A stretch of DNA of 64,000 nucleotides, taken from contig JAOAEL010000001.1 of assembly GCA_026416845.1 (NCBI GenBank), positions 117,940 through 181,939 on the forward strand. Reading direction: 5' to 3'. The notes under the pieces were generated by a model. It was not told where the DNA came from, did not search any database, and worked only from the letters and a program-made list of their open reading frames with translations. Positions 1 to 64,000 of this stretch are shown piece after piece. Source of the DNA: Patescibacteria group bacterium (GTDB lineage: Bacteria; Patescibacteriota; Microgenomatia; UBA8517). The number at the start of each line of letters is the position of its first letter. Position 1 is the first letter of the stretch. Made by a program: the position numbers and the translations under genes.

Positions 1-214
1 AAACATCTTTATCCAATCTCTTAAAAAAATTTTCAATTTCACTTTGACTTGACACATCAAGTTTTTGATAAAAAACTTCTGATTTTTTCTCTTTTGGCTT
101 AGTTTTGTTGTAAGTGGCTATAATTTGCAGTCTTTCTTGCAAAAGCAAATCAATCAAAGCCAATCCTAAAGGACTAGTACCTCCAAAAATTACAACTTTT
201 TTATTTTTGCGCAT
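1..214 (-). CDS. Partial CDS (N-terminus only, continues past the window start): SDR/NAD(P)-binding Rossmann-fold oxidoreductase or epimerase
   Basis: Reverse-complement translation from the ATG at 212-214 gives MRKNKKVVIFGGTSPLGLALIDLL..., a glycine-rich dinucleotide-binding N-terminus (GGxSxxG). It is open to the window edge and overlaps the stop of the next gene by ~14 nt. It is not in the supplied ORF track. Confidence 0.4.
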   Translation of the reverse strand, partial: MRKNKKVVIFGGTSPLGLALIDLLLQERLQIIATYNKTKPKEKKSEVFYQKLDVSSQSEIENFFKRLDKDV

Positions 215-1331
215 AAATTTTTTCAATTAAACTTAAGCTTTTCTTTTTTGCATCTTCCCATGAATACCTGCGAGAAAACAACAAACAAAATTTAACCATC
301 TTTTCATAATTTTTGTCAGACACAAGTGACATAATATACTTCCAAAGATTCTTTCTATCTTTAATATCAACTAAAACTCCCGACTTGCCGTTAACAATCG
401 AATCGCTACAACCTGACACACTATACGCAACAACCGGAGTGCCAGCGGCGGCCGCTTCAATATTTACAAGTCCCCATCCCTCACGAACAGATGGGTTTAC
501 CATAACATGAGCGCGCGACAAAAGATCAAATTTCTTGTGATCGTTAACATACCCAAAATATGTTGTGTTTTTCCCTATATTCAAAACCTTGATTCGCTTT
601 TTTAAATTATCTTTCATTTCAGGCGAAGCCCTGCCAACAATCCAAAATTGCCAATTCGCATCTCTAATATTTATCTCACCAAAAGCTTCCAAAGCATCAA
701 ATATACCTTTATCATAACTTATTGCTCCCAAAAATATAGCCGTTTTTCTCTTTTCCTTAGGAGGAAGCTTTTTTGGAATTTCATCTAGGTTTAAACCATT
801 ATTTATCACAGTAATATTTTTAGAAGGAATGCCACAATTTATTAAATCTTTTCTTGTTGATTCAGAAACCGTCATAAAAGCAATATTTCGATAAAAAAAT
901 TTAAAAATAAAAGGTTCCAAGTAATACCCCAAGAAACCAACTATTTTGTTAAATGGCCATTTCCACTCATTGAGCCACCAAACATCGCGAGCAACTTCGT
1001 GTATAAAAGCAAGCTTTTTGACTTTTACATATAAAGGAGTGAAAAAGGGAATTCCATGAAATTGGTCCACAACTAGATCATAATTTTGATGATTGCCAAA
1101 TATATACCAGAAAAAAGCCGATAAATGCACACCGCCCACACAACTGCCTTTTCTTATTATTTGCACTTGATCTATGAACTCTTCGCGTTTAGCTTTATTA
1201 AAATAAGAGCTAAACCAAGTAACACTATGCCCTTTTGATATCCATCCTTTTGCATGTTCCAACGTAACTTTTTCCGCTCCACCAGCATTGGGATGTTTAG
1301 GATCACGCCAGTTAAGAATCAGTATGTTCAT
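201..1331 (-). CDS. Glycosyltransferase family 4 (GT-B fold, group 1)
   Basis: C-terminal EGWGLVNIEAAAAGTPVVAYSVSGCSDSIVNGKSGVLV is the classic GT4 E-X7-E / nucleotide-sugar-binding motif. Size 376 aa. Confidence 0.8.
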   Translation of the reverse strand: MNILILNWRDPKHPNAGGAEKVTLEHAKGWISKGHSVTWFSSYFNKAKREEFIDQVQIIRKGSCVGGVHLSAFFWYIFGNHQNYDLVVDQFHGIPFFTPLYVKVKKLAFIHEVARDVWWLNEWKWPFNKIVGFLGYYLEPFIFKFFYRNIAFMTVSESTRKDLINCGIPSKNITVINNGLNLDEIPKKLPPKEKRKTAIFLGAISYDKGIFDALEAFGEINIRDANWQFWIVGRASPEMKDNLKKRIKVLNIGKNTTYFGYVNDHKKFDLLSRAHVMVNPSVREGWGLVNIEAAAAGTPVVAYSVSGCSDSIVNGKSGVLVDIKDRKNLWKYIMSLVSDKNYEKMVKFCLLFSRRYSWEDAKKKSLSLIEKIYAQK

Positions 1332-1391
1332 ATATCTTTGGGAAAAATCTAAAAATTACCAATTTGCAACGAAAACTTGATAAAGAAATTG

Positions 1392-2189
1392 CTAAATTGA
1401 CAAATATCTGGGAGTAATCCAATTTTTTCTATTTGAATCATCATAATAACGAATTATTTTCAACCTGTAAAAAACGGCCAAAGTATCCCAAATCATTTTC
1501 AAAACTGTTCTCCAAAACCCTTTGCTAACTATAGTGGAAGTGCCAAACTCCATTTTAAGCTCAACTGGGCCTTCATAAATTTTTCTATAACCTAAAAAAT
1601 GCGAAACAGACAGCAACTCTATATCAAAGGCAAACTCTTTTACTAAAACTCTTGGCAAAACTCTTTTTAACACCTCTCGCTTAAAAAATTTCATTCCAAC
1701 TTGAGTATCTTTGACATCTAATCCAAACAAAACTCTGACAAACATTTGATAACCAAAAGAAAGTATTCTCCTTTGCCAAGGATAAACAACTTTGCTTGCC
1801 TGGTGTCTTTTTGAACCAATTAGAATGTCAGCGTCATACCACTCAAAATGCTCAAGCAAAAGCGGTAAACCATAAGGGTTAAGATCCTTGCCAGCATCTA
1901 TAAATCCGATTATGTCTCCTTTGGCATTTGCCATTCCATAACGCACCGCATGCCCTTTCCCTAAGTTTTTTTCATAACTTAAAACCTTAACAATTCCAGG
2001 AAATTTTTTTTCAAGTTTTTTGGCTTCTTGTTCCGTTTTGTCCAAAACTCCATCTACAACACAAATAATTTCATAATTGTATCTAATTCTGTCTAAAACA
2101 TTTTTAAGAATTAACAAATTTTCCTTGATTGTTTTCTCAGCTTTATAAGCTGGTACGACAATAGAAACAAATCTTCTGCTACTTTTCAT
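1392..2189 (-). CDS. Glycosyltransferase family 2 (GT-A); start taken at the internal Met (MKSSRRF...)
   Basis: SIVVPAYKAEKTIKENL...VVDGVLDKT...IDAGKDL matches the GT2 N-terminal fold with a DxD-like motif. The longer ORF-track start (2237) would overlap the upstream flippase gene by 47 nt; the ATG at 2187-2189 avoids this. Confidence 0.7.
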   Translation of the reverse strand: MKSSRRFVSIVVPAYKAEKTIKENLLILKNVLDRIRYNYEIICVVDGVLDKTEQEAKKLEKKFPGIVKVLSYEKNLGKGHAVRYGMANAKGDIIGFIDAGKDLNPYGLPLLLEHFEWYDADILIGSKRHQASKVVYPWQRRILSFGYQMFVRVLFGLDVKDTQVGMKFFKREVLKRVLPRVLVKEFAFDIELLSVSHFLGYRKIYEGPVELKMEFGTSTIVSKGFWRTVLKMIWDTLAVFYRLKIIRYYDDSNRKNWITPRYLSI

Positions 2190-2190
2190 T

Positions 2191-3477
2191 TTAGAGAAAT
2201 TTATATTTCTTAAGCAAAAAATACAAAACAAATCCAAACGTCATGACACACACACTTATAGTAGACATTACAACTATTTGCAAAATTGATTCATTATACA
2301 ATCGAATTAGAATGTACTGCACAAATGCGGCAATAAGGGGAATTACGACAACTTTTGTATCATCACGAGACAAAAAATAATTTAGCATTAAAGCGCCAAT
2401 TGTATAAACACTTATAAAAATTCCAAATAAATATAGTTGATTAGCCGCAATTAAATATTTATCTCCATATAAAATATTTATAACAAGCTTTGGAAAAAGA
2501 AAATAAATAAATGTAACACCCAAACAAACCAAAACTGTCATGGACATGCTTATCAAAAATATGTCGTTTGAATTTTTTCTCTCTGAATATTTTTTCGCAA
2601 TTAAAGGAAACATTACACTTGCAATTGGAGCAGTTCCAAAAAATATTATCTTTCCCAAAGTAGATAAAGCAGCATAAATTCCAGCGTCAAAAGAGCTCAA
2701 ATGATGTTTTGCCAATAAAACATCTGTTGATATCAATGAATTTACAGAAAAAGTAGAAAAAAGGGTAGGTATAGCATATTTAAAAATTGACAGCTTGTTT
2801 TTTAGTTTGATTTTAAATTTTAAAACTAAAATATTTCTCAAATAATACAACATTACCATTATCTCCAAAACCAACGCTATCAAAAATCCAACCAACGCTC
2901 CTGCCACCTCCCAACCTAAATAAACAGCAATCACGCCAAGTGCTAATCTTGTTATTATCTGGACATTTGTCGAAAGCACATTTGGCAAAAACATTAAAAG
3001 ACCTTGCAATATTGATTTCAAAGCCATTGATACTATAAATAAACCGACAATTGGAGCTACAACATACATAATGCTTTGATGAATATGAAAAAATTTGGAG
3101 GTAAAAGGAGCAAGTGCAACAAGCAAAACGGCAATTCCAACACCTATGAAAATGCTTGCAAGTGAAAACCAGCTAATCACAGCTTTTTGCGCTTGCGCTT
3201 TTGAGGATGAAATAAATTTGACAACAACAATAGAAAGAAAAGACAAAGAAGTTATAACAAGCGAGATAAAAGTTATTGTAGTTGCCAACTCTCCATATTG
3301 ATTAGGATCAAGCATTCTTCCTATTACAAAGTGATATATTGACGCAAAAAAATTAGCAACATTAGAACCAAAAACCATAATCGCGCTACCAGCAAACACC
3401 GGATGAGAAACCGCATCTTTGAAAGAAACAGGCTTGCCAAAAAAACTAAATTTGAAGCTTGAAATTTTCTGCCACAT
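2191..3477 (-). CDS. Wzx-like polysaccharide/oligosaccharide flippase (MOP superfamily)
   Basis: 428 aa, about 12 predicted hydrophobic helices, typical flippase length and composition. Embedded in the GT cluster. Confidence 0.6.
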   Translation of the reverse strand: MWQKISSFKFSFFGKPVSFKDAVSHPVFAGSAIMVFGSNVANFFASIYHFVIGRMLDPNQYGELATTITFISLVITSLSFLSIVVVKFISSSKAQAQKAVISWFSLASIFIGVGIAVLLVALAPFTSKFFHIHQSIMYVVAPIVGLFIVSMALKSILQGLLMFLPNVLSTNVQIITRLALGVIAVYLGWEVAGALVGFLIALVLEIMVMLYYLRNILVLKFKIKLKNKLSIFKYAIPTLFSTFSVNSLISTDVLLAKHHLSSFDAGIYAALSTLGKIIFFGTAPIASVMFPLIAKKYSERKNSNDIFLISMSMTVLVCLGVTFIYFLFPKLVINILYGDKYLIAANQLYLFGIFISVYTIGALMLNYFLSRDDTKVVVIPLIAAFVQYILIRLYNESILQIVVMSTISVCVMTFGFVLYFLLKKYKFL

Positions 3478-4614
3478 TTAAGATATCCAATAACCTCTTG
3501 TAAAAAGCATCACTGTAAGACCTAAAATTGCAAAAAACGAAATAAACATTACATAAACTATACTTTTATTAACTTTGGAAAAATAAGTTGAATAAACAAT
3601 AAAAACCGGAAACGCAGTCAGAACATACCTTGGCAAAGATGAAAAACTTCCCGAGAAAGTCGATAATACAAAAATTAATGCCGAATAAAAAGCGTAAACA
3701 AACTTTTTCTGGATAAATAAAAGAACAATGCCAAAAATAAAAAATATTGCGCTAAACAACTCCAGAAAAACAGTATAAACAAAAGGTAAATAATTTAAAT
3801 CCAAATTTGGTATTATCTTAAAAAAATATCTATAAAGAATCTGCGGGAATAAAATAAAAGTGCCGGCTCTTTGCTCGCCAAAAACTTCTCCCAAATTTTT
3901 GGCAAACAAAAACGGATCTCCAAAATATAAAAACAAATATGCCATATAAACAAACAATCCCAAAGGCGCGATAAACAAACCAAAAAGAAATCTAGCATTA
4001 AATCTTTGTTTTGATAAAAGAAATTCAACCAGCAAAACCGGTATTAATGCTATTCCAGTTATTCTTGTTGCTGTTGACAAGGCACAGAAAATTCCAGCTA
4101 GAAACCACCTTTTTTTCCTAATAAAATAAAATGCCCAAACGGAAAACAACAAAAAAAGAGATTCCGTATAAAAGCTTGCAAAATAAAAAGAGGTTGGAAA
4201 AAGCAAAATAAAAAACAAAAATAACAATTGGTTTACATTTCTGAAATCCAATTTAATTATTTTTATTATCCCATACAAAGCAAAAATCAAAGAAAAATAG
4301 GAAACAAAAAGTCCGATATAAGCCAAATTCTCAAATCTATCACCTGTTAAATTATTCAAAAAAGAAATAATGAAAGGATATAAAGGAAAGAAAAAATGCT
4401 TTAGATTTTGATAGCCATTAGAAGCAATTGACAGGTAATGTTCCCCATCAAAATTAAGCCAAGCATAAGGGTATGGGTTATTTAAGTAATTAGATATTCC
4501 TCCACCCAAAAAATCATACCGCAAAGCAAAAATAAAAATGCCAAAAAACAAAAACATGTTGATAGCAAATAACCACAAAAAAACAATAAAAAATATTTTC
4601 AGAAACATAATCAT
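3478..4614 (-). CDS. Multi-pass membrane protein, probable GT-C fold mannosyltransferase-like (PIG-V/Gpi18-like pattern)
   Basis: Highly hydrophobic 378 aa. WLNFDGEHYLSIASNGY resembles the conserved N-terminal loop of the GPI-mannosyltransferase-2-like family. Assignment is tentative. Confidence 0.4.
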   Translation of the reverse strand: MIMFLKIFFIVFLWLFAINMFLFFGIFIFALRYDFLGGGISNYLNNPYPYAWLNFDGEHYLSIASNGYQNLKHFFFPLYPFIISFLNNLTGDRFENLAYIGLFVSYFSLIFALYGIIKIIKLDFRNVNQLLFLFFILLFPTSFYFASFYTESLFLLFSVWAFYFIRKKRWFLAGIFCALSTATRITGIALIPVLLVEFLLSKQRFNARFLFGLFIAPLGLFVYMAYLFLYFGDPFLFAKNLGEVFGEQRAGTFILFPQILYRYFFKIIPNLDLNYLPFVYTVFLELFSAIFFIFGIVLLFIQKKFVYAFYSALIFVLSTFSGSFSSLPRYVLTAFPVFIVYSTYFSKVNKSIVYVMFISFFAILGLTVMLFTRGYWIS

Positions 4615-5744
4615 TTTTGGATCAAGTTGTACACTTTGAGAGTGTCAAGCGCTGTTTTCCCCCAAGAATATTTTTTGGATATTTTTAAGCCTTCTTTGAT
4701 CATATTTGAACGAAGCAATGAATTGCAAAGAACTTCAGAGAGCTTACTCACAAGATCATCCACGTCATGTGGATCAAAATAAACAGCTGACTTACCGGCA
4801 ACTTCCACAAGCGCTTGAGTTTTGGCGCAGACCACAGGAGTGCCAACCGACATAGCTTCTGCAACAGGCATTCCAAAACCTTCATAATAAGAAGGTTGAC
4901 AATAAACAGTCGCTAGATTGTATATGCAATTTAGCATTTTGTCCTCCACATATCCTAATCTATAAACATTTTTGCTTTTAGAAAATTCTTCAATAAGATT
5001 CTTCAAATGAGCAATCTCGGGATGGTAGGTATTAAAAACTCTACGCAAGTGATCTCTAAAACCTTTGATACTTCCATAAATCGCCTGCTTGTCAACTTCA
5101 GCCGCGGCTTTTCCGCATATAACAAGCGGCATATCAATTTTTTGGCAAGCTTTAACCAATGAAACTAAATTTTTGTTGTAATTAACATCGCCAACATATA
5201 AAACAAAACGCGCGGGCAAGTTTAATTTCTTTCTTATTTTAGGCAACTCTAATTTGGATATCTTTTTAATAAAAGATCTACAAGATAAATGGGTAACATG
5301 AACTTTTTGAGGATCAATATCTGTAAATCGTATAATATCCTTTTTCGTAGTTTCTGAATTTGCAATAATCGCTTTAGCTTTCTTTAGAATCTTTTTTTGA
5401 ATTTGCCAATTAATATTTCCTCTTATTCCTCCCGGATAATTCCTAGGGTATATCAAAGGAATCATATCATGAATAGTTACCACAGAATTTTCCGGAAGTC
5501 TAAAAGGCAGTGACCTTTCAAAAATACTAAACGCCGTAAAATGAACCACATCATAATCAGTGAAAATCAACCTCGAATTTCTTGAAAAATCAAAGGCATT
5601 GACATTTAAATTGTAAGCTTTCGATTGCAATTTTTTTAAGTTGTTTATCAGCTCTTTGGCATAAGTCCCAACACCTCTAACGCTATGTCCAGATAAAGTC
5701 GGTCCAGAATCAATTGCGACTCTCATAAGAAAAAAATCATTCAA
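4611..5744 (-). CDS. Glycosyltransferase family 4
   Basis: EGFGMPVAEAMSVGTPVVCAKTQALVEVAGKSAVYF is a GT4 signature. 4-nt overlap with its neighbours. Confidence 0.8.
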   Translation of the reverse strand: MNDFFLMRVAIDSGPTLSGHSVRGVGTYAKELINNLKKLQSKAYNLNVNAFDFSRNSRLIFTDYDVVHFTAFSIFERSLPFRLPENSVVTIHDMIPLIYPRNYPGGIRGNINWQIQKKILKKAKAIIANSETTKKDIIRFTDIDPQKVHVTHLSCRSFIKKISKLELPKIRKKLNLPARFVLYVGDVNYNKNLVSLVKACQKIDMPLVICGKAAAEVDKQAIYGSIKGFRDHLRRVFNTYHPEIAHLKNLIEEFSKSKNVYRLGYVEDKMLNCIYNLATVYCQPSYYEGFGMPVAEAMSVGTPVVCAKTQALVEVAGKSAVYFDPHDVDDLVSKLSEVLCNSLLRSNMIKEGLKISKKYSWGKTALDTLKVYNLIQK

Positions 5745-6652
5745 AATTTTTTCAACTCAAGATCCTTTTTCACTTCTGAATAATATTTAAAATACGCAAT
5801 GGGAAAATGCAAAGCTGAAAAGAAAGACCATATAAATCCTCTCATACCATCCCTAAACCCCAAATGTCTAAAATACAATTTCACAAAAAACAAAGTTGGC
5901 TTAACAAAAGAATAATATAACAAGTTCCACAAGCTGACACTAACATTTTGCGACTTAAATTTCATCGCAGTCAAATCTGTGTATCTGTTTGCGCGATACA
6001 AATACCTTTCAAAAGTTGGAGAATCATAATGCAAAAGGTCAAAATAACACCAACTTACCCTGCCATTTACCTTCATTTGTTCATGAACTGATTCTCCGGG
6101 CAAATAAGCCTTGCCTTTTTTAAACAATCTAATCACACCATCAGGATAGACACCAGCATAAGTAATAGGTTTACCTAAAAATATGTTTTTTCTTGGCAAA
6201 TAATAGGCAACAACCTCGCCATCAGAATCGCGTCTCCCGTCTCGTTTGTTAATATTTTCCTGATGTTGGTAAAACAAACGGTCTTTATATTTTTTCAACT
6301 TTGAATTAATGTGTTTTGCAATAAACTGATCATGTTTGCCATCCAAAATACTTTTAATCTCCCACGCCAACTCTTCAGAGACACACTCATCAGCGTCAAG
6401 TTGCAAAATCCAATCTCCACAAGCCTTTTTGTTTGCTTTTTCTTTGGTTATATGAAAGATAGGTTCATGATCAGTATCAAAAACTTTTGCGCCAAAAGAT
6501 TTTGCTATTTTAACTGTATCATCGTTGGAATGTTCATCGAAAATCACTATCTCATCAGCAATATCTTTGACAGAATTAAGGCATCTTGCAATATTTGCTT
6601 CCTCGTTTTTGGTAGCCAAAGTCACAGAGAGCTTAGTTTTTCTTTTTCCCAT
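5741..6652 (-). CDS. Glycosyltransferase family 2
   Basis: LSVTLATKNEEANIARCLNSVKDIADEIVIFDEHSNDDT ... LQLDADE (DxD-type) is a GT2-like N-terminus. Confidence 0.75.
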   Translation of the reverse strand: MGKRKTKLSVTLATKNEEANIARCLNSVKDIADEIVIFDEHSNDDTVKIAKSFGAKVFDTDHEPIFHITKEKANKKACGDWILQLDADECVSEELAWEIKSILDGKHDQFIAKHINSKLKKYKDRLFYQHQENINKRDGRRDSDGEVVAYYLPRKNIFLGKPITYAGVYPDGVIRLFKKGKAYLPGESVHEQMKVNGRVSWCYFDLLHYDSPTFERYLYRANRYTDLTAMKFKSQNVSVSLWNLLYYSFVKPTLFFVKLYFRHLGFRDGMRGFIWSFFSALHFPIAYFKYYSEVKKDLELKKF

Positions 6653-7928
6653 TTTTTAGTATGAGCCTTGCAACTTTTATACCTAATTCTATCGCATAAT
6701 TAGTGCCTCTGTCGTATGGATAAACCTGTTGCATATTGCACAAATAAACTCCGGCAATCGGAGTTTCAAACGAAGGAATAAATTTAGAATAATTAACAGA
6801 AACAATAGGCTGAGCAAATTTTGCTTTAAAAACATATGCCTTTTTTATCCAACTCTTTGAAAAACCTTGATTTATCTTTTTCAAATGCGGCAAAAATTCG
6901 GCTATTAATTCCTCGGCCGATTTATTAAAATAAACATGATCATCCGGTAAATAATTGCCTATATAAACAATATGTTCATTGCCATAATTTTTTTTGTCCA
7001 TAAAGTTGGTGTGTTGCACAATCGCCAGAAAAGGCATTGATAAATCGTTTATATTTAACCAATAAGTATTATCTTCCAAAAAAGACTTGTTTAGTCTTAA
7101 AACAAGATTAATAGCCCCCAAACTTCTTGACTTTGTGAATTTCTTTACATATGAACTTGGCAATCCTTCAACAATTTTAACAAAATAAGCATTTGGTAAA
7201 GTACAAACAACTTTATCAAACACATAAGATGAGCCGTCTGAAGTTTCTAAAATCAAGCCTCTTTCTCGTTTTTTTATTTGAATCACCTTACTTTTATAAT
7301 TAATTGAGACTTCATACTTTTGTGTCATATGTTTTTGCAAATTGTAAGCAAAATTCAAAAAGCCTCCTTCTGGATACCCTAAACTGGCGCTTCTTTTATG
7401 AATTCTCGCCCAAAACCAAGTAGCTGAAATCAATTTTGCATAGTTGCCAAATTTTCCAATAAAAAGTGGACCCCACAAAACATTCCAAGAATTAATTCCG
7501 GCAGTTTGCACAATAAAATCATATGCTGTTCTTCCTTCTAAATTCCTCCAGAATGGAGAAAGCTTAAGATAAGAAAGCATAAAGGCAGTCTTTACTCGGT
7601 CAAGCAAAGGTAATTGGTTAAACCGCATCAAAGTAAACGGCGAATCTATTTGATAAATTTTCCCATTGTAATAAGTCGAGGTTTTAGGCCTTATAAAAAA
7701 AACCCGATGCCCTATATCTTGAGCTAAATTAAGCGCAGCGTTATCAGACCTAAACCAATGATGATAATGATATTCAAGCGTCCAGTTCCAATTTTTCTCT
7801 TTAAAACCAAGTGCCAAACCACCCGGCTTGTCTTCTGCTTCAAATACAACCACTTCAACACCATTTTTAGCCAATTCGTAAGCGCAAGCCAACCCGCCAA
7901 AACCAGCACCAATGATCGCAACTTTCAT
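6633..7928 (-). CDS. FAD/NAD(P)-binding oxidoreductase (amine-oxidase / protoporphyrinogen-oxidase-like; UDP-galactopyranose-mutase-like not excluded)
   Basis: N-terminal MKVAIIGAGFGGLACAYELAKNGVEVVVFEAEDKPGG is a GxGxxG dinucleotide-binding motif followed by the acidic residue, with a C-terminal GVYLCN... flavoprotein-like tail. Confidence 0.65.
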   Translation of the reverse strand: MKVAIIGAGFGGLACAYELAKNGVEVVVFEAEDKPGGLALGFKEKNWNWTLEYHYHHWFRSDNAALNLAQDIGHRVFFIRPKTSTYYNGKIYQIDSPFTLMRFNQLPLLDRVKTAFMLSYLKLSPFWRNLEGRTAYDFIVQTAGINSWNVLWGPLFIGKFGNYAKLISATWFWARIHKRSASLGYPEGGFLNFAYNLQKHMTQKYEVSINYKSKVIQIKKRERGLILETSDGSSYVFDKVVCTLPNAYFVKIVEGLPSSYVKKFTKSRSLGAINLVLRLNKSFLEDNTYWLNINDLSMPFLAIVQHTNFMDKKNYGNEHIVYIGNYLPDDHVYFNKSAEELIAEFLPHLKKINQGFSKSWIKKAYVFKAKFAQPIVSVNYSKFIPSFETPIAGVYLCNMQQVYPYDRGTNYAIELGIKVARLILKNGKKKN

Positions 7929-7955
7929 TTTAGATTCAGGTAAAAAAATAACTGC

Positions 7956-9650
7956 CTAATTTGCCACAACTAAAAAATACAAAAAATTGTTTGAACCATA
8001 AATTCTTTTTATTATGTTAGCTTCGGAAGGAATTTCCTTAGGACTGCCAATGATAATACTATCAGGATATTCTAAAGCAGTTTTATAAAAATCAATTGGT
8101 TCAAAGATAAAACGATCAAAAGCAGAAACAGTGGAAAACCCAAAATTATCTCTTGGAGTAAGATCGTGATTATTTTGAAAAACATATGGATCATACTTTA
8201 AGTAAAACAAAAATAAAATATAAGGCTGGTCGTAAAAATTTGTAATAACTATTTTTTTGTCTTTGTGATTTTCTCTTAAATAATCAACCAGTTCTTTTAC
8301 CCCATATTGAGAAGAATAAGGATATTCATAAGACATATGTTTATAATACATGTGCAAATAACGAAACAGGCTCCAACACAAAACACAAATCAGAAGCAAA
8401 CAACCAAAACCAAAGTAAATTTTGTTCTTATTCTCATAAATCCAATTGACTATTGAATAAAATCCTATAGAACTAATTATCGTTAAAGGCACAACCATAT
8501 TTTGTGCTCTTAAAGCATGAGGGGATTGAAATGTAAGTGCGGCCGCAAAAGGAGAAACGACAAGCCAACATAAAATAATCCCTAGATTTTTGTTACGAGA
8601 AAGACTAAAGATTGATTTGGCGTTAACTATTTGCAAAAGACCAATAATAATAAACAAAAGCTCAAATCCATACAACAAACCAGTCTCGGGAACCTTGTTT
8701 CTTTGTATATCATCTCCTGACAAAAACAAAAACTCTCCATGAAAATGATCAACATAATTTTGCAGAAAAGCCAAAAAATAATTCACATACTTATTGTGAA
8801 AACTCATTGCCCAAAAACTATTTGGGTGAAAATGTTCTCCTCTTTGTTCGTTAACTCTTGCTATTGGACCCGGATCAGCAAAGATTCCAACACCAGAAGC
8901 TCTGGAAATTCCGGCAGGACCAAAAAAATCAATTATTAAAGGAATCAGCAAAAACACTGACAAAGCAAAAGGAAATATCAGTTTTTTCCAATAAAGCATT
9001 AATATTTTTCTAAAAAAAATTGCCAAACCAAAAACCAAAAGAGGGACTATCACCCTTGAGGCATGATAGGTGTACAAAGACAAAACAAAACAAATGAGAG
9101 AAAATAACAAAAATTTAAATCTAAACAAGTTTGCGTCATTAAATTCTTTCTTCATGTAAACCAAGAAGAAGTAAACACCAAGAATAATAAAAAAAGTGGC
9201 GACATTGACTTCCCAAGCGCCACGCGAAAAATGAATATGCCAAGGAGAAATAGCAAGCAAAAAAGCGGACAGTTCTGGAAGCGAAAACTGAAAATTCAAA
9301 ATTGAAAATTTTCTGCAATTGGGAAATGATACATGAATCAACCAATACAAAATTATCACCGTGCCAACACCCGCCAAAGCTCCCGGAATTCTTACCGCCC
9401 ATTCATTTAACCCAAACAACCAAACAAATGGAATTGCCAAATACACATAAAAACCTGGTTTATAATCATTAAATGATTGAAAATGAATAGGAAATGGATT
9501 TGCGTGTTCGTCTTTGCCAGTTTTAATTAAAGAATAAGCGTTATAGCCAAGAGCCGCTTCATCCGCGTTCAACGCCGGATATCCACCTAGATTCCAAAAA
9601 CGCAATGTAAAAGCTATAAAAATTATCAAAAAAAATAAACTTTTTTTCAT
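7956..9650 (-). CDS. GT-C membrane glycosyltransferase, PMT/ArnT (GT39/GT83-like) family
   Basis: N-terminal loop NADEAALGYNAYSLIKTGKDEHANPFP carries the DE motif of ArnT/PMT-type enzymes. About 12 TM helices plus a C-terminal soluble domain. Paralogous to the four similar genes below. Confidence 0.75.
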   Translation of the reverse strand: MKKSLFFLIIFIAFTLRFWNLGGYPALNADEAALGYNAYSLIKTGKDEHANPFPIHFQSFNDYKPGFYVYLAIPFVWLFGLNEWAVRIPGALAGVGTVIILYWLIHVSFPNCRKFSILNFQFSLPELSAFLLAISPWHIHFSRGAWEVNVATFFIILGVYFFLVYMKKEFNDANLFRFKFLLFSLICFVLSLYTYHASRVIVPLLVFGLAIFFRKILMLYWKKLIFPFALSVFLLIPLIIDFFGPAGISRASGVGIFADPGPIARVNEQRGEHFHPNSFWAMSFHNKYVNYFLAFLQNYVDHFHGEFLFLSGDDIQRNKVPETGLLYGFELLFIIIGLLQIVNAKSIFSLSRNKNLGIILCWLVVSPFAAALTFQSPHALRAQNMVVPLTIISSIGFYSIVNWIYENKNKIYFGFGCLLLICVLCWSLFRYLHMYYKHMSYEYPYSSQYGVKELVDYLRENHKDKKIVITNFYDQPYILFLFYLKYDPYVFQNNHDLTPRDNFGFSTVSAFDRFIFEPIDFYKTALEYPDSIIIGSPKEIPSEANIIKRIYGSNNFLYFLVVAN

Positions 9651-9660
9651 CTTCTTATGC

Positions 9661-11388
9661 CTATTTAACTTTTACAACAGTAAACGCAATTGACCCATCA
9701 AGATTTTTTATCCTACTCACAAGTTCATATCCGCTCCATTTGTCAAAATCAGAAGGTATAGAGATCTCATTTCCAACTATTATTGACCCTTCTTCTGCAT
9801 GTTTAGGCCAACTAAAGTTTTCAAAATAAATACTGTCAATTGATTTAACCAATGAAACGTCATGTCTGTTTTCTTTATATCTTTCTAATTTTCTTGCTTG
9901 TAATTTACGAGGATCGTATTGGCTATAGAATAAATAGTAAATATAAGGTTGAGCATAAGATTGCTGAAATATAATCTTGTTCTCAGATTCAATATAAAGT
10001 TTTAATGATTGAACTACTTGTTTGTAACCAAATTGCCAATGCTTGGCATTATGAATTGGCTGATGGATAAAATACGCGTCAATAAAGTAAATAAAACTAA
10101 CTAAATAAGAAGTGAAAAGAAACCCAAATAAAGAGCTTCTTATCAACCAATTTTTAGATTTGTCCAAAAAATCAACAAAATAAATAAACCCAAAAGCGCA
10201 AATAATTGTCAAGGGTATTAACATATTCAAAGACCTCACTGCATGCACTTGATCGCGAGACAAAACCGCTGGCAATGGGGAAATAATCAACCAAGATACA
10301 ACAAACACGCTAAGTTTTAAACTGTTTATTTTAAATAAAGAATAAAAACCAAGAACAAGAAAAAGAACATCCGCAAAAAGCAAAACTCCATGATTGGGCG
10401 GTAAATGGCGCGGATTTTGCCAATCCCCTTCAAAAAACAAAAATCTCCCCGAGAAATGATTAAACCACCTTCCTAAAATGCCCCTTGCAAAATTCAGAGC
10501 TTCATTATGAAAAAGATAGTACTGCAAATCGCCTTTTTGCTCATTAGCTCTTTGCAAAAACTGATTAATGTATTCTTCAGATCTTGGGTAAGAAAAAACA
10601 CTAAAAACTTCCAATCTTCCAGCTTCGCCTGCCCTAAAACTTAACAAAACAGGAAAAATTACTATAAATGAAACAATAAAAGAAACCAAAAGATAGAAAA
10701 TCTTGCCTCTAAAATCCTTAAGCAACTCCTGATAAAAAACCAAAACAAGAACAAAAAATACAATCAATGAAGATAATTTCGCTCCTTGATATGTAAGCAA
10801 TGTCAAGGCAAACGCAAAAAATGAAAATATTAAACACTTGTAATTTTTTACACCTCTTATAAACATTAATATTCCAAACAACGTAATGGTCAAAGAAACA
10901 TTTGCTTCCCATCCTCCACGAGAAAAGGCGATGTGCCAAGGACTAACAGCCAATAAAAAACTTGCAACCAAAGGCGCAAAATAATAAATCTTAGACAATT
11001 TCTGATTTTTTTCCTGATTTTTAAGATTATCAAAAAATTCTTTTAATATTTTGTAAATCAAAAAAATCGCAAAAATGCCAGCAATAGCGCTAGGCAGACG
11101 CACACTTAACTCAGTCAAGCCAAGAAAAAAAACAAAAGGAATAACAAAATAAACATATAATGCAGGCTTGTAATCTCCAAAAGATTCAATGATTAGTGGC
11201 AAAAATTTTCCATGTTCATCTTTTCCGGTTTTCAAAATTGAATAAGCGTTATAGCCAAGAGCCGCTTCATCGGGGGTAAGCGAAGGAGGATTCGTGCTCA
11301 AATTATAAATTCTTAATAAACTTGCAATGAAAATAACTACAATTAAAACAAGTTTGTCAATTTTCTCAAATGAACAATTAATTTTCAT
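9661..11388 (-). CDS. GT-C membrane glycosyltransferase, PMT/ArnT-like (paralog 2); start taken at MKINCS...
   Basis: TPDEAALGYNAYSILKTGKDEHGKFLPL motif. 570-580 aa with many TM segments. Using the internal Met reduces the overlap with the upstream paralog to ~11 nt. Confidence 0.75.
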   Translation of the reverse strand: MKINCSFEKIDKLVLIVVIFIASLLRIYNLSTNPPSLTPDEAALGYNAYSILKTGKDEHGKFLPLIIESFGDYKPALYVYFVIPFVFFLGLTELSVRLPSAIAGIFAIFLIYKILKEFFDNLKNQEKNQKLSKIYYFAPLVASFLLAVSPWHIAFSRGGWEANVSLTITLFGILMFIRGVKNYKCLIFSFFAFALTLLTYQGAKLSSLIVFFVLVLVFYQELLKDFRGKIFYLLVSFIVSFIVIFPVLLSFRAGEAGRLEVFSVFSYPRSEEYINQFLQRANEQKGDLQYYLFHNEALNFARGILGRWFNHFSGRFLFFEGDWQNPRHLPPNHGVLLFADVLFLVLGFYSLFKINSLKLSVFVVSWLIISPLPAVLSRDQVHAVRSLNMLIPLTIICAFGFIYFVDFLDKSKNWLIRSSLFGFLFTSYLVSFIYFIDAYFIHQPIHNAKHWQFGYKQVVQSLKLYIESENKIIFQQSYAQPYIYYLFYSQYDPRKLQARKLERYKENRHDVSLVKSIDSIYFENFSWPKHAEEGSIIVGNEISIPSDFDKWSGYELVSRIKNLDGSIAFTVVKVK

Positions 11389-13087
11389 AAATTTCAAACG
11401 CAACCGAGCCATCTAAAAACTTTATTTGATCAATTTTATTCCAATTCACAGCGCCAATTTCATGAGAACTAAAAAGCAAACATTTAACTAAACTACAGTC
11501 TATTTCTTTCTTGCTTTCAGTTACAAAAATATTTGATTCAATTTTTTCATTTATTTGCCAGTCATTTACAAAAACAAATTTGTCAAAACCATCCACCCAC
11601 CACCAGTTTGATTGAAAAAACCTATTAAGATTTTGATCTTGAATATATTTGGCCGGGTCCCATTTCAAGTAAAACAAAACAAACATATGAGGCTCTCCGT
11701 ACTTTTTAGTAAAAACAATTCGATCGTAGTTGGAATAATTTCGCTTTACATAATCAAGCGCTTGTTTGTACCCATATTGCCAAGCTTGCGAATAACGCAA
11801 AGCATACTGGCTAAAATAATTTCTTAAATATTCTTCGGCAAATGTCCAAAAAGTGAGAATATAAAATACAACAAAAACAACTTTATATTTTTTAAACAAA
11901 ATTAATTTTTCTTTTAGAAAAAAGTAAGAACTGACTAATCCATAAGAAGTTATAATCATAGGCACTGGCAACATGGTAACGCTTCTTAACACATGAGGCG
12001 ATTCTCTGGTCAAGCTAGAAGCAAATGCGCCCGAAATAAGCCAGAATATAATTAAATATTTGTTTTTTAATTTTGAAAAAATCACAAAAACCAAACCTAA
12101 ATAGAAAAATACAATGTTTGCTTTATTTAATAAACCATACCCGGGAACGCTAAATTGATAATGAGATCCTCCGTTTGTAAAAAGATAAGAAACTTCAAAA
12201 TGAGATAGCAAATTCTGTGCGAATCGCCAAACTAAGTAAGTCCCCTTGTTGTACAAAATCCGATCAATAAAATCAGGGTATTCAGAAACTCTCCTTAATT
12301 CATTTATTTCATTTATCGCTCCTTCATCGATAATTGACACTTTCGAATACCTTGCTTGTCCAACTGGAGTAATTAATTGCACAAACATTGGAATAATCAT
12401 AAAAACTAATATTGCAACACTAATAAAAAATTTCGATTTTTCTGTCTTTGAAATATAAATCAAGTTCTTTCTGTAAATTAAAAACATAAATACCAAAATA
12501 GGGGGCACAAAAACCCTAGCTGAGTTATATGTCCAAGTTGACAAAGACAAAAAGAAAAAAGAGAAAGACAAGAATAAAGCATTTTGAAAAGATTTGAAAA
12601 AAAGTAAAATACCCAACACCACAAACGAAAATGCCAAATTAGCTTCAAAAGCTCCTCTGGAAATAAAAAACGTCCATGGCTCGATTGCGACAAAGAAAGT
12701 AGCCAAAATTGCTATAAATTCTTTATTTTTTTTATCCTTGAAAATCTCTTTAGACAAAAAGTAGGTAAATAAAACCGCAAGAGAACCAAACAAAATAGAA
12801 ACAAACCTCACTCCTAATTCATTAAGTCCAAAAACCGCGATTGAAGGCGCTGTAAAATATATATAAACAGGAAGTTTGTAATCTCCATAAGCTCTAAAAA
12901 TCAAAGGCATAAACTCTCCCCACTCGTCTTTAGCAGTTTTTAAAATCGAATAAGCATTATAACCATGCGAGATTTCGTCCCAATTGAGAGAAGGCGGAAT
13001 TTTTTCTATATTCCAAAAACGCAAAACAAAAGCAAAAATGAAAATGAAAAGAATTATTAATTTTGAATTTTTTAATAATTTACTCAT
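11378..13087 (-). CDS. GT-C membrane glycosyltransferase, PMT/ArnT-like (paralog 3)
   Basis: WDEISHGYNAYSILKTAKDEWGEFMPL motif, with the same architecture as its neighbours. Confidence 0.75.
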   Translation of the reverse strand: MSKLLKNSKLIILFIFIFAFVLRFWNIEKIPPSLNWDEISHGYNAYSILKTAKDEWGEFMPLIFRAYGDYKLPVYIYFTAPSIAVFGLNELGVRFVSILFGSLAVLFTYFLSKEIFKDKKNKEFIAILATFFVAIEPWTFFISRGAFEANLAFSFVVLGILLFFKSFQNALFLSFSFFFLSLSTWTYNSARVFVPPILVFMFLIYRKNLIYISKTEKSKFFISVAILVFMIIPMFVQLITPVGQARYSKVSIIDEGAINEINELRRVSEYPDFIDRILYNKGTYLVWRFAQNLLSHFEVSYLFTNGGSHYQFSVPGYGLLNKANIVFFYLGLVFVIFSKLKNKYLIIFWLISGAFASSLTRESPHVLRSVTMLPVPMIITSYGLVSSYFFLKEKLILFKKYKVVFVVFYILTFWTFAEEYLRNYFSQYALRYSQAWQYGYKQALDYVKRNYSNYDRIVFTKKYGEPHMFVLFYLKWDPAKYIQDQNLNRFFQSNWWWVDGFDKFVFVNDWQINEKIESNIFVTESKKEIDCSLVKCLLFSSHEIGAVNWNKIDQIKFLDGSVAFEIYEN

Positions 13088-14763
13088 AAAGTTCTAACAA
13101 TAAAAAATGCGATCTCGCCTGAGGGATAATTTATAGTTTCATAAGCTAAATTGACATTTGGCAACATTTCTTCAGGTAAAACAACCAAAATTTCCCCGTT
13201 TGACAATTCATTAAAATCAGAACTTTCTATTGCTTGAAAAGTGTATTTGCCAAGAGAGTATTTGTACATCTGATCCAAAAAAGTTAAGCCCTCTTCACGA
13301 TATCTAACCCAATCTTTAGCATTTTTTTGATATATCAAGGGATCGATTTTATTAACAAAAGCAAGATAAATATGAGGTTCAGATAATCTCCTACTAATTA
13401 CTACTTTATTAGCTGATATGCTTGAATTAAGATATTCAAATAATTCAATTCTCCCATATAACATAGCTTTTGCAACCAAATCATTTTGATTGCCCAAATA
13501 AGTCTGAATTGATAAACCCAACTGGTAAAAAACAAATAAAATTAAAATAAAAACAGAAAGATTAACTGCATATCTCAAATTATTAATTTTTTTAATCAAA
13601 GAAACAAAATAAGCAAATCCTAAAGCAGACGCTACATGAATGAAAGGCAACATTGTCGCCGCTCTGTTTGCCGCGTATCCAACTCCCATGGTCAACGCCG
13701 CTGGCAAAACAGCTATCAATAAAAAAATCAAAATAAAAATCAGCATTTTATTTTTTGACAAAATAGCAAAAAAAACAAAAAAAATTAAAGCAACCACTTC
13801 AATAAAATAAACAACTCCAATGCCTGGCACCATGCCATAAGTAGCTTCCCCCGGTCCTCTTGTAACCAAAAATTCTTTTGAAAAATATTTGATATAATTA
13901 TCTTTGAATCTACGCGCGACAACCAAGTATTTGTTGTTTGTAATTTTAGCCAAAGTAGGGTCTAATCCACTTTGTATAGCTTTGAGTCTTGCTTCGGCTT
14001 GCGCTTCCAAAGCTCCTCTAAAAATGCTTACATCCTGAGCTCTCTTTAATCCACCTTGGAAAAAAGTTGAAACAACCACTAAAAAAAATATCGCAAAAAC
14101 TGCCAACGAAACTATCAAATATTTAAGATTAACTTTTATAAGCTTTTTTAAAAAAAACATCACTAAAATTCCAACCACAATTGGTGTAACAAATCTAGCC
14201 GCATGATAAGTAAATAAATTAAGCCCAAAAACAAAAGCGCTCAATAACAAAAATTTATAATTTTCCAAACCCTTAAGAAACAAAAGTATTCCAAGAGGCA
14301 TAAAAAACGAAGTTAAATTTGCCTCAAAAGCGCCTCTTGATAGTTGAACGTGCCAAGGGGAAACAGCAAGTAAAAAAGAAGCTAAAAGTTCCACCTTAAA
14401 TTTATCTAAATTATGAGATTTCAAATAATTCATCCTAATATGTTTAATCAAAAAGTAAGTTACAAGAACCGCAAAAACTGAAAGCAAAGCATTAGGCAAT
14501 CTCACAACCCAAACCTCAAGACCAAAAAAAGCAACAAAAGGCACAAGCAAATATGCATAAAGTGGCGCTTTAAAATCTCCAAATGACTCCAAAACCAAAG
14601 GCAAAAATCTTCCCCACTGATCGCGCCCTGTGTGAAGTATTGAATATGCATCATAACCAAAAGAAGCTTCATCCGGAGTAAATCCATTTGGATATTGATG
14701 AATAAACAGAACTCGAAGCAAAACTGCCAATGACAAAATGGCTAACAAAATATATTTATCCAT
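13084..14763 (-). CDS. GT-C membrane glycosyltransferase, PMT/ArnT-like (paralog 4)
   Basis: TPDEASFGYDAYSILHTGRDQWGRFLPL motif. 4-nt overlap with paralog 3. Confidence 0.75.
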   Translation of the reverse strand: MDKYILLAILSLAVLLRVLFIHQYPNGFTPDEASFGYDAYSILHTGRDQWGRFLPLVLESFGDFKAPLYAYLLVPFVAFFGLEVWVVRLPNALLSVFAVLVTYFLIKHIRMNYLKSHNLDKFKVELLASFLLAVSPWHVQLSRGAFEANLTSFFMPLGILLFLKGLENYKFLLLSAFVFGLNLFTYHAARFVTPIVVGILVMFFLKKLIKVNLKYLIVSLAVFAIFFLVVVSTFFQGGLKRAQDVSIFRGALEAQAEARLKAIQSGLDPTLAKITNNKYLVVARRFKDNYIKYFSKEFLVTRGPGEATYGMVPGIGVVYFIEVVALIFFVFFAILSKNKMLIFILIFLLIAVLPAALTMGVGYAANRAATMLPFIHVASALGFAYFVSLIKKINNLRYAVNLSVFILILFVFYQLGLSIQTYLGNQNDLVAKAMLYGRIELFEYLNSSISANKVVISRRLSEPHIYLAFVNKIDPLIYQKNAKDWVRYREEGLTFLDQMYKYSLGKYTFQAIESSDFNELSNGEILVVLPEEMLPNVNLAYETINYPSGEIAFFIVRTL

Positions 14764-14770
14764 ATCTCAA

Positions 14771-16021
14771 TTATACCTTCTGCTTGGTAACCGATTTAAA
14801 AACAAAAACATACAAAAGAATATTCGCAAAACTTAAAATTAACTTGAAATGATAATTGCTAAGAACATTTTCCAAAAAAGGCAGTGAGGGCGACCAAAAC
14901 AAGTGATATAAATTCAAAAGATGAACAGCGGAAACCAAAAAATATAAAATCCAAATTTTAGGAATAAACGCCAATAAAAGGGTGGCATAAGGAAAAAATG
15001 GATAAAGATACCTTTCGTGAATTCTTGTCATGAACAAAAAAACGGTAAATGAAATTACCGCAAGAGCTGAAAATAATTTTTTATCTGAAAAGTCATTTTT
15101 TAATTTGTACATAAAATAAATTACTGCCCAAACAGGAATGACAAATCCCCAAATTCGCGCAGGCAAGCCGAAATAAGTTATAGAATCGAGTGTTTCCCCT
15201 GAATCAACTATCCACCAAAAATTAAAGGCGTTCGCGCTTAGATAACCTATTTCTCCCGGAATAAAACGCTGAGTGTAAATTCGCAAAAACCAGATGAAAA
15301 CATCAATCTTAGGATAAAACCAAACACAAGTTAGCAATACAACAAAAGCGCATACAAATAACGCTCTAAGCCAGTAGAATATTTTGTGCTTTTGAAAGAT
15401 CGCAACAATAAACAACACAGGAGCAAAATATAAAAGCGAACCTTTAAAAAGAACTGACAGGGTATAAAACAAAAACGCAATTGTTATTCTTTTTTGCAAT
15501 AAAGTAAATACCGATAAAATACCCAACAAATTGACAACAGAATCGGTCTGCCCCCACACCGAAGAGTTATACCAGATTACAGGATTTAATAACCAAACAA
15601 AACAAATTAATAAAGCTTTTCTTCGGCTAAAATTTTTAAAAATTAAATACTTATAAATAATTGCTCCAATTGCAATGTCCGCAATTATAGAGGGAAGTTT
15701 CATAAGTAAAACCATACCTTTGTCTTCCCAAAACCAAATAATAGTGGATGGAAAAAAACCAAAAGAATTGTTTAAATACCAAAAAGTATCTTTAAAAAAA
15801 TTCCATAAGAAAACCAAACCTCCAAGCATTAAAATAGTTAGAGGTGGCTGATTGGGGGCAGAGTATTGCCAACTATCTCTTTCGTAGAAATTCAAAATTC
15901 CGTTTTCATAAACTTCTATACCCCATGAAATTTGATTATTGAGATCACCATGGTATCCAATAAAAACAAATGATAACCTTAATATAAGAGAGAATAAAAA
16001 TATGACATGTAAAGGCTTCAT
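14771..16021 (-). CDS. Multi-pass membrane protein, probable GT-C glycosyltransferase (WGQ[TV]DS family; paralog of 16130-17359)
   Basis: 416 aa and highly hydrophobic. Shares NPVIWYNSSVWGQTDSVVNLLGI with the next gene (NSVIWGQVDSIVAFFLI). Confidence 0.45.
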   Translation of the reverse strand: MKPLHVIFLFSLILRLSFVFIGYHGDLNNQISWGIEVYENGILNFYERDSWQYSAPNQPPLTILMLGGLVFLWNFFKDTFWYLNNSFGFFPSTIIWFWEDKGMVLLMKLPSIIADIAIGAIIYKYLIFKNFSRRKALLICFVWLLNPVIWYNSSVWGQTDSVVNLLGILSVFTLLQKRITIAFLFYTLSVLFKGSLLYFAPVLFIVAIFQKHKIFYWLRALFVCAFVVLLTCVWFYPKIDVFIWFLRIYTQRFIPGEIGYLSANAFNFWWIVDSGETLDSITYFGLPARIWGFVIPVWAVIYFMYKLKNDFSDKKLFSALAVISFTVFLFMTRIHERYLYPFFPYATLLLAFIPKIWILYFLVSAVHLLNLYHLFWSPSLPFLENVLSNYHFKLILSFANILLYVFVFKSVTKQKV

Positions 16022-16129
16022 GTAAAAACTTTGATTAAAAAAACTATTAATTTATTTTGTCTCCGACAATAAAATAGTTAAAATTCGCATATATAAAAAT
16101 TTGACAATATTTTTCTTTAATCTCAAACC

Positions 16130-17359
16130 TTATTTGTTAAATCGAATTAAAAACTTAAAAACCAAAAAATAGTTTATTATGTTTAAAATAGACAAAGCAA
16201 AAACCATCATGTTGACCCAAGAGTTATTGGCATACGAAGCAAATTTATATGAATAAATCAAATTAACAAAATAAATCAGAAATAAAATATAAACACTAAA
16301 TCTTTTTAGTCCTTTAATAAAAGGTGTTGCCAAAAGAAGCAACACAAAACCATAGTAAGGATGTCTCTCATGCATTCTAGTCATAAACATTGGCAAAGCC
16401 AAAAAGATTATAGATCCATAAAAAATTAACATTCTATGCGCATCGAATATCCCAATATTGTTTTTAAACAAGAGGATATATCTAATGAATGCAAATGAAT
16501 ATACAAAAATAAAAAGTAGCAAGCCAATATTGTGATATGTCATACCCCAAATCTGCTCTTTATCTGAGACATAATTGAAACCGCCATGAAAGACATTTGT
16601 AATCACAAGCCAAAAATTAAACATGTTTAAAGTTGTATATTGCCAAAAATTAGCTGTATACAAGTTTCTCTCAATCACAAAATCAATAAAGTTCCCCTTC
16701 GCAAACGGCACAAAAGTAAGCAAAAACATTAATGCGAATGTCAAAAGAAAAACAAAAACTTTATTAAATCCATACCTTCGCAGTAAATAGTAAGCGAAAA
16801 AAGGCAAGATCAAGATAATTACTGGTTTTATTGATTGTCCCAAACCCAAAAAAATTCCTGAAAGCAAATATTTTTTACACAAAAACAAATAAATTGCACT
16901 AATCAAAAAGAAAGCAACTATGCTGTCAACTTGCCCCCAAATTACAGAATTCATCAAAAATCCGGGATAAAACGCATAAAAAGCTGAAACCATAAAAGCT
17001 TTTGCTCTATCAACCAATTTGCTTGAGATTAAATATATCAAAACACTGTTTGCTATATCGGTAAAAAACGATGGCAATTTATAAACAAACTCCAAATCAA
17101 TATAAAAAAGTTTGGTGTTAATAAAATAGTACAACTTGCCAATAAACCAAAGCGCATACAAGTAACCGGGAAGATAATCAGAATTCTCAATATCGTAAAA
17201 ATAACTCCACTTGTGCCTTATTAAAGACAAAGACCATTCACTAAATGTAAATATATCGGGATGAGAGTTGGAAAAAAATAGAAAGGGAATTCTAATCACA
17301 AAAGAAATTATAAAGACAAAAAAGATGCATGTTTTATCAGTTGTTAAAAACCTATTCAT
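16130..17359 (-). CDS. Multi-pass membrane protein, probable GT-C glycosyltransferase (WGQ[TV]DS family)
   Basis: 409 aa. Shares the WGQxDS motif and an R(M/I)HERY/HPY motif near the C-terminus with the preceding paralog. Confidence 0.45.
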   Translation of the reverse strand: MNRFLTTDKTCIFFVFIISFVIRIPFLFFSNSHPDIFTFSEWSLSLIRHKWSYFYDIENSDYLPGYLYALWFIGKLYYFINTKLFYIDLEFVYKLPSFFTDIANSVLIYLISSKLVDRAKAFMVSAFYAFYPGFLMNSVIWGQVDSIVAFFLISAIYLFLCKKYLLSGIFLGLGQSIKPVIILILPFFAYYLLRRYGFNKVFVFLLTFALMFLLTFVPFAKGNFIDFVIERNLYTANFWQYTTLNMFNFWLVITNVFHGGFNYVSDKEQIWGMTYHNIGLLLFIFVYSFAFIRYILLFKNNIGIFDAHRMLIFYGSIIFLALPMFMTRMHERHPYYGFVLLLLATPFIKGLKRFSVYILFLIYFVNLIYSYKFASYANNSWVNMMVFALSILNIINYFLVFKFLIRFNK

Positions 17360-19068
17360 TCTTTCGCAAACAAATAAAAAGCGGGTTCTCCTGATGGATA
17401 AGCTATTGCGTCAAGCAAAACAAGATCACCAGGAGTCCTTTCTGGTTCTTGTATTAAATTCACTTTTACTTCTTTTTCTGTTGCCAAATAAATGCTTTTA
17501 GATGGCAACACTTTCCCCCAATCATAAAGACCGGCATTTTGAGGACTTCCAAAATAGTATCTGTCAATAAAACCAACTTCACCAAATCCAGTTATATCAG
17601 CTTTTTTAAATGGATAACCTTTATGCCACCAGAAAGGATCATAAGGATACAAAGCGGCAAAAAATATCCAAGCAGGTTCACCATACATGCTAATAATTAT
17701 CTTGTCATAATTTTTTTCATAGTTTTTAAGTGAAGTAATAGCTTCTCTAAAACCATAATGCCACCACCTCTCTGAATCATATTTGTTATGTACCCAATAA
17801 TAATGACTGTAAAAAATAAAATTTGCCAAAAAAATTACAAAATAAGAACCAGTTAAAAAAATCTTTAATTTGAAATTCTGAATTGAAAACAGATAGTAAA
17901 TACCAAATGAAATTAGAAACACCAAAGGAACTAAAATAGTAATAAGACGAGTGGCATGATTCCCTCCATCACGAGTAAGCGAAGCTGGCAAAGCGCCAAA
18001 AATTAGCATAAAAACAATAAAATATTTATGCCTCTTAGTAATATTTTTAGAAGCAAAGAAAAACACAATACCAAAAATCAACAAAATAAAATCTACTTGA
18101 TAAAACTGACCCATTTGTTTTATAGAATGCCTCAAATTGGGATCGCCAGATATAAAAAGAAATTCTGTAGAGAATGACTTTAATAAATTATCAAAAATCA
18201 AAGAAATCCATAAAAAAAACTTATTATGATAAAACTTATCAGCAAAAGAAGGTTGCAATCCTTCTACCAATTCATTTCTGTCGTAAGCATCCAACATTCT
18301 AGCGGTACCAATTTCTGACTCTTTTGTCGGGTCTGTGAAAATACTTATGTAAGAAAATCTCTGTGTTCCACCACCAAAAAATGTTGAATAAAATGTTGGC
18401 AAACCTAAAAATATCAGGAAAATTAACGCGCTGAAAATTTCTTTTTTTGAAAATTTAAAAATTTCCCTAAACCAGAATAAAAAGAGAAAAAACATAAGAA
18501 AAGGAGTAAAAAATTTAGCAGTGCTGTAAATGAGAGGAGTTAAAGTAAGCAAAGAAACAGAAAGCCAAAAAAATTTGCCACCATTTCTGACCGAATAAAA
18601 GAAAAAATACAATCCAAAAACAAGAAAAAAAAGCAACATTGTAACTTCAAAACCAGCTCGTGAGTACTGAATATGCCATGGAGACAAGGCAAGAACAAAA
18701 GCGACAATCAAACCAAAATAATCTTTGTTAAATACTTGTTTTGCGAGAAGATAAATCCCTAAAATAGTTAGAATCCCAAAAATTGCGGCTGGCAATCTCA
18801 CTCCATAAGGGCTAATTCCAAATATAGCCACTGTTGGAACTGATGCATACAAATAAAGAGGCGTCCTCCATTCTGCCAGAGACTGAAAATGAAGTGGCAT
18901 AAAATTTCCTGAGTAATCTTTGCCTGTTTTCAAGATCGAATAAGCGTGATACCCCACATCCAATTCATCTCCAAACATAGAAACAGGCACTTCATCTAAT
19001 TTCCAAAGTCTTAAAAATGAAGCAATAAACAAAATAAAAAACAAAAATATTTTTTTCCTATTAAACAT
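17356..19068 (-). CDS. GT-C membrane glycosyltransferase, PMT/ArnT-like (paralog 5)
   Basis: FGDELDVGYHAYSILKTGKDYSGNFMPL motif. 570 aa. Confidence 0.75.
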   Translation of the reverse strand: MFNRKKIFLFFILFIASFLRLWKLDEVPVSMFGDELDVGYHAYSILKTGKDYSGNFMPLHFQSLAEWRTPLYLYASVPTVAIFGISPYGVRLPAAIFGILTILGIYLLAKQVFNKDYFGLIVAFVLALSPWHIQYSRAGFEVTMLLFFLVFGLYFFFYSVRNGGKFFWLSVSLLTLTPLIYSTAKFFTPFLMFFLFLFWFREIFKFSKKEIFSALIFLIFLGLPTFYSTFFGGGTQRFSYISIFTDPTKESEIGTARMLDAYDRNELVEGLQPSFADKFYHNKFFLWISLIFDNLLKSFSTEFLFISGDPNLRHSIKQMGQFYQVDFILLIFGIVFFFASKNITKRHKYFIVFMLIFGALPASLTRDGGNHATRLITILVPLVFLISFGIYYLFSIQNFKLKIFLTGSYFVIFLANFIFYSHYYWVHNKYDSERWWHYGFREAITSLKNYEKNYDKIIISMYGEPAWIFFAALYPYDPFWWHKGYPFKKADITGFGEVGFIDRYYFGSPQNAGLYDWGKVLPSKSIYLATEKEVKVNLIQEPERTPGDLVLLDAIAYPSGEPAFYLFAKE

Positions 19069-19867
19069 TGTAAATTTTTTTAACCAGCTGATTGGTTTTC
19101 ATGACAAACCAAATAAGATAATGCTTTAAAGCGCCATGATAAATTTTACTGGATGGAACAAGTCTTCTCCATTGATTATAACCATAACCGCTTTTGCCTA
19201 GATGATGAACAACTTTGACATATGGCAAGTAATATATAGATAAACCAAAATTTCTAATCTTTCTACAATAATCAAGATCCTCAAAATACATAAAATATTT
19301 TTCATTCAAAAATGGCGCATATCTTCTGGCAATAGGAGTAATAAGAAAAGCGGCCATAACAGCACTCTCAATTTCAACAGGAGCCTTGCCTTTGGGAACA
19401 TATTGCCCATAATTTCCTTTCATGTTAAACCAATATTCTAAAATGGCACCACTTAATGTTGGTAATTTGAACACAGACTTTTGAACTGAACCATCTGAAT
19501 TTAAAAGGCGCGGAACCACAACTCCAACATTAGGATGAAAATCGGCAAAATCAATCAAGCGATCAATGACATAATCGCTAATTTCAGCATCAGAATTAAG
19601 CAAAAATAAATACTTTCCCTTTGCTATTTTTATACCTTGATTATTAGCTTTTGCAAAACCCAAATTTTTATTATTTTTTATCAGTTTCAACTTACTTCCA
19701 AATTTTTGCAAGCTTTGGCAAGTGCCATCGCAAGAAGCGTTGTCAACAACTATTACCTCAATCTTCTTTTTAGTCTTTGAACGAAAAACTGATTTAACAC
19801 ACGACAAAGTGTAATTTTTGGTATTGTAACTTACAACAATAACAGAAACATCTATCTCTTTATCCAT
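19061..19867 (-). CDS. Glycosyltransferase family 2
   Basis: VSVIVVSYNTKNYTLSCVKSV...VVDNASCDGT...LLNSDAE is a GT2 N-terminal fold. Confidence 0.7.
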   Translation of the reverse strand: MDKEIDVSVIVVSYNTKNYTLSCVKSVFRSKTKKKIEVIVVDNASCDGTCQSLQKFGSKLKLIKNNKNLGFAKANNQGIKIAKGKYLFLLNSDAEISDYVIDRLIDFADFHPNVGVVVPRLLNSDGSVQKSVFKLPTLSGAILEYWFNMKGNYGQYVPKGKAPVEIESAVMAAFLITPIARRYAPFLNEKYFMYFEDLDYCRKIRNFGLSIYYLPYVKVVHHLGKSGYGYNQWRRLVPSSKIYHGALKHYLIWFVMKTNQLVKKIYNV

Positions 19868-19874
19868 ACTTTAA

Positions 19875-20771
19875 TCAACTAAACATTGCCAAAACTGCCT
19901 CATCTGATAACTTAATGTGTTTTTTTTCTTTTCTTCTAAAACTCGCAATTAAACCAATTTTTGTAAGCGCCATAATAACTACAACAATATATCCTGGATG
20001 CAACAAAGACCTATTGATTAAACCAAAAATATGCTTTTTCATCAGACTTTTCGAAGTAATATTCTTCCACATAAAAATAAGATGATTCCTTTCTTGAATC
20101 CTCATTTTAAATTTTTTATCAATGGCTCTTGTTGTGCCTTCGTGAATATGTGAAACAATAGCTTTTGGTTCCCACAAACATTTATAACCTCTCTTCCAAG
20201 CGCGATAGCTCAAATCAACATCTTCCCAGTAAAAAGGACTAAACAGATTAGCATCCATACCTGAAAGTTTTAGATAATAACTTCTTCTAAAAACACCAGA
20301 ACCTCCGCTAACCCACATAGTTTTTGTGGTTTCTTTCAATTCATCCAAACCTTTGTGAACAAAATAACCATTTTCAAAACTCCCAATAGCAGGCCCGTAA
20401 CCTCTTTCATGAAAAGATACACCAAAAACGGAAATATCTTCAAAATGTTTCAAGGTTGGAAATACAAAATTTTCGCTCACACTAACATCATTGTTAAGCA
20501 AGACAACCAGACTGCAACGTGAATTTTTAACTCCAGTATTAACAGCAAAAGAAAAACCGCGATTCTTTGAATGACGAAAAATTTTCACTTGCGGATATTT
20601 TTCTTTAATGTATGCGACACTATCATCAGTTGAACAGTCATCTACAACAATTATCTCCTTAATCATATTTAAATTATTTTTGCTAGCTTTTATCACTGAA
20701 GGCAAATGCTTTTTTAACAAATGCTTACCATTATAGTTAGGGATAATAACTGATACCGAGTTTTTATTCAT
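19875..20771 (-). CDS. Glycosyltransferase family 2
   Basis: VSVIIPNYNGKHLLKKHLPSV...VVDDCSTDDS...LLNNDV is a GT2 signature. Confidence 0.75.
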   Translation of the reverse strand: MNKNSVSVIIPNYNGKHLLKKHLPSVIKASKNNLNMIKEIIVVDDCSTDDSVAYIKEKYPQVKIFRHSKNRGFSFAVNTGVKNSRCSLVVLLNNDVSVSENFVFPTLKHFEDISVFGVSFHERGYGPAIGSFENGYFVHKGLDELKETTKTMWVSGGSGVFRRSYYLKLSGMDANLFSPFYWEDVDLSYRAWKRGYKCLWEPKAIVSHIHEGTTRAIDKKFKMRIQERNHLIFMWKNITSKSLMKKHIFGLINRSLLHPGYIVVVIMALTKIGLIASFRRKEKKHIKLSDEAVLAMFS

Positions 20772-23119
20772 TTTTCTTTGCGATAATTGCTATAAATTGT
20801 AAAAAAAGATAAAAACAAAAAAGTGGCAAGACTAATCCAGAGAGAATAATAAAATGTTTTTGGCTTATAAAACATCTCTATTTTATTTGTGCCAGCATTC
20901 ACATAAAAAGACTGAAAAATTAGATTTGCTTTAAATATTTTAGCCGGCAAACCGTTAACATATAATTTCCAACTGTCATCATAGCTAACCGAGTGAAAAA
21001 CATACGAATCTATTGAAGTTTCAATTTCAAAAGATATTTTGTTCTTACCAAGCAAATAATTTGTAACTTTATATTCAGGCTCTTCATTTGATGAAACTAC
21101 CAACTTTTCCTCTAAAAATATATATTTACCTTTTGTTGTTAGCATTTTTTGTATTAATTCTTTTTGATCACTTACAAAAAACACCTGATTAGACAACCAA
21201 ACTCTAGGCAAATAGAAAAGGTATTCATACACAGATATTCTCCCTTCATCAAAAACTTTTTTATAATTTTCAATGTTATTGCCGTTGTACAAATAACCAT
21301 TAACATCAATTCCACCCAGTCTATTTTTGGGATAATCAATAATATACTTCAGATTTGAATATGCCAAAAGCGGGGAAGAAAAATTATGCACCAATCCATA
21401 ACGTCCACTCAACGCAGATAAGTCCCCCTTGTTTACAACAGAATACCATTTGCTATTAATTTCTGGATAAATTGAATCATAACCTTCTACCGACTGAATA
21501 CGAAAAGGCATGAAGAGATTTAAAGGAATTCCTCCCGCAATTCTAAATTGCTCTTTTTCTGAGTGTTGTTTTAAAAAAGAAATTATCCTAGTTTCAGGAA
21601 AAACAAACTCTCTTTGAGAAAAAGGCGTATTTTTGTTTGCATACCAAACCATTTCAAATGTTAACAAAAATAAAAGTATATATCTTGCGTAATTCAATTT
21701 ATTAAATCTCTTGGCTGTATAAATTACAAAAACCATAAAAATCAGTACCAACGTAGCAGGAATCATATTTTTTAGAGAAACCTGCATTTTATTTTGATCA
21801 TTAGGGAAGAGATTAATACCATAGACTGAAATATATGGAGTAAAATAAATGAAAATTCCAATCCCTGCAGTAATCAACAACAAAACCAAACAAATTTTTA
21901 ATATTAAATTCGAACTGCCTTTTACTTCATCAAATCTCAATGCCGATAAAGTAGCAGCAAAAAAACCAACAACAAATAGTATTCTGCTTGCGGAGCTTGT
22001 GCCTAATCCCGGGATATTCAAAATGTACGGCAGATATGCCAAGGGTGTGGGGAAAAGCATTATTAAAGAAAACAAAATACCAATTTTAAAATATTTTTCA
22101 GATCTTGTTTTGCTTCTTTTAATAAAACCAAAAATTAAAAACACAAGAGCTGTAACACCAAAAAAAGCCATATATTCATGAAAACCAAATTTGCCCCAAT
22201 AATTTCCGGTGACAACGTTTCCATAAAAATCCGGCCATATAAAGTTTGTGATTTTGTGCCAATGCATAATTCCATAAAAATACTCAACAATATAAGGGTC
22301 GTCGCGACGTATTGAACTTAAATACAATTCCAAAGTTGGCAAAAGTTGTGGCAAAGATAAAAATACACCGAAAATTTGTCCAAGTATCGCCTTGATGAGA
22401 ATCTTGATCTTCTCATGAAACAAATAAAAAGCGTAAGTAAAATAAATGACAGTTATGTATAACGGCACTTGAAAATCACCAGCAGTGTAAACAAAGAAAA
22501 AACCTATTGAGATTAAAAATATGTACAAGAAGTTTTGTCTATTTGAATATTTATGCAAGCACCAAAGCAAAAAAGGCAACCATAAACCAGCGTGGCCACC
22601 AGTTGCAAATTCCAACCAAGCAATCATATAACCACTGTAAGAAAAAGCAATTGCCCCAAATAAAGATGCCAACTGTGATAAATTTAATTTCTTTAAAAAC
22701 AAATATGTAAAAACACCCGACAATAAAACTTGTGAATATACAAGCAAGCTCCAAGCATCAATATCATTTAAAAAAAGGTAAAAAACATTAAGAGGATAAA
22801 GCACAGCCGAATGTAGTGTTGCCAAAAATGGACTTCCAGAAAACATATAATGATTCCATAAAGGGACAGATCCGTTTCTCCAAAATTCTCCCACAAGTTG
22901 CCTCCAAGGATAGAATTGAGAAAAAGCATCGGTTTTCTCCAAATTTTTTATTGGGATACCAGTTGGATAATCATCCCAAGATATTTCCGTCCAAGGGATA
23001 TGCGCCCCAACCAAAGCATCGACAGGCAATGGAACTTTACCATTCAAAAAGTAAGGGTGAAAAAATATTGCTGAGATTAAAAATATATAAAAAAAACAAA
23101 GCCAATTTGAAAACTTCAT
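20768..23119 (-). CDS. Large polytopic membrane protein, YfhO-like (GT-C type glycosyltransferase candidate)
   Basis: 783 aa. N-terminal FFHPYFLNGKVPLPVDALVGAHIPW and overall TM-rich organisation with a C-terminal soluble domain resemble the YfhO family. Family call is tentative. Confidence 0.5.
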   Translation of the reverse strand: MKFSNWLCFFYIFLISAIFFHPYFLNGKVPLPVDALVGAHIPWTEISWDDYPTGIPIKNLEKTDAFSQFYPWRQLVGEFWRNGSVPLWNHYMFSGSPFLATLHSAVLYPLNVFYLFLNDIDAWSLLVYSQVLLSGVFTYLFLKKLNLSQLASLFGAIAFSYSGYMIAWLEFATGGHAGLWLPFLLWCLHKYSNRQNFLYIFLISIGFFFVYTAGDFQVPLYITVIYFTYAFYLFHEKIKILIKAILGQIFGVFLSLPQLLPTLELYLSSIRRDDPYIVEYFYGIMHWHKITNFIWPDFYGNVVTGNYWGKFGFHEYMAFFGVTALVFLIFGFIKRSKTRSEKYFKIGILFSLIMLFPTPLAYLPYILNIPGLGTSSASRILFVVGFFAATLSALRFDEVKGSSNLILKICLVLLLITAGIGIFIYFTPYISVYGINLFPNDQNKMQVSLKNMIPATLVLIFMVFVIYTAKRFNKLNYARYILLFLLTFEMVWYANKNTPFSQREFVFPETRIISFLKQHSEKEQFRIAGGIPLNLFMPFRIQSVEGYDSIYPEINSKWYSVVNKGDLSALSGRYGLVHNFSSPLLAYSNLKYIIDYPKNRLGGIDVNGYLYNGNNIENYKKVFDEGRISVYEYLFYLPRVWLSNQVFFVSDQKELIQKMLTTKGKYIFLEEKLVVSSNEEPEYKVTNYLLGKNKISFEIETSIDSYVFHSVSYDDSWKLYVNGLPAKIFKANLIFQSFYVNAGTNKIEMFYKPKTFYYSLWISLATFLFLSFFTIYSNYRKEK

Positions 23120-24150
23120 ACAATCTCTTTCACTTTCTTAAAAAAAACCTCCAACGAAAATTGTTTGGCTTTTTTAGTTGCATTTTTTGAAACTTGTTTT
23201 TGCAAATTAACATTGGAAAAAATTTCTGCAGTCTTTTTTACCAACTGTGATTGTTCTCTCCATAAAAATCCATCTACGCCATCACTAACTATTTCCTTAT
23301 GCCCCCCAGCATTATATGCAAAAACAACAGTACCTGAAGCCATAGCCTCTACCAATGAAATGCCAAAATGCTCAACTTTTTGAGGATATTTAATCTCATC
23401 AACTCCAAACCCAGAAGCTGTCCAAAATATCTTGGCTTTGGTATAATAATTTTTTACTATCTCATAATCAACGCTTGTATAAATTTCAATTGGAAATCCT
23501 TCTGACAATCGAATAAGATTTTTCACATATTTATCAGCGCCAATATCAGCACCCCCAATTAAAATTAGTTTAAAGTTTTGAAACTCTTTATGTTTTACAT
23601 ACAATTTCTTAAAAGCGGATACCAAAACATCTTGACGCTTTGCCTGAGCAAGCTGGGAAAATCTACCAACAGAAAGAATAATATTTTCTTTAGTTTTAGA
23701 TGCCTTAAGATCAGAAACTGAGACTGGTGGATACAAAACTATGCTGTTAATTCCGTATTCATTGTCAATCACGCTTTTTGTAAAATTTGAATTACAAATT
23801 ACTTCTTTCACCCTAAAAAGCTTCATTTTATTAATCAAAGATCTGCCATCAACACCCTTAAACGGCACCTGAAAATGAATAAAATTTCTCCTTGCGCTCA
23901 TAAGAGGTATGCTCCCATCAGATACCCAAAAACACAAATCGTATCCGTTACCTTTTCTTATATCGTGAACAATATTGATTTTCTTTAGAGAAAGTCCAAA
24001 TCGAGACTCTAGTTTGTCTTTGATGGAAGTATCATGCCAAAACAAATCTACATTATAACCTAGCTTGTTTAAAGCTATTGCAAAACACAAACTATATCTT
24101 TCTCCACCACCGAATGTATCCAAATAAGGATTATAAATTGCGGCTTTCAT
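23116..24150 (-). CDS. Glycosyltransferase family 4
   Basis: EHFGISLVEAMASGTVVFAYNAGGHKEIVSDGVDGFL is a GT4 motif. Confidence 0.8.
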   Translation of the reverse strand: MKAAIYNPYLDTFGGGERYSLCFAIALNKLGYNVDLFWHDTSIKDKLESRFGLSLKKINIVHDIRKGNGYDLCFWVSDGSIPLMSARRNFIHFQVPFKGVDGRSLINKMKLFRVKEVICNSNFTKSVIDNEYGINSIVLYPPVSVSDLKASKTKENIILSVGRFSQLAQAKRQDVLVSAFKKLYVKHKEFQNFKLILIGGADIGADKYVKNLIRLSEGFPIEIYTSVDYEIVKNYYTKAKIFWTASGFGVDEIKYPQKVEHFGISLVEAMASGTVVFAYNAGGHKEIVSDGVDGFLWREQSQLVKKTAEIFSNVNLQKQVSKNATKKAKQFSLEVFFKKVKEIV

Positions 24151-24967
24151 TTACTTTTTCATTAACAATTTGTAACTCCCAAAGCTTAGCGTACGTAAAA
24201 AACTTGCTCCACATTTGATAAATTGCATATATTATCCCTTCTATACCATCTTTATAGCTTTTTTGGACAATCATTCTAAAAATTAACTCACTAAACATTA
24301 TACGCAAAAATCTCCACCAAACCATTTTAGGATGTTTCGCTTCATATAACATCTTTGCCTCTATCAAAGACCACTTGTTAGTTTTTGTAACCATATCAGT
24401 TAAATTATCATGCTTTAAATGAATAATTGGATTTGTAAGATAACCAAGTTCGCCTTTGTAGACAGGCTCTTCATGCAAATCATTTTTGTAACCAATCAAA
24501 CTTTTTTTAAGAAAAAATCTCTTTTGATAATCAGGCCACTGCCCACCATATCTCATCTCCTTGCCCAAAATAAAATTTCTTCTTGGCACAGCATACGCTT
24601 TTGGCAACGATTTGTCTTCGGATTTAATAATTCCTAATATTTCTTCACCCAAATCATCAGTTAATCTTTCATCCGCATCAAGATAAAAAATCCACTTGCC
24701 CAAAGCTATCTTTAGTCCAGCATTTCTCCAATCGCTATATGATCCGTTTTTTAATTCCAAAACTTTAGCGAAAAAACCTTTTGCTATTTGAACAGTTTTA
24801 TCCATTGAACCGCTATCAACTAAAACAATCTCATCTGCATATTTACTTGCAGATTTAAGACATTCATATATTTTTAACTCTTCATTTTTGGCAATCACAA
24901 TAACACTTAAGTTGACTTTTTTTGCTTTTCTTCTAACAATCGCATTTTTCATACTCAAGATAATCAA
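24131..24967 (-). CDS. Glycosyltransferase family 2
   Basis: LSVIVIAKNEELKIYECLKSASKYADEIVLVDSGSMDKT ... YLDADE is a GT2 signature. Confidence 0.7.
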   Translation of the reverse strand: MIILSMKNAIVRRKAKKVNLSVIVIAKNEELKIYECLKSASKYADEIVLVDSGSMDKTVQIAKGFFAKVLELKNGSYSDWRNAGLKIALGKWIFYLDADERLTDDLGEEILGIIKSEDKSLPKAYAVPRRNFILGKEMRYGGQWPDYQKRFFLKKSLIGYKNDLHEEPVYKGELGYLTNPIIHLKHDNLTDMVTKTNKWSLIEAKMLYEAKHPKMVWWRFLRIMFSELIFRMIVQKSYKDGIEGIIYAIYQMWSKFFTYAKLWELQIVNEKVNESRNL

Positions 24968-25899
24968 ACTTTAAAACTACCTTTGCCAAAATTACCGGCA
25001 TAAAAATCAATTACTCCCCTACGTTGCCATTCTCTGCCAAAAAACAAAAATTTCATAGACTCTCTAAAAAGAGCAAATTTGGCTCTTAAATTGGCATATT
25101 TAAACCCAAATAAAAGCCTGTTTCTTGTAATATAGTAATCATTAAGATCGCTTCCAATACGCGAGCTTTGAGCTACCTTATGCCAAATAACAGCGCTTGG
25201 CACATACAACAATTTAAAGCCATTTTTTTGAATTCTCAAAGATAAATCTGTGTCTTCCAAATACAAAAAATATCTTTCGTCAAAAAACCCAGATTCCAAA
25301 ATAGCCTGTGTTTTATATAAAACACAGGCTCCAGTTGCAAAATCTGTTTTACAGACTTGGTCAAATTGTCCAACATCCATTTGATCAACTCCATGGTTCG
25401 AAGCGTAAACATTATCCCAATCTATGTCGCCACCGGCATACCAGATTACTCTGCCTAAATCTTTTTTTTTGTATCTGTTTTTGTGATATTCATATCCTTT
25501 GGCAAAGTAAATCTTAGGAGACAAAGCGCCAATTTTTTTATCCGTCATCCCAACATCAATCAAATTTTTCAAAAAATTTTTATCAACATATGTGTCATTA
25601 TTTAAAACCAATATATAATCCGCAGATTTTTCAACCGCCATTCGCAAACCAACATTATTGCCGCCGGCAAAACCTAAATTTCTTTTGTTTTTAACAAGAG
25701 ACAAATTAAAAACACTAGATCTAAAAGAACTCACAAAATTTTCAAGTTTCGCAAGCTCAATATTGTTAGAACAATTGTCAACCACTAAAACCTCGATACA
25801 GAAATTTGCTTTATTAATTTTTGCCAGAGATTCCAGACATTCTTTTGTGTCTTCAAATCTATTCCAATTAAGAACAATAATAAAAACGGTCAAACTCAT
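24964..25899 (-). CDS. Glycosyltransferase family 2
   Basis: TVFIIVLNWNRFEDTKECLESL...VVDNCSNN...LNNDTYV is a GT2 signature. It contains an A9 tract in the coding region (25472-25480 on the + strand). Confidence 0.7.
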   Translation of the reverse strand: MSLTVFIIVLNWNRFEDTKECLESLAKINKANFCIEVLVVDNCSNNIELAKLENFVSSFRSSVFNLSLVKNKRNLGFAGGNNVGLRMAVEKSADYILVLNNDTYVDKNFLKNLIDVGMTDKKIGALSPKIYFAKGYEYHKNRYKKKDLGRVIWYAGGDIDWDNVYASNHGVDQMDVGQFDQVCKTDFATGACVLYKTQAILESGFFDERYFLYLEDTDLSLRIQKNGFKLLYVPSAVIWHKVAQSSRIGSDLNDYYITRNRLLFGFKYANLRAKFALFRESMKFLFFGREWQRRGVIDFYAGNFGKGSFKV

Positions 25900-25907
25900 A
25901 CCTTTTA

Positions 25908-26804
25908 CTAAAACCTAAACTTTCTTTTGATCCTATAAACCAAGCCTTTGCCCTCTCTCAAACAAGCATCTGCGTGCCAATAATTTTTCTCACTCTTAAC
26001 CTCTCTAAAAACTTGCTCCAACTCTTGAAGTGACAATTGCTCCTGCCTAAACTTTTGATATTGCCACACTTTTAGATAAACGATAAATTCTGAAAATGCC
26101 TGCAACAAAGACAAAGCCAAGCCATGCAAACCATCTTTATAACCACTGGATTGATAAAACCTTCTAATAAACTCGATAGATGGCTTATTAATTAAGTCTT
26201 TCCAAGAAAAATTGTAATTTTTCTTTATCAAATCATTCGCTTGCGCAGATGTGTAACGCAACATTTTTTGCAAATATTGATCAATAGTTTGATAATTGTG
26301 ATGAATTATTGCGTATTTTTCATTTTCTTCAATATCTTTGCCTTTCCCAGAAGCATCAGGAACCGAATGTATTTCGTTCTTCCAAACAACACAACCTTTT
26401 TTAAAAAAACGTATATTGTAATCAGGCCACCACATTGAATTTTTAATCCATTTGCCAAAGATTATGTTTTTCCTGGGTAGCCTATAATAATCAATTTCCT
26501 TTTGATTGCTAAACTTTCTAAGCAAATCTGATAATTTAGGACCTATTTCTTCATCCGCGTCAAGCACCAACACCCAATCGTGAGTAACTTTTGATATAGC
26601 AAAATTTCGCGCTGGTTCAACATAATTAGTTCTAGGATGCCGATAAACCTTTGCGCCAAATTTTTTGGCAATTTCGCATGTTTTATCTTCCGAATCCATA
26701 TCCACAACGACAACTTCATCGGCAAGATTTCTAACTGACTTAAAAACCTTAGGCAAATTTTTTTCCTCGTTTAAGGTATTAATAACCACAGATATTTTAG
26801 CCAT
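25908..26804 (-). CDS. Glycosyltransferase family 2
   Basis: ISVVINTLNEEKNLPKVFKSVRNLADEVVVVDMDSEDKT ... LVLDADEE is a GT2 signature. Confidence 0.7.
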   Translation of the reverse strand: MAKISVVINTLNEEKNLPKVFKSVRNLADEVVVVDMDSEDKTCEIAKKFGAKVYRHPRTNYVEPARNFAISKVTHDWVLVLDADEEIGPKLSDLLRKFSNQKEIDYYRLPRKNIIFGKWIKNSMWWPDYNIRFFKKGCVVWKNEIHSVPDASGKGKDIEENEKYAIIHHNYQTIDQYLQKMLRYTSAQANDLIKKNYNFSWKDLINKPSIEFIRRFYQSSGYKDGLHGLALSLLQAFSEFIVYLKVWQYQKFRQEQLSLQELEQVFREVKSEKNYWHADACLREGKGLVYRIKRKFRF

Positions 26805-26869
26805 AGTTAGATTATATCCTAAGCAACGCCTACAAGATTAAATCTCAATCAAATTTTAGACCTTATCTG

Positions 26870-28573
26870 CTATTCACTAACTTTGTAAATATCTACTTCT
26901 TGGTTTTCAAAAATTCTGTATATTCCCAGTTGCGACTCTCCCAACCTTGCTCTTTGTCCTTTTATCCAATAAATGTATTTTATGTTATTATCTTTTAAAA
27001 ATTTCTGCGCCTTGTCAGCTTCGTCTTCCAACAAAAAATCTTCCACCATTTTTCTTCTTTGTCTCCAATTAAAATTAGTTATGTCAAGATTTACTTCATC
27101 TTCCAAAAAAGTTGGTTTCTTTGAAAAAGCCGACACATAAGCCGTAGATTCATACAAATAAAGCGGTCTTGGAGGGTTGCTCATGGCATCGTACGCTTTT
27201 TGTCTATCAAAAGGATATGTTAAAACCACCCCATCTTCTTGCAATGCTAAAAACGAAAGAGCTTCCAATTCATAAATAGACAATTTGGCAGGGGGTCTAT
27301 CTGGCAAATATTGATTTAACGCAAAAATGGTAGTTGGCAATGTCAAAAAAATCAAAACAATAGACAAGATTACTTTAATCAATAAAACTCTTACATTCTC
27401 TAAAAAATTACTAAAGGCTATACCAGATAATATCCCCAAAAAGAAAATCGAATAATAAAAAAACTGAATGCTGTTCCAAGGAGTTCCAATCTGAACAAAA
27501 AAAGTGGGTATTACGGTTCCTACAATTAAAATGCTAAAAACAAAGACACTAATCCAATCTATATTTGTTAGATTTCTAAAACTTTTCATAATTTCCCAAA
27601 CACCCAAAATTCTAGTCCCTGAATTCCCAACAAAAAAAATAATAAAGGCAATGCCATAAGCAAGCGCTACTTTTAAATAATCACCGCTAAGTCTGTAATT
27701 TGTCATAGCGCTATAATATTTATCCCATCCAAGTCTGTCTGATAAAGCCACCATTGACTCTAAAAACCAAAAAGGTTGCCAAATAAAAGTCGATTCTTTT
27801 CCTAAAAACGGAATCAAAAAAATAAAAAGAATTGCCAAAGAAAAAAAAGAAAAAGGCAAAAGAAAATATTTTCTACTAAAAAATGCCATATACAATGAAG
27901 AAACTACAAATCCAAAAACAACAAGCAAGCCGGAATAAGCTTTGATTTGTACTAAAAATCCAAAGATTATAGAAGCTAAAAACAAACTCAATTTGTTATT
28001 GCGCGCAATTCCATAATTCGCAAAAATCAAAGCCAAAAGCATTAATATCAAAGAAAGCGCAAACGGCGGATTTATGAGAGTAGATATCCCTTGCTGTGAC
28101 CAAAACATGCTCTCTCCACCAAAATTTCCCGTCCTAAAAAAACCAACTAACCAACCCCAACTTCCACCAAAGTAAACAAAAAAAACGGCCCACATGGCAG
28201 AACCATGGGATTTTTTCCACTCAAAAACAAATTTGTAAGCTAAAAAACCTATAAAAAAAGCCAAAACAGGAGGTAAGATATGAAAATATATGTTTATGAT
28301 TGGAATTTTGGTTAAATTGTGAATAGTTGCAACTAAAAAACTAAAACCCAAGTGATAATTTTTTATTTCTTCGCCTGAATAAATCGGCATTTCTTTTGAA
28401 CCTTTTGCAATACTTTCGGCTAAAGAAATATGCCAAATTGCATCGTGACCATTTGCACCCCAAAAGCCCATTCCATAGTCATACACTAATCCGCTTTTAA
28501 CCATAGTTAAAGACCAAACAATCGTGCCTAACAATATAAGAAAATATTTGGCAATTTTATCTATCATTTTCAT
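26870..28573 (-). CDS. Polytopic membrane protein with a C-terminal soluble domain (GT-C-like candidate, family unknown)
   Basis: 567 aa. N-terminal ~400 aa are highly hydrophobic (10+ helices); the C-terminal ~150 aa are hydrophilic. No recognisable motif. Confidence 0.35.
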   Translation of the reverse strand: MKMIDKIAKYFLILLGTIVWSLTMVKSGLVYDYGMGFWGANGHDAIWHISLAESIAKGSKEMPIYSGEEIKNYHLGFSFLVATIHNLTKIPIINIYFHILPPVLAFFIGFLAYKFVFEWKKSHGSAMWAVFFVYFGGSWGWLVGFFRTGNFGGESMFWSQQGISTLINPPFALSLILMLLALIFANYGIARNNKLSLFLASIIFGFLVQIKAYSGLLVVFGFVVSSLYMAFFSRKYFLLPFSFFSLAILFIFLIPFLGKESTFIWQPFWFLESMVALSDRLGWDKYYSAMTNYRLSGDYLKVALAYGIAFIIFFVGNSGTRILGVWEIMKSFRNLTNIDWISVFVFSILIVGTVIPTFFVQIGTPWNSIQFFYYSIFFLGILSGIAFSNFLENVRVLLIKVILSIVLIFLTLPTTIFALNQYLPDRPPAKLSIYELEALSFLALQEDGVVLTYPFDRQKAYDAMSNPPRPLYLYESTAYVSAFSKKPTFLEDEVNLDITNFNWRQRRKMVEDFLLEDEADKAQKFLKDNNIKYIYWIKGQRARLGESQLGIYRIFENQEVDIYKVSE

Positions 28574-28574
28574 C

Positions 28575-30065
28575 TCAGTTTTTTCTAATGAATTGACTAA
28601 TTATTTTTTTGATATCTTTTACTAGATCGTCTCCTGCAAATAAATATAGAGTTGCTAAATAAATTAAACCGCCAAGCAAAATCAAAGCGATTAAAGAAAG
28701 TAAAGAAATTGTCATCAATTTGCTCAAAAGAAAAACAAAAATGCCCATCAAAACTGAGGAAAACAAAGGTTTATAGATAGCAAACGCGATATCAAACTTA
28801 AAAATTTTTCTTGCCACAAATATAGCAACAATAGAACTGGATCCAACAATCGCATAACCCAAAGCCGCCCCATTTACACCATGAAAAATTGATAAAACAG
28901 GAATAAAAAGCCAAGTCAATAAAACCCACATTAACATTAAATAAAATGTGATTTTTATTCTGCCAGTTGCATTCAACAAATTGGTCAATGGAGTGGTTGC
29001 GGCGGCAAACATAGTGTTTATGGAAACCAAAAACAAAGGCACCAAAGCAGGTCGCCACTTTTCATAGTTTGGCAGTAAATCTAAAACAAAAGAAGATAAG
29101 ACAACCATACCCACAACACTCGGAAAAATCAAAGCACAGACAAAAAAAATCGATTTATTCACCGCTTTTATAAGATAATCTTTCTGCTCCTGCATTCTTG
29201 AGAACGCGGGAAATGTCACTTTCATAACATTATCCATAATTAAACGCAGAGGCGTCTGCGACCACTTTTGCGCCCATCCCAAATACCCCACACCAGATGT
29301 CCCTATAATTCCTCCAATAAAAGCTGTAATTCCATCGTCTTTTATAGTTGCCAAAAATGTGTTTAGTTGATAAGGAATCCCAAAACGCAAAAGTTGTTTT
29401 AATTCAACAAAGGAAAACGCAAATCCTATATTCCATGGACGAATCACATAGATCGCAACAAGTCCAACTATAGCTCTAGCAAGGATAGCCCAGAAAAAAC
29501 TATCAACTCCATACCCTAGCCACGCCAAAAACACAGCAACAACATGGTAGGTTAGATTTTCCAAAAGATCAGGAATTATTAACTTCTCAAATTTCAGTTC
29601 TCGTTCCAATAAAACTGATGGAATAGTTTTGAGCGACGCAAGAAAAAAAGAAAAACCAAACGCGAAAAGAAGCATGGTCACCTGATTTGTAAGGTTATAA
29701 AACTTGACTAAAAATGGAGTTAAAAAAGCTAAAACAAGCAAAATAAACAAAACCAAGATCTGCTGAACAGTGAAAGTTGTTCTTAATTGAGTATTTGTTG
29801 GATTATCCTTTTTTTGAATCAACGAAGCGGCAAGACCAATATCAGAAAAATATCTCAGAAAACCAATTACAGCGGAAACTATTAAAAAAATACCTATCTC
29901 TGACTGATCCAAAAAAACCGTCAAGAAAAAGAAGGCAACAAGGGATAAAGCTTGCATAAAAAATGTCCTGCCACCCATTATTGCAATGCCTCTTACTGAT
30001 CTTAACTTCACATCTGATAAATCTAGATTTTCTATCGAGTTTGAGTGGCTAGTTTTTTTACTCAC
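28575..30065 (-). CDS. Wzx-like oligosaccharide flippase (polysaccharide biosynthesis protein family)
   Basis: 496 aa with about 12-14 TM helices. It is the second flippase-type protein in the block. Confidence 0.6.
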   Translation of the reverse strand: MSKKTSHSNSIENLDLSDVKLRSVRGIAIMGGRTFFMQALSLVAFFFLTVFLDQSEIGIFLIVSAVIGFLRYFSDIGLAASLIQKKDNPTNTQLRTTFTVQQILVLFILLVLAFLTPFLVKFYNLTNQVTMLLFAFGFSFFLASLKTIPSVLLERELKFEKLIIPDLLENLTYHVVAVFLAWLGYGVDSFFWAILARAIVGLVAIYVIRPWNIGFAFSFVELKQLLRFGIPYQLNTFLATIKDDGITAFIGGIIGTSGVGYLGWAQKWSQTPLRLIMDNVMKVTFPAFSRMQEQKDYLIKAVNKSIFFVCALIFPSVVGMVVLSSFVLDLLPNYEKWRPALVPLFLVSINTMFAAATTPLTNLLNATGRIKITFYLMLMWVLLTWLFIPVLSIFHGVNGAALGYAIVGSSSIVAIFVARKIFKFDIAFAIYKPLFSSVLMGIFVFLLSKLMTISLLSLIALILLGGLIYLATLYLFAGDDLVKDIKKIISQFIRKN

Positions 30066-30080
30066 AAACTTATTGTATCG

Positions 30081-31895
30081 CTAGAGATAGAATGATCGAA
30101 GTGATAAAAGTTTTTTCCCTATCATGAGATAAAAAAACAATACCCAAGAACCAAACGAAATTAAATTAGAAATTGTGCGTATTGGCGTGTTAAAAAGTTG
30201 CACATAAATAAAATTATCTCCCTTCTCTAGATCTATATACATTCTCCCCCATTCTTCATCATCAGCGATATATTTTTTTGTTTCCTTTCCATTTACAAAA
30301 ACTCTCCAACCGGGAAAATCAAGAATGTTTATGCGAATTTGTGCTAAATCAGTTGTCACCAAAATATTGCCTTTGCTCCAATACGTGCCATTTTCTTCCT
30401 TTGAAACTGCACCAGAACCAAAAACAAATTCAAAAGTTTCCTTTTTGGGGCTTTTTGGGGCCGTCTTTGCATGCACTGGCAAATAGTCATAAATTCCCGC
30501 AGTTTGCTGTAATTCCCAAGCAACACCAGAAAACTTCTCCTCATCAGTTAATTTTCCCATTTTGCCATACTCAGGCAAGAAATAGTTCCAATTAAAAACC
30601 ATCACAGCAAAAATAAAAAGAAAACCTAAAAACACTGAAAATCTACCTTTTATGTATACAAAAATAGCGCCTACTACAAATGACAATGAAAAAATAACAA
30701 TAGTCATGAATCTCCACGGAAATTGAAGATACTTAAGCTGATCAATCGCCATCCAAATATTTATTGACCGCACGTGTGTCATAAACGCACCAAACCATCC
30801 AACCATAAACAAAAATAAAACAGCCATTATAGTTTTATCTTTAAAAGCGATAATAAAACCTTCTTCCCTAGATTTGATAACTAATCTAGAAAAAACATAA
30901 ACAAAAACAACCAAACTCAAAACCCAATGTAAGTATCCTATCTGAAAAGACATTTTGTCCTCCTCTAGCCAGACTGATGGTCCATAACCCCAATATCGCG
31001 AAAAAAGCAATTGATTTAAACTAACAAAATGAGCGTTGTAATCATAATAACCTTCCAATTGAGACTTTATTTGTGTATATTTGTTTTCAAAAATTGCGGG
31101 TAAAGTAAAAAAAGCCGCCATCCCCAAAGACAACAAACCAGACAAAAAAAGTTTAGGTATTTTACCCCAAGCATTTTCTATCCATAAAATCAAAAGCAAC
31201 CAGGCAAAAAAAACTGGTGTAAAAATCAAAACCATTAAATTGTGTGAAGTAAAAAGAGCAAAATAAGAAAAAGCAAAAGCCAGAAACCAAAATCTTGAAT
31301 TTTCCTTTGTGGCAGTAATTAATTTATATGAAGTATAAAAAATCAACGGAAACCAAGTTAGAGCCCATGATTCATTCATAGCTCCTCGGACATATACATC
31401 GACAGCATGGTAAGGCGCCCAAATATAAAAAGCGGAAGACACAATCGCTGGCATATGCAATTTAAGATTCCCAATTTTTAAGCTATTCATCAAAAATTCA
31501 CGCGATAGGTAATACATAAACACACCAGATAAAATAACAGATGCAGAAAAAGTGTATTTGACAGTATTAACAAAACTAAAACCTAAAATTCTAAAAATTT
31601 GACCAATTAAATATGGTAGCGGAGGATAAAAGTTAAAAAGAGGAAACCCATAACCGTATCCCATATCAGGCACCCATCTGCAGGGAATTTGTCCATCCTG
31701 GAAGCATTTCTCCATCTGCAATTGTCTCATCATCTGAAGATCATCGTGCATGTTAAAATAACCTTCCTGGAAAATAAGCGTTCTGCAGGCCAATACGCCA
31801 ATTATAATTACTGTCCACAAATTCAAATCAAAAAGTGTAGATTTTATTTTTTTGATCATAAAAGACAATAAAAAAGTCAACCTTGCAAAAAGCAA
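30081..31895 (-). CDS. Polytopic membrane protein with a C-terminal soluble domain (GT-C/YfhO-like candidate)
   Basis: 604 aa. TM-rich N-terminal two thirds and a hydrophilic C-terminus. No confident family assignment. Confidence 0.35.
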   Translation of the reverse strand: MLFARLTFLLSFMIKKIKSTLFDLNLWTVIIIGVLACRTLIFQEGYFNMHDDLQMMRQLQMEKCFQDGQIPCRWVPDMGYGYGFPLFNFYPPLPYLIGQIFRILGFSFVNTVKYTFSASVILSGVFMYYLSREFLMNSLKIGNLKLHMPAIVSSAFYIWAPYHAVDVYVRGAMNESWALTWFPLIFYTSYKLITATKENSRFWFLAFAFSYFALFTSHNLMVLIFTPVFFAWLLLILWIENAWGKIPKLFLSGLLSLGMAAFFTLPAIFENKYTQIKSQLEGYYDYNAHFVSLNQLLFSRYWGYGPSVWLEEDKMSFQIGYLHWVLSLVVFVYVFSRLVIKSREEGFIIAFKDKTIMAVLFLFMVGWFGAFMTHVRSINIWMAIDQLKYLQFPWRFMTIVIFSLSFVVGAIFVYIKGRFSVFLGFLFIFAVMVFNWNYFLPEYGKMGKLTDEEKFSGVAWELQQTAGIYDYLPVHAKTAPKSPKKETFEFVFGSGAVSKEENGTYWSKGNILVTTDLAQIRINILDFPGWRVFVNGKETKKYIADDEEWGRMYIDLEKGDNFIYVQLFNTPIRTISNLISFGSWVLFFYLMIGKKLLSLRSFYL

Positions 31896-31901
31896 AAATT
31901 G

Positions 31902-33452
31902 TCAGTTTAACTTATAAAGAAACAAAGTTTCGCTAACTCCCAAATTTTCATATTCTTTTGTGCCTTTTTGTCTTTGCGCTTTAGGAAATGAAATTACTTC
32001 CTCCAACCCAACATCTGTTGGGTTAACTTTCAACCTTGAATCGTTAATAACCAAATAAGTTTTGTTGCCATGTTCTTTTGACTCTTTAAGACTTTTAGGA
32101 ATTTCTTTCAAATCAATTCCAACTCCAATAACTGTTATTTCAGGCACATCATTCAAATAAATCTGCAAACCATCAGGAAGAGTACCAAAATAACCTTCAG
32201 TGCCAACAACTATTTTTGTTTTAGGATCATTTTTATATTCTTCTTTCAAATATCTTGATATTTCATAAATCCCAGTGCCAGCAGTCCATTCTTCCAAATA
32301 TCCCGATCTTTCTCCTGTAGGCAAAGACGCTTTGGCAGGATTAGTTAACAAATAATAATTTAAAACCAAAGATTGAGCAAAAAAAACAATCAAAGCCCCA
32401 TATGACAATTTTTTAATCCATGTATTAGAAATAAAAAAAGCAGAAGCCAAAATACAAAAGTATGGAACTGTAAACAAAATATACCTAGCAGTATACACTT
32501 TGGCAAATGTTGCTGTAACAAGTATAGGCAAAAGCCCCATAATTAGCAAAAAAAACAACTCCTTCTTTTTGCCTTTTGAAATTAAAACGCAAATCCCTAA
32601 AAAAACCAAAAATACAAATCCCAAAGTCCCCAACATCAAATACCACTCAAATGCCCTATGTAAGAAAGGTAACAAAGGATCAAATGGACTATCAAAAATG
32701 TGCGATAAAGGATAAACATAATCTTTGTTCCTAATTGCGAGCATGTGAAAATTTGGTCCCAACCTCATTATGTTCTGGATCACAAAAGCAATTATATAAA
32801 TTACCAAATAAAATCCAATTATCTTTAAAATTTGATGCAATTTTTTCACTTTTTTATCAAATTTAAAAAAAACCAAAGCAAAAGGCGCTAGTATAGCAAA
32901 AAAAATCGCGGGCGATTTTGTCAAGAAAGCAAGCCCCAACAAACCACCAGCTATCATTGCTGTATCAAGTCTTTTGTAAAAAACTGTAAAAACAATAAAA
33001 ACGCTCGTCCATACACCAATCGCAGTAAGCAAGGAATCCACAAGCGCCATGCGATCAAAAAACACCAAATAAGGAACAATCGCAGAAATTAAAGCAGAAA
33101 CAATCGCCAAAGCAAAATTTCTAAACAACAAAAAGCTCAACAAAAAAGTTCCTGAAATTGTAAACATTCCAGAAATTACAGAAACAAATCTGCCAGCTAC
33201 AAGTGGATCATCAAACACTTTTAGAAAAGGAATTGTAACCCACATAAAAAGAGGTTGTTTCCCATCAGAAAGAGGCAAAAAACGCAAAGTGGCATCCGCG
33301 TGCATTATTTGCGACCACCTTATATAAATAGCCTCATCAGCAAAAACAGGTAATACAGTAAGGTTTATAAATCGCAAACAAAAACCTATAAACAAAATCA
33401 AACTAACTAACAAAAATATATTGCTAACTCTAACCTTAAATTCAGATTTCAT
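31902..33452 (-). CDS. GT-C membrane glycosyltransferase, ArnT/PMT-like
   Basis: LPVFADEAIYIRWSQIM is the ArnT-type DEA.Y loop motif. 516 aa and TM-rich. Confidence 0.7.
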   Translation of the reverse strand: MKSEFKVRVSNIFLLVSLILFIGFCLRFINLTVLPVFADEAIYIRWSQIMHADATLRFLPLSDGKQPLFMWVTIPFLKVFDDPLVAGRFVSVISGMFTISGTFLLSFLLFRNFALAIVSALISAIVPYLVFFDRMALVDSLLTAIGVWTSVFIVFTVFYKRLDTAMIAGGLLGLAFLTKSPAIFFAILAPFALVFFKFDKKVKKLHQILKIIGFYLVIYIIAFVIQNIMRLGPNFHMLAIRNKDYVYPLSHIFDSPFDPLLPFLHRAFEWYLMLGTLGFVFLVFLGICVLISKGKKKELFFLLIMGLLPILVTATFAKVYTARYILFTVPYFCILASAFFISNTWIKKLSYGALIVFFAQSLVLNYYLLTNPAKASLPTGERSGYLEEWTAGTGIYEISRYLKEEYKNDPKTKIVVGTEGYFGTLPDGLQIYLNDVPEITVIGVGIDLKEIPKSLKESKEHGNKTYLVINDSRLKVNPTDVGLEEVISFPKAQRQKGTKEYENLGVSETLFLYKLN

Positions 33453-33454
33453 CG

Positions 33455-34213
33455 CTAAATTTTGTATTTTCCCATAATTGAATTAAGTCTAACCTTTATA
33501 AGGTCAAAAAGCCCATCAATGGAATCTTTAATTGGATTTACCCTAACAGTGCCTTTATGGTGCCATTTAACAGGAACTTCTCTGACTTGAAGAGAAAGTT
33601 TCCTTGCAATGTACAAAAGCTCTAAATCAAACCCAGCTTTGACTGCTGAACCTTTTATTTGTTGATTATTACGAAACACTTTCATTTTTTTGAAAATTAC
33701 ACGGGCAGCATTTTTCTTAAAAGCTTTAAAACCACATTGCGTGTCTTTGTAAGGCAATCTAAGAATCAAATACCTTAAGATAGAAAATCCTGCCGCCATG
33801 GCACGACGCACTAAAGGAGCTCCTTCTCTACCAGAACGAGAACCAATTACTATATCTACATTATTATCAAATTCAGGCAAAATCTTTTCCAACTGGTCTA
33901 TCGGAGTTGCTTGATCCATATCGGTAAATAAAATAATTTCACCTTTGGCTTTTAACATCCCGGCAATAACAGTTGCCGCTTTGCCTCTATGTGGTTCGTT
34001 ATACAAGTAAAAATTTTTGTGTCTTTTAACAAAGTCTAAAACCATTTTTGAAGTATCATCTGTGCTTCCATCGTTAACAACCAAAACTTCCCAAGAATAA
34101 TTTTGTTTCTTTAAATAATTGTAAACCTCATCAAGAACCTTGTTTCTTAGATTAGAAACTTCATTATAAGCCGGTATCACAACAGATAAAAACACTTTAT
34201 TCTTCTTTTTCAT
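33455..34213 (-). CDS. GT2 polyprenol-phosphate sugar transferase (DPM1/ArnC/GtrB-like)
   Basis: LSVVIPAYNEVSNLRNKVL...VVNDGSTDDT...FTDMDQA, 252 aa. It sits immediately downstream of an ArnT-like GT-C gene, a classic lipid-linked sugar donor/user pair. Confidence 0.75.
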   Translation of the reverse strand: MKKKNKVFLSVVIPAYNEVSNLRNKVLDEVYNYLKKQNYSWEVLVVNDGSTDDTSKMVLDFVKRHKNFYLYNEPHRGKAATVIAGMLKAKGEIILFTDMDQATPIDQLEKILPEFDNNVDIVIGSRSGREGAPLVRRAMAAGFSILRYLILRLPYKDTQCGFKAFKKNAARVIFKKMKVFRNNQQIKGSAVKAGFDLELLYIARKLSLQVREVPVKWHHKGTVRVNPIKDSIDGLFDLIKVRLNSIMGKYKI

Positions 34214-34230
34214 AAACTTTTTTTAACTAT

Positions 34231-35766
34231 CTAATCAGTATAACCCCACATAGTGTCAGTTATGTTCTCGTTTGGTCCTTTGCACCTATCTAATACACCA
34301 TCTTGATCGTACCTATCATAATCCGGATATATTAAACCTAAAGAACCAAAATTCACATCAGTTGGAAATATATCCTTTAAAGGAAAAACTATAGTGTACA
34401 CAGGGACATCTTTACTAGGTTTAGTAACATGCATTTTTTCTAACCAAAAAAGATAACGATATCCTAAATTGTAACCCGGATCTGTTATATAAGACACCGC
34501 CACACAAGGATAACCTTTCTCATACGCGTCTTTTTTTATCTCCTTCACCAAAGCTAGCTTATGAACATATTCAATACCAGCAGGTTTGAAACTGTATAAC
34601 CTATTTATGTTATGAAAAGCAAAAATTAAAGCAAGAATTAATCCCAAAATTCGGAACTTTTTACTTAGCCAAACATAATTGAATAAAAGAACAATAATAA
34701 AAATCCACGGAAAAACCAGACCATTAAGATAGTATTCTGAAACTGGCTTGGAATAAAGCGAAAAAAATAAAATCAAAAACAAATTCCAAAGCAAAAAAAT
34801 TATTATTAGACTTTTATCCAAAACCTTTTTTCTAAACAAATAAACGCTTGCGAATACCAAAAATAGCGGTAGTAAATAATAAAAGGAAGAATCAGGATGC
34901 CAAACCAATGTTGTTATGTTCTGAGCTGAAATATGCAAAACTCTATAAAATTGAGCCAAACCTTCATACGTAGATCCTTGATCAGCGCTAAAAGCATTTA
35001 CCAAAGATTTTATTTGAATAAAATTATGACGAAACTCAAAAATAAAAAACGGAGCAGAAGTCAGCAAAAAAGAAAGAAAGCCAATAAAAATCTCTTTCAA
35101 TCTTGGTTTAATACGTGCCAAAATAATAGCAACTGCAATCAAAGGCAACAAAAGAGCTAGAGAAACATGAATATGCCATATTAAACCAACTAAAATGCCA
35201 ACAACAAAAAACCCTTGCAAATGTTTGCCGTCAATTATTTTTTTAATACCAAAAAAATACCAAATACACCATAACAACATAGGAGACGTAGGGAAAACCC
35301 CTCGATCGTTGCTAACGGCAAAGTATGAAATTGAATAAAAAAACGAAGCCCACAAACCAACACTTTTATTAAATAAATTATTAAAAACATAATAAATGCT
35401 ATAAATTGTCAGAAGTCCAATTAATGTCATCATCCATATCCCGCCCACTGGACTCATATTGAAAAAAATATAAAAAGGCACCAACAAATAATAAAAAAGG
35501 GGGCCAATAAAAACTCCTTGTGTGGAAGTTTCTTGACCAATTAACCTAAGATGCTTGTTTTCAACAATATCTTTGATTATCCACCCAGCTAAATCTTGAT
35601 CATGCCCATGATTTAGCCACTGCACACTTTGATAAGTTCTTAAATGCAATCCAATTAAAAGAATTATTAGTAAAACCCAGTTTTGCTTTAAGAAAAACAA
35701 AAAATTTTCACTGAAATTTCTAAACATGTCAAATTCTCTCTCTTCTCTGGACAAATATGCCACCAA
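34231..35766 (-). CDS. GT-C membrane glycosyltransferase candidate (PMT_2-like, D-[EQ]-G-R-D-A subfamily); true start probably at an internal Met
   Basis: NHGHDQDLAGWIIKD...LIGQETSTQGVFIGPLFYYLLVPF is shared with the 35729 and 37854 genes. The overlap with the upstream gene suggests a later start. Confidence 0.5.
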   Translation of the reverse strand: MVAYLSREEREFDMFRNFSENFLFFLKQNWVLLIILLIGLHLRTYQSVQWLNHGHDQDLAGWIIKDIVENKHLRLIGQETSTQGVFIGPLFYYLLVPFYIFFNMSPVGGIWMMTLIGLLTIYSIYYVFNNLFNKSVGLWASFFYSISYFAVSNDRGVFPTSPMLLWCIWYFFGIKKIIDGKHLQGFFVVGILVGLIWHIHVSLALLLPLIAVAIILARIKPRLKEIFIGFLSFLLTSAPFFIFEFRHNFIQIKSLVNAFSADQGSTYEGLAQFYRVLHISAQNITTLVWHPDSSFYYLLPLFLVFASVYLFRKKVLDKSLIIIFLLWNLFLILFFSLYSKPVSEYYLNGLVFPWIFIIVLLFNYVWLSKKFRILGLILALIFAFHNINRLYSFKPAGIEYVHKLALVKEIKKDAYEKGYPCVAVSYITDPGYNLGYRYLFWLEKMHVTKPSKDVPVYTIVFPLKDIFPTDVNFGSLGLIYPDYDRYDQDGVLDRCKGPNENITDTMWGYTD

Positions 35767-37261
35767 ATCTAGACTCTTCTAAGATTTTGGTGTTTCCTTG
35801 ATACTTCAAAAGCCAATTTTCTAATCTTTCAGGATGAGGTGGGTCAACTTCATAAAGCACATATAAAACAGATTGCTTTTCTTTCTTGTCATATCCACAA
35901 AGACTTTTGCCACATCGTCTTTCGCCAATCCACAAAAACAAATAATCATAAGCATAAGGTATTACAGGTGGCACATAGACATCTATGTTATAACTTTTGA
36001 TATTGTTTTTATAAGCATTATCATATATCCAATTTACAGCTTGTTTTTGGTTACCTAAAGTAATATGAGTCGGCCCGTCAACACCGGCATTCAAAAAATT
36101 TCTAAGAAGAATTGAATTCTGATACAGAAAACCAATAAAGAAAAGAGATACCACTAATTTGCCCATAAAAGAAGACTTAAACAAAACAGCAAGACCAATT
36201 GCAAAAAAAAGAATCATCGGCAAATAGTAGCCAGTTAAATAATAATCATAAATATTGCCATAATTTCCTTGAAAAAGGATATAAAAGAAAGCAGGCACAG
36301 CAAAAAAAATTCCAAAAATTATAAATATATTTTTGTTTAGACTATTTCTGAAATACAATAAAGTCAAAAAAGACAATAAAGAAATTGCATGAGAATATTT
36401 GGTAAGACCCAAGAATAGTTTTGACTGGAAAACATCCCAAAAATAAGCTAATCTTATATTCAACACATCCCAAAAATTTAGTCTGAAACTTTTTTGTTCA
36501 ACAATTACCTTGTAGAAATTATTAAAAAGCAAATTGTCATGTCTGAAATTAAACAGTATCTGAGGCAACAAAGTTAAAAAAAAGATAAAAAAACTAATCA
36601 AGAATGTTTTAGGACTAGGAAAATTTGATTTAAATACAAGACTGAAAATTATAACAATAGGTATATAAAACACTCCGCTTGCAGATTCAAATTGCATGGA
36701 TGCTCCAACCAAAAAAGCGACAACAGGCCACAAAATATGACTGTTTTTATTGCCTTTGGCAATCTCCCACAACGCCCAAAGCAATAAAACACTGGTAAGT
36801 AAAATCGGGGTTGGATTGGAAACCCATCTGCCTGCAAGAACAATGTAATAAGATATGGCACATAATAAAACCGCAAAAAGCCCGGCAGTTCTAGAATGCA
36901 TTTCTTTCCCCAAAACATAAACGACCAAAAGAGCCAAAGTAGAAATGAAAGCCAAAAAATATGCCACAAATATAGGATCTCCTCTTCCCAGAAGATAAAA
37001 TGGCGCAATTAAGTAATAGTATAAGGGACCTAAAAAAATGCCAGCCAAACCTGTCACAGGACCTACTAAAAACAACTTCCCTTCATTCCAAAATCTCCAA
37101 ATAACCAAAGCGTCACGACCTTGATCGTAATAAAACCCTATCAGATCCTCTGCTCTATACACTCTAAGAAAAAAAGCAATTATTAGTAAAAGTAATAAAA
37201 ATAAGTAAGCGAGTTTATTTTGTTTTATTTCCAAGAAGATGCTGTTAAAAACTTTTAACAT
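35729..37261 (-). CDS. GT-C membrane glycosyltransferase candidate (PMT_2-like, DQGRDA subfamily)
   Basis: YYDQGRDALVIWRF...LVGPVTGLAGIFLGPLYYYLIAPF. 510 aa and TM-rich. Confidence 0.5.
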   Translation of the reverse strand: MLKVFNSIFLEIKQNKLAYLFLLLLLIIAFFLRVYRAEDLIGFYYDQGRDALVIWRFWNEGKLFLVGPVTGLAGIFLGPLYYYLIAPFYLLGRGDPIFVAYFLAFISTLALLVVYVLGKEMHSRTAGLFAVLLCAISYYIVLAGRWVSNPTPILLTSVLLLWALWEIAKGNKNSHILWPVVAFLVGASMQFESASGVFYIPIVIIFSLVFKSNFPSPKTFLISFFIFFLTLLPQILFNFRHDNLLFNNFYKVIVEQKSFRLNFWDVLNIRLAYFWDVFQSKLFLGLTKYSHAISLLSFLTLLYFRNSLNKNIFIIFGIFFAVPAFFYILFQGNYGNIYDYYLTGYYLPMILFFAIGLAVLFKSSFMGKLVVSLFFIGFLYQNSILLRNFLNAGVDGPTHITLGNQKQAVNWIYDNAYKNNIKSYNIDVYVPPVIPYAYDYLFLWIGERRCGKSLCGYDKKEKQSVLYVLYEVDPPHPERLENWLLKYQGNTKILEESRFGGIFVQRRERI

Positions 37262-37263
37262 TC

Positions 37264-37851
37264 TTATAACCCTAAAAGTTGCACTAGCTTTTTATAAACT
37301 TCATATGTGGCATAAGCATCAGTTAATGCTCCATGAACATCATCAACTTTTATTTCTAACTCTCTTGCTATGGTTCGCAAGGACAATTTACTAGGTTTAT
37401 TTCTATTCTTAAAATAAATGTAAGCCAAAGAAATCACATCCAAAAAATGGTAATCAAATTTTGGTTTGATTCTTGCTTTTTCAAAAGAAAGGCCCAAAAA
37501 AGACCAATCAAATGCGATATTCCATCCAATTAACATAGCTTTATCAGCTAGATCATTTAATATATTTAAAGCCGTAACAATATCTACACTATCTTTCCAA
37601 TCCTCATCTCTGAACTTTATTATTTCAAGAGCGACAGGATCAGCGTCTTTTAGCTTAGTTGGTGCAACTTTTATGCTTTTCTTTGTCAAAACCTGCAAGC
37701 TTTTTTGTTCAACCACAACCAAACCTATCTCTAAAACCTCATGAGTCAATACATCTAAACCGCTCATTTCCAAATCTATAAAAACCAGCTTCCTGTCTCT
37801 AAAATCAAATTTCTCCTTCTCTTCACCCATGCTCATAAAAGACTTTGACAT
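37264..37851 (-). CDS. DEDDh 3'-5' exonuclease (DnaQ/oligoribonuclease-like)
   Basis: Exo I FIDLEMSGLD..EVLEIG, Exo II LIGWNIAFDWSFL and Exo III HGALTDAYATYEVY motifs are all present in the canonical order. Confidence 0.75.
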   Translation of the reverse strand: MSKSFMSMGEEKEKFDFRDRKLVFIDLEMSGLDVLTHEVLEIGLVVVEQKSLQVLTKKSIKVAPTKLKDADPVALEIIKFRDEDWKDSVDIVTALNILNDLADKAMLIGWNIAFDWSFLGLSFEKARIKPKFDYHFLDVISLAYIYFKNRNKPSKLSLRTIARELEIKVDDVHGALTDAYATYEVYKKLVQLLGL

Positions 37852-37853
37852 AT

Positions 37854-39431
37854 TTAGTTATTATAATGAACTAATTTATAAAGTGTTACACCAGATACAT
37901 CCCATTCAGACTCCACTTTGCTCCAACCAAAATTTGCAATTTCAGCTTTCGCATTGGTTGTCGGATTGCATTTGTCTTTTGGCAATTCGCAAACCACAAA
38001 AAGTTGCTTGGCTATTGTGTATTCCAGTCGTAATGGATCGATTTTTAACAAATTGGAATTTTCTTTCTCCAAAAAATACTGATATGCTCCTTCATAATTC
38101 CTCTCCGCAATTACAGCAAAATTAAACGGTTTGCCTTGAGATTCACTGATAATTTTGTTAGCAACCTCCATGGATCTTTGCAATTGTTTATTGGGATGAT
38201 ATTTTAGAGGAGTTTGTGAGAAATGCAAATAAAAAATGTAAAAAATCAAGATTGCTGACACAAAAAAACTAATTGGCAAGACTTTCTTAAGATCAAAAAC
38301 CAACATCGAAAACAAAATAAAAGGGGCAGTAAACAAAAAGCCAAAATAATGATCGTAAATTTCTTGTTTGTAATTACCTAGGCCAATAAAAGCAAAAATA
38401 AGCCATAAACAAACTAATAAATAAGGGGATTCCAAAATAAACTTCTTTTTTGATTTGATTAATAAAATCACTCCAGACAAAACTAAAAACCATGAAACTA
38501 TTAGTCCGCCAGTTTTATCTGTAGCCGCGATCAAGCGGGAATTTAAATTTTCAAAAAGCGGCCAAAATTTTGGCAAGGCATTCCATGGTTTTGCGGAAAC
38601 AGTTTCCTGGCGATTAGAGAAAAAGGTTGCAATTGCTGAAAAGTTTCGCCATCCATGTCTGGCATCAAAAATAAAAAGAGGACTCATCAAAAAAGCAAAT
38701 ATTAAAAACCCAATTATTGAATTTTTAAGAAACAATTTCAACTTAAACTTGTCTTTTTTCGCTTTAAAAAAGGTAAACAAAAAATACAATAAGATGGTGG
38801 GCAAAAGCAACAAACCAAGATAATGAGACTGCAACACAAAAGCAAAACTAATTCCTAAAACAATAAGCCACTTAAAGTCTAAATTTTTATAAATTTTCCA
38901 TATTGAATATACGCACAACAAAGAAAAAAACGGCATTATATTAGGATTCCACGAAGATCTGTTATAGATAATTACAATTGGAGATGTACTATATAAAAAA
39001 GCCGCCAGCAAAGCGACATAATTGGTTTGTCCCTTTTTACAAGGAAAAACTTCCTTAACAAACAACCAAATTAAAAATGCTGTTACGACACCAAAAAGTG
39101 CAACCATCACAGAAGGTCCAACAGGAGAAAAATTAAATATCAACAAAAATGGCGCAATTAGATAATAATACAAAGGCCCCAAATACATATTGCCAATGGA
39201 AGTTCCTGGTCCTATCAAAATAAGGTCAAAATTTACAAGCAAATTTCTGACAATAATAGCGTCTCGTCCTTCATCCCCCAAAAAAGTCATATATTCAGAT
39301 ATTCTATAAAGGCGTAAAAAACCACCTATAAATAAAATAAAAATCAAAGAGAAATTTTCCTGAGGATTTTTGTAAAACCAATTTTTTATTATGCAAACAA
39401 AACTAAAAAGAGCTACCTTAGCTTTCTCCAT
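37854..39431 (-). CDS. GT-C membrane glycosyltransferase candidate (PMT_2-like, DEGRDA subfamily)
   Basis: FLGDEGRDAIIVRNL...LIGPGTSIGNMYLGPLYYYLIAPF. 525 aa. Confidence 0.5.
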   Translation of the reverse strand: MEKAKVALFSFVCIIKNWFYKNPQENFSLIFILFIGGFLRLYRISEYMTFLGDEGRDAIIVRNLLVNFDLILIGPGTSIGNMYLGPLYYYLIAPFLLIFNFSPVGPSVMVALFGVVTAFLIWLFVKEVFPCKKGQTNYVALLAAFLYSTSPIVIIYNRSSWNPNIMPFFSLLCVYSIWKIYKNLDFKWLIVLGISFAFVLQSHYLGLLLLPTILLYFLFTFFKAKKDKFKLKLFLKNSIIGFLIFAFLMSPLFIFDARHGWRNFSAIATFFSNRQETVSAKPWNALPKFWPLFENLNSRLIAATDKTGGLIVSWFLVLSGVILLIKSKKKFILESPYLLVCLWLIFAFIGLGNYKQEIYDHYFGFLFTAPFILFSMLVFDLKKVLPISFFVSAILIFYIFYLHFSQTPLKYHPNKQLQRSMEVANKIISESQGKPFNFAVIAERNYEGAYQYFLEKENSNLLKIDPLRLEYTIAKQLFVVCELPKDKCNPTTNAKAEIANFGWSKVESEWDVSGVTLYKLVHYNN

Positions 39432-40132
39432 AATCTAAAAAGATCCACAAAACTTTTGATAATCACATTTAAATTGGCGCCTGTTCCTACACCTTTTTTA
39501 CGGGGATAATGACTAACTGGAATTTCTACTATTTTAAACTTGTTCTTTTTTGCTTTTATTAAAAATTCGCTTGATATGAACGCTCCTCTTTCGGACTCTA
39601 ATTTGGGTATTTCTTCAATTACTTTTTTACTAATTAATTTAAATCCACAATCAATATCTCTTACTTTCAATCCAAAAAGCAAATAAACCATAGTTTCCCA
39701 TAAAAAACTATTTACTTTTCTATAAAATGGGACTTGCCGCTTGCGATAATATCCAATAACAAGATCAGCATTTGTTTTTTTTTGAGTTGCGATGAATTTA
39801 TCTATCTCAGAAAAATCAAATTGTCCATCCGCATCTGTAAAGGCTATCCAAGAATATTTTGCATTGTAAAAGCCACTCTTAAGAGCGGCGCCATAACCCC
39901 TGTTTTTAGAGTGATTTATAACTTTAACTCTTTTATCATCGCTGGCAAGCTTTTTGGCAATTGCAAGAGTTTTATCTTTAGAGCCATCATTAATTATCAG
40001 AATTTCCCATTTAGAAGCAATGTCATTTAAAACTTTAACAGCTTTCAATACAGTCTCTTTGATATTTCCTTCTTCATTGTAGGCTGGAAAAAACACAGAA
40101 ATTTCATCAATAAGAGAATTTTTATTTTTCAT
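39413..40132 (-). CDS. GT2 polyprenol-phosphate sugar transferase-like
   Basis: ISVFFPAYNEEGNIKETVLKAVKVL...IINDGSKDKT...FTDADGQ, 239 aa. Confidence 0.75.
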   Translation of the reverse strand: MKNKNSLIDEISVFFPAYNEEGNIKETVLKAVKVLNDIASKWEILIINDGSKDKTLAIAKKLASDDKRVKVINHSKNRGYGAALKSGFYNAKYSWIAFTDADGQFDFSEIDKFIATQKKTNADLVIGYYRKRQVPFYRKVNSFLWETMVYLLFGLKVRDIDCGFKLISKKVIEEIPKLESERGAFISSEFLIKAKKNKFKIVEIPVSHYPRKKGVGTGANLNVIIKSFVDLFRLWRKLR

Positions 40133-40213
40133 TTTATGTCAAAGTCTAACATAAATTTAGAGAGAATAACCATAACTTGTAAAATTGCTAAATTTGAGTA
40201 TATCATCTGATGG

Positions 40214-41374
40214 ATGGCAAAAAGCTTTTTGAAAACAATATCTCTTATTGTCATTTTTTCTCTTGCGCCTACATTTTTACTGTGGCTGCCTTTTTTCTTA
40301 AGAATAGAAAACGTATTTGGTATACCTCTCCCCAAAGATGGCATGGCAACAGTTGTGGCTAATTATGATGGACCTTTGTACATCGTCGTATCTAAAACTT
40401 TTTACGATCCTCAAGCTGTGGGCGAATTTCCATTCACACTTCCATCTGAATACTATGCAGCGCATTTTCCTTTATTTCCTTTATTAATCAAAATTTTTTC
40501 CTCGTTCACCAATTCCATATACGCAATGCTTATAGCAACCATTTTATTCAGTATTATAGGTACTTATTATTTCTATTTACTTGCCAAAGATATTGTCGGA
40601 GAAAAAAAGGCACTATGGCTTGCGTTTGTATTTAGTATTTTCCCAGCAAGATGGTTAATTGTAAGATCTGTAGGCGCCGCAGAGCCAATGTTTTTAGCGG
40701 CAATTACAGCGTCATTGTACTACTTTAGAAGAGAAAATTACTGGATGGCAGGAACATGGGGAGCGTTAGCGCAACTAACAAAATCTCCCGGAATCCTGCT
40801 TTTTATAGGATTTTGCATTTCAATAATCATAGCACATTTCAGAAAAACAGCTTTTGCAAGCATACTAGAAGCATTCTCATTAAAAAGTTTGATAAAAACT
40901 ATCCCACTACTTCTAATCCCTATCGCACTAGTAGGAGTTTTTTGCCTGTACTACTTTAGAATGGGAAACTTTTTTGCTTACTTTAATTCTGGAGACAACA
41001 TACATTTGTTTTTCCCACCTTTTCAAGTCTTTAACTATTCACAAGCATGGGTAGGCACATTTTGGCTTGAAGAAATAATATTTTTGTATCTCTTGGGACT
41101 TCTTGGATTTTTCAAGCTAGTTTCAATGAAAGAAGAAAAATTATATTGCTTTTATGCAGTTTTTTTAATCTCACTTTTTTTTGTCGCACACAGAGACATA
41201 CTTAGATATGGGCTTCCGATCGCTCCATTGGCTTTAATTGCCTTTCATGAAACTCTTACCAAAAAAGAATTTAAAATAATATTTGGAATTTTGTTACTGC
41301 CAATATATCTTTACGCGCTCACATACATATCTCAAAACACAATGCCAATCACAAACTGGAGTAAGCTGATATAA
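40214..41374 (+). CDS. Polytopic membrane protein (GT-C-like candidate); it is the only plus-strand gene inside the glycosylation block
   Basis: 386 aa with about 11 TM helices. VANYDGPLYIVVSKTFYDP loop. Divergently oriented from the 39413 GT2. Confidence 0.4.
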   Translation: MAKSFLKTISLIVIFSLAPTFLLWLPFFLRIENVFGIPLPKDGMATVVANYDGPLYIVVSKTFYDPQAVGEFPFTLPSEYYAAHFPLFPLLIKIFSSFTNSIYAMLIATILFSIIGTYYFYLLAKDIVGEKKALWLAFVFSIFPARWLIVRSVGAAEPMFLAAITASLYYFRRENYWMAGTWGALAQLTKSPGILLFIGFCISIIIAHFRKTAFASILEAFSLKSLIKTIPLLLIPIALVGVFCLYYFRMGNFFAYFNSGDNIHLFFPPFQVFNYSQAWVGTFWLEEIIFLYLLGLLGFFKLVSMKEEKLYCFYAVFLISLFFVAHRDILRYGLPIAPLALIAFHETLTKKEFKIIFGILLLPIYLYALTYISQNTMPITNWSKLI

Positions 41375-41386
41375 ATTTTTTATTCT

Positions 41387-42583
41387 TTAAGAAGACAAAA
41401 AGTTTGAATTTTTGTTCTTAATTATATTCCTTATCCTCTCAACAAAAGGCACTTTCCAAGTTCTCCATATCACCGCATTGTACATAAAATAGTTATAAGG
41501 CATGATGAAAAACAAAATTATAAACGGAAGCAATAATTGCCTATACTGACTACCAAAAATAAAAACACCCAAAGAACCAACTGTCGTTTGAATCAGTAAA
41601 GCGCCCATAGAAGTCAAGTTAAACTGAAAAAACTTAAGCGCCCATTTATGAAATCCGCGAATTCTTTCTTTCCTAAAAGTCCAAAAATTATTTAACAAGA
41701 AATTGTTTATTATTGCCATCTCAACAGCTAATGCCCAAATCACTGGTTCAGGCAAAAAATCCTCATACCTGCCAAAAAACCACAATCCAGTGGCATTGAC
41801 CAGATAACCAACAAATCCAACAGTCCCAAATTTTACGAATCTCTTTTTGTCCAAAATTCCAAGAATAATTGCAAGCTTGAATGTTGAGATCATTTCTTTG
41901 GCATCAAATTTTGACTTCTCTTCTGTTCTTGGGGCAAACTCAAGCGGAATCTCAACAACATTTTTGGCAAGCTTTATACTTTGATACAACAAATCAACTT
42001 TATAAGCAAAACGTTTCAGTTCCCTAATATTCTCCAAATCTATTTTATCTAAAACCCCATTTACTTTAGTTAATCTAAAACCTGTTGTTAAATCATGTAT
42101 TTTAAAATTAAGCAAAGCCAGTCTGATAAAGAGATTTCCAAAATAGCTCACAATTCTTCTTGAAATCGCCCACTCTTTTGGAATAGATCCTCCTTTGATA
42201 TATCTTGAACCTATCACATAATCTGCACCTTTGAGATATGCTTCAACCATAGGAATCACAAATCGTGGCGGATGTTGGAAATCCGAATCCATTTCTATAA
42301 CAGCATCAGCTTTTAAGTTTTCCATTGCATATCTAAATCCCCAAATATAAGCCCAACCCAAGCCTCTTTTTTCCGGCTCAAGCAATAAATGCAAGTTTTT
42401 ATAACCTTTAAGCAATTTTTTGACATACTGGCCAGTGCCATCTGGAGAATTTCCATCTACTATAAGAAGGTGCATCTGAGCATTTTTAATTTTTGGAAAT
42501 ACATCATCCAAAAGGGCAGGAATCATCCTCTTGATATTTGCCAATTCATTGTAAGTTGGCATCACAATTACAATTTTGTCCAT
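41387..42583 (-). CDS. GT2 polyprenol-phosphate glycosyltransferase fused to a C-terminal GtrA-like 4-TM domain
   Basis: VIVMPTYNELANIKRMIPAL...IVDGNSPDGT...EMDSDFQH (GT2) followed by C-terminal GTVGFVGYLVNATGLWFF...NNFWTFR (GtrA-type). Confidence 0.75.
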   Translation of the reverse strand: MDKIVIVMPTYNELANIKRMIPALLDDVFPKIKNAQMHLLIVDGNSPDGTGQYVKKLLKGYKNLHLLLEPEKRGLGWAYIWGFRYAMENLKADAVIEMDSDFQHPPRFVIPMVEAYLKGADYVIGSRYIKGGSIPKEWAISRRIVSYFGNLFIRLALLNFKIHDLTTGFRLTKVNGVLDKIDLENIRELKRFAYKVDLLYQSIKLAKNVVEIPLEFAPRTEEKSKFDAKEMISTFKLAIILGILDKKRFVKFGTVGFVGYLVNATGLWFFGRYEDFLPEPVIWALAVEMAIINNFLLNNFWTFRKERIRGFHKWALKFFQFNLTSMGALLIQTTVGSLGVFIFGSQYRQLLLPFIILFFIMPYNYFMYNAVIWRTWKVPFVERIRNIIKNKNSNFLSS

Positions 42584-42716
42584 ATATTGATGTTAACAAA
42601 TAAAACGAACTATTACACAACACATTCAAAAAATCAAATGCTAAAATATGACATATCTGTATACCTAATACTTTAATCTGAACAACATTTGAACAACAAA
42701 AGAAAATAAACTCATT
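42584..42716. promoter_or_regulatory. Divergent promoter region between the minus-strand glycosylation block and the plus-strand exporter operon
   Basis: 133 bp AT-rich gap flanked by outward-facing starts (42583 minus, 42717 plus). No specific -35/-10 assignment made. Confidence 0.3.
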
Positions 42717-43787
42717 ATGTTTTCACTTATAGGATGGTTAAACAAAAATAAAAAAAAGTTTTTTTTGACTTTTCTTGGTCTAGCTCTAATTGCATGGTGG
42801 ATTTGGTCGTCGCAGGGTAAGCCTACCGAAGTAGATATAGCTACCGCTTACGAAGGAGAAATCATTCAATACGTATCAGCGTCAGGCAAAATTGCCGCAA
42901 GTCAAGCCGTTAATTTAACTTTTCAAACTTCAGGCAAATTGGCATATGTTGGCGTATCAGAAGGAGACAAAATAAAAAAGGGAAAACTTGTAGCCGCGCT
43001 TGACAAAAAGCGACTAGAACAAACGCTAAGAAAATATTTAAATGCTTTTGAGAAAGAATTTAGCAATTTTGAAGACTCAAACGATTCAATCAAGGATTTG
43101 GTACTCACAGACTCAGTCAGACGTATCAAAAACAGAGCGCAAATTGATCTAAATCAAGCAGTTTTAGATGTTGAAATCCAGAATGAAACTATCCGCTTAG
43201 CTAATTTATATTCGCCAATTGACGGCATAGTAATAACAGCAAATCCTAAACATGCAGGCATGAATGTAAATCCAGGAAACGCAAGTTTTGAGATAGTAAA
43301 CCCTCAAACAGTATATTTTGAAGCAAAAGTGAACGAAACAGATATATCTCAAATACAAGAAGGTTTGCCGGTTGAATTAAAACTTGACGCGTATCCTGAT
43401 GAAATTTTATACCAGAAGGTAAATTCAATTTCTTTTTCAAGCACAACGACCTCAACTGGAGCAACAGCGTATATTGTAAACGTTTCTCTCCCACCAAATG
43501 AAAATCTGAAATACAGACTTGGAATGAATGGCGATATAAAAATCATAATAGCCCAAAAAAAAGATGTTATTTTAGCGCCTCAAACCGCGCTCGTGGAAAC
43601 AGAAAACAAAAAATATATTTGGATAATCGAAAACGGCTTATCAAAAAAAGTTGAAGTTGAGACAGGAATTTTCTCAACAAATGAAATAGAGATAATAAAA
43701 GGATTAAGAAAAGGAGATCAAATTATAAATAGGCCGCCATCTGATCTTAAGGAAAATGCAAAGGTAATACAAAAACGCAAAAAATAA
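42717..43787 (+). CDS. Periplasmic adaptor / membrane-fusion protein (HlyD/MacA-like)
   Basis: N-terminal TM anchor, then a biotinyl/lipoyl-like hairpin (GKIAASQAVNLTFQTSGKLAYVGVSEGDKIKKGKLVAAL), a coiled-coil region and beta-barrel domains. Sits upstream of the ABC pair. Confidence 0.7.
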   Translation: MFSLIGWLNKNKKKFFLTFLGLALIAWWIWSSQGKPTEVDIATAYEGEIIQYVSASGKIAASQAVNLTFQTSGKLAYVGVSEGDKIKKGKLVAALDKKRLEQTLRKYLNAFEKEFSNFEDSNDSIKDLVLTDSVRRIKNRAQIDLNQAVLDVEIQNETIRLANLYSPIDGIVITANPKHAGMNVNPGNASFEIVNPQTVYFEAKVNETDISQIQEGLPVELKLDAYPDEILYQKVNSISFSSTTTSTGATAYIVNVSLPPNENLKYRLGMNGDIKIIIAQKKDVILAPQTALVETENKKYIWIIENGLSKKVEVETGIFSTNEIEIIKGLRKGDQIINRPPSDLKENAKVIQKRKK

Positions 43788-43813
43788 TTTAAGTTAATGT
43801 CCCAAAACTTTTC

Positions 43814-44497
43814 ATGGATAAAGTTGTAGTTCTTCAATCAATTAAAAAAATATATCCAATTGGAGATGCGCAAATAGAAGTTCTTAAGAATGTTTCACTT
43901 GCCATATACGAAGGTGAATTTGTGGCAATTGTAGGGCCTTCAGGAAGCGGCAAATCCACACTAATGCACATTATCGGACTTTTAGATAAACCAACAAGCG
44001 GAGAGGTAATACTTGTCAACCGCAATGTTTCATCATTTACTGAAACAGAACTTGCGGAACTTAGAAACAAATATATTGGCTTTGTATTTCAATTTTTTAA
44101 TTTACTGCCACGCACAAGCGCGATAGACAACGTAATTTTACCTCTAACTTATTCAAAAGTACCTCAAAAAGAATGGCAAGAAAAAGCAAAAGCGATGCTT
44201 GATGTAGTTGGGCTGTCGCAAAGAATATACCATACTCCATCTCAATTGTCAGGCGGACAACAACAAAGAGTGGCAATAGCAAGAGCTTTAATAAATAATC
44301 CTAAAATAATACTAGCAGACGAACCAACAGGAAATTTAGACAGTAAATCTGGCCAAGAAATAATAAATATTTTCAAAAAACTAAACAAAGAAGGTAACAC
44401 AATAGTTTTAGTCACTCATGAACCTGATATTGCCAAACAAGCTAAAAGAATAATCGAAGTGAAAGACGGCGAAATTATAAGAGACACAAAAGTATGA
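43814..44497 (+). CDS. ABC transporter ATP-binding protein (MacB/LolD-type)
   Basis: Walker A GPSGSGKST, signature LSGGQQQRVAIARAL, Walker B ILADEPTGNLD. 227 aa, ends with a TGA stop. Confidence 0.9.
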   Translation: MDKVVVLQSIKKIYPIGDAQIEVLKNVSLAIYEGEFVAIVGPSGSGKSTLMHIIGLLDKPTSGEVILVNRNVSSFTETELAELRNKYIGFVFQFFNLLPRTSAIDNVILPLTYSKVPQKEWQEKAKAMLDVVGLSQRIYHTPSQLSGGQQQRVAIARALINNPKIILADEPTGNLDSKSGQEIINIFKKLNKEGNTIVLVTHEPDIAKQAKRIIEVKDGEIIRDTKV

Positions 44498-45690
44498 AAG
44501 AGGTTGTTGTTTTGTCTTTCAAAAACATTCTGCGGAACAAAGTGCGATCTGCTCTTACTATGCTTGGAATAATAATAGGAGTATCTGCCGTCATACTTCT
44601 AATATCCGTAGGACAAGGATTGCAAAAATACATAACAAGTCAATTTGAAAGACTAGGTGCAAACACAATTAATGTTTTACCCGGCAAAGTCACCTTGGAT
44701 GAAGGGTTCGCAGGTAGCGGACCAAACTTTGCAGGCAGTAAGTTAACATTAGAAATGGCTAACGATCTCCAAAAAATAGGCGATCCAATAAGCATAGTAG
44801 GAGCGGAAAATGAAGTCTCGGCAACAGTTTCATACAAAGGCAAATCAAAATACACAACAGTCGCCGGCATAACTGTGGGTTACGCAAAAATACTTAATCT
44901 GGAAATAGAAGAAGGAAGAGAAATATCTCAAACCGATATTGACTTAGGCAGAAAAGTGGTAGTCATAGGCAAATCAATACAAGAAGACCTTTTTGGACAA
45001 AGTACAGCCATAGGCAAACAAATAACAATAGCCCAAGAACGTTATGAAGTTATAGGAATACTTGCCGAGATAGGTTCGGCGGGGATAGGAATTGACATTG
45101 ATAATTTCGTCGCAATCCCAATCACAACCGCAAGTAGAATCTCAGGGTCTGACAAAATTCAGGTTATTTCAATAAAAGCTAAATCCAAAGATGACATGGA
45201 TGAAACAATAGAAATCACCAAAAGGTATTTAAGCACTAAACTAAAAGAAGACGAATTTAGCATTATTGATCAATCAAATCTTTTAAGCACTATTACACAA
45301 ATACTTAATGTTCTCACACTAGCACTTGGAGGAATTGCCGCGATCTCTCTTGTGGTAGGCGGTGTTGGGATCATGAATATAATGCTAGTCTCAGTAACGG
45401 AAAGAACAAGAGAAATAGGACTTAGGAAAGCAGTGGGAGCCAAACCAAATGATATACTAATTCAGTTTTTAATAGAAGCGACAACATTATCAGTTGCCGG
45501 TGGAACAATAGGCATACTAATTGGTTGGGGAGGATCAATTGTACTAAATCAGTTTTTCCCTACATCTGTTACAATTTGGGCTGTGACTTTGGCTTTTGGA
45601 GTATCAGCGGCAGTTGGTATAATCTTTGGCGTCGCCCCTGCCATCAGAGCATCGCGATTAAATCCTATAACCGCCTTACGATATGAATAA
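44494..45690 (+). CDS. ABC transporter permease, FtsX/MacB-type
   Basis: N-terminal TM, large extracytoplasmic domain, then three C-terminal TM helices (FtsX fold). ATGA overlap with the ATPase gene. Confidence 0.85.
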   Translation: MKEVVVLSFKNILRNKVRSALTMLGIIIGVSAVILLISVGQGLQKYITSQFERLGANTINVLPGKVTLDEGFAGSGPNFAGSKLTLEMANDLQKIGDPISIVGAENEVSATVSYKGKSKYTTVAGITVGYAKILNLEIEEGREISQTDIDLGRKVVVIGKSIQEDLFGQSTAIGKQITIAQERYEVIGILAEIGSAGIGIDIDNFVAIPITTASRISGSDKIQVISIKAKSKDDMDETIEITKRYLSTKLKEDEFSIIDQSNLLSTITQILNVLTLALGGIAAISLVVGGVGIMNIMLVSVTERTREIGLRKAVGAKPNDILIQFLIEATTLSVAGGTIGILIGWGGSIVLNQFFPTSVTIWAVTLAFGVSAAVGIIFGVAPAIRASRLNPITALRYE

Positions 45691-45757
45691 AAAAGGGGTA
45701 TAAATTAAAAATTCAGATTTAAACTAAAACAAATATTTAATCTTATACAACAAAATT

Positions 45758-46414
45758 ATGAAAATAGATATTCTAACACTTTTCCCTGAAATGTTTTCTG
45801 CTGTATTTGAATATTCAATTATTGGCAGAGCGCAAAAAGAAAATTATGTGTCAATTAACATACATCAATTGCGCAATTGGGCAGATGGAAAGTATCAAAA
45901 GGTTGATGACAGGCCATTCGGTGGCGGAGTTGGAATGCTTCTTAAAATAGAACCAATTCATAAAGCTATAAAATCACTGAATAGCAATCAGAACGCAAGA
46001 GTAATACTCACAGATGCCGGCGGAGAAATATTTACACAAAAAAAAGCGCAAAAACTTTGCAAAGAAAAACACCTGATATTTATCTGTGGAAGATACGAAG
46101 GAGTTGATCATAGGGTGCATGAACACATAGCAGACGAGATATTATCAATAGGAGAATTTGTTTTAACAGGCGGTGAAATTCCAACTATGATAATGGTAGA
46201 CACAATAGTAAGACTAATCCCCGGAGTGCTTCGCAAGGAAGAAGCTGTTTTATATGAATCGTTTTCCGAAAGCAAAGATCAAACAATCTTAACAGAATAC
46301 CCGCAATACACAAGACCAGAAATTTATAATAACTGGAAAGTACCTGAAATTCTACTGAGTGGAGATCACAAAAAAATAGCGGAATGGAGAAATCTAAAAT
46401 CAAAAAAAACGTAA
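45758..46414 (+). CDS. trmD: tRNA (guanine37-N1)-methyltransferase
   Basis: MKIDILTLFPEMF..., GGGVGMLLKIEPI and RYEGVDHRV are hallmark TrmD segments. 218 aa. Confidence 0.9.
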   Translation: MKIDILTLFPEMFSAVFEYSIIGRAQKENYVSINIHQLRNWADGKYQKVDDRPFGGGVGMLLKIEPIHKAIKSLNSNQNARVILTDAGGEIFTQKKAQKLCKEKHLIFICGRYEGVDHRVHEHIADEILSIGEFVLTGGEIPTMIMVDTIVRLIPGVLRKEEAVLYESFSESKDQTILTEYPQYTRPEIYNNWKVPEILLSGDHKKIAEWRNLKSKKT

Positions 46415-46434
46415 AAATGTAAAAAAGTTAGATC

Positions 46435-47277
46435 TTAATACCCTTTATAACTTGGCAATGTAAAATTGTTGTTATATCTCATATCAATCCTTATACTAAG
46501 CTTCTTTAAAAGTCTATTTAATAACATGACACTAGGACTGATACTAGCCAAAAAAAATAATTCAAAAGAAAAATTCCTCGCAATAATTCTAGGAACGGAA
46601 TATAAGTCAGATCTTGGCAAAATAACGTTGTTATCATATGACAAAGCCATCCAGTATCTTGCCTTCTTCACAGAAGAAACAATAGATTGGCTGTACTTGC
46701 CATAGGGATAAGAAAAGAAACGAATATTAAAACCAAGTTTTTTTAGCTTTAATTTTGAATCCCTAATTTCTTTTTTTCTCTCCAAAGAAGAAAGCTTGCC
46801 AAAATCAGCATGGCTATCTGAATGACAACCTATATCCCACCCCTCAGAAGATAACTTGTGTAAACTTCTCTTATTAAGACAATCATATTGATGGTTGGCA
46901 GAAGAGTTTTTCCTATCTGATATTACAAAAACAGTCGGTTTAATACCATTCTCTTTTAGGAAATCTTTAACTAATAAAATACTTTTATCTCCTCCGTCAA
47001 AAGTAACCGCAAAACTTTTTTTAACCAAAGCCTTTTTGTCTAAAATATGGTAATAAACATCATATAAAGAAACGGGATTTCTGTGCTTTAGCAAAATGTT
47101 TATTTGTTTTTTGAAGTTATCAATCGAAATGCTATCAGGATCCGACCTTCCTATTGTTTTATAACACAAGACAACCACTTTTGCATGACGATCAAAAATC
47201 ACATCGACAAAGTATAAAATTAAACAAACAATTTTGTACAAAAAACCCAAAAATGAAAACTTGATAGATTGAAACAT
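46435..47277 (-). CDS. Polysaccharide deacetylase family protein (NodB-homology domain)
   Basis: FAVTFDGGDKS...TVFV and the downstream HSDSHADF histidine motif fit the CE4 deacetylase fold. It has an N-terminal hydrophobic segment. Confidence 0.6.
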   Translation of the reverse strand: MFQSIKFSFLGFLYKIVCLILYFVDVIFDRHAKVVVLCYKTIGRSDPDSISIDNFKKQINILLKHRNPVSLYDVYYHILDKKALVKKSFAVTFDGGDKSILLVKDFLKENGIKPTVFVISDRKNSSANHQYDCLNKRSLHKLSSEGWDIGCHSDSHADFGKLSSLERKKEIRDSKLKLKKLGFNIRFFSYPYGKYSQSIVSSVKKARYWMALSYDNNVILPRSDLYSVPRIIARNFSFELFFLASISPSVMLLNRLLKKLSIRIDMRYNNNFTLPSYKGY

Positions 47278-47384
47278 TGGAAAAACAAAATTGAGGCAGA
47301 AAACTCTAGCTTTGGAAACAGCTTCTTACATGCAGGAAGCTAGTATACAAAAACTTGCATCATAAAAGCAAATTTGTGCAAAAT

Positions 47385-48263
47385 CTAAAGAACCAATTTA
47401 TCAACAATATCTCTTATAGATCTTTGTGGTAGATCTAAAGTTTTGCAAGATTCTTCACACAAAAGACCTCCATATTGAGGGTACCTTCTTTTGTCTTCAT
47501 CTGACATTTTTATTCCTCTTAAGTCAATAGATTTCTTGAAAACCTTGGACAAGTAATAAGACGCTATATCATAAGGGGAACTTACATCCGAAGAACTAAC
47601 ATGAAATGTGCCGGGGGAAATATCCTTTTGAATAATTTTGGTTAAAGCCACAGCCACATCATCGATAAATGTCAATCCAATTTTTTGATCAGTAAACAAA
47701 GGATACAAATTCCCACTTTCATAAAGATTTAATATTTTGTGAAGATAATCTAATTTTGCTTCAAAATTAACACGCACTGGGTTGTTTATCCTTACGATAT
47801 AAGCACTACTTGGGAGATTTTCTCTAACATAACTTTCGGCCAACGCTTTTGTATAACCATACCAATTAAGAATTTCAGAATCTAAAACTGGCATACTGCT
47901 TTCAGGATATGGACCCTTATTATCAGGTCTTCCTGAAAAAACCATATCAGTAGATATATATATAAACTTTATTCCTTTGCCTTTAGCAGCATCAACCAAA
48001 TTTTTTGTACCCTCAAAATTTACAACATAACACTCTCCTTTTTTATCATTCCGTTGTTTCTCAGCTTCGGAGACATTGGTAAAAGCGGCAAAATGCACAA
48101 CCGCGCAAAAATCAAAACTTGAAAACAAAGCGTTTATCGAAACTGGATCGGTAATATCTAGCTCAATTTCTTTAGGATAATGCAACAAATCAGAATCTGG
48201 GTAAAGTTCTATAAATCTAGACCCTACCAGTCCTGTTGACCCTGTAACAAGTATGCGCTTCAT
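47385..48263 (-). CDS. rmlD: dTDP-4-dehydrorhamnose reductase-like NAD-dependent reductase
   Basis: MKRILVTGSTGLVGSRF Rossmann N-terminus. ~290 aa. It is the last gene of the rmlA-B-C-D run. Confidence 0.65.
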   Translation of the reverse strand: MKRILVTGSTGLVGSRFIELYPDSDLLHYPKEIELDITDPVSINALFSSFDFCAVVHFAAFTNVSEAEKQRNDKKGECYVVNFEGTKNLVDAAKGKGIKFIYISTDMVFSGRPDNKGPYPESSMPVLDSEILNWYGYTKALAESYVRENLPSSAYIVRINNPVRVNFEAKLDYLHKILNLYESGNLYPLFTDQKIGLTFIDDVAVALTKIIQKDISPGTFHVSSSDVSSPYDIASYYLSKVFKKSIDLRGIKMSDEDKRRYPQYGGLLCEESCKTLDLPQRSIRDIVDKLVL

Positions 48264-48265
48264 AT

Positions 48266-48787
48266 TTAAATTTTAGATAGCGGCAAGGAATTCTTATCAG
48301 CATTAGAAAGTTCAGGAGCCTTCGTAGGCCAAGGGGTATTTAATTCAGGGTCATTCCAAGCTATACGTCTCATTCCATCTTCAGTATAGTATTTATCCAC
48401 CAAATAAAAATAGTCGATAGGTTTGTCACCCAAAACATAATAAGCATTTGCCAACATGGGTAGCAAGAAAAAAGCGCAACAATCGTAAGATGAAACTTTG
48501 CAAGTATATACCTTCTTGTACGTTGACGAATTAGGATCAATATCTGCTATTGCTATAAAAACCTCACCAACCGGATATATCAACTTCGCCCATGGATTTG
48601 CATGAAAACCACGCAAAACATTTGGATTTGAACGGGAATGGTTCCATTGAACAGGTAGAAATTCATAATTGGTTTCAGACAACAAAGATTTTCTAAAGAC
48701 TTCACAAAAAAAACCTCTGGAATCTTTTATTAGATCAAGTTCTATCTTCCAAAGGCCGTTAATGTGAGTTTTTTGAATTTTTGCCAT
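48266..48787 (-). CDS. rmlC: dTDP-4-dehydrorhamnose 3,5-epimerase; start taken at the internal MAKIQKT...
   Basis: INGLWKIELDLIKDSRGFFCEVF...LRGFHAN is an RmlC cupin signature. The ORF-track N-terminal extension would run 77 nt into rmlB. Confidence 0.8.
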   Translation of the reverse strand: MAKIQKTHINGLWKIELDLIKDSRGFFCEVFRKSLLSETNYEFLPVQWNHSRSNPNVLRGFHANPWAKLIYPVGEVFIAIADIDPNSSTYKKVYTCKVSSYDCCAFFLLPMLANAYYVLGDKPIDYFYLVDKYYTEDGMRRIAWNDPELNTPWPTKAPELSNADKNSLPLSKI

Positions 48788-48788
48788 G

Positions 48789-49793
48789 TTAAATTTGCAT
48801 CGTCTTTTTGTACAACTTTTCAGACTTTTTCTTGATTGGCTCCCACCACCATCTATTTTTTTCATACCAGTTTATCGTTTTTGCAATATAGTCGTCAAAA
48901 CTAAAAAGCGGTTTCCAATTAAGTTGCTTTCTTATCTTTGAAGAATCAATAGCATACCTGCGATCATGACCAGGCCTATCTTTTACAAACTGTATTTTAG
49001 AATCAGGCAAATTCATTGTGCGAAGTATAATTTTTGCTACTTCCAGATTATTTATTTCGCGATCGCTCCCACCAACCAAATAAGTTTCTCCTTCTTTTCC
49101 ACTTTTGATGACAAGATCAATCGCTCTCACATGATCCTCCACATACAACCAATCACGAACATACTTGCCATCTCCATATATTTTAATATTCTCTCCTGTC
49201 AATAAATTCGTAATCATTCTTGGGATAAATTTTTCAGTATCTTGATACGGCCCATAATTATTCGAGGTATTTGTAATTGTCACCGGCAATCCATAAGTAT
49301 AAAAATATGCTCTTGCCAAATGATCTGCAGCCGCTTTGCTTGCTGCATATGGGCTTCTTGGATTATAAGAAGTCTGTTCAGTGAATTTTCCTCCATGAAA
49401 AGGCAATTCCCCAAAAACTTCGTCTGTTGAAACAAGGTGAAATCTTTTTATTTTATTTTTTAAAGCGGCATCAAGCAAATTTTGTGTGCCAAGCACATTC
49501 GTTTTAACAAAAATTAACGGATCAAGTATAGATCTGTCCACATGAGTCTCCGCCGCAAAATGAACAACAATATCAGTTTCCTTAATCAAATCATTTACCA
49601 ATTTGCGATTGCAAATATCTCCCTTGACAAATCTATAATTACTTTGGTTTGAAAAATCAAAAGTGGAAGACAGATGACCCGCATATGTTAGCTTGTCAAG
49701 GTTTACAACCTGATGATCAGGATACTTTGCCAACCAATAACGAATAAAATTGCTACCTATAAACCCACAACCACCTGTAACTAGCAATTTCAT
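48789..49793 (-). CDS. rmlB: dTDP-glucose 4,6-dehydratase
   Basis: MKLLVTGGCGFIGSNFIRYWL..., catalytic YAASKAAADHL (YxxxK), 334 aa. Confidence 0.9.
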   Translation of the reverse strand: MKLLVTGGCGFIGSNFIRYWLAKYPDHQVVNLDKLTYAGHLSSTFDFSNQSNYRFVKGDICNRKLVNDLIKETDIVVHFAAETHVDRSILDPLIFVKTNVLGTQNLLDAALKNKIKRFHLVSTDEVFGELPFHGGKFTEQTSYNPRSPYAASKAAADHLARAYFYTYGLPVTITNTSNNYGPYQDTEKFIPRMITNLLTGENIKIYGDGKYVRDWLYVEDHVRAIDLVIKSGKEGETYLVGGSDREINNLEVAKIILRTMNLPDSKIQFVKDRPGHDRRYAIDSSKIRKQLNWKPLFSFDDYIAKTINWYEKNRWWWEPIKKKSEKLYKKTMQI

Positions 49794-49796
49794 AAC

Positions 49797-50513
49797 TCAA
49801 CTGTTTTTCTTTTGAAACCAATAACTATTTACTTCAAAAAGTGAATCGAAAGTCCCCGCGTCACGCCAGTAACCCTTCAATTCTGACCAAGAAAGTTTAT
49901 TTTCTTTTAAATACAACCTGTTCACATCTGTGATCTCTAATTCTCCTCTTTTTGATGGTTTGATGTTTTTGATTTTATCAAAAACAGTATTATCGTATAT
50001 ATAAAGTCCAGTTACAGCGTATGAAGATTTAGGGTTTTTAGGTTTTTCTGTTATTTCTATTATCTTTCCGTCCGAATCAAAGGTGGTCACTCCAAAGCGA
50101 TGGGGATCAATCACTTTCTTTAGAAAAATTTTGGCGCCATCTGAAAATTCTTTTACATCATCAGAGATATCAGCGTCTGTGCAATTATCACCTAGAATTA
50201 CAACTACATTTTCATTATCCGCATAATCCTCAGCTAAAGACAACGCATCGGCAATGCCACCTTCTCTCTCCTGGTACGCAAATGATAAATTTTTTATCCC
50301 TAAATGTTTACCGTTTCTTAAAACTCTCAAAAAGTGTCCCGCATGAGGTCCCCCTACAACAATCATAATATCTGTTATTCCAGCTTTCACCAAAGTTTCT
50401 ATTGGATAAAAGATCATTGGTTTATCGTAAACAGGAAGCAAATGTTTATTTGTTGCGTGCGTAAGTGGATACAATCTAGTTCCAAGTCCGCCTGCAAGTA
50501 TTACACCTTTCAT
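49797..50513 (-). CDS. rmlA: Glucose-1-phosphate thymidylyltransferase (short form)
   Basis: MKGVILAGGLGTRLYPLTHATNKHLLPVYDKPMIFYPIETL is a sugar-nucleotidyltransferase signature. The position upstream of rmlBCD supports the RmlA call. Confidence 0.75.
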   Translation of the reverse strand: MKGVILAGGLGTRLYPLTHATNKHLLPVYDKPMIFYPIETLVKAGITDIMIVVGGPHAGHFLRVLRNGKHLGIKNLSFAYQEREGGIADALSLAEDYADNENVVVILGDNCTDADISDDVKEFSDGAKIFLKKVIDPHRFGVTTFDSDGKIIEITEKPKNPKSSYAVTGLYIYDNTVFDKIKNIKPSKRGELEITDVNRLYLKENKLSWSELKGYWRDAGTFDSLFEVNSYWFQKKNS

Positions 50514-50748
50514 GCAAGGAAATTATATTCACTTAGTAAAAATTTGTACATATCAAAAATATCTCCTGCCAAATGCTTCCTTTATCCAAAAAATTCTCTT
50601 GTTTTTTGAACTACATTTTTAATCAAAAGTTTACAAAACTATAAATTCTTCTATCTTCAACTTTGCAATCTTCATTCATGTATATTTGTCAGCAACTTTT
50701 GATACTTTTCAACTTTATTGTTTTGTTTTTGCCACAAATCTAATTCAT

Positions 50749-51192
50749 TTAACTACACCAACAACCTCTTTTATCATCTTTTGCGTTAACCCAAAAAAAC
50801 CAACATCTACCTATATGCATTTCGAGCTCATACTTTGCCAAAAACGCATAGTCGTTTATTTCAAATTCAATCGCATGCGCAAGAGATAAACTAATAAGCG
50901 TTTGAGTGTATATTTTGTCTCTCAGGACTGGTTTCCTTTTGTATATTTTCTTTTTCCAAAATATCTGGCACTTTTTTATTGCGATACATAATAACAACAG
51001 TCACAAAACCAACTTCGCAAGCGCCACATCAATTATCTTTGCGCAAAAATCAGTACCAACAATAAGCTTGTAAACGCTTAACGGATCATCTTTTATAAAT
51101 AAAAATATTTCATTAATAACTCCAGCAAGCGACATCTGACCTTTTGTGGAACTAAAAAAGGCGTTTTTTGGGCTTAACTCAGAGTATAACAA
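50749..51192 (-). pseudogene. Possible gene remnant: 146-codon reading frame interrupted by a single in-frame TGA (51001-51003)
   Basis: ORF-track entries 51001-51192 and 50749-50997 are in the same frame and are separated only by one TGA. There are no recognisable motifs. They lie inside a 767-bp non-coding stretch. Confidence 0.15.
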
Positions 51193-51280
51193 TTTGTTTC
51201 ATAATCCCTCAAAAACAACAACGTACATAAAAGATTATAGCTTGATTAACTAAAATCTTTGTGTTGTATAATAACCAAGC

Positions 51281-52177
51281 ATGGCAAAATTTAACCCAAT
51301 TAAAAAAGCTGTGATTGCGGCGGCTGGATACGGCACAAGATTTCTTCCAGCGACTAAAAATCAACCAAAAGAAATGCTACCTATAATAGACAAGCCAATT
51401 ATTCAATATTTGGTGGAGGAAGCAATAGATAGTGGAATTGAAGACATTATTTTAGTGACAAGACATGGGCATTCAGCAATGGAAAATCATTTTGATTCCA
51501 ATTACGAATTGGAAGTAATGTTGGAAAGTCAAGGAAAAACGGAACTGTTGGAAAAAGTCAGAAGAGTTTCCCAAATGGCAAATGTGGTATATGTAAGACA
51601 AAGAAAACATTTGCCATACGGCAATGGAACCCCGCTTCTGACAGTAAAAGACTTAATAAGCCAAAACGAAAGATTTGTTTATATGTTTGGAGACGATTTG
51701 GTTTTATCTAAAATACCATGCACAAAACAAATCATTGATTATTCTGACAAAAAGGATGGAGCCGTTATCGCAGCTGTTCAAGAAGTGCCTTTGGAGGAAG
51801 TAAAAAGATACGGCATATACAAAATTGCCAAAGGATCAAATGATAAAGTCGAAAATGCCATAGAAAAGCCATCGCCAGAAGAGGCCCCATCACAACTTGC
51901 ACAATTTGGTAGGTTTGTGCTTAATTATGAAATCATAAATGTGCTTAATAAAAACTATAAAGAAGGGAAGCTTGGCAAGGATGGCGAGCTCTGGCTTACA
52001 GACGCGATAATATCTTACGCTCAAAAAAATCCTGTCTACGCGGCAAAAATAGATGGTGAATGGATGACAACTGGCGATCCTCTCAGGTACATGCAAGCAC
52101 AAGTAAAATTTGCGCTGGCAAGAGAAGATATAGGCAAAAGCTTTGCAGAATTCTTAAAAACTCTTAAACTCGATTAA
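51281..52177 (+). CDS. galU: UTP--glucose-1-phosphate uridylyltransferase
   Basis: KAVIAAAGYGTRFLPATKNQPKEMLPIIDKPIIQYLVEEA and the downstream VEKP motif region. 298 aa. Confidence 0.85.
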   Translation: MAKFNPIKKAVIAAAGYGTRFLPATKNQPKEMLPIIDKPIIQYLVEEAIDSGIEDIILVTRHGHSAMENHFDSNYELEVMLESQGKTELLEKVRRVSQMANVVYVRQRKHLPYGNGTPLLTVKDLISQNERFVYMFGDDLVLSKIPCTKQIIDYSDKKDGAVIAAVQEVPLEEVKRYGIYKIAKGSNDKVENAIEKPSPEEAPSQLAQFGRFVLNYEIINVLNKNYKEGKLGKDGELWLTDAIISYAQKNPVYAAKIDGEWMTTGDPLRYMQAQVKFALAREDIGKSFAEFLKTLKLD

Positions 52178-52192
52178 AAAATAATCTTTTTC

Positions 52193-52456
52193 TTAGGACC
52201 TAAGCAACAAAGAAAATACAACAGTTACACCTAAAATCGCGATCATAATATACTCTGCCACAATAGAAATCTGCAAATCCCCTTTTGTGTGATGGTGAAC
52301 AATCCCCCAAGCTACATAACCAGTCGCCATAGCTATCACAACAGCCATTCTTGCGCCTAAATCGTAAGAAAACACATTAAATCCAATTACTCCAGCCAAA
52401 AGCACACCAAAAAGTGGAAGATATTGTTGAGCATATTTTGCTATTTTTTTCTTCAT
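52193..52456 (-). CDS. Small membrane protein (2-3 TM), unknown function
   Basis: 87 aa with hydrophobic stretches LPLFGVLLAGVIGF and IMIAILGVTVVFSLLL. Co-directional with the CAP-domain gene. Confidence 0.3.
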   Translation of the reverse strand: MKKKIAKYAQQYLPLFGVLLAGVIGFNVFSYDLGARMAVVIAMATGYVAWGIVHHHTKGDLQISIVAEYIMIAILGVTVVFSLLLRS

Positions 52457-52496
52457 ATAAAATTTGATTATTTTTTTTAATTCAATTTAACTTTTT

Positions 52497-53447
52497 TTAA
52501 AGAATCTCTCCAGCCTTGGCTACAATAATAATTACTATAATCATGACCAAAAAAGCAAAATGCGCAAAATTCTTGCCCCCTATACGCGGAACTTTTCTAA
52601 CTGCAATTAAAGCGCCATCAATAACTGTAGCAATAGACAATAAACCAACTACAATCAAGGAAACATTCTTTGTAGTGTCAAAAGGAGAAATCTTCAAAGA
52701 TGAATCTTTCTCAACCAAACCCGTAGAAGATGCGACATATACTACAACAGGTTCTGTTTCGCTTGGCGTATGAGTGGGAGTTGGAATAATAGTTGGACTT
52801 TTGACAGCAGTTTCAAATTTTGATTCAGGCAGTTTTTTCGAAACGCTATTTTTTTGAGCAACCGGCAATTGGGATGAAGATGCTTGAGTCCCAAAAAGCT
52901 GGACAATTATTGTAGTGTCAACTCCATTTAAATCACCTTCAACAACAGCAACGCCAATTTCCGTGTATTTTGGAGAAAGCAAATTTTCCTTGTGCGAAGG
53001 GGAAGCCATCCAAGCATCAACAGCAGAAACTGCATTGGCAAAATCGCGTGCCAAATTCTCGCCGGCATATTTGTAATTGTATCCAACCAAATTAAAAAAA
53101 TACCAAGGCTGAGTCCCATCAGGAGCCACATGCGCCCAATAATCATTGGCTAGCATATGCTCACCTTTTTTTCTGGCGGCTTCGGCAAGCAATGGGTTAT
53201 TCTTAAGCTCGGGCAAACCATTAGCCACACGCTTTTGATTAGAAATAGAAATCACTTCAGTAACAGATATTTGAGAAGCATACCCCAAAACACGAGCTCC
53301 TGTTTGCGGCAAGAAACTAATTATGGCTTGAACCAAAAGCAAAAATGCCAAAACATAAGTAAGAAAGCTAAAATGCAAAACTCTTGCTCTTTGATTGTTG
53401 CTATGATGTGGAGTGAAATAATGCAAAAAAAGGCTAACAAGTATCAT
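52497..53447 (-). CDS. CAP/SCP-domain (YkwD-like) protein with an N-terminal TM, a Pro/Thr-rich linker and a C-terminal membrane anchor
   Basis: NDYWAHVAPDGTQPWYFFNLVGYNYKYAGENLA...WMASPSHKENLLSPKYTEIGVAV is a CAP-domain signature, followed by the PTIIPTPTHTPSETEP linker and C-terminal hydrophobic helices. Confidence 0.7.
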   Translation of the reverse strand: MILVSLFLHYFTPHHSNNQRARVLHFSFLTYVLAFLLLVQAIISFLPQTGARVLGYASQISVTEVISISNQKRVANGLPELKNNPLLAEAARKKGEHMLANDYWAHVAPDGTQPWYFFNLVGYNYKYAGENLARDFANAVSAVDAWMASPSHKENLLSPKYTEIGVAVVEGDLNGVDTTIIVQLFGTQASSSQLPVAQKNSVSKKLPESKFETAVKSPTIIPTPTHTPSETEPVVVYVASSTGLVEKDSSLKISPFDTTKNVSLIVVGLLSIATVIDGALIAVRKVPRIGGKNFAHFAFLVMIIVIIIVAKAGEIL

Positions 53448-53595
53448 ACCTAAAATTAAAAGGCAATTTATCTATTCATATTAGTTAGATAAAAGCCAAA
53501 TGGCAACCAATAATTTTTATTACGATGTTACAAATTGATATTTTTAAGTCTACAAATGACTAACTTTGCTTTTATTTGCGCATTTAAGATATGGT

Positions 53596-53630
53596 TGACA
53601 CAAAAACCGAAACAGGATTTAAATAAGTTA
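53596..53630 (+). promoter_or_regulatory. Candidate sigma70-type promoter upstream of the first TasA-like gene
   Basis: TTGACA (53596-53601), a 17-nt spacer, then TTTAAAT as a -10-like element. GGAG is 9 nt before the ATG at 53673. Confidence 0.3.
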
Positions 53631-53672
53631 GCTTTAGCTTCTTAACTGTCAACCGCTCACGGAGACATTGAG

Positions 53673-54860
53673 ATGGTTTGTACCCTTAATTTACGGTTTG
53701 TTTTTCTCATGAAGCAAATATTACTGTCCATCGCCACAATAGCCGCAATAGGAAGCATATCTTTTGGCTTGTCCTCGGCTTTTTTTTCTGACACAGAAAC
53801 TTCGCAGGCAAACTCTTTGACTGCTGGATCTTTTGACCTTTTGTTAAACGGAGGCAACAACACTTCCGCGATTGTGAACATTAATGATTTAAAACCGGGA
53901 GACAATCAAATAGTAGAAAAATCTTTGCGAATAGAAGATAACTCGGGTTATGTTTTCATGCACATAAAAGATCTGTTACCTTCTCAAGGCACGCAAACAG
54001 AACCTGAGATCTTAGAAGAAAATGGCACTCCAAAATTTGACATACAAAACTACATCAAATACGATCTTGAAGCAAACAACCAAACAATCATTTCATTAGA
54101 CAACCAAGTTTTTCTGCCGGAAGTCGTCTCTTGCTGGATACCTCTTGGAGAATTGCCAGGACAAACAAATGTTTCTGTAAAACAAAGTTTTCACTTGGAT
54201 CCGAACGTCACAAATTGGGCACAAGGAGACACGCTTAGCTTTGTTGAAGAATTTTATTCTGTTCAGAGCAGAAACAACTCCAATCCAGCTCCGCCAGTTT
54301 CTTTGACTGGAAGAATTTGGGATAAAAACATCAAAAAGTGTGTAAATTGTCCATCTGGGATTCTTTTTGCCGACGGAGTAGACAGCGCAAATACCAAACA
54401 AGGCACTTTGAAAAACGGCAATCCAATAACAGATCCAAATAGAACAAATCCTTTAAACGCAACAGGACCTAATAACTGGGTAAACGGCACAGGAACAAAC
54501 TTTTTCTCACTGGGAAAAGGAGGGTATATTACTCTGACTTTTTCATCGCCGGTGGTTAACGAACTAGGCAATGATCTTACCTTCTACGAAGCCACAAATG
54601 GCAGAGCGACATATCCTGAAGAGAAAGCGGATGTTTATGTAAGTTTTGATGGAGTCAGCTACTTTTTCATTGGCACAGTAACAAGTGAACCGGGTCCCGG
54701 TGGAGACGGCATTATGGAGTTAGATATCGCGCCTTCGGGATTGCCTTCCATAAAATATGTGCGTTTAATAGACACGACAAATTTCACTCCTCACGCAAAC
54801 AACGCTGACGGCTACGACATTGACGCGGTAAAAGCAAAAAGCGCATGTCTAAAACAATGA
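53673..54860 (+). CDS. Secreted TasA/camelysin-like protein with a SipW-cognate-class signal peptide (alternative start at 53709, MKQILLS)
   Basis: N-terminus ...LLSIATIAAIGSISFGLSSAFFSDTETSQANSLTAGSFDL carries the A-FFSDTETS hallmark of SipW-dependent signal peptides. A NINDLKPGDNQIVEKSLRIEDN core motif is shared with the two paralogs. Confidence 0.7.
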   Translation: MVCTLNLRFVFLMKQILLSIATIAAIGSISFGLSSAFFSDTETSQANSLTAGSFDLLLNGGNNTSAIVNINDLKPGDNQIVEKSLRIEDNSGYVFMHIKDLLPSQGTQTEPEILEENGTPKFDIQNYIKYDLEANNQTIISLDNQVFLPEVVSCWIPLGELPGQTNVSVKQSFHLDPNVTNWAQGDTLSFVEEFYSVQSRNNSNPAPPVSLTGRIWDKNIKKCVNCPSGILFADGVDSANTKQGTLKNGNPITDPNRTNPLNATGPNNWVNGTGTNFFSLGKGGYITLTFSSPVVNELGNDLTFYEATNGRATYPEEKADVYVSFDGVSYFFIGTVTSEPGPGGDGIMELDIAPSGLPSIKYVRLIDTTNFTPHANNADGYDIDAVKAKSACLKQ

Positions 54861-55012
54861 ACAAAAAATCAAAATGGAACAAAAAAGATTTATCAATTTT
54901 CTTAAGTTAAAAAACTTTATCATTTTTGTCACTTCCAAGTCAAAAGCTTAAAGTGGCATGATGACAAAGTTTTTGCAAATCAAAAAAAGGGGGTGAAAAA
55001 AATTAAGTTTAT

Positions 55013-55933
55013 ATGAAAAAGATTTTAATAAGTTTGTTAACAATTGGCGCGGTTGGAAGCCTTGCTTTCGGAGCAACATCGGCATTTTTCTCTGATACAG
55101 AAACGTCAACAAACAACAAAATAGTCGCTGGGAAACTAGATCTGAAAGTTGATAGCACTGCCCATTATGCTGGAATGGTATGTAAAAATAATGTCTGGAC
55201 AGATGAAGATAATGATCAAACAAACAATCCAAGACCTGAACTTCTAGGTAAAACTTGTTCGGGCACTTGGACATCAACCGATCTTGGTCCAACAAATCAG
55301 TTTTTCAATTTGTCAGATGTGAAACCGGGCGACACTGGAGAAAATACGCTCAGTCTTACGGTTTTGGACAATGATGCTTGGGCATGCATTGTAATGAAAA
55401 ATCTTAAAAATGATGAAAATCAATGTACAGAGCCTGAATCTGACCCGCAAAGCGGCAACGACACAACATGCGGAAACGATCCGGTTGGAGCAGGACTGGG
55501 CGAACTTGCTCAAAATCTGTACTTTACAGCATGGTTGGACCAGGGGAATCAAGCAGGTTGGCAAAATTCAGATAATGACAATACAAATGACGATCCGGGT
55601 GAAGGAGATAACAAGTGGCAAGGTCCAACACTTGAACCTTTGTTATTCTCAAACCAACAAGGTCCCGCGTCTGATGTCCTAAATGGAAAAGTATACGCTC
55701 TGGCTGATTCCACAAACGGGAATTATTTAGCTGGTAGCGTTACTAATTACATCGGGCTTCAGTGGTGCGCTGGACAAATGACTATATCTGGAAACACTAT
55801 CAGTTGTAACGGGGCGACAATGGGCAATAATACCCAAACCGATTCCTTGACAGCGGATGTTTCCATTTATGTGGAACAACGCAGAAACAATCCGGCATTT
55901 AAATGCGCCGGGGCGAATCTGCTTCCTAATTAA
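55013..55933 (+). CDS. Secreted TasA/camelysin-like protein with a SipW-cognate-class signal peptide (paralog 2)
   Basis: MKKILISLLTIGAVGSLAFGATSAFFSDTETSTNNKIVAGKLDLKVD, followed by FNLSDVKPGDTGENTLSLTVLDN. Confidence 0.7.
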   Translation: MKKILISLLTIGAVGSLAFGATSAFFSDTETSTNNKIVAGKLDLKVDSTAHYAGMVCKNNVWTDEDNDQTNNPRPELLGKTCSGTWTSTDLGPTNQFFNLSDVKPGDTGENTLSLTVLDNDAWACIVMKNLKNDENQCTEPESDPQSGNDTTCGNDPVGAGLGELAQNLYFTAWLDQGNQAGWQNSDNDNTNDDPGEGDNKWQGPTLEPLLFSNQQGPASDVLNGKVYALADSTNGNYLAGSVTNYIGLQWCAGQMTISGNTISCNGATMGNNTQTDSLTADVSIYVEQRRNNPAFKCAGANLLPN

Positions 55934-55952
55934 TGATTGTTTTTCCAAAAAC

Positions 55953-55982
55953 CCCTCGGGCGAAATTTGTTTCGCCCGAGGG
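55953..55982. terminator. 13-bp perfect GC-rich hairpin (CCCTCGGGCGAAA / TTTG / TTTCGCCCGAGGG) between TasA-like gene 2 and sipW; candidate attenuator or partial terminator
   Basis: Seen directly. The stem is exceptionally GC-rich for this genome. The + strand has no U-tract after it (AAAGGGAG...), but the minus-strand reading is followed by GUUUUUGG. Confidence 0.45.
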
Positions 55983-56062
55983 AAAGGGAGAATAGTAAAA
56001 CAAAAAAAATTGCAATATATCAAATTTAAAAAATTAGGCACAAAAGTTTATGAGATCAGAAT

Positions 56063-57292
56063 ATGAAATACTTTAGGAACTTTTTTTATGTTTTCAAAAA
56101 CGCAAGTTTAATTTTGCTCTTCACAGCGGCTTCATTAATAACTCTTTCACATTTTGGGTATTTAAAAACAATTAAACCATACATTGTTCAATCAGGCTCT
56201 ATGGAACCGTCAATACCAACAGGAAGCGTGATCTTTTCTCTCCATTCCAAACTTTATCAGCCGGGAGACATAATCACTTTTTTTGCAAACGGTGATCCTA
56301 AAACTGTTGTTACACACAGGCTCAATTTCAAAATTTTTAAAGACAATCAAACTATATACATCACCTCTGGAGACGCAAACGAAGACTTTGACAAATGGGA
56401 AGTGAGATATGAGCATATAGTTGGCAAAGTTGTGGCAATCATACCACATCTTGGGCATGTGATCGATTTTGCCAAAACACCACAAGGATTTATAGCTCTT
56501 GTGGTTGTTCCTGCAACAATCGTAATCTATGAAGAACTAAAAAACCTCCTGCGAGAAATTGGCAAGCTCGTTTTGGCAATCAAAATTTTTTTTAAAAAGA
56601 AAAAGGAAGAAAATTCAAGTCTATTTAATTTCGCAAAAAGCGTCAATCTAAATAGAATTTTTGTTTTTGTGCCAATTTTAGGAGTGTTTGTCTTTATAAC
56701 CGCAAATTCCGGAGGATACTTTTTAGATACAGAAAAAAGCGCAGGGAACGTTATAGGAGTTGCAACATCGTATAATTCGCCAACAATAACACCTACCAAC
56801 TCAAACTCACCCTCGCCAACCATCTCTCCTACAAGCACACTACCACCCACAAACACAATAACCGCCACAGCAACGCCAACAACAACTCCCACAATTTCTC
56901 CTATGGTTAAGCTAAACGAAGCCGCGCCTGCAACTAATCCCGAATGGGTAGAAATTTACAACACATACCCTACTGCCGATTTTCTTAAAAATTACTGGCT
57001 TGACGATGACACTAGTTTTACAAGCGACTCAGGAAACTCCCCAAAAGTGCTAATGTCATCGCTTGACACATCGAACACTTTATTCCCAACCATAGACCTT
57101 ACAAATCCAATTTTTAACAATACCGGAGATTTTATAGTTATTTTTGATAACTTGGGAAATCTTGTGGACTCGGTTAATTACACCAGTAATTTTGGCACTA
57201 AATCCATCGGTCGAGAAATTGACGGAACAGGAATATGGAAATTCCCTTGCGCTAATTCAACAAAAGGAGCAAGCAACAACACAAAATGTTAA
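56063..57292 (+). CDS. sipW: SipW-type (archaeal/ER-type) signal peptidase I fused through a Pro/Thr-rich linker to a C-terminal lamin-tail domain (LTD)
   Basis: TM helix, then catalytic-Ser box QSGSMEPSIPTGSVIF, His box TVVTHRL, second TM GFIALVVVPATIVIY, linker TPTNSNSPSPTISPTSTLPPTNTITATATPTTTPTISP, then LNEAAPATNPEWVEIYN...GDFIVIFDNLGNLVDSVNY, which matches the LTD consensus. Confidence 0.8.
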   Translation: MKYFRNFFYVFKNASLILLFTAASLITLSHFGYLKTIKPYIVQSGSMEPSIPTGSVIFSLHSKLYQPGDIITFFANGDPKTVVTHRLNFKIFKDNQTIYITSGDANEDFDKWEVRYEHIVGKVVAIIPHLGHVIDFAKTPQGFIALVVVPATIVIYEELKNLLREIGKLVLAIKIFFKKKKEENSSLFNFAKSVNLNRIFVFVPILGVFVFITANSGGYFLDTEKSAGNVIGVATSYNSPTITPTNSNSPSPTISPTSTLPPTNTITATATPTTTPTISPMVKLNEAAPATNPEWVEIYNTYPTADFLKNYWLDDDTSFTSDSGNSPKVLMSSLDTSNTLFPTIDLTNPIFNNTGDFIVIFDNLGNLVDSVNYTSNFGTKSIGREIDGTGIWKFPCANSTKGASNNTKC

Positions 57293-58311
57293 AAAAGATT
57301 TTTCTATTATCAATATCGACAGCGGCAATTTTAACAGTGATCTTTTGGCACAAAAACACGACAAAAAATGTCTACGCAATAGATCCTCTGATAATAACAT
57401 ACAACAATTCGCCCACACCAAATCCAGTTTTTAATGTGGCAAATTTCTTACCCGGAGACAATAAGATCGAGAAAATTAAAGTAAAAAACAATTTGCCAAG
57501 CGGAAGCTTCGGAGTCTCGGTGGATGGGATATTGGATCAAGAACAAAAAAACTTGGCAGAAATACTACAAATTACTATCACAGAAGTTGGTTTTGGGGAT
57601 ATTTATGGAGGTTCAACTGGCAAAAAAACTCTTAAACAGTTTCTGAACTCGCCACCAATTAACTTGGGAGTATTCCCATCAGGAAGTGAGAAAGAATATG
57701 AATACAAAATATTTTTCCCACATGAATCAGGCAACGAATATAAAAACGGGCATGTTGTCTTTACGCTAATTTTCAACAATTTTATAACAATTGATCTTCC
57801 AAAAGAATGCGCTCACTTGGCAAATCAAATTGTCAACGTAATTGAAGGCACTGAAGGCAATGACAACATACATTCAACCTACCTTAGCGACCTAATACTT
57901 GCCAAAGGAGGTAACGATAAAATCAGAGCTTCAAGCGGAAGCGATTGTATTGTAGCCGGAGACGGCAATGACACAATAGACGCAGGCACAGGCAATGAAG
58001 TTATTTTAGGCGGAGGAGGAAATGACAACATAAGAGGTGGTACAGGAAACGACACTATCTATGGAGGAAGCGGAAATGACAGAATCGACGCGGGAAGCGG
58101 AGACGATGTAGTCTATGGCGATGATGGAGATGACAACATAGAAGGCGGAAGCGACAAAGATAAACTATATGGCGGCAAAGGCAAAGATGACATAAGAGGC
58201 GGAAGCAACAACGACCTTTTAGACGGAGGAGAGGATTTTGACAAATTAAATGGAAATTCCGGCCAAGACACGTGCAAATTCGGCGAAGTGCTTAGTTCTT
58301 GTGAACTGTAA
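57286..58311 (+). CDS. Secreted TasA-like core protein with C-terminal RTX (hemolysin-type) calcium-binding repeats
   Basis: Signal anchor MLKKIFLLSISTAAILTVIFW; FNVANFLPGDNKIEKIKVKNN core shared with the two TasA-like paralogs; then 12 tandem GGxGxDxxx nonapeptides (GGNDKIRAS ... SNNDLLDGG). ATGTTAA overlap with the sipW stop. Confidence 0.7.
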   Translation: MLKKIFLLSISTAAILTVIFWHKNTTKNVYAIDPLIITYNNSPTPNPVFNVANFLPGDNKIEKIKVKNNLPSGSFGVSVDGILDQEQKNLAEILQITITEVGFGDIYGGSTGKKTLKQFLNSPPINLGVFPSGSEKEYEYKIFFPHESGNEYKNGHVVFTLIFNNFITIDLPKECAHLANQIVNVIEGTEGNDNIHSTYLSDLILAKGGNDKIRASSGSDCIVAGDGNDTIDAGTGNEVILGGGGNDNIRGGTGNDTIYGGSGNDRIDAGSGDDVVYGDDGDDNIEGGSDKDKLYGGKGKDDIRGGSNNDLLDGGEDFDKLNGNSGQDTCKFGEVLSSCEL

Positions 58312-58470
58312 ATATCATGAAAAGTAAAATTTTATTGTTTGAATCATATTTTAAAAAATTTTTTATATATTTTCTCATTTTAACCTGCTTTAATTTATTT
58401 GGCGCTTATGCCGTCTAATAAATTTTGTCAGCAGGATTAAGATTAAAAAGAAAGGAGGTGAAAAGAGAAA

Positions 58471-59061
58471 ATGTTACTCAAAAAGATAACAAGCAGTTTG
58501 GCAACATCTGGCGCTTTGTTGGTGTTGGCAACTGGAGCGGTATTTGCAAGCACAGATGTTACCATCTCGGGAAACGGAGAAGATTCAGTAAACACTGTGA
58601 AAGTTAACTTAACTAACACAACATCCGTTTACCAAAGCAATGCAACAAATGTCAAAAACGATGTCTCATCAAGTGCGTCAACCGGCTCAAACACCATTTC
58701 AAAAACAACAAATGGTAATGCCAAGATAGACACTGGGGACGCGACAAGCATGGTGTCTGTTATGGTTGCCGGCGGGAATAATCACCTGTCTAGCAATCCA
58801 TGCGGATGTGTAAATGGCGAAACGACAGTGACCGTCAAAAATAACGGAGCTGACTCAACCAACAAAGTAAAAGTGAAGTCTAAAAACACTTCACAACAAG
58901 GACAGCACGGAGAAACAAATGTATCAACATCTGTTTCTTCTAAAGCCAAAACCGGTAAAAATAAGGTTAAAAAAGCCACCGGTGGCAATTCTGAAGTCAA
59001 AACAGGTGACAGCGAAAGCGCCGTGTCTGTAATAGTAACCGGAGGCCATAATTATTTGTAA
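58471..59061 (+). CDS. Secreted two-repeat protein of an unrecognised N/T/S-rich repeat family (TGDA family)
   Basis: Signal peptide MLLKKITSSLATSGALLVLATGAVFA. Two ~80-aa repeats, each ending ...TG.N.....T.GN.....TGD..S.VSV.V.GG.N.L, plus a CGC pair. Strong RBS AAAGGAGGTG before the ATG. Confidence 0.6.
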   Translation: MLLKKITSSLATSGALLVLATGAVFASTDVTISGNGEDSVNTVKVNLTNTTSVYQSNATNVKNDVSSSASTGSNTISKTTNGNAKIDTGDATSMVSVMVAGGNNHLSSNPCGCVNGETTVTVKNNGADSTNKVKVKSKNTSQQGQHGETNVSTSVSSKAKTGKNKVKKATGGNSEVKTGDSESAVSVIVTGGHNYL

Positions 59062-59082
59062 TGAAAGCCTAACGGTTTAATC

Positions 59083-59122
59083 AAAAAACCTCCTGCCTAA
59101 GCGTAGGGGGTTTTTTATTTTT
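59083..59122. terminator. Bidirectional rho-independent terminator between the convergent 58471(+) and sortase(-) genes
   Basis: AAAAAA-CCTCCTGC-CTAA-GCGTAGGGGG-TTTTTTATTTTT: an 8-bp stem (with G-U pairs) flanked by an A-run on one side and a T-run on the other. Confidence 0.55.
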
Positions 59123-59129
59123 AGATAAA

Positions 59130-59681
59130 CTAGTCGACGGACAAAACAACAACCAATCTCTTGGAATCTTTATAGCCGCTACAAGTATACAAGGTAAGCT
59201 TTTTTTCTTCGCTCGATGGCGCAATAATTTTTGTATCCGTTGGCAAAACTTCCAAAACATCATCAACTTTATATTCAAACCAAGTTTTATTAGTTAAAAC
59301 AAAAACAGAGTCTCCTTTTTTTATATACTTTAAATTGCCAAACAAATTATCTTTTGCATGCCCAAATATGACCACATTGCCAATTTCTCCTGGATATGCG
59401 GACCCTACACCCCATCCAGCTTTATCATCAAACACCTCCCAATAACCACTTTTTACAAAAGATACTTGGACATTAACATTTAGTTTAAGATCTGGAATAA
59501 GTATTTTTTGCGGGATTTTTTCAGCGTCAATTTCATTGATTAAAGCAAATTCTTCCAGTGTTGCAACTTGATTAACAGATAAAACTGAAGCGTCCGCTTT
59601 TGGTTTAAACAAAAGCAACAAAACGCCAAGGGCAAAAAGACAAATGCCTATTGTAATTTTAGAAGGGTAATTTATTCTCAT
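59130..59681 (-). CDS. Sortase (cysteine transpeptidase), with an N-terminal membrane anchor
   Basis: Catalytic His in VIFGHAKDNLFGN, TLxTC-type Cys in KLTLYTCSG, Arg in RLVVVLS. The start is taken at the second Met (MRINYPSK); 59708 is also possible. Confidence 0.8.
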   Translation of the reverse strand: MRINYPSKITIGICLFALGVLLLLFKPKADASVLSVNQVATLEEFALINEIDAEKIPQKILIPDLKLNVNVQVSFVKSGYWEVFDDKAGWGVGSAYPGEIGNVVIFGHAKDNLFGNLKYIKKGDSVFVLTNKTWFEYKVDDVLEVLPTDTKIIAPSSEEKKLTLYTCSGYKDSKRLVVVLSVD

Positions 59682-60810
59682 TTTCACTCGCTTTTCCCGC
59701 CGAATCAATTATCATACCCAAACCCAAAACCAAAAACAAAATTCCAAACAAATAATTTAGATCCAAACTTTTTTCGCTTGAAGTTTTTGAAAGGCCCAAA
59801 ATTTCTCCGCCGCCAATGGCATTTTCGCCCAAAAAACTGGTTTTGCTTAAAAAATTTGCGTTATTGTTGTTTGCAGATCCGTCGTTTGGATTTTTAATGA
59901 TTGAATCTTCAGGAACAGTCGGAGGGTCATCAGGATCATCCCCATTATCAAAAAAACAACAATTAAAACTAATAAAATTTGAATTTATATAATCATTTCT
60001 TAAAAGAATATCTAAAAAAATATCGCCTGTAATTATTGCCGAATCTCCCAAATTGCCGCCAATGAAATTTTCACCACTATTTGCGTCAACAAAAACTTCA
60101 TTTAGAATCACTGAACTATTCTCAACAAAAACATTATTTTTTAAATTTTTGAAATTGTTTGCGCTACTCCCACCGACATAAGCGTTGTCAATAAACCTGA
60201 AACTTGAAGCATCTTCTGAAAGATTGGCAGGCAAACTAGAAATAGATGAATTAATTGGACCATTTTTTACAGATGTTACAACTTTTACATCCCCTGTTGT
60301 TATTTTTGTATTGCGAGAATTATCATTTGCTTTATTGAGACCAGTGTTTGCAACCCCAACAATTTTAGTTTTAATTACAGCGCTATTTTGAGAAACAAAA
60401 TTATTTGACAAATTGCTTGAAGAACTAACTGTATTTGTTGAATTAGAACCATTGTTATTAATGTTAACCTGCTGGTTTATCTTGGCAGTTTCACAACAAT
60501 TATCTTTAAAACCATTTTGATTTGATAAATTAATCGCGGTCTGACTAATTTTCGCGTCGCCAGTTTTTACGTTAACTTCATCTCCACTTTGATCAATTAA
60601 ATTTGATCCGGTGTTTGTATTAGAAAAGACATCGTTTTGAATAGATGAGTTGTTTGTTTGCAAAACATTTACCGAATTTGACAATTGAACAATCGCCTGA
60701 CTTGAAGAATCGGAACCGTTATCAGATATCGTCAACTCATACCCAAGCGCACACTTTGGTTGACATAAAAATATGAAAAAAAAGATTAGAAAAACAAAAA
60801 ATTTAGACAT
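59659..60810 (-). CDS. Secreted repeat protein, TGDA family (paralog)
   Basis: Signal peptide MSKFFVFLIFFFIFLCQPKCALG. Repeats ISDNGSDSS...NTNTGSNLIDQSGDEVNVKTGDAKISQ and NNGSNSTNTV...ANTGLNKANDNSRNTKITTGDVKVV. Has a CC pair and a C-terminal hydrophobic segment without LPxTG. Confidence 0.6.
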   Translation of the reverse strand: MSKFFVFLIFFFIFLCQPKCALGYELTISDNGSDSSSQAIVQLSNSVNVLQTNNSSIQNDVFSNTNTGSNLIDQSGDEVNVKTGDAKISQTAINLSNQNGFKDNCCETAKINQQVNINNNGSNSTNTVSSSSNLSNNFVSQNSAVIKTKIVGVANTGLNKANDNSRNTKITTGDVKVVTSVKNGPINSSISSLPANLSEDASSFRFIDNAYVGGSSANNFKNLKNNVFVENSSVILNEVFVDANSGENFIGGNLGDSAIITGDIFLDILLRNDYINSNFISFNCCFFDNGDDPDDPPTVPEDSIIKNPNDGSANNNNANFLSKTSFLGENAIGGGEILGLSKTSSEKSLDLNYLFGILFLVLGLGMIIDSAGKASENENKLPF

Positions 60811-60872
60811 AGCAAAAATTGCGTTCTGAGGAAATCTGAGATTAATACTTTTGAGGATTTTCCTTTAAAAAA

Positions 60873-63221
60873 TCACTTTCTCGAGAACATCGCAAGTATA
60901 GCGTTTTTGTTTTTTGCAATAAATAAACCCGTGAAAATTGGGATTAATGTCAGAAGCCATGCAAGATTTATGTTGATAGTTTTTTTCTCATTTCTGATTT
61001 CAGCACTTTCAACAAAGGCGTCTACATCACCAACAATCCCAGTTTCGCTTTGATCTTTAGAACCTGAAAATGCCAAAACTGATTTGTTGGAATTACTAGC
61101 TTTTTTCGATATCGCTTTATTTGAAAAAATCTTTTTATTTGATTCTTCCTTCATATTTGTAACTTCATTATAAACCTGAAAACCGGAAGTGTTTGGGTTT
61201 GCAAGAGTGCTACTTTTGTCTTTTTCGGCTACTCCTCCGCGTCCACTATCGTTAACTGAAGATGGCTTCGAACCAACATAATCAGGAGAGACAAAATTAC
61301 CAACCCAACTGCCAAACACATTTACAACTGTCACGAATAATCTGCCGCTACCGACTATATTGTTATTTACAAAGTTAACCAAATTGGCAACAATGTTTGC
61401 GTCTCCGGTAACAATATTTGTATTGCCACCGGTATTTTTGCTTGCCTGATTTTTGCCAGTATTAGCCGAAAGATTCAAATTATTAGTGACATTTGCAGTG
61501 TTTGATTGAACAATTGTATTGTTTGCGATTGAAGAGCTAAAAGCATTGTTAAATGAATTTGCGCCATTGCCATTATTTGAAGCATAAATTTCTCCATTTT
61601 CATCAACTAAAAACTCAATCCCATTTGATCCAGCCAAATTTGCGCCTTCAGGAGACCCCAATATTCTACCAACCCAATTTCCAGCCTGATTAATAAGAAC
61701 AAGCCACCAATCCCCGCCAACTATATTTGTGTTTGCAACATTGATAACTTGCGCAGTGACATTTGCATTCCCTGAATTAACAGTGTTATTGCCATCTGTA
61801 TTTTTACTCACTTCGTTTTCACCCGTGTTGGCGTCAAAAAACAAGTTGTTGTTTATATTGGCATTATTAAACTGATACAACTGATCGTTTGAACTGACAC
61901 TTGCATCCGCAGTGTTTGTAGAGTGTGCGCCATTGCCTGTATTTTGAACATTGCCAGACAAAAGACAACAAGGCAAACCAAATCCGAAAGGAGCAATTAT
62001 GTCTCCAACCAAATTGCCAAAAATATTTACAACACCATAAATCACATTGCCAGCTATGTTATTGTTTACAAAAGTCAAAGCGTTTGCAGAAACATTCGCA
62101 TCGCCAGTGGTAATTGTCACATCTCCGCCAGTATTTTTATCCGCATAATTTTTGCCGGTATTGGAATCAAGCTTAAGTGTGTTCAAAACCACAGCATCGT
62201 TAGTCTGAAATTTATTTGTGTTTAGCGCATAATCAAGCAAAGCGTTATTCGAAGAATTCGCGCCATTTTGATGGTTGGCAACATTACCTCCACCCAAAGT
62301 TGAACAGTTAACTATGCACGCATTGCCAAAATCCAAAACAATATCCCCAATGTGATCATCTTCAACATTAAACTCTGCAATAACCACCCCATCAACATTT
62401 GTGTTGACAGAAGTAATAATAGTGCCAGTTGTATTTGCGTTGCCTGTTTTAATGTTTACATTGCCAACATTTTTGGAAGCGGAATTTCCGCCAGTGTTAG
62501 TATCTTGAGAAACTGAATTTATAACAACAGCTTTATTGTCTTGAATTGTGTTTGAATTATTTTCAGAAACAAAAGCTCCATTGTTTGCAGAACCAGATCC
62601 ATTGCCTTCATTAACAACAGCAGAAGCACCACCTGCCAAGCCGGTAGGCACTGCCGATAAATTGCTGTTTGCAACCACAGCTCCGGTGACAGAATTTGTC
62701 GCATTGCCAGTTCTTAGATCAGTTTTACCCGAATTTCCATCTGAGTTTTGTCCCCCTGTAGAATTATCAACAGCCAAACTTTTAGGAGAAACTGAAGAAG
62801 ACTGCTGGTTCTCAGCAGGTGAACTTGAATTATCTGAAGCGGCAAAATCAGAGTTAATTGATCTATCTCTTTTTGTTTTTTCATTTGAACTTTCTGAATT
62901 TTTTGGTTTGGAATTATTACCAGATTGATCACCTTGAGAAGAACCAGAATTTTGGCTATCTGGCAAATTATTTAGACTGCCAGAGGGAATGGTAGGAGCA
63001 GTCGGGGCAACAGGAGGAATTGGAGCCGCAGGTGGAGTTGGAGACAAAGGCGGAGATGGCGCGTTGGGAGCCATAGGCGCCGACGGAGCAACCGGAGCGC
63101 TTGGCACTGATGGAATTTCAGAAGCCAAAACCCCTGCCACTTGCACAAATAAAATTACAAATATAGTAAAAAGGGCAATTATTCTTTTAGTTATACTTTT
63201 TATAAATTTTATAAATTGCAT
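60873..63221 (-). CDS. Large (782 aa) secreted surface protein: Pro-rich N-terminal tract, four or five ~110-aa TGDA-family repeats, and a C-terminal hydrophobic anchor
   Basis: Signal peptide, then PSVPSAPVAPSAPMAPNAPSPPLSPTPPAAPIPPVAPTAPTIPSG. Repeats such as LDSNTGKNYADKNTGGDVTITTGDANVSANALTFVNNNIAGNV and LSANTGKNQASKNTGGNTNIVTGDANIVANLVNFVNNNIVG. C-terminal LAWLLTLIPIFTGLFIAKNKN. Confidence 0.65.
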   Translation of the reverse strand: MQFIKFIKSITKRIIALFTIFVILFVQVAGVLASEIPSVPSAPVAPSAPMAPNAPSPPLSPTPPAAPIPPVAPTAPTIPSGSLNNLPDSQNSGSSQGDQSGNNSKPKNSESSNEKTKRDRSINSDFAASDNSSSPAENQQSSSVSPKSLAVDNSTGGQNSDGNSGKTDLRTGNATNSVTGAVVANSNLSAVPTGLAGGASAVVNEGNGSGSANNGAFVSENNSNTIQDNKAVVINSVSQDTNTGGNSASKNVGNVNIKTGNANTTGTIITSVNTNVDGVVIAEFNVEDDHIGDIVLDFGNACIVNCSTLGGGNVANHQNGANSSNNALLDYALNTNKFQTNDAVVLNTLKLDSNTGKNYADKNTGGDVTITTGDANVSANALTFVNNNIAGNVIYGVVNIFGNLVGDIIAPFGFGLPCCLLSGNVQNTGNGAHSTNTADASVSSNDQLYQFNNANINNNLFFDANTGENEVSKNTDGNNTVNSGNANVTAQVINVANTNIVGGDWWLVLINQAGNWVGRILGSPEGANLAGSNGIEFLVDENGEIYASNNGNGANSFNNAFSSSIANNTIVQSNTANVTNNLNLSANTGKNQASKNTGGNTNIVTGDANIVANLVNFVNNNIVGSGRLFVTVVNVFGSWVGNFVSPDYVGSKPSSVNDSGRGGVAEKDKSSTLANPNTSGFQVYNEVTNMKEESNKKIFSNKAISKKASNSNKSVLAFSGSKDQSETGIVGDVDAFVESAEIRNEKKTININLAWLLTLIPIFTGLFIAKNKNAILAMFSRK

Positions 63222-63297
63222 ATAATTTTTTTGTATTTTTTAGTTTCTTTACTTTAAAAAATTTTTAAACTTTATTTTTTATCTTCTACCTTCTGGT

Positions 63298-63335
63298 TTT
63301 GGGTGATCCGTCGAAGTGCAAACGAATCACCCAAA
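63298..63335. repeat. Perfect 10-bp inverted repeat TTTGGGTGAT ... ATCACCCAAA with an 18-nt loop, between two repeat-protein genes
   Basis: Read directly from the sequence. It lies 3' of the 63354 gene and 5' of the 60873 gene. No U-tract on either strand, so it is more likely an operator or RNA-processing hairpin than a classical terminator. Confidence 0.4.
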
Positions 63336-63353
63336 TACCTTATAAAGGCTGGT

Positions 63354-64000
63354 CTACCCCATAAGGAATTCCAAAAGATCTCTCAAATTAAACGAAATGT
63401 TTAAATTGAAACCATACATTGGAAATTCCCATTCAGGAGTTTCACCATAAACATTGGAATTACCACCGTTTGTAACTTCCACATAGCTTTCGGCATCACC
63501 GGTTTTGATATAAGGATCTGATCCATCATAACCAGTTCCTTTCTTGGATTCGTTATAACCAGTGCCTGCGTCAGCATAAACTAAATTGTCGACACCGTAA
63601 CCGCCATTTGATTGAAAAACGCCAAGAGAGTCATCAAAGACTGCTTCAATGTCGTTTCTCGAATCATAACCATTTCCATGGATTTTTGCCAAAACATCAA
63701 AAAGACATCCGCAATCAACGTCTGCCCAATTGAAGTTTGTCATTGTGTCAACAACCACATCCACAGTGGCATCTCCTGTCTCTATGACAAAGTCACCACC
63801 TGTGTTTTTGTTTGCTTTATTGGAACCAGTTCCGGCATCAACATCAACTTTGTTGTAAACAGAAGCTGAGTTGTTTTGCACAACATTTAGATCGTGACCA
63901 AAGTCTAGATCCAAATCGTTTCTGCTATCAGCGCCGTTTCCAACAACCCAAGCGCTAAGAGTTTTGGCTCCGTTTCCGTTAGCACCAACTCTTGCAGAAT
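63354..64000 (-). CDS. Partial CDS (C-terminal part; N-terminus lies beyond the window end): secreted repeat protein, TGDA family
   Basis: The frame is open to the window edge: ...NGNGAKTLSAWVVGNGADSRNDLDLDFGHD is upstream of the ORF-track TTG start. Repeats DAGTGSNKANKNTGGDFVIETGDATVDVVV and DAGTGYNESKKGTGYDGSDPYIKTGDAESYVEV, plus a CGC pair. Confidence 0.55.
   Translation of the reverse strand, partial: SARVGANGNGAKTLSAWVVGNGADSRNDLDLDFGHDLNVVQNNSASVYNKVDVDAGTGSNKANKNTGGDFVIETGDATVDVVVDTMTNFNWADVDCGCLFDVLAKIHGNGYDSRNDIEAVFDDSLGVFQSNGGYGVDNLVYADAGTGYNESKKGTGYDGSDPYIKTGDAESYVEVTNGGNSNVYGETPEWEFPMYGFNLNISFNLRDLLEFLMG

Follow-up and report, generated by a model that had tools for sequence, protein, structure and literature searches.

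Introduction

In the established scheme of extracellular glycosylation, a GT-A enzyme, a flippase of the GtrA or Wzx type and a GT-C glycosyltransferase work jointly (PMC8035078). In Gram-positive systems a GT2 enzyme charges polyprenyl phosphate, a GtrA- or Wzx-type protein flips the product and a YfhO- or PMT_2-type GT-C adds the sugar to a surface polymer. CsbB/GtcA/YfhO, GtlA/GtlB, GacI-J-K-L and CsdAB/CD/EF are multi-component examples, and the organisms tabulated have between one and three GT-A/GT-C pairs each (PMC8035078).

Here we describe a block of genes in a 64-kb stretch of DNA (the window) from an uncultured member of the Microgenomates within the Patescibacteria (CPR), close to Candidatus Woesebacteria, with a genome of ~1 Mb. 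Like the Gram-positive systems, the block has GT2/GT-C pairs, a GtrA domain, Wzx, YfhO and PMT_2. However, it carries 16 GT-C in one 42-kb block, with GT87, PIG-V-like and STT3-like types as well, and while the Gram-positive systems vary by serotype, the core order of this block is kept across the lineage.

Results

The block at 201-42583 is formed of 32 close-set minus-strand ORFs and a lone plus-strand ORF, which confirms the single-strand arrangement described in an initial annotation of this DNA (Table 1; genes are named here by their lower coordinate). Junctions are chiefly spacers of 0-27 bp or overlaps of 4-47 bp, and the widest intergenic gaps are 108, 65 and 60 bp. There are 16 polytopic GT-C-type proteins, each with ~8-13 hydrophobic segments, together with ten GT2, three GT4 and two Polysacc_synt (Wzx) flippases detected by Pfam. 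All of these counts agree with the initial annotation, although it had omitted the FAD-dependent oxidoreductase and the DEDDh exonuclease, and had assigned two thirds of the block to GT-C genes where we measured ~60%. On the left the window cuts through an SDR-like ORF whose start overlaps the stop of 201-1331, so the block extends past the window. A sortase gene was found in the flank, which is compatible with a single-membrane envelope.

Table 1. Features of the glycosylation block and its flanks.
Coordinates	Strand	Feature	Evidence
1..214	-	Candidate SDR/epimerase-like ORF, start only	Rossmann-type glycine motif, sequence MRKNKKVVIFGGTSPLGLALIDLL..., read directly from sequence
201..6652	-	Second Wzx cassette: GT2 5741-6652, GT4 4611-5744, PIG-V-like GT-C 3478-4614, Wzx 2191-3477, GT2 1392-2237, GT4 201-1331	Pfam
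6633..7928	-	FAD-dependent oxidoreductase, amine-oxidase fold, accessory	Pfam Amino_oxidase 109 bits; NCBIfam PRK07233 401 (cut-off 252)
7956..14763	-	GT-C, family A, four tandem paralogues: 13084-14763, 11378-13087, 9661-11412, 7956-9650	
14771..17359	-	GT-C, GT87 type (PimE-like), two: 16130-17359, 14771-16021	16130: Pfam GT87 30.9 bits (cut-off 25)
17356..19068	-	GT-C, family A, ArnT-like, DE motif	Pfam PMT_2 35.9 bits; paralogue of the four genes in 7956-14763
19061..20771	-	GT2, two: 19875-20771, 19061-19867	Pfam GT2 82.6 and 98.9 bits
20768..23119	-	GT-C, YfhO family, 783 aa	Pfam YfhO 70.9 bits (cut-off 28.5)
23116..26804	-	Cytoplasmic cassette: GT2 25908-26804, 24964-25899, 24131-24967; GT4 23116-24150	Pfam
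26870..28573	-	GT-C, predicted fold nearest STT3/AglB oligosaccharyltransferases	Fold model
28575..30065	-	Wzx-type flippase	Pfam Polysacc_synt_3 170.7 bits; 1 bp upstream of STT3-like gene
30081..31895	-	GT-C, YfhO/PTPS_related type, 604 aa	hhalign, orthologues; no Pfam match of its own
31902..33452	-	GT-C, DE motif after TM1 (D39-E40)	Pfam PMT_2 39.1 bits
33455..34213	-	GT2, soluble, polyprenyl-phosphate-sugar synthase-like	Pfam GT2 95.8 bits
34231..37261	-	GT-C, family B, two: 35729-37261, 34231-35766	Pfam PMT_2 43.0 and 31.3 bits; paralogy
37264..37851	-	DEDDh 3'-5' exonuclease, RNase_T family	Pfam RNase_T 71.4 bits
37854..39431	-	GT-C, family B, GDEGRDA after TM1	Pfam PMT_2 45.5 bits; paralogue of 34231 and 35729
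39413..40132	-	GT2, soluble, polyprenyl-phosphate-sugar synthase-like	Pfam GT2 118 bits; no TM segment
40214..41374	+	GT-C, short (386 aa), sole plus-strand gene of block	Pfam PMT_2 26.8 bits (cut-off 26.1)
41387..42583	-	GT2 fused to GtrA/DPMS TM domain, first gene of block	Pfam Glycos_transf_2 93.2 bits; GtrA_DPMS_TM 46.3 (cut-off 26.1)
46435-47277	-	Polysaccharide deacetylase, outside block	Pfam Polysacc_deac_1
47385-50513	-	rmlD, rmlC, rmlB, rmlA (dTDP-rhamnose)	Pfam RmlD_sub_bind, dTDP_sugar_isom, GDP_Man_Dehyd/Epimerase, NTP_transferase
51281-52177	+	Second sugar-1-phosphate nucleotidyltransferase, outside block	Pfam NTP_transferase

On HMM, profile and fold evidence, all 16 polytopic proteins are GT-C-type glycosyltransferases, as had been claimed, and the same evidence rules out transporters as their identity, with the two Wzx flippases as the only exception among the polytopic proteins of the block. 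Nine of the 16 were above the Pfam gathering score, with PMT_2 for 40214, 37854, 35729, 34231, 31902, 17356 and 11378, GT87 for 16130 and YfhO for 20768, while four had no Pfam match and three fell under threshold. The DE-type and DEGRDA-type motif classes are as previously described, with a DE motif after TM1 in six proteins and the motifs GDEGRDA, YDQGRDA and HDQDLAG in family B. Further alignment with hhalign linked 31902 to families A and B (97%), 30081 to the YfhO gene 20768 (99.5%, E 2e-23), 14771 to 16130 (99.7%; BLASTP E 3.5e-13) and 40214 to the family of 3478 (98%). Orthologues of 30081 matched PTPS_related in 24/30 cases and YfhO in 6/30, and those of 3478 matched PIG-V Mannosyl_trans2 in 10/31 and PMT_2 in 10/31. 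In NCBIfam, 40214 matched the AZOBR_p60025 glycopolymer-formation family (E 9e-10), under its cut-off.

The protein encoded at 26870-28573 had no sequence match in Pfam, NCBIfam or PDB, but has >1,000 conserved homologues. In a Foldseek search with its predicted model the top ten matches were all STT3 (E ~3e-9), and since the family-A model instead placed ArnT on top (21.4) above AglB (17.2), the two folds can be distinguished. Furthermore, all five contexts that we examined have a Wzx gene immediately upstream of the 26870 homologue, and in one protein (P0281) Wzx is fused with the 26870 module. This protein is therefore a candidate en-bloc glycan transferase which, judging from its modelled fold, probably transfers the product, and it represents an unannotated enzyme family with the predicted shape of the oligosaccharyltransferase of archaea and eukaryotes.

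Three GT2 enzymes had initially been described as polyprenol-phosphate-sugar synthase-like, and we find three to four that resemble such enzymes (41387, 39413, 33455 and perhaps 1392). As the NCBIfam matches all lie under curated cut-offs, these donor-synthase roles are a matter of resemblance only. The best matches were PgfS, AglJ and PpgS for 41387; ArnC (E 2.6e-21), PgfS, AglJ, dolichyl-P-hexose transferase and PpgS for 39413; and PgfS, ArnC, dolichyl-P-hexose transferase and PpgS for 33455. From its domains, 41387 is a candidate polyprenyl-phosphate-sugar synthase with its own flippase-like module. The other two putative synthases, 39413 and 33455, lack membrane segments. The former overlaps the downstream GT-C 37854 to form a GT-A/GT-C pair, and the latter ends 2 bp upstream of GT-C 31902 to form a second, an arrangement familiar from GT-A/GT-C pairs already described elsewhere. 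Weak rhamnosyltransferase matches were seen for 24964 (TIGR01556) and 19061.

We assessed conservation of gene order in the 80 best-matching genome loci, which were chosen for having a relative of 9661, so that the counts describe family-bearing genomes and not all CPR. The order 9661-7956 was kept in 72 of these loci, 11378-9661-7956 in 64, and the five-gene core 11378-9661-7956-GT2-GT4 in 53, with 5-10 GT-C-like ORFs (median 8) in each of 42 full 21-kb loci. Other Microgenomates carry a separate orthologue of each of the four tandem family-A genes, arranged as they are here. Family-A paralogues score higher against their own orthologue than against sister genes, and for 11378 and 13084 ~80% of matches have a score 1.5 times that of the second-best paralogue or higher. 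In the closed Woesebacteria genome CP065002.1 the genes from 35729 to 23116 are collinear at 43-59% identity, including the cassette at 23116-26804 (49-59%) and the 33455 orthologue, which keeps its position (59%). Likewise, a second module, around the 26870 homologues, kept its order in 5/5 contexts examined, and the cassette at 201-6652 is collinear in many relatives' loci. Gene order is thus conserved across the lineage among family-bearing loci.

Other members vary between genomes, namely the FAD oxidoreductase, YfhO and extra family-A copies. The FAD oxidoreductase is at the 6633 position in only 3/80 best loci, and the YfhO gene 20768 keeps its position in L083, L084, L085 and L015. At the 37264 position L083, a relative with 73% identity, has an RNase_T gene, which is absent from three of four other contexts, the fourth (a JGI contig) ending there. 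The exonuclease is a passenger with no evident part in glycosylation.

The block is genuine, having passed the check for misassembly of repeats that had been proposed. Paralogues within it are only ~30% identical, which is not what repeat misassembly would give. DNA repeats reach at most 81 nt (62-79% identity), and the independently deposited contig L001 has an identical order with proteins 94-100% identical; together these rule out misassembly.

Discussion

[quoted passage not shown] At the inner membrane face, the soluble GT2 and GT4 enzymes of the cassettes at 23116-26804 and 201-6652 would build two oligosaccharides on polyprenyl diphosphate, with dTDP-rhamnose from the nearby rml genes as part of the sugar supply, and the two Wzx proteins would flip both units outward. 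The start of this lipid-linked assembly is missing here, since the 64-kb window yielded no initiating phosphoglycosyltransferase of the Bac_transf or MraY/WecA type. The DPM/GtrB/ArnC-like GT2 enzymes would make polyprenyl-monophosphate sugars, which would be flipped, possibly via the GtrA-like domain of 41387. Outside, a fixed series of specialised GT-C (five ArnT-like family-A, three to four family-B, two GT87, two YfhO-like and two PIG-V/PMT_2-like) would extend the glycan, each responsible for one particular sugar or linkage. The STT3-like enzyme beside Wzx would then transfer a flipped diphosphate-linked glycan en bloc to its final acceptor, which would be a protein at the surface or else an anchor in the wall or membrane. 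Such sequential action would agree with the fixed gene order, although the order does not prove it.

The block might instead serve mainly protein O-glycosylation, which we judge unlikely, with PMT/ArnT-like GT-C placing polyprenyl-phosphate sugars directly on Ser/Thr residues of proteins that are secreted, for instance pilins, S-layer proteins or sortase substrates. The paralogues would then serve different protein substrates or hetero-oligomerise like yeast Pmt1-Pmt2; under the assembly-line reading, too, they could be hetero-oligomer subunits or act on different acceptors. A set of independent decoration modules seems to us a poorer prospect. Here a single wall polymer of conventional type (teichoic-acid-like or rhamnan) would receive a side-chain sugar from each GT-A/GT-C pair, as happens in Listeria, Lactococcus and Streptococcus, and the modules would have piled up for surface variation against phages or hosts. 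The GT2/GT-C pairs and the YfhO and PMT_2 types do match such Firmicutes systems (PMC8035078), rmlABCD lies nearby, two GT2 have rhamnosyltransferase-like matches, and the variable members noted above would suit it. However, there are 16 GT-C to only three or four candidate donor synthases, and no genes for making a polymer backbone (TagF/TarL-type, ABC exporter or LCP ligase) were seen in the window. Moreover, one-to-one orthology and gene order persist in the core across families whose orthologues share only 35-55% identity, the opposite of the pattern of a fast-changing decoration locus. Finally, a transporter identity for the polytopic proteins, or misassembly of repeated genes in the block, could draw only on the seven proteins without a Pfam match above threshold; we tested this explanation and rejected it as having almost no chance of being correct.

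The assembly line that we favour has partial counterparts elsewhere. As in Wzx/Wzy O-antigen or capsule loci, Wzx is flanked by soluble GT2 and GT4 genes with rmlABCD nearby, but a GT-C protein adjoins Wzx in each cassette, and no Wzy polymerase, WaaL ligase or Wzz was found in the window. The lack of Wzy, Wzz and an initiating phosphoglycosyltransferase fits the initial view of something other than a simple capsule or O-antigen cluster. The proposed GT-C series also recalls the eukaryotic ALG and PIG enzymes, part of a comparison set (ALG3/9/12/6/8/10, PIG-V/M/B, PMT and STT3/AglB) that spans glycan assembly and transfer in the ER lumen as well as archaeal N-glycosylation by AglB. Unlike STT3/AglB systems, however, 26870 lacks the WWDYG acceptor-binding motif and detectable sequence homology to STT3, and its host is bacterial and has a sortase.

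Mycobacterial arabinogalactan, lipomannan and LAM are made by EmbA-C, AftA-D, MptA-C and PimE with decaprenyl-phosphate sugars as donors. The block showed no similarity to Emb or Aft proteins at the level of sequence, nor was a DprE1-type epimerase detected, the FAD enzyme 6633 being of the amine-oxidase type (Pfam, NCBIfam). Nevertheless, AftA, AftB, AftD and EmbA were among the fold matches and the block has GT87 (PimE-type) members. In mycobacteria many specialised GT-C use polyprenyl-monophosphate donors to extend one complex envelope glycan on the outer side of the membrane, and we propose the same for the block. The mycobacterial genes are dispersed over a 4-Mb genome, whereas those of the block lie together in a genome of about a megabase.

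Layout and integrity of the glycosylation block

The region from 201 to 42583 had been read in the initial annotation as a single-strand glycosylation block, and this reading holds, with 32 ORFs on the minus strand and one (40214) on the plus strand. Nearly all junctions are spacers of 0–27 bp or overlaps of 4–47 bp, the widest gaps being 108, 65 and 60 bp, while the GC content is even at 30–35% and the GC skew is steadily negative throughout. At the left edge a Rossmann-type dehydrogenase ORF, whose start lies 12 bp ahead of the stop of the GT4 gene 201 and overlaps it, leaves the window on the same strand, so the block extends further than the window does. Rfam and tRNA scans of the window gave no matches, and promoter and terminator scans returned the same counts as shuffled sequence, so operon boundaries could not be drawn.

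Using Pfam we recovered the tally made from the bare sequence, namely ten GT2 enzymes, one of which (41387) bears a C-terminal GtrA/DPMS membrane domain (GtrA_DPMS_TM), three GT4 enzymes, two Polysacc_synt (Wzx) flippases and 16 polytopic proteins, with GT-C genes making up ~60% of the block, a little under the two thirds claimed. Misassembly of repeats, which would have undermined this count, was checked and is excluded: the block paralogues are mutually only ~25–35% identical at the protein level, no DNA repeat exceeds 81 nt (62–79% identity), the one of that length coding for the shared DE-motif region, and the gene order recurs with 94–100% protein identity in a contig that was deposited independently (L001).

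Window features discussed in the text; genes are named by their start coordinate, and a single number gives that start
Feature	Position	Strand	Family matches and remarks
Rossmann-type dehydrogenase ORF	1-214	-	GGTSPLG motif
GT4 enzyme	201-1331	-	
Wzx flippase	2191-3477	-	Polysacc_synt
FAD oxidoreductase, amine-oxidase fold	6633-7928	-	Pfam; NCBIfam PRK07233 ('hypothetical protein'), 401 bits
GT-C protein	11378	-	PMT_2 above gathering score
GT-C protein	16130	-	GT87 above gathering score (30.9 bits vs 25)
GT-C protein	17356	-	PMT_2 above gathering score
GT-C protein	20768	-	YfhO above gathering score (70.9 bits vs 28.5)
GT-C protein, STT3-like fold	26870-28573	-	
Wzx flippase	28575-30065	-	Polysacc_synt
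GT-C protein	31902	-	PMT_2 above gathering score
GT-C protein	34231	-	PMT_2 above gathering score
GT-C protein	35729	-	PMT_2 above gathering score
DEDDh 3'-5' exonuclease (RNase_T family)	37264-37851	-	Pfam; between two GT-C genes
GT-C protein	37854	-	PMT_2 above gathering score
GT-C protein	40214-41374	+	PMT_2 above gathering score
HlyD-like adaptor, MacB-type ABC ATPase, permease	42717-45690	+	
TrmD	45758-46414		
Secreted-protein run	52497-58311		
Sortase	59130-59708	-	
Sortase with 383- and 782-aa proteins	59130-63221	-	

GT-C character of the polytopic proteins

All 16 polytopic proteins are supported as GT-C enzymes, as had been proposed, on evidence of differing strength. Each has ~8–13 hydrophobic segments by Kyte-Doolittle, a crude count in which some overlapping segments are entered twice, and AlphaFold2 models both 7956 and 26870 as bundles of helices that end in a C-terminal alpha/beta domain, structurally similar to solved GT-C enzymes at the fold level. 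Nine of the 16 have a Pfam match above gathering score. A further three (13084, 9661 and 7956) fall just under the PMT/PMT_2 threshold and are full-length paralogues of 17356 and 11378 (E 1e-52 to 1e-87); the PMT_2 threshold is thus passed by two and narrowly missed by three of these five ArnT-like paralogues (family A), whose orthologues are labelled ArnT family or GT39 in source records. The remaining four (30081, 14771, 3478 and 26870) have no Pfam match. Profile-profile comparison relates 30081 to the YfhO gene 20768 (hhalign 99.5%, E 2e-23), its orthologues matching Pfam PTPS_related in 24 of 30 cases and YfhO in six, and relates 3478 to 40214 (98%), with orthologues assigned to the PIG-V mannosyltransferase family (10 of 31) or PMT_2 (10 of 31), while 14771 is placed in the GT87 type solely by hhalign to 16130 (99.7%).

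The motif classes also came out as first described, with six DE-motif proteins and three of DEGRDA type. A D-E pair directly after the first membrane helix is invariant in family A, and acidic motifs occur elsewhere as DE in 31902, D(E/Q)GRDA in a second set of paralogues (37854, 35729 and 34231), DD in both YfhO-like proteins and an invariant H43-D44 in 26870. Homology and charge distribution suggest that the loop bearing these motifs is extracytoplasmic. Transporter identity was likewise checked and is rejected for all 16 proteins, which read as GT-C enzymes instead.

Conservation across Microgenomates

Using a family-A profile we scanned one genome per species, which gave more than 579 relatives, and annotated the best 80 loci against the window proteins; these loci were selected for a relative of 9661, with their neighbouring genes unselected. 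Nearly all are from Microgenomates-group Patescibacteria (Woese-, Shapiro-, Collier-, Gottesman-, Levy-, Davies-, Ames-, Blackburn- and Chisholmbacteria), and a near-identical contig is recorded as 'Patescibacteria group bacterium SKYG105'. Two NCBI locus tags, N2558_00570 and N2558_00640, belong to proteins identical to window proteins, on a 212,575-bp contig of a Patescibacteria MAG, while exact look-ups of TrmD and P0001 gave no record. The order recurring in the 80 loci is 17356 - 14771 - 13084 - (30081-like) - 11378 - 9661 - 7956 - GT2 5741 - GT4 4611 - 3478 - Wzx 2191 - GT2 1392 - GT4 201, with 9661-7956 kept in 72 loci, 11378-9661-7956 in 64, and the five-gene core from 11378 to GT4 4611 in 53. 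Where the full 21 kb is covered, in 42 loci, there are 5–10 GT-C-like ORFs (median 8). The window paralogues tend to have orthologues of their own, at a median identity of 36–41% versus 30–33% to the next paralogue, a separation that is clear for 11378 and 13084.

Five genomic contexts of 26870 homologues are also collinear, one of them from a 73%-identical relative and another from CP065002.1, a closed Woesebacteria genome of 1.27 Mb, with PMT_2, PMT_2, GT2, PMT_2, a 540–626-aa protein, Wzx, the 26870 homologue, three GT2 (one without a Pfam match in locus L084) and GT4. Three of these contexts continue as the window does, with YfhO, two GT2 and PMT_2; of the variants, a JGI contig is without YfhO and CP065002.1 goes on with two PMT_2-type genes. 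Since both halves of the block are collinear in relatives, it is an ancient, lineage-wide supercluster. Many records with the cluster bear the title 'uncultured Gammaproteobacteria' or 'Pseudomonadales' (L003-L006, L013, L024, L025 and others); those titled 'Gammaproteobacteria' include 0.6–0.8 Mb chromosomes with the same gene content, and the titles therefore look like placeholder or erroneous taxonomy.

Two genes within the block are of other types. The FAD oxidoreductase 6633, placed between the family-A genes and the second Wzx cassette, occupies the same position in only three of the 80 related loci and is treated here as an accessory gene, whose product could modify a sugar or lipid carrier; identification as a DprE1-like or UDP-galactopyranose-mutase-like enzyme was rejected, as it matches solely amine-oxidase/PRK07233 and is missing from most related loci. 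The exonuclease 37264 has an equivalent at the same place in the 73%-identical relative (L083 710-1327), with no RNase_T gene at that position in three of four more distant contexts, the fourth of which ends there, and is probably a passenger gene.

An STT3-shaped protein family encoded beside Wzx

No Pfam or NCBIfam family matched 26870, and PDB chains gave nothing at E ≤ 10, whether searched with the protein itself or with a 46-sequence profile. The family-A profile likewise found no PDB sequence at E ≤ 1, and for both only fold comparison was informative. With the AlphaFold2 model of 26870 (pLDDT 86, pTM 0.88), Foldseek placed ten STT3 chains at the top (E ~3e-9, TM 0.50–0.58), then DPY19, AglB, PglB and AftA, and the overall predicted fold, including the C-terminal globular domain, resembles that of STT3/AglB/PglB. 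The family-A model is nearest to ArnT, which ranks above AglB, and this shows that the same method can distinguish the two folds. Neither Pfam STT3 (PF02516) nor any other sequence-level GT66 match was found for 26870, and the pattern W[WFY]D[YFW]G is present in 0 of 46 aligned family members; after the last TM helix, where WWDYG is expected, the family has an invariant L-P-x-R-P-P-A-K. Judged by sequence, 26870 falls outside the STT3 family.

The protein has 1196 homologues, the best 120 of which are mostly 50–57% identical, with two at 72–73%, and are all named 'hypothetical protein'; in the representative library the family forms 1590 clusters at 50% identity. With top homologues ~55% identical, as for 7956, it is among the best-conserved genes of the block. 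A Wzx gene lies directly upstream of the 26870 homologue in all five contexts, 1 bp away in the window, and one relative (P0281, 1639 aa) is a fusion of an N-terminal Wzx, a ~450-aa secreted domain without an assigned family and a 26870 module. This adjacency and fusion support a role for 26870 right after flipping. Approximately one quarter of the best 150 family representatives (e.g. P0241, P0245 and P0259) are 1000–1160 aa long with an N-terminal secreted domain of ~450 aa, which matched no Pfam family save for one weak DUF3863 match and has no homologue in the window. We rejected the idea that the ~1,000-aa relatives are Wzx fusions in general, as Wzx is found only in P0281 and most carry this other N-terminal domain.

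We conclude that 26870 probably works like an oligosaccharyltransferase, with en bloc transfer of a flipped lipid-diphosphate glycan. That the family is an unrecognised class of bacterial oligosaccharyltransferase, moving a Wzx-flipped, GT-C-extended glycan en bloc to surface proteins, is a bolder suggestion that we consider rather unlikely. If true, Microgenomates would hold a general protein-glycosylation pathway, encoded in one operon-like block and organised as the archaeal/eukaryotic lipid-linked-oligosaccharide route.

Flanking genes

The sortase 59130 fits a single-membrane, wall-anchoring envelope. It adjoins two signal-peptide proteins of 383 and 782 aa, which end in a hydrophobic segment and then a charged tail, match no Pfam family and contain no canonical LPXTG by simple pattern search. 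They are likely wall-anchored surface proteins, which would make them candidate acceptors for glycosylation. The secreted-protein run encodes a CAP-domain protein, two camelysin/TasA-like proteins (Peptidase_M73), both with a SAFFSDTETS-type N-terminus, a lamin-tail-domain protein and an RTX calcium-binding repeat protein. Directly adjoining the block is the HlyD-like/MacB-type set, here in an organism expected to be single-membraned, with TrmD next.

Proposed glycan assembly and alternative readings

In extracellular glycosylation a GT-A enzyme loads a sugar on polyprenyl phosphate, a GtrA/Wzx-type flippase moves it and a GT-C enzyme adds it outside (PMC8035078); the block encodes GT-A, flippase and GT-C components together, as in multi-component transmembrane glycosylation. 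The polyprenol-P-sugar synthase-like GT2 enzymes of the initial annotation stand by resemblance as 41387, 39413, 33455 and perhaps 1392, although their NCBIfam matches (ArnC, PgfS, AglJ, dolichyl-P-hexose transferase and PpgS) are all below curated cut-offs, and on these matches they are putative donor synthases. Two such GT2 genes lie directly ahead of a GT-C gene (39413/37854 and 33455/31902), and each Wzx gene shares its cassette with soluble GT2 and GT4 genes plus a single GT-C gene, either 26870 or the PIG-V-like 3478. Genes for rmlABCD, a second nucleotidyltransferase and a polysaccharide deacetylase are found a few kb from the block, and two block GT2 enzymes have weak rhamnosyltransferase matches.

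Gene content, folds and conservation are what the analysis shows; which donors, acceptor and product are involved, and in what order the enzymes act, is inferred. In the scheme that we propose, two lipid-diphosphate oligosaccharides would be assembled in the cell and then flipped, specialised GT-C enzymes would add lipid-monophosphate sugars stepwise outside, and the STT3-like 26870 would move the finished product. That the paralogues keep a fixed order and pair one-to-one with their orthologues argues for a separate, conserved step for each.

Some members of the block may act as PMT-like enzymes that O-glycosylate proteins directly, but as a general account this is opposed by the ten PMT/PMT_2-matching proteins, for which Pfam reported only PMT or PMT_2 and no MIR domain, by ArnT and ALG12 outranking the PMTs, and by the Wzx cassettes, which would be left without a role. 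If the genes were instead independent decoration modules serving surface variation, the gene types would fit, but neither the deep conservation nor the 16:4 ratio of GT-C to donor-synthase genes would. An LPS O-antigen locus was rejected, with a sortase in the flank and no Wzy, WaaL or Wzz found, and the earlier view that this is not a simple capsule or O-antigen cluster is supported, as Wzy_C, Wzz, Bac_transf and Glycos_transf_4 were absent from the Pfam matches of the scanned window ORFs of ≥150 aa (52 of the 53 listed, or 53 with the TrmD-like ORF). The same absence of an initiating phosphoglycosyltransferase, Wzy and Wzz, and of an LCP ligase, from the window is the weak point of stepwise assembly on flipped lipid-linked glycans, although the first three may sit elsewhere in the 212-kb source contig.

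Significance and comparison with known systems

The prevailing view of CPR/Patescibacteria is that they live attached to other cells, with the cell surface presumably serving as the host interface. The block, at ~42 kb, takes up ~3–5% of the DNA in genomes of roughly 0.8–1.3 Mb, and this share, with gene order kept where orthologues are only 35–55% identical, points to a surface glycan that is important and has a defined structure. Glycans are nowhere mentioned in a 2024 overview of the biology of Patescibacteria (PMC11665869), and a literature search that covered part of the journals turned up no account of a GT-C supercluster or oligosaccharyltransferase-like enzyme in CPR. The mechanism class is already known; what appears to be new is that a single block has as many as 16 GT-C genes, that these are of so many types (ArnT/PMT_2, YfhO, GT87, PIG-V-like and STT3-like), and that the cluster is conserved throughout a CPR lineage, together with its unannotated STT3-shaped family. 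The cluster provides a concrete gene set for asking what coats Microgenomates cells, its GT-C paralogues form a natural series for specificity studies, and 26870 represents a new STT3-shaped enzyme family that is directly testable in glyco-engineered E. coli.

With one conserved step argued for each, the block paralogues can be likened to the ALG/PIG enzymes and to the mycobacterial Emb/Aft/Mpt/PimE set. GT39 PMTs carry a MIR domain in a large luminal loop, unlike the ten PMT/PMT_2-matching proteins of the block, while the oligosaccharyltransferases STT3, AglB and PglB are similar to 26870 in fold but differ from it in sequence and in having the WWDYG motif.

Follow-up and report, generated by a model that had tools for sequence, protein, structure and literature searches.

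An ancient, conserved array of five predicted GT-C glycosyltransferase paralogs in a Microgenomates genome

The closest described systems fall into five groups: ArnT (GT83; PDB 5ezm/5f15), the undecaprenyl-phosphate-L-Ara4N:lipid A transferase, encoded by one gene; the GT39 PMTs (yeast Pmt1/2/4 and M. tuberculosis Rv1002c); the mycobacterial embC-embA-embB products (GT53) together with Mpt, Aft and PimE; the ER-lumenal ALG3/ALG9/ALG12/ALG6/ALG8/ALG10 series; and the multi-component systems of Gram-positive bacteria (CsbB/GtcA/YfhO, GtlA/GtlB, CsdAB/CD/EF and GacI/K/L), which pair one GT-C with one GT-A enzyme. Multi-component transmembrane glycosylation provides the mechanistic frame for our analysis (PMC8035078; PMC11127046). 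Here, we analyze a 64,000-nucleotide stretch of contig JAOAEL010000001.1 (hereafter, the window) from a Microgenomates genome, with emphasis on five paralogous genes that we call A1 to A5. The Microgenomates (CPR/Patescibacteria) are uncultivated, ultra-small bacteria with a presumed dependence on contact with other cells, and we know of no experimental work on their cell-envelope glycans. Our literature search returned no paper describing this array or GT-C expansions in CPR bacteria.

Five GT-C paralogs in one gene block

We are highly confident that A1-A5 are GT-C glycosyltransferase paralogs forming an ancient conserved array (Table 1). ORF calling placed all five exactly where the initial annotation had put them, all on the minus strand, with four genes back-to-back and the fifth set apart by two ORFs that both carry WGQ.DS. 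The block reads A5, two GT87-like genes, A4, A3, A2 and A1, followed by GT2 and GT4 genes, and it is co-directional and tightly packed: the A4/A3, A3/A2 and A2/A1 junctions are overlaps or gaps of at most 10 nt, both here and in the related loci L001-L003. In a scan for promoters and terminators, promoter-like sites were fewer than in shuffled sequences and terminator-like sites lay within about 1.3 sd of them.

Table 1. Features of the array and of the surrounding locus (window coordinates)
Feature	Position	Strand	Remarks
Paralog A1	7956..9650	-	564 aa; GT-C fold glycosyltransferase; DE motif is D30-E31
Paralog A2	9661..11412	-	583 aa; ORF calling, alignment, BLASTP; start overlaps A3 end by 35 nt
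Paralog A3	11378..13087	-	569 aa; above Pfam PMT_2 threshold (29.2 bits)
Paralog A4	13084..14763	-	559 aa; overlaps A3 by 4 nt
GT87-like multi-pass membrane protein a	14771..16021	-	416 aa; WGQTDS; homolog in or beside the array in 20/51 long related loci
GT87-like multi-pass membrane protein b	16130..17359	-	409 aa; WGQVDS
Paralog A5	17356..19068	-	570 aa; top Pfam PMT_2 score among the five (35.9 bits)
GT2 glycosyltransferase	5741..6652	-	Homolog in 51/51 long related loci; downstream of A1 in L001, L002 and L003 (gene maps read for these three)
GT4 glycosyltransferase	4611..5744	-	Homolog in 50/51 long related loci
YfhO-family GT-C protein	20768..23119	-	Upstream of array, also in L001; Pfam YfhO E 1e-19
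Candidate donor synthase, polyprenyl-phosphate mannose synthase-like GT2 with GtrA/DPMS transmembrane domain	41387..42583	-	Full-length match to Pyrococcus DPMS 5mlz, E 5e-36; Pfam GT2 and GtrA_DPMS_TM
Candidate donor synthase, GtrB/ArnC/DPMS-like GT2	39413..40132	-	Matches to 5ekp and 9bhc, E about 1e-16
Candidate donor synthase, GtrB/DPMS-like GT2	33455..34213	-	Matches to 5ekp and 5mlz, E about 1e-13
MOP/Wzx-type flippase	28575..30065	-	Pfam Polysacc_synt_3 E 5e-50; NCBIfam MOP flippase E 4e-41
Second MOP/Wzx-type flippase	2191..3477		

The five proteins are alignable over their full length at 29-35% pairwise identity (BLASTP E about 6e-53 to 8e-88), which indicates real homology and not compositional likeness. 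The N-terminal motif that the initial annotation gave as common to all of them matches none of the five in its literal form, since it omits one residue after AYS(L/I); the restored version is fully matched by A2 and A4 only. A common core, DE-x3-GY-x-AYS-x3-T-x-[KR]-D, does occur in all five and is encoded at about 9510-9563 in A1. This first loop, at 45% mean identity among the paralogs, is the sole region that stands out as conserved, the long outer loop being at 28% and TM8-11 and the C-terminal domain at 26% each. The C-terminal domains had been described as divergent, but this was overstated: they are homologous in all five, and the divergence is spread along the whole protein. For this alpha/beta domain, we found neither an assignable known carbohydrate-binding fold nor a strong structural neighbor. 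Since the divergence is protein-wide and the C-terminal domain matches no known carbohydrate-binding fold, the diversified acceptor specificity that had been suggested can only be inferred.

As multi-pass membrane proteins with a conserved GT-C transmembrane module, A1-A5 have structural features of the GT-C_A class, and we assign them to one subfamily of integral-membrane glycosyltransferases with a GT-C(A) fold, of which they are predicted to be ancient paralogs. The earlier identification as PMT/ArnT-like (GT-C) membrane glycosyltransferases is thus supported, the N-terminal loop being the family's first outer loop, the probable catalytic one, with its DE motif. In fold comparison, the family is equidistant from ALG12, ArnT, PMT and OST, so that labels such as “GT39/ArnT-like” are nominal. 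Sequence searches of the PDB with a 5-paralog profile, a 60-sequence profile and A5 alone gave no match even at E<=10; the link to solved GT-C enzymes is therefore made by fold comparison only. PF13231 (PMT_2; threshold 26.1 bits) is exceeded by A3 and A5, whereas A4 (23.9) and A2 (19.8) fall below it and A1 has no match. PF02366 (PMT; gathering threshold 22.7) scores 22.2 bits for A1 and 16.7 for A5, both below threshold, and does not match A2-A4. Many orthologs have precomputed matches to both families. Membership of Agl23 was rejected, the NCBIfam scores of 25-36 bits lying below the cutoff of 126.

The proteins would have their N-terminus inside and about 11 transmembrane helices, with the first loop, the long loop 243-329 and the C-terminal domain of ~120 aa outside. 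D30-E31 (A1 numbering) sits 11 residues downstream of TM1. In ArnT (D55/E56) and Pmt1 (D77/E78), a DE motif lies on the first outer loop (PMC7801869), and from position and motif we infer that D30-E31 corresponds to their catalytic/acceptor-binding Asp-Glu pair. We claim no residue-level alignment to ArnT, because hhalign against the E. coli enzyme was not significant (E 0.11, 36 columns, one TM2 segment) and, when the N-termini were aligned locally in pairs, most scores stayed at noise level (z 0.1-2.4; A3, z 8.0). Across 241 sequences, D30, E31, Y195 and R381 are 100% conserved in each of five ortholog clades, and D47, R87 and R250 at least 94%. R87, Y195, R250 and R381 are candidates for phosphate/donor binding.

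The two ORFs between A4 and A5 had been regarded as unrelated to the array, and this is not plainly so. ORF 16130-17359 scores 30.9 bits against Pfam GT87 (PF09594; cutoff 25), and ORF 14771-16021, which has no GT87 match, is 26% identical to it (E 2e-13) and weakly matches ALG6_ALG8 (E 0.024). Both proteins are probably GT-C enzymes, though of another class. For ORF 16130-17359, no close homolog was found in other related loci at E<=1e-15.

Ortholog clades and gene order

Positional orthologs of each paralog in Woese-, Ames-, Collier- and Shapirobacteria are 40-64% identical; in the comparison with the identities between paralogs (29-35%), positional orthologs reached 47-64%. The orthologs form five clades, each with about 1 member per locus, at transfer bootstrap values of 0.87-0.996 (A2 0.97, A3 0.995, A4 0.87, A5 0.996). 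Classical bootstrap for exact clade membership is low (1-18%) because a few divergent extra copies shift between trees, and the transfer bootstrap is the fairer measure. The suffix A3-A2-A1 occurs in 50 of 54 related loci and the full order A5-A4-A3-A2-A1 in 14, counts biased toward A1-containing arrays because the loci were picked as best matches to A1. The conserved order spans Woese-, Ames-, Blackburn-, Collier- and Shapirobacteria. Since A4 and A5 are missing from some loci, not all five steps would be obligatory.

The serial duplication proposed in the initial annotation therefore stands insofar as the five are true paralogs, but it did not take place in this lineage: across the Microgenomates group, the orthologs of every paralog form a separate clade, and gene order is conserved. 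Judged from these sequences, the duplications are ancient and predate the lineage. This recurrence of all five genes in one order in many related lineages makes a shared cell-surface glycan their probable product. A block of five GT-C genes whose order has persisted across lineages listed in NCBI taxonomy as distinct candidate phyla points to a surface glycan that is conserved, complex and assembled outside the membrane.

A possible glycosylation line and its alternatives

The ~42-kb surroundings of the array are co-directional and encode polyprenyl-phosphate-sugar synthases, Wzx-type flippases, YfhO and further PMT_2 genes; the neighborhood is mostly of polysaccharide type (GT2, GT4, Wzx, rmlABCD and a deacetylase). 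GT-A polyprenyl-P-sugar synthase, flippase and GT-C enzyme, the component types of a multi-component system, thus all occur within this one locus. No GtrB-like synthase lies directly beside A1-A5; such genes adjoin other PMT_2 genes 15-25 kb away. Nor did we find a dedicated GT-A partner for each GT-C, the neighboring GT2 genes (5741, 19061 and 19875) having no specific polyprenyl-P-sugar synthase assignment. A flavoprotein (6633-7928) considered as a DprE1/UGM-like modifier of a lipid-linked donor was rejected: it is beside the array in just 2 of the 51 long loci and is therefore placed outside the conserved module.

Based on these findings, we propose an extracytoplasmic, lipid-donor-dependent glycosylation line in which the five enzymes act together on one envelope glycan, a reading to which we give a probability of about 0.5. 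From the donor-synthase genes in the locus, A1-A5 are predicted to use lipid-linked (polyprenyl-phosphate-sugar) donors. The DPMS-/GtrB-like GT2 enzymes encoded there would supply these donors, GtrA-like or Wzx-like proteins would flip them across the membrane, and the sugar would be taken from the polyprenyl-phosphate carrier at the outer face of the cytoplasmic membrane. The five non-redundant enzymes may work in successive steps, possibly as hetero-oligomers, so that one conserved cell-envelope glycan would be elaborated outside the membrane. We hold such a stepwise, single-glycan model at slightly under even odds. A wider proposal is more tentative: A5-(GT87-like)-A4-A3-A2-A1-GT2-GT4 could be the central part of an extracytoplasmic glycan assembly line that is new to the literature and common to the Microgenomates group, a bacterial counterpart of the ER-lumenal ALG series or of mycobacterial Emb/Aft/Mpt. 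The five paralogs, perhaps joined in a hetero-oligomeric complex, would then extend a lineage-defining envelope polymer residue by residue. If so, the polymer may play a part in the episymbiotic way of life of these ultra-small cells. The array also offers a defined gene set for heterologous reconstitution, glycan-directed probes and a lineage marker.

Five independent decorations under shared regulation, a view close to that of the initial annotation, would account for the conserved gene order equally well. Each paralog would then be the GT-C part of a separate “three-component” system, adding a different sugar or acting on a different acceptor polymer without stepwise dependence, as in Gram-positive bacteria, where several GT-A/GT-C pairs not linked to one another work independently in decorating LTA, WTA or rhamnan (PMC8035078). 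Three observations would suit independent enzymes: at least three predicted polyprenyl-P-sugar synthases are encoded in the window, the paralogs have only 26-28% identity to one another in the outer loop and C-terminal domain, and some lineages do without A4 and A5. However, such systems are normally GT-A/GT-C pairs scattered over the genome, whereas here five GT-C genes form one block of fixed order across those candidate phyla, with overlaps resembling translational coupling and no synthase interleaved. We therefore consider independent decoration unlikely, although it is the strongest of the alternatives.

A slightly poorer candidate is that A1-A5 are bacterial PMT/GT39-like protein O-glycosyltransferases, each of which would glycosylate different secreted or surface proteins (S-layer, pilins or fibres) during export. 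The sub-threshold PF02366 scores argue against this, as do the absence of PMT_4TMC and MIR domains from A1-A5 in our Pfam scan, a fold no closer to ArnT than to ALG12 or OST, and the polysaccharide-type neighborhood. A far less probable reading is that catalysis falls to one or two paralogs, the others being scaffold or regulatory subunits of a hetero-oligomer without catalytic activity. Tight operon packing does suggest stoichiometric co-expression, and the solved structures include GT-C enzymes assembled in pairs (Pmt1-Pmt2, 6p25; EmbA-EmbB, 7bvf), but the putative active-site and donor-binding positions are conserved in all five clades, and pseudo-enzyme-like relaxation is seen in none.

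Codon-aligned nucleotide identity between the paralogs is 47-51%, with third positions saturated at 38-43%; the longest exact stretch common to the genes is 32 nt, and contig JANWVB010000015.1 of an independent MAG is colinear over window positions 6662-19650 at 98.9% identity (1.1% diverged) with 0 gaps. Since the copies are too diverged and the second MAG is colinear, the hazard of recombination or assembly collapse raised by the initial annotation falls away. A recent duplication or assembly artefact with a lower true copy number, for which nothing but the tandem arrangement itself speaks, is refuted by the colinearity and repeat analysis, and the five-gene order recurs in other genomes; we give it practically no weight.

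Comparison with described systems

Returning to the glycosylation line acting on one envelope glycan, how does it compare with the systems introduced above? ArnT is 11-12% identical to the array proteins with no significant sequence match, and it is one gene where here there are five ordered paralogs. The window has no arnA/B/D/E/F context: Pfam/NCBIfam assignments of its ORFs gave no ArnA, ArnB or ArnE/F, and what they did give was confined to ArnC-like GT2 enzymes and a single ORF of the polysaccharide deacetylase family (46435-47277). We also take lipid A to be an unlikely acceptor in a Patescibacteria genome. From the GT39 PMTs, the array proteins differ in scoring below the Pfam PMT threshold without MIR or PMT_4TMC, in their C-terminal alpha/beta domain and in their polysaccharide-type gene context.

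The array resembles, by analogy, the mycobacterial Mpt/Aft/Emb enzymes and the ER-lumenal ALG3/9/12/6/8/10 series. The mycobacterial enzymes belong to another GT family; embC-embA-embB are three paralogs as against five in this Microgenomates host, and the array proteins are about 560 aa, compared with about 1,090 aa, and are without the Emb-type C-terminal carbohydrate-binding module. To the ALG enzymes, there is no sequence-level relationship, and the likeness is a functional analogy, not evidence of membership; no oligosaccharyltransferase was identified within the window. The Gram-positive multi-component systems share with this locus the same three component types, namely a GT-A polyprenyl-P-sugar synthase, a GtrA-/Wzx-type flippase and a PMT_2/YfhO-type GT-C (PMC8035078). 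Unlike their one-to-one pairing, here there are five paralogous GT-C genes together with GT87-like genes and no interleaved synthase. The array consists of new members of an already known kind of enzyme in a notably conserved arrangement.

Homology and copy number of the five genes

We consider A1 to A5, the five PMT/ArnT-like membrane glycosyltransferases of the window, to be paralogs of GT-C type that form an ancient and conserved array, with a probability of about 0.9. The ORF list puts all five on the minus strand, at exactly the positions that the initial annotation had assigned to them. Their proteins align end to end across all five with pairwise identities of 29-35% (BLASTP, E 6e-53 to 8e-88); therefore, the similarity reflects homology and not composition, and the five are true paralogs. 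The shared motif as originally written fits none of them because one residue had been dropped, and with this residue put back the fit is complete in A2 and A4 only; what holds in all five is the core DE-x3-GY-x-AYS-x3-T-x-[KR]-D. Mean identity between paralogs is 45% in the first loop region, 34% in TM2-7, 28% in the long outer loop, and 26% in both TM8-11 and the C-terminal soluble domain. The C-terminal domains have thus diverged, as had been claimed, yet no more than the rear membrane half, and they are homologous in all five.

The initial annotation also warned of recombination or assembly collapse, which is no realistic concern. In codon alignments, the paralog genes share 47-51% of their nucleotides, with third codon positions 38-43% identical (saturated for a 32% GC genome); blastn between the genes finds only patches of at most 230 nt at 64-76% identity, and the best repeat family is an 81-nt motif-encoding segment at 62-79%. 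The longest exact match between two paralog genes, the 32-nt GATGAAGCGGCTCTTGGCTATAACGCTTATTC at 9519-9550 (A1) and 11227-11258 (A2), encodes DEAALGYNAYS; standing against an overall nucleotide identity of about 50%, it probably reflects constraint on codons, or gene conversion over a tiny tract at most. A 35-nt "match" between A2 and A3 was discarded as a repeat, being the physical overlap of the two genes. A contig of another MAG (JANWVB010000015.1, isolate SKYG105) carries a gap-free 12,989-nt segment with 98.9% identity to 6662-19650; the same genes, 97-100% identical in amino acids, are encoded there, which independently confirms the five copies.

Features of the array and its surroundings
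Feature	Position	Strand	Remarks
A1	7956-9650	minus	ORF, 564 aa
A2	9661-11412	minus	ORF, 583 aa
A3	11378-13087	minus	ORF, 569 aa
A4	13084-14763	minus	ORF, 559 aa
A5	17356-19068	minus	ORF, 570 aa
Intervening WGQxDS protein	14771-16021		ORF; 26% identical to 16130-17359; weak ALG6/ALG8 match
Intervening WGQxDS protein	16130-17359		ORF; over Pfam GT87 threshold
MOP/Wzx-type flippase 1	2191-3477		
MOP/Wzx-type flippase 2	28575-30065		
YfhO-family GT-C	20768-23119		
Four PMT_2 proteins	31902, 34231, 35729, 37854	minus	without A-family motif
Fifth, shorter PMT_2 protein	40214-41374	plus	386 aa; without A-family motif
Candidate polyprenyl-phosphate-sugar synthase	33455-34213		nearest GtrB, ArnC, DPMS
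Candidate polyprenyl-phosphate-sugar synthase	39413-40132		nearest GtrB, ArnC, DPMS
Candidate polyprenyl-phosphate-sugar synthase	41387-42583		full-length match to Pyrococcus Dol-P-Man synthase 5mlz (E 5e-36); GtrA/DPMS transmembrane domain
ORF without family assignment	3478-4614		378 aa; homolog in 30/51 related loci
GT4	4611-5744		homolog in 50/51 long loci
GT2	5741-6652		homolog in 51/51 long loci
Flavoprotein	6633-7928		directly downstream of A1
Multi-pass membrane protein	26870-28573		567 aa
Multi-pass membrane protein	30081-31895		604 aa
DEDDh/RNase T-type 3'-5' exonuclease	37264-37851		195 aa; between two PMT_2 genes
Polysaccharide deacetylase	46435-47277		
rmlABCD	47385-50513		order rmlD, rmlC, rmlB, rmlA
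Surface-protein cluster	52497-60810		

Fold and putative active site

By sequence profile, the Pfam matches are borderline: two of the five paralogs pass the PMT_2 cutoff of 26.1 (A3, 29.2 bits; A5, 35.9 bits), A2 and A4 lie under it, and A1 scores 22.2 bits for PMT against a cutoff of 22.7. Membership in GT39/PMT was rejected on scores under threshold and the absence of PMT_4TMC and MIR domains, in Agl23 (NCBIfam) on matches far below threshold, and in ArnT on the absence of sequence homology and of arn gene context. Sequence searches matched no solved structure even at E<=10. We modelled A1 with AlphaFold2 from an alignment of 60 sequences; confidence in the model is high (pLDDT 91.1, pTM 0.92), and Foldseek ranked ArnT top (E 4e-7), followed by AglB, Pmt4, PglB, and STT3. 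The proteins are thus glycosyltransferases of GT-C(A) fold, about equally far from GT83, GT39, GT66, and GT22; fold and acidic motif together place the paralogs in the GT-C superfamily, and the database labels "GT39 family" and "ArnT-like" are nominal.

The helices of the A1 model and hydropathy are compatible with about 11 transmembrane helices and an N-terminus on the inside, which would put the first loop (residues 19-82), the C-terminal domain, and the long loop (243-329) on the outside. The originally described motif is this first outer loop, with D30-E31 located 11 residues past TM1. An acidic pair in the first loop forms the active site of ArnT (D55/E56), Pmt1 (D77/E78), and EmbA (D281/D282), and its substitution abolishes activity (PMC7801869). 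By eye, E. coli ArnT has a like pattern ("QPDETRYAEI..." then "WLFGANNFGVR"); because profile and pairwise alignments of the family against E. coli ArnT were not significant, we infer the equivalence of D30-E31 to these pairs from position.

Age and conservation of the array

A1 is 100% identical to N2558_00570 from a "Patescibacteria group bacterium" MAG, and its relatives are from Woesebacteria and Microgenomates. Counted as representatives at 50% identity, the family has 5,705 members at E<=1e-30 and 21,709 at E<=1e-3. On three related contigs carrying syntenic arrays, positional orthologs are 44-64% identical to the window paralogs, compared with 29-35% between paralogs. Scanning one genome per GTDB species gave 80 loci, picked as best matches to A1, so that arrays lacking A1 would be missed; they belong to Woese-, Ames-, Blackburn-, Davies-, Collier-, and Shapirobacteria, which the NCBI lineages assign to the Microgenomates group. 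All family members in these loci were classified, and a neighbour-joining tree of 259 sequences falls into five clades; each contains a single paralog of the window and roughly one member for every locus. Support by transfer bootstrap is 0.99 (A1), 0.97 (A2), 0.995 (A3), 0.87 (A4), and 0.996 (A5); bootstrap support for exact clade membership reaches only 1-18%, as a few additional divergent copies change position from tree to tree. In 14 loci the genes run A5-A4-A3-A2-A1, and the suffix A3-A2-A1 is present in 50/54. Of the 51 long loci, 20 have a GT87-like gene within or next to the array. With one ortholog clade per paralog, the duplications are older than the radiation of these lineages and are therefore no lineage-specific serial duplication. 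D30, E31, Y195, and R381 are 100% conserved, and D47, R87, and R250 at least 94%, in all five clades; therefore, each of the five paralogs seems to be an active enzyme maintained by purifying selection.

In the closest non-identical relative (L001, JGI contig Ga0672955_0000043), a sixth family member of 557 aa follows A1 directly on the opposite strand (11692-13365, minus strand in the locus), and there is one GT87-like gene versus two in the window. Several other loci also have extra divergent copies, placed upstream of the array. Many MAGs titled "uncultured Gammaproteobacteria/Pseudomonadales bacterium" (L007, L009-L011, L013, L022-L024, and others) carry a Microgenomates-type A5-A1 array with 40-56% identity to the window; these titles seem to reflect a placeholder or an incorrect taxonomy.

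Surrounding genes, a possible pathway, and related systems

From 201 to 40132, nearly all genes share the minus strand and either overlap slightly or are separated by tiny gaps; the locus includes four GT4 and about ten GT2 genes. The two WGQxDS proteins between A4 and A5, previously taken for unrelated inserts, most likely belong to another class of GT-C enzymes, judging from the GT87 match of one and the paralogy of the other. The flavoprotein (FAD-dependent, amine-oxidase/phytoene-desaturase-like; NCBIfam PRK07233, 401 bits) occurs with the array in only 2/51 long loci and is therefore a local addition. The large membrane proteins flanking the second flippase gave no significant Pfam or NCBIfam match; each could be a polymerase, a ligase, or a new kind of GT-C. 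In a second GT-C cluster (31902-42583), GtrB-like GT2 genes (33455, 39413) are interleaved with PMT_2 genes and the DPMS-like synthase gene (41387) follows; these look like classical GT-A/GT-C pairs, whose PMT_2 members keep DE/DQ in the first loop, and the exonuclease is an odd passenger amid the co-directional glycosyltransferase genes. The deacetylase gene and complete dTDP-L-rhamnose pathway that adjoin the glycosylation locus suggest a rhamnose-containing polymer. The surface-protein cluster encodes a CAP-domain protein, two camelysin/TasA-like (Peptidase_M73) proteins, an S24-type peptidase fused to a lamin-tail domain, an RTX-repeat protein, and a sortase; its products are possibly fibre or cell-surface proteins and conceivably glycosylation targets. 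Across the window, GC is 30-41% and GC skew is persistently negative on the plus strand; together with the minus-strand bias from 201 to 40132, this fits a single replichore and a very long stretch of genes read in one direction.

The observed set comprises active-looking paralogs with an acidic first loop, ancient orthology, fixed order, and tight packing, alongside synthase and flippase genes. In the general frame of multi-component transmembrane glycosylation systems (PMC8035078; PMC11127046), GT2 synthases would load sugars onto polyprenyl phosphate on the cytoplasmic side, and GtrA-like or Wzx-like proteins would flip these donors; a lipid-linked primer made by GT4/GT2 enzymes would probably be flipped too. 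Sugar transfer on the outer side of the membrane would then fall to A1-A5 and the GT87-like enzymes, with D30 serving in catalysis or acceptor activation and the invariant arginines holding phosphate. We tentatively favour successive action of A1-A5, possibly as hetero-oligomers, on one conserved envelope glycan because the five paralogs are non-redundant, keep one order, and are coupled across lineages that NCBI taxonomy lists as separate candidate phyla; given this coupling, independent decoration of different acceptors seems rather unlikely. That they are PMT-like protein O-glycosyltransferases, with their borderline Pfam scores and a predicted fold no nearer to GT39 than to other GT-C families, is improbable. 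Non-catalytic subunits among them are very unlikely, since the seven residues are conserved in every clade, and the colinear second MAG and the low nucleotide identity between paralogs leave a negligible chance of an artefactual array.

A1-A5 add further enzymes to a known type with the biochemistry expected of it, and no paper describing the array turned up in the literature searched. The class-wide five-paralog block in conserved order is a comparative-genomics observation worth recording, whose interest rests on the array organisation and the putative glycan product rather than on biochemistry. In their predicted mode of action, A1-A5 resemble ArnT, PMT, and ALG-type GT-C transferases; for stepwise action, analogies come from Emb/Aft/Mpt of mycobacteria and from the ALG series of the ER lumen, and the mycobacterial embC-embA-embB array is the closest organisational precedent for the block.

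Follow-up and report, generated by a model that had tools for sequence, protein, structure and literature searches.

Pro/Thr-Rich Spacers of Exported Proteins and a GT-C-Rich Glycan Cluster Are Probably Separate Systems in a Patescibacterial Genome Segment

Introduction

Mycobacterial Pmt prefers P-[S/T] sites (PMC12331936). The actinobacterial Ppm1/Pmt systems (GT39; M. tuberculosis Rv1002c, S. coelicolor Pmt) are known to act on exported proteins, in Pro-rich stretches with P-[S/T] (PMC12331936). A DPMS-type GT2 enzyme makes their polyprenol-phosphate sugar donor, the transferase is a polytopic GT-C protein whose first outer loop has a DE motif, and the cited studies of PMTs deal with a single Pmt per organism (PMC12331936, PMC8698208). 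In streptococci, the YfhO-family GT-C enzyme PgtC2 acts together with a GtrB-like GT2 synthase and glycosylates Ser/Thr-rich disordered regions; in these monoderms, the GtrB/PgtC2 system modifies membrane-associated proteins in Ser/Thr-rich, low-complexity regions that lie outside the cytoplasm (PMC12041528). The YfhO homologs of Bacillus and Listeria, unlike the streptococcal ones, glycosylate teichoic acids.

Extracytoplasmic GT-C arrays (mycobacterial Emb/Aft/PimE-GT87 acting on arabinogalactan and LAM; ArnC/ArnT; GtrA/B/C; the streptococcal rhamnopolysaccharide side-chain GT-Cs) have many GT-C paralogues in one conserved cluster. Protein fibres are represented by the TasA/TapA/SipW system of Bacillus and the archaeal bundling pili, with their SipW-type peptidase (PMC9245690, PMC10151520).

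Here, we compare these systems with a 64,000-nt stretch of a Patescibacteria group bacterium genome, analysed as a whole and called the window. A preliminary description had proposed that Pro/Thr-rich linkers in three of its secreted proteins are candidate substrates of PMT-like enzymes encoded in the same window.

Pro/Ser/Thr-Rich Tracts in the Surface-Protein Locus

Tracts were called wherever 15 consecutive residues included four or more Pro and ten or more Pro+Ser+Thr, a rule kept fixed throughout. Exactly three of the 54 proteins of the window have such a tract: a SipW-type peptidase carrying a lamin-tail domain (SipW-LTD), a CAP-domain protein and a 782-aa surface protein. When each protein is shuffled, 0.057 proteins per window are expected to score, and no more than one did so in any of 300 trials; the chance per protein ranged between 0.005 and 0.03. 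The quoted linkers of SipW-LTD and the CAP protein and the PSxP/APxAP tract of the 782-aa protein were all found exactly as previously written, and their placement in exported proteins holds: TM prediction and positive-inside charges put all three tracts outside the cell. The features of the locus are as follows.

52497..53447, minus strand: CAP/YkwD-like protein with an N-terminal TM anchor, a CAP domain, a variable spacer and two C-terminal TM helices
52749..52796, minus strand: PT tract of the CAP protein by the fixed rule, residues 218-233, PTIIPTPTHTPSETEP
53673-54860 and 55013-55933, plus strand: two TasA/camelysin-like proteins with SipW-dependent-type signal peptides
56063..57292, plus strand: SipW-LTD gene, with SipW-type signal peptidase, third TM helix, FxDTExSxxN motif, PT tract and lamin-tail domain
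56717..56749, plus strand: YFLDTEKSAGN motif of SipW-LTD, directly after TM3, from the alignment with the two TasA-like proteins
56777..56902, plus strand: full Pro/Thr/Ser tract of SipW-LTD, residues 239-280, of whose first 41 residues 15 are T, 9 are P and 7 are S
56792-56902, plus strand: SipW-LTD linker quoted earlier, residues 244-280, inside the full tract, PTNSNSPSPTISPTSTLPPTNTITATATPTTTPTISP
59130..59708, minus strand: sortase (PF04203 85.4 bits, TIGR01076 59.3 bits)
60873..63221, minus strand: 782-aa surface protein: signal peptide, then a disordered N-terminal region and 4-5 beta-rich modules, with a TM anchor at the C-terminus
62982..63113, minus strand: Ala/Pro-rich (PxAP)n tract (PSxP/APxAP) of the 782-aa protein, residues 37-80, directly after the signal peptide

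The TasA-like fibre subunits, SipW peptidase, sortase, CAP protein and a clade-specific repeat-protein family would together constitute a surface-protein locus (52.5-64 kb). Its host is a Microgenomates/Woesebacteria-like Patescibacterium, uncultured and ultra-small.

Both domains earlier assigned to SipW-LTD score above their cut-offs (SipW TIGR02228, 82.4 bits against 51.85; LTD PF00932, 34.8 bits against 34.3). Apart from its tract, no stretch in the window reaches 55% Ser/Thr over 20 aa; 50 of 93 SipW-LTD homologs have a tract at the same position, ranging in length from about 3 to 45 aa between flanks that are invariant in the alignment. The YFLDTEKSAGN motif aligns in register with AFFSDTETSxxN of both TasA-like proteins (F, D, T, E, S and N invariant) and, therefore, may serve as a SipW-type cleavage or donor-strand segment; the TIGR04088 profile gave no match to it. 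The PT tract may tether the lamin-tail domain to a TasA-like N-terminal motif. The two TasA-like proteins match PF12389 (34.8 and 23.0 bits; cut-off 22.5), and the second also matches TIGR04088 (32.5 bits; cut-off 19).

Like the fibre systems of Bacillus and archaea, the locus thus pairs a peptidase of the SipW or archaeal type with two TasA/camelysin-like proteins carrying the cognate signal motif, and its accessory protein bears a TasA-like N-terminal motif. Unlike in TasA/TapA/SipW, peptidase and putative substrate (TM3, motif, PT tract and LTD) form a single fusion protein in the window, a TapA homolog is missing, and a sortase, an RTX-repeat protein and the clade-specific repeat-protein family are added.

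The CAP-domain call for 52497-53447 was likewise confirmed (PF00188, 57.1 bits; TM segments 28-46, 265-283 and 298-316). The strict tract occurs in 20 of 138 homologs of this protein and is absent from the closest ortholog, at locus L085 of a relative with 65% identity, where the protein itself is kept; it could be a spacer that evolves fast and separates the CAP domain from the C-terminal membrane anchor.

The 782-aa protein, conserved among Microgenomates, has modules of the form NGNGS...TGxN...NTGG...TGDA; it matches no Pfam family, and its model has no fold match in the PDB. One of its homologs is annotated as TonB-like by one source. The tract (18 P, 9 A, 6 S and 3 T; Ser/Thr 9 of 44 residues) is modelled as disordered, with pLDDT 30-54 across it, and a Pro-rich tract is found at the same place in 106 of 117 homologs; the conserved (PxAP)n tail would sit at the mature N-terminus. 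Tract evolution is thus spacer-like: variable in length between invariant flanks in SipW-LTD, lost in a relative of the CAP protein, kept as an AP tract in the 782-aa protein.

Across 80 related loci, an N-terminal hydrophobic segment is present in 82% of the proteins with a PT tract versus 52% of the others (odds ratio 4.25, p = 5e-9). The PT tracts of the related SipW loci consist of 32% P, 23% T and 11% S, with these three dominating over arbitrary small or charged residues, and hence resemble what an O-glycosylation target would look like.

The Glycan Cluster and Its GT-C Enzymes

The GT-C genes belong to a glycan cluster of about 40 kb (0.2-42.6 kb), nearly all on one strand, the context of which comprises nine GT2, three GT4, two Wzx, rmlABCD and a deacetylase, the dTDP-rhamnose genes being nearby.

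2191..3477, minus strand, and 28575-30065: Wzx-type flippase, two copies (PF01943 and PF13440)
7956-9650, 9661-11412, 11378-13087, 13084-14763 and 17356-19068, minus strand: GT-C Family A, five paralogues with an invariant DE motif in the first outer loop
14771-16021 and 16130-17359, minus strand: two GT87-like genes, among the Family A genes
20768..23119, minus strand: YfhO-family GT-C, 783 aa (PF09586 70.9 bits, cut-off 28.5)
31902-33452, 34231-35766, 35729-37261 and 37854-39431, minus strand: GT-C Family B, PMT_2 genes by Pfam
33455-34213 and 39413-40132: short GtrB/ArnC-like GT2 genes, interleaved with Family B
40214-41374, plus strand: GT-C Family B, PMT_2 gene by Pfam
41387..42583, minus strand: DPMS-like polyprenol-phosphate sugar synthase (GT2 domain PF00535 93 bits; GtrA/DPMS TM domain PF04138 46 bits)
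47385-50513, minus strand: rmlD, rmlC, rmlB and rmlA (dTDP-rhamnose), sugar-nucleotide supply
51281-52177, plus strand: GalU-like NTP transferase, sugar-nucleotide supply

Where about nine PMT/ArnT-like genes had been reported, we counted ten of the PMT_2 type, in addition to the two GT87-like genes and the YfhO gene. Seven (11378-13087, 17356-19068 and all five of Family B) encode polytopic proteins of GT-C fold above the gathering score of PF13231; the three below it (7956-9650, 9661-11412 and 13084-14763) are clear paralogues by BLAST (E 1e-53 to 1e-88). The Pfam PMT_2 scores of the window's GT-Cs range between 27 and 45 bits.

Identity as GT39 protein mannosyltransferases was rejected. The best PF02366 (PMT) score is 22.2 bits, for 7956-9650, against a cut-off of 22.7; 17356-19068 scores 16.7 bits and the others do not match. 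The C-terminal PMT_4TMC module, which follows loop EL4 (PMC12331936), was absent at E <= 0.01 from the 16 polytopic proteins scanned. Unlike actinobacterial Pmt, moreover, there are at least ten paralogues, within a glycan cluster, and solved PMTs, at 10-13% identity, are not their best structural matches. As in Pmt, the first extracytoplasmic loop bears Asp-Glu: D34 and E35 do not vary across Family A and its 26 orthologs, and the Family B consensus is DEGRDA, in which D53 is invariant. ArnT-type enzymes carry this first-loop motif too, so it is not PMT-specific.

An AlphaFold model (AF2) of one GT-C representative (pLDDT 88.7) matches ALG12, AglB, STT3, Pmt4 and ArnT about equally well, at 10-13% identity; as modelled, the fold lies at the same distance from GT-Cs that act on lipids, on glycans and on proteins, and does not tell the acceptor class apart. 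A profile of the five window paralogues found no match among PDB sequences, and a deeper, 31-sequence profile found weak partial matches only (STT3, E 3.8e-4; ArnT, E 5). The window enzymes are generic GT-Cs.

The YfhO assignment of 20768-23119 is clear from PF09586, and orthologs are present at loci L001 and L003. Together with the GtrB-like GT2 enzymes, it recalls the streptococcal GtrB/PgtC2 and Pgf (PgfS/PgfM1) systems (PMC12041528). Unlike in Pgf, the match to the PgfM2 equivalog model NF047590 is only partial (23.5 bits against a cut-off of 1500, C-terminal 70 residues only), and unlike the streptococcal acceptors, the window's tracts are Pro-rich PT/AP sequences, not poly-Ser/Thr.

The product of 41387-42583 aligns over its full length with the P. 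furiosus DPMS 5MLZ (E 5e-36), while the top PDB matches of 39413-40132 are GtrB, ArnC and DPMS (E ~1e-16). With GT2 domains closest to DPMS/GtrB/ArnC and a GtrA/DPMS TM domain, polyprenol-phosphate sugar synthases are predicted from sequence, which by analogy with Ppm1 may provide the donor.

Two other Woesebacteria share the gene order of the block GT2-GT2-GT4-YfhO-GT2-GT2-GT-C-GT87-like-GT-C-GT-C, and ortholog identities are mostly 42-58% (YfhO ~30%, GT87-like ~35%). The core of the cluster looks like an envelope-glycan assembly line: the DPMS-like and GtrB/ArnC-like synthases would load a lipid carrier with sugar, the charged carrier would be flipped by GtrA- and Wzx-type proteins, and at least 13 GT-C enzymes (10 PMT_2-type, two GT87-like, one YfhO) would then transfer sugars outside the membrane. 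The acceptor of most GT-Cs is most likely a growing envelope glycopolymer or a lipid-linked glycan. GT87-like genes, polyprenol-phosphate-sugar synthases, flippases, cytoplasmic GT2/GT4 enzymes and dTDP-rhamnose genes are all shared with the extracytoplasmic GT-C arrays; unlike the arrays' own enzymes, those of the window have no orthology to any characterised member.

Linkage between Tracts and Transferases

Linkers and PMT-like genes do occur in one window, as the preliminary description stated, but without an operon or neighbourhood tie. The nearest PMT_2 gene (40214-41374) is 11.1 kb away from the nearest tract-bearing gene (52497-53447), with unrelated genes between them (ABC transporter, trmD, rmlABCD, galU). 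Among 80 related SipW loci, just two contain a GT-C in the 10-kb flanks (positive-control loci score 7-9), which are too short for the 11-15 kb spacing in the window itself. A SipW-LTD of 40% identity sits in an unrelated neighbourhood; the close relative with locus L085 keeps the rml-CAP-TasA-SipW neighbourhood. Linkage of tracts to GT-Cs is absent beyond close relatives.

The specific link drawn between tracts and PMT-like enzymes is therefore unsupported, given the failed GT39 tests, the equidistant fold, the glycan-assembly type of the cluster, the SipW/TasA loci elsewhere that are unlinked to GT-C genes and the unconserved CAP tract. The prerequisites (tracts outside the membrane, donor synthases, GT-C fold) are present but non-specific. 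As nothing in the sequence ties the tracts to the transferases, O-glycosylation of the spacers stays a plausible idea.

Discussion

We think that the window probably contains two separate things, the surface-protein locus and the glycan cluster, and that all three tracts serve as disordered, extended low-complexity spacers outside the membrane. Several observations pull against this two-part explanation: the GT-C fold likeness includes protein-directed enzymes (AglB, STT3, Pmt4), Family A retains the DE motif typical of the PMT/ArnT type, the tracts of related loci are P/T/S-dominated as O-glycosylation targets would be, the 10-kb linkage test is blind to the window's own spacing, and L085 shares the rml-CAP-TasA-SipW neighbourhood. 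Besides, GT-Cs of monoderms glycosylate P-[S/T] and Ser/Thr-rich disordered regions (PMC12331936, PMC12041528).

It is quite conceivable, if short of probable, that the tracts are purely structural or binding elements that are never glycosylated, i.e., polyproline-II-like rods across the wall or S-layer, comparable to the Pro-rich region of TonB or to PT linkers that function unglycosylated; in addition, a partner protein or a host surface might bind the (PxAP)n tail. Variation of tract length and sequence between invariant flanks, the close ortholog that loses its tract, the Ala/Pro/Glu-rich 782-aa tract with its modest Ser/Thr content and the TonB-like annotation of a homolog are in line with this, but a rigid spacer would not require the strong Thr/Ser bias of the SipW-LTD-type tracts, and comparable tracts of Actinobacteria and Firmicutes are glycosylated wherever tested (PMC12331936, PMC12041528).

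O-glycosylation of any tract by a window enzyme is somewhat more doubtful; in this reading, one or more GT-Cs (PMT_2-type or YfhO) would modify Ser/Thr of the PT/AP tracts outside the membrane with sugars from the DPMS-like/GtrB-like GT2 enzymes, in analogy to Ppm1/Pmt or GtrB/PgtC2. The extracytoplasmic tracts, the encoded donor synthases and GtrA-type domain, the GT-C fold with its DE motif and the enrichment of PT tracts in exported proteins of related loci argue for it, as do the P-[S/T] sites, favoured by MtPMT (PMC12331936), and the YfhO member, considering that YfhO-type PgtC2 glucosylates Ser/Thr-rich disordered regions (PMC12041528). Against it stand the failure of every enzyme to qualify as GT39, a fold that does not separate acceptor classes, the location of the GT-Cs inside a conserved glycan-assembly-type cluster to which the tract-bearing genes are unlinked, the unconserved CAP tract and the few Ser/Thr of the 782-aa tract; in the literature searched, we found no paper on protein glycosylation in Patescibacteria. 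If real, such O-glycosylation would need only one or two GT-Cs, and would leave the expanded PMT_2 family unexplained; among the window's GT-Cs, only the YfhO homolog has, by analogy, a direct precedent for tract glycosylation.

That Family A enzymes are AglB/STT3-type oligosaccharyltransferases moving a Wzx-flipped oligosaccharide en bloc to surface proteins is very improbable: the weak STT3 profile match, a precomputed PF02516 match in some orthologs, a WWHYG string after the last TM helix of 17356-19068 and the two flippases point that way, but the sequence match is limited to TM3-4, ALG12, Pmt4 and ArnT match just as well, the first loop carries DE, as in PMT/ArnT, rather than the oligosaccharyltransferase DxD, and the WWDYG motif of STT3/AglB/PglB is absent after the last TM helix, the string lacking its Asp and reading SQYG, WQFG, WQYG or MLYG in the other paralogues, among which only the Gly is invariant.

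Beyond the two-part explanation that we favour, we would raise only as speculation, and a rather unlikely one, that Microgenomates-type Patescibacteria own a general protein O-glycosylation system, in which clade-specific GT-Cs (Family A or YfhO) would use polyprenol-phosphate sugars on Pro-Ser/Thr tracts. Its putative targets may include the LTD accessory protein of the TasA-like fibre and the conserved 780-aa repeat protein; if this were true, much of the surface of these ultra-small, host-dependent cells would consist of glycoproteins.

Gene Content of the Window

Two independent modules, a glycan cluster and a set of tract-bearing surface proteins, make up the best-supported reading of the window. 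Pfam and NCBIfam scans of 54 window ORFs split it into a very large glycan-type cluster, nearly all of it on the minus strand, and a surface-protein locus. GC content is low over the 64 kb (30-41%), and the best database matches of the window proteins are MAG proteins labelled Patescibacteria group, Candidatus Woesebacteria or Microgenomates. The SipW-LTD protein has a 100% identical counterpart among NCBI Patescibacteria MAG proteins (P0121), and the GT-C enzyme encoded at 17356-19068 one with 98% identity (P0001). Searches for exact copies of the SipW-LTD protein and P0121 turned up no recorded contig.

Features of the window (window positions)
0.2-42.6 kb: glycan cluster, comprising three GT4, nine soluble GT2 and two Wzx-type flippase genes, ten PMT_2/PMT-type polytopic proteins, two GT87-like proteins, one YfhO, an amine-oxidase-like flavoprotein, a DPMS-like GT2 with a GtrA/DPMS TM domain, and several polytopic proteins without a family
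Between both parts: MacAB-like ABC transporter, trmD, polysaccharide deacetylase, rmlDCBA and a GalU-like gene
52.5-64 kb: surface locus with, in order, a CAP/YkwD-like protein, two TasA/camelysin-like proteins, a fusion of a SipW-type signal peptidase with a lamin-tail domain (LTD), an RTX-repeat protein, a sortase and four members of a repeat family
52497-53447 (-): CAP protein, tract-bearing
56063-57292 (+): SipW-LTD protein, tract-bearing
58471-59061 (+): repeat protein, 196 aa, unannotated
59659-60810 (-): repeat protein, 383 aa, unannotated
60873-63221 (-): repeat protein, 782 aa, unannotated, tract-bearing
63354-63914 (-): repeat protein, at least 186 aa, unannotated, probably cut by the window end

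An odd neighbour in the glycan cluster is an RNase T/DEDDh-type 3'-5' exonuclease (37264-37851, minus strand; PF00929, 71 bits), lying amid two PMT_2 genes on the same strand. For three polytopic proteins of the cluster (26870-28573, 30081-31895 and 3478-4614, all on the minus strand) with 9-13 predicted TM segments, Pfam gave no match at a threshold as loose as E = 1; more divergent GT-Cs, polymerases or ligases are among their possible identities.

The Low-Complexity Tracts and Their Topology

The Pro+Ser/Thr-rich or Ala/Pro-rich tracts quoted in the preliminary description are found verbatim at the three genes it named. Under a rule applied uniformly (at least four Pro and at least ten Pro+Ser+Thr per 15 residues), 3 of the 54 window proteins score, precisely these three, while per-protein shuffling yielded a mean of 0.057 scoring proteins and a maximum of one over 300 trials. 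Hydrophobicity and charge predict that all three tracts lie outside the membrane. The predicted order in the CAP protein is an N-in signal anchor, the CAP domain, the spacer and two C-terminal TM helices; in the SipW-LTD protein, it is TM1, an outside catalytic domain, TM2, a Lys-rich cytoplasmic loop, TM3, and the outside tract with the LTD. The 782-aa protein is predicted to begin with a signal peptide that looks cleavable, which would leave the tract at the N-terminus of the mature protein, and to carry a TM anchor at its C-terminus.

Of 1,308 ORFs in 80 SipW loci of other Patescibacteria, 94 carry a Pro+Ser/Thr-rich (PT) tract. An N-terminal hydrophobic segment is present in 82% of these 94 and in 52% of the other ORFs (odds ratio 4.25, p = 5e-9), which makes PT tracts a general trait of the exported proteins encoded there. 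The window tracts are best understood as extended, disordered spacers of surface proteins, in a module independent of the glycan cluster. At the DNA level, weak tandem repeats are seen under two of these tracts (56854-56894, period 12, 3.4 copies; 63012-63059, period 18, 2.7 copies), which fits a change of tract length by slippage.

The SipW-LTD tract, with 22 Ser/Thr in 41 residues, is the sole stretch of the window at 55% Ser/Thr or more. An alignment of 25 homologs places it between two conserved anchors, the LTD start ('LVINE') downstream and a motif F-x-D-x-E-x-S-x-x-N directly after TM3 upstream, in which D222 and N229 never vary and E224 and S226 are kept in 90% or more of the sequences. 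Between these anchors, tract length ranges from ~3 to ~45 residues, the window copy being the longest of the set; L085, at 65% identity the nearest relative beyond this genome for which a locus was recovered, has a 15-residue tract, and 50 of 93 full-length homologs have a PT tract at this position. The SipW-LTD fusion itself is common in Patescibacteria, a precomputed LTD match (PF00932) being present in most of the 120 homologs listed. Two SipW homologs with 44-45% identity over the catalytic core (L058 and L079) come from MAGs labelled Bathyarchaeota or 'uncultured archaeon', which would fit either the archaeal-type nature of SipW or mis-binning.

The upstream motif aligns in register with AFFSDTETSxxN, a segment that both TasA-like proteins carry behind the core of the signal peptide. 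In Bacillus TasA, the corresponding region holds the SipW cleavage site and the start of the donor strand. Donor-strand assembly has been described in detail elsewhere (PMC9245690, PMC10151520). We infer from this register that, in the SipW-LTD protein, the peptidase is joined to its own SipW substrate, namely the C-terminal half; since the model of SipW-dependent signals, TIGR04088, did not detect the internal segment, the motif alignment is what this reading draws on. The C-terminal half may then be a TapA-like fibre accessory subunit in which the PT tract tethers the LTD to the TasA-like fibre. The RTX (HemolysinCabind) repeat protein (57286-58311, plus strand) has an N-terminal 'NFLPGDN' like the 'DLKPGDN' and 'DVKPGDT' of the two TasA-like proteins, and by this likeness it may represent a third TasA-related module, fused to Ca-binding repeats.

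The tract of the 782-aa protein is a conserved, disordered, Ala/Pro-rich N-terminal tail and not an inter-domain linker. A (P-x-A-P)n tract directly follows the signal peptide in 106 of 117 homologs, with a family-wide composition of P 32%, A 16%, T 13%, S 9% and E 8%; the window copy has 9 Ser/Thr in 44 residues. The AlphaFold model is partly confident (mean pLDDT 55), residues 29-150 having low confidence (pLDDT 30-54). The family, annotated as hypothetical, is kept across Microgenomates (Gottesman-, Davies-, Levy- and Woesebacteria) and matched no Pfam family. A Foldseek search of the model against the PDB returned nothing significant; likeness to FapC or CsgA, the best matches, was dismissed, as E-values of 0.8-3.9 are not evidence. 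All four repeat paralogs consist of beta-rich modules of ~95 aa (NGNGS...Q.N.A.V.N...TGxN...NTGG...TGDA), for which neither Pfam and NCBIfam nor a fold comparison with the PDB gave a match. The paralogs flank the sortase and two have a C-terminal TM anchor, an LPXTG motif not being evident; they may constitute a fibre or S-layer-type surface family.

The CAP-protein tract is short and not conserved, a fast-evolving spacer. The architecture of the protein is common to 138 homologs, of which 20 have a PT tract at this position in the strict sense and 64 in a relaxed one; the ortholog in L085 carries a Pro-poor, Ser-rich spacer instead. With one N-terminal and two C-terminal predicted TM helices, the protein is seemingly anchored at both ends, an unusual topology for a CAP-domain protein; most of its best 150 matches align over nearly the full length.

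The PMT-Like Enzymes and Their Donor Synthases

About nine PMT/ArnT-like genes had been counted initially; there are ten, seven above the PF13231 gathering score and three sub-threshold but unambiguous paralogs. Named by start coordinate, they group by BLAST into Family A (7956, 9661, 11378, 13084 and 17356; mutual identity 29-35%), Family B (34231, 35729 and 37854, with 31902 more distant) and a lone 386-aa PMT_2 protein (40214); the GT87-like pair and YfhO stand apart as further groups.

PMT architecture is defined by a PMT domain, the loop EL4 and a PMT_4TMC module (PMC12331936). None of the window enzymes qualifies as a member of the PMT family (GT39): PF02366 is sub-threshold throughout and the PMT_4TMC module was not detected. 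NCBIfam models run on every GT-C gave sub-threshold scores only (Agl23, 22-36 bits versus a cut-off of 126; PgfM2, 23.5 versus 1500). An Asp-Glu pair in the first outer loop is invariant in Family A; this motif is common to ArnT-type enzymes and PMTs. Among PDB sequences, a profile of the five Family A paralogs found nothing, a deeper profile gave a partial STT3 match over TM3-4 only, with ArnT at E = 5, and a Family B profile matched AglB weakly in the TM region only; these matches do not tell acceptor types apart. The enzymes have a GT-C fold, from which the acceptor class is not readable. A 'WWHYG' after the last TM helix of 17356-19068 recalls the WWDYG of oligosaccharyltransferases, an identity we rejected, as the Asp is absent and the Gly alone is conserved among the paralogs.

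Donor synthesis by window GT2 enzymes is well supported by homology. A full-length match (E 5e-36) links the DPMS-like GT2 at 41387-42583 to Pyrococcus DPMS, and the best solved relatives of the GT2 at 39413-40132 are GtrB, ArnC and DPMS. A short GT2 similar to the latter (33455-34213) adjoins another Family B gene.

Genomic Context

The block from 25.9 to 11.4 kb (minus strand) is collinear with two other Woesebacteria loci (L001 and L003) in the order GT2-GT2-GT4-YfhO-GT2-GT2-Family A GT-C-GT87-like-Family A-Family A. Orthologs are mostly 42-58% identical (~30% for the YfhO pair and ~35% for the GT87-like pair), and in a stretch of 21 kb these loci count five to seven PMT/PMT_2 genes. The GT-C expansion is, thus, a property of the clade, and the cluster is conserved as a unit. 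GT-C 17356-19068 (minus strand), fixed in this block behind GT2-GT2-GT4-YfhO-GT2-GT2, shares 55-71% identity with its counterparts across Microgenomates versus ~30% with its window paralogs; this conservation suggests a core enzyme of the clade's envelope.

Known envelope-glycan systems include mycobacterial Emb/Aft/PimE, the side-chain GT-Cs of streptococcal rhamnopolysaccharide and the YfhO enzymes of teichoic acids, and the gene mix of the window cluster is like theirs. By analogy, a set that combines soluble GT2 and GT4 enzymes with Wzx flippases, rhamnose genes and several GT-Cs recalls machinery for the assembly and decoration of an envelope glycopolymer.

The surface locus has a context of its own. 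The order trmD-deacetylase-rml-galU-CAP-TasA-SipW-RTX-sortase-repeat proteins is kept in L085, and a SipW-LTD protein of 40% identity (L086, on a 920-kb contig) has unrelated neighbours. HMMs built from the window GT-C enzymes found a GT-C within the 10-kb flanks of 2 of the 80 SipW loci (positive-control loci score 7-9), a result that rules out operon-level linkage only, as the spacing in the window (11-15 kb) exceeds the flank.

Are the Tracts Glycosylated?

In the glycan cluster, DPMS/GtrB-like GT2 enzymes would charge polyprenol-phosphate with sugar in the cytoplasm, the charged carrier would be flipped, and the GT-C enzymes would transfer the sugar extracytoplasmically. Most of the ~13 GT-Cs probably extend or decorate the glycan. 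The joint presence of tracts and enzymes, for which the preliminary description proposed a protein O-glycosylation system as a hypothesis, is at present an ordinary co-occurrence: common PT-type spacers of exported proteins beside a conserved glycan-assembly-type cluster.

Glycosylation of the tracts has precedents elsewhere. MtPMT prefers P-[S/T] sites (PMC12331936), and in streptococci PgtC2, an enzyme of the YfhO family that acts together with GtrB, glucosylates disordered regions rich in Ser/Thr (PMC12041528); judged by homology, the window YfhO is no weaker a candidate than the PMT_2 genes. The best candidate substrate is the SipW-LTD tract; on the enzyme side, the candidates are YfhO and, from Family A, the ortholog 17356-19068. 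O-glycosylation of one or more tracts by a GT-C encoded in the window strikes us as possible and rather doubtful; that protein glycosylation explains the GT-C expansion is highly improbable.

We found no relevant paper when searching the literature for protein glycosylation or GT-C function in Patescibacteria, CPR or Microgenomates. The observation is chiefly of value for its shortlist of testable substrates, headed by the SipW-LTD tract, and of candidate enzymes. If true, tract glycosylation would be the first protein-glycosylation system described in the Patescibacteria radiation, even so a system of a well-known kind that is new for Patescibacteria. It would give a function to at least one GT-C paralog of the arrays in the examined Woesebacteria loci and would bear on how fibres and adhesins are presented to hosts.
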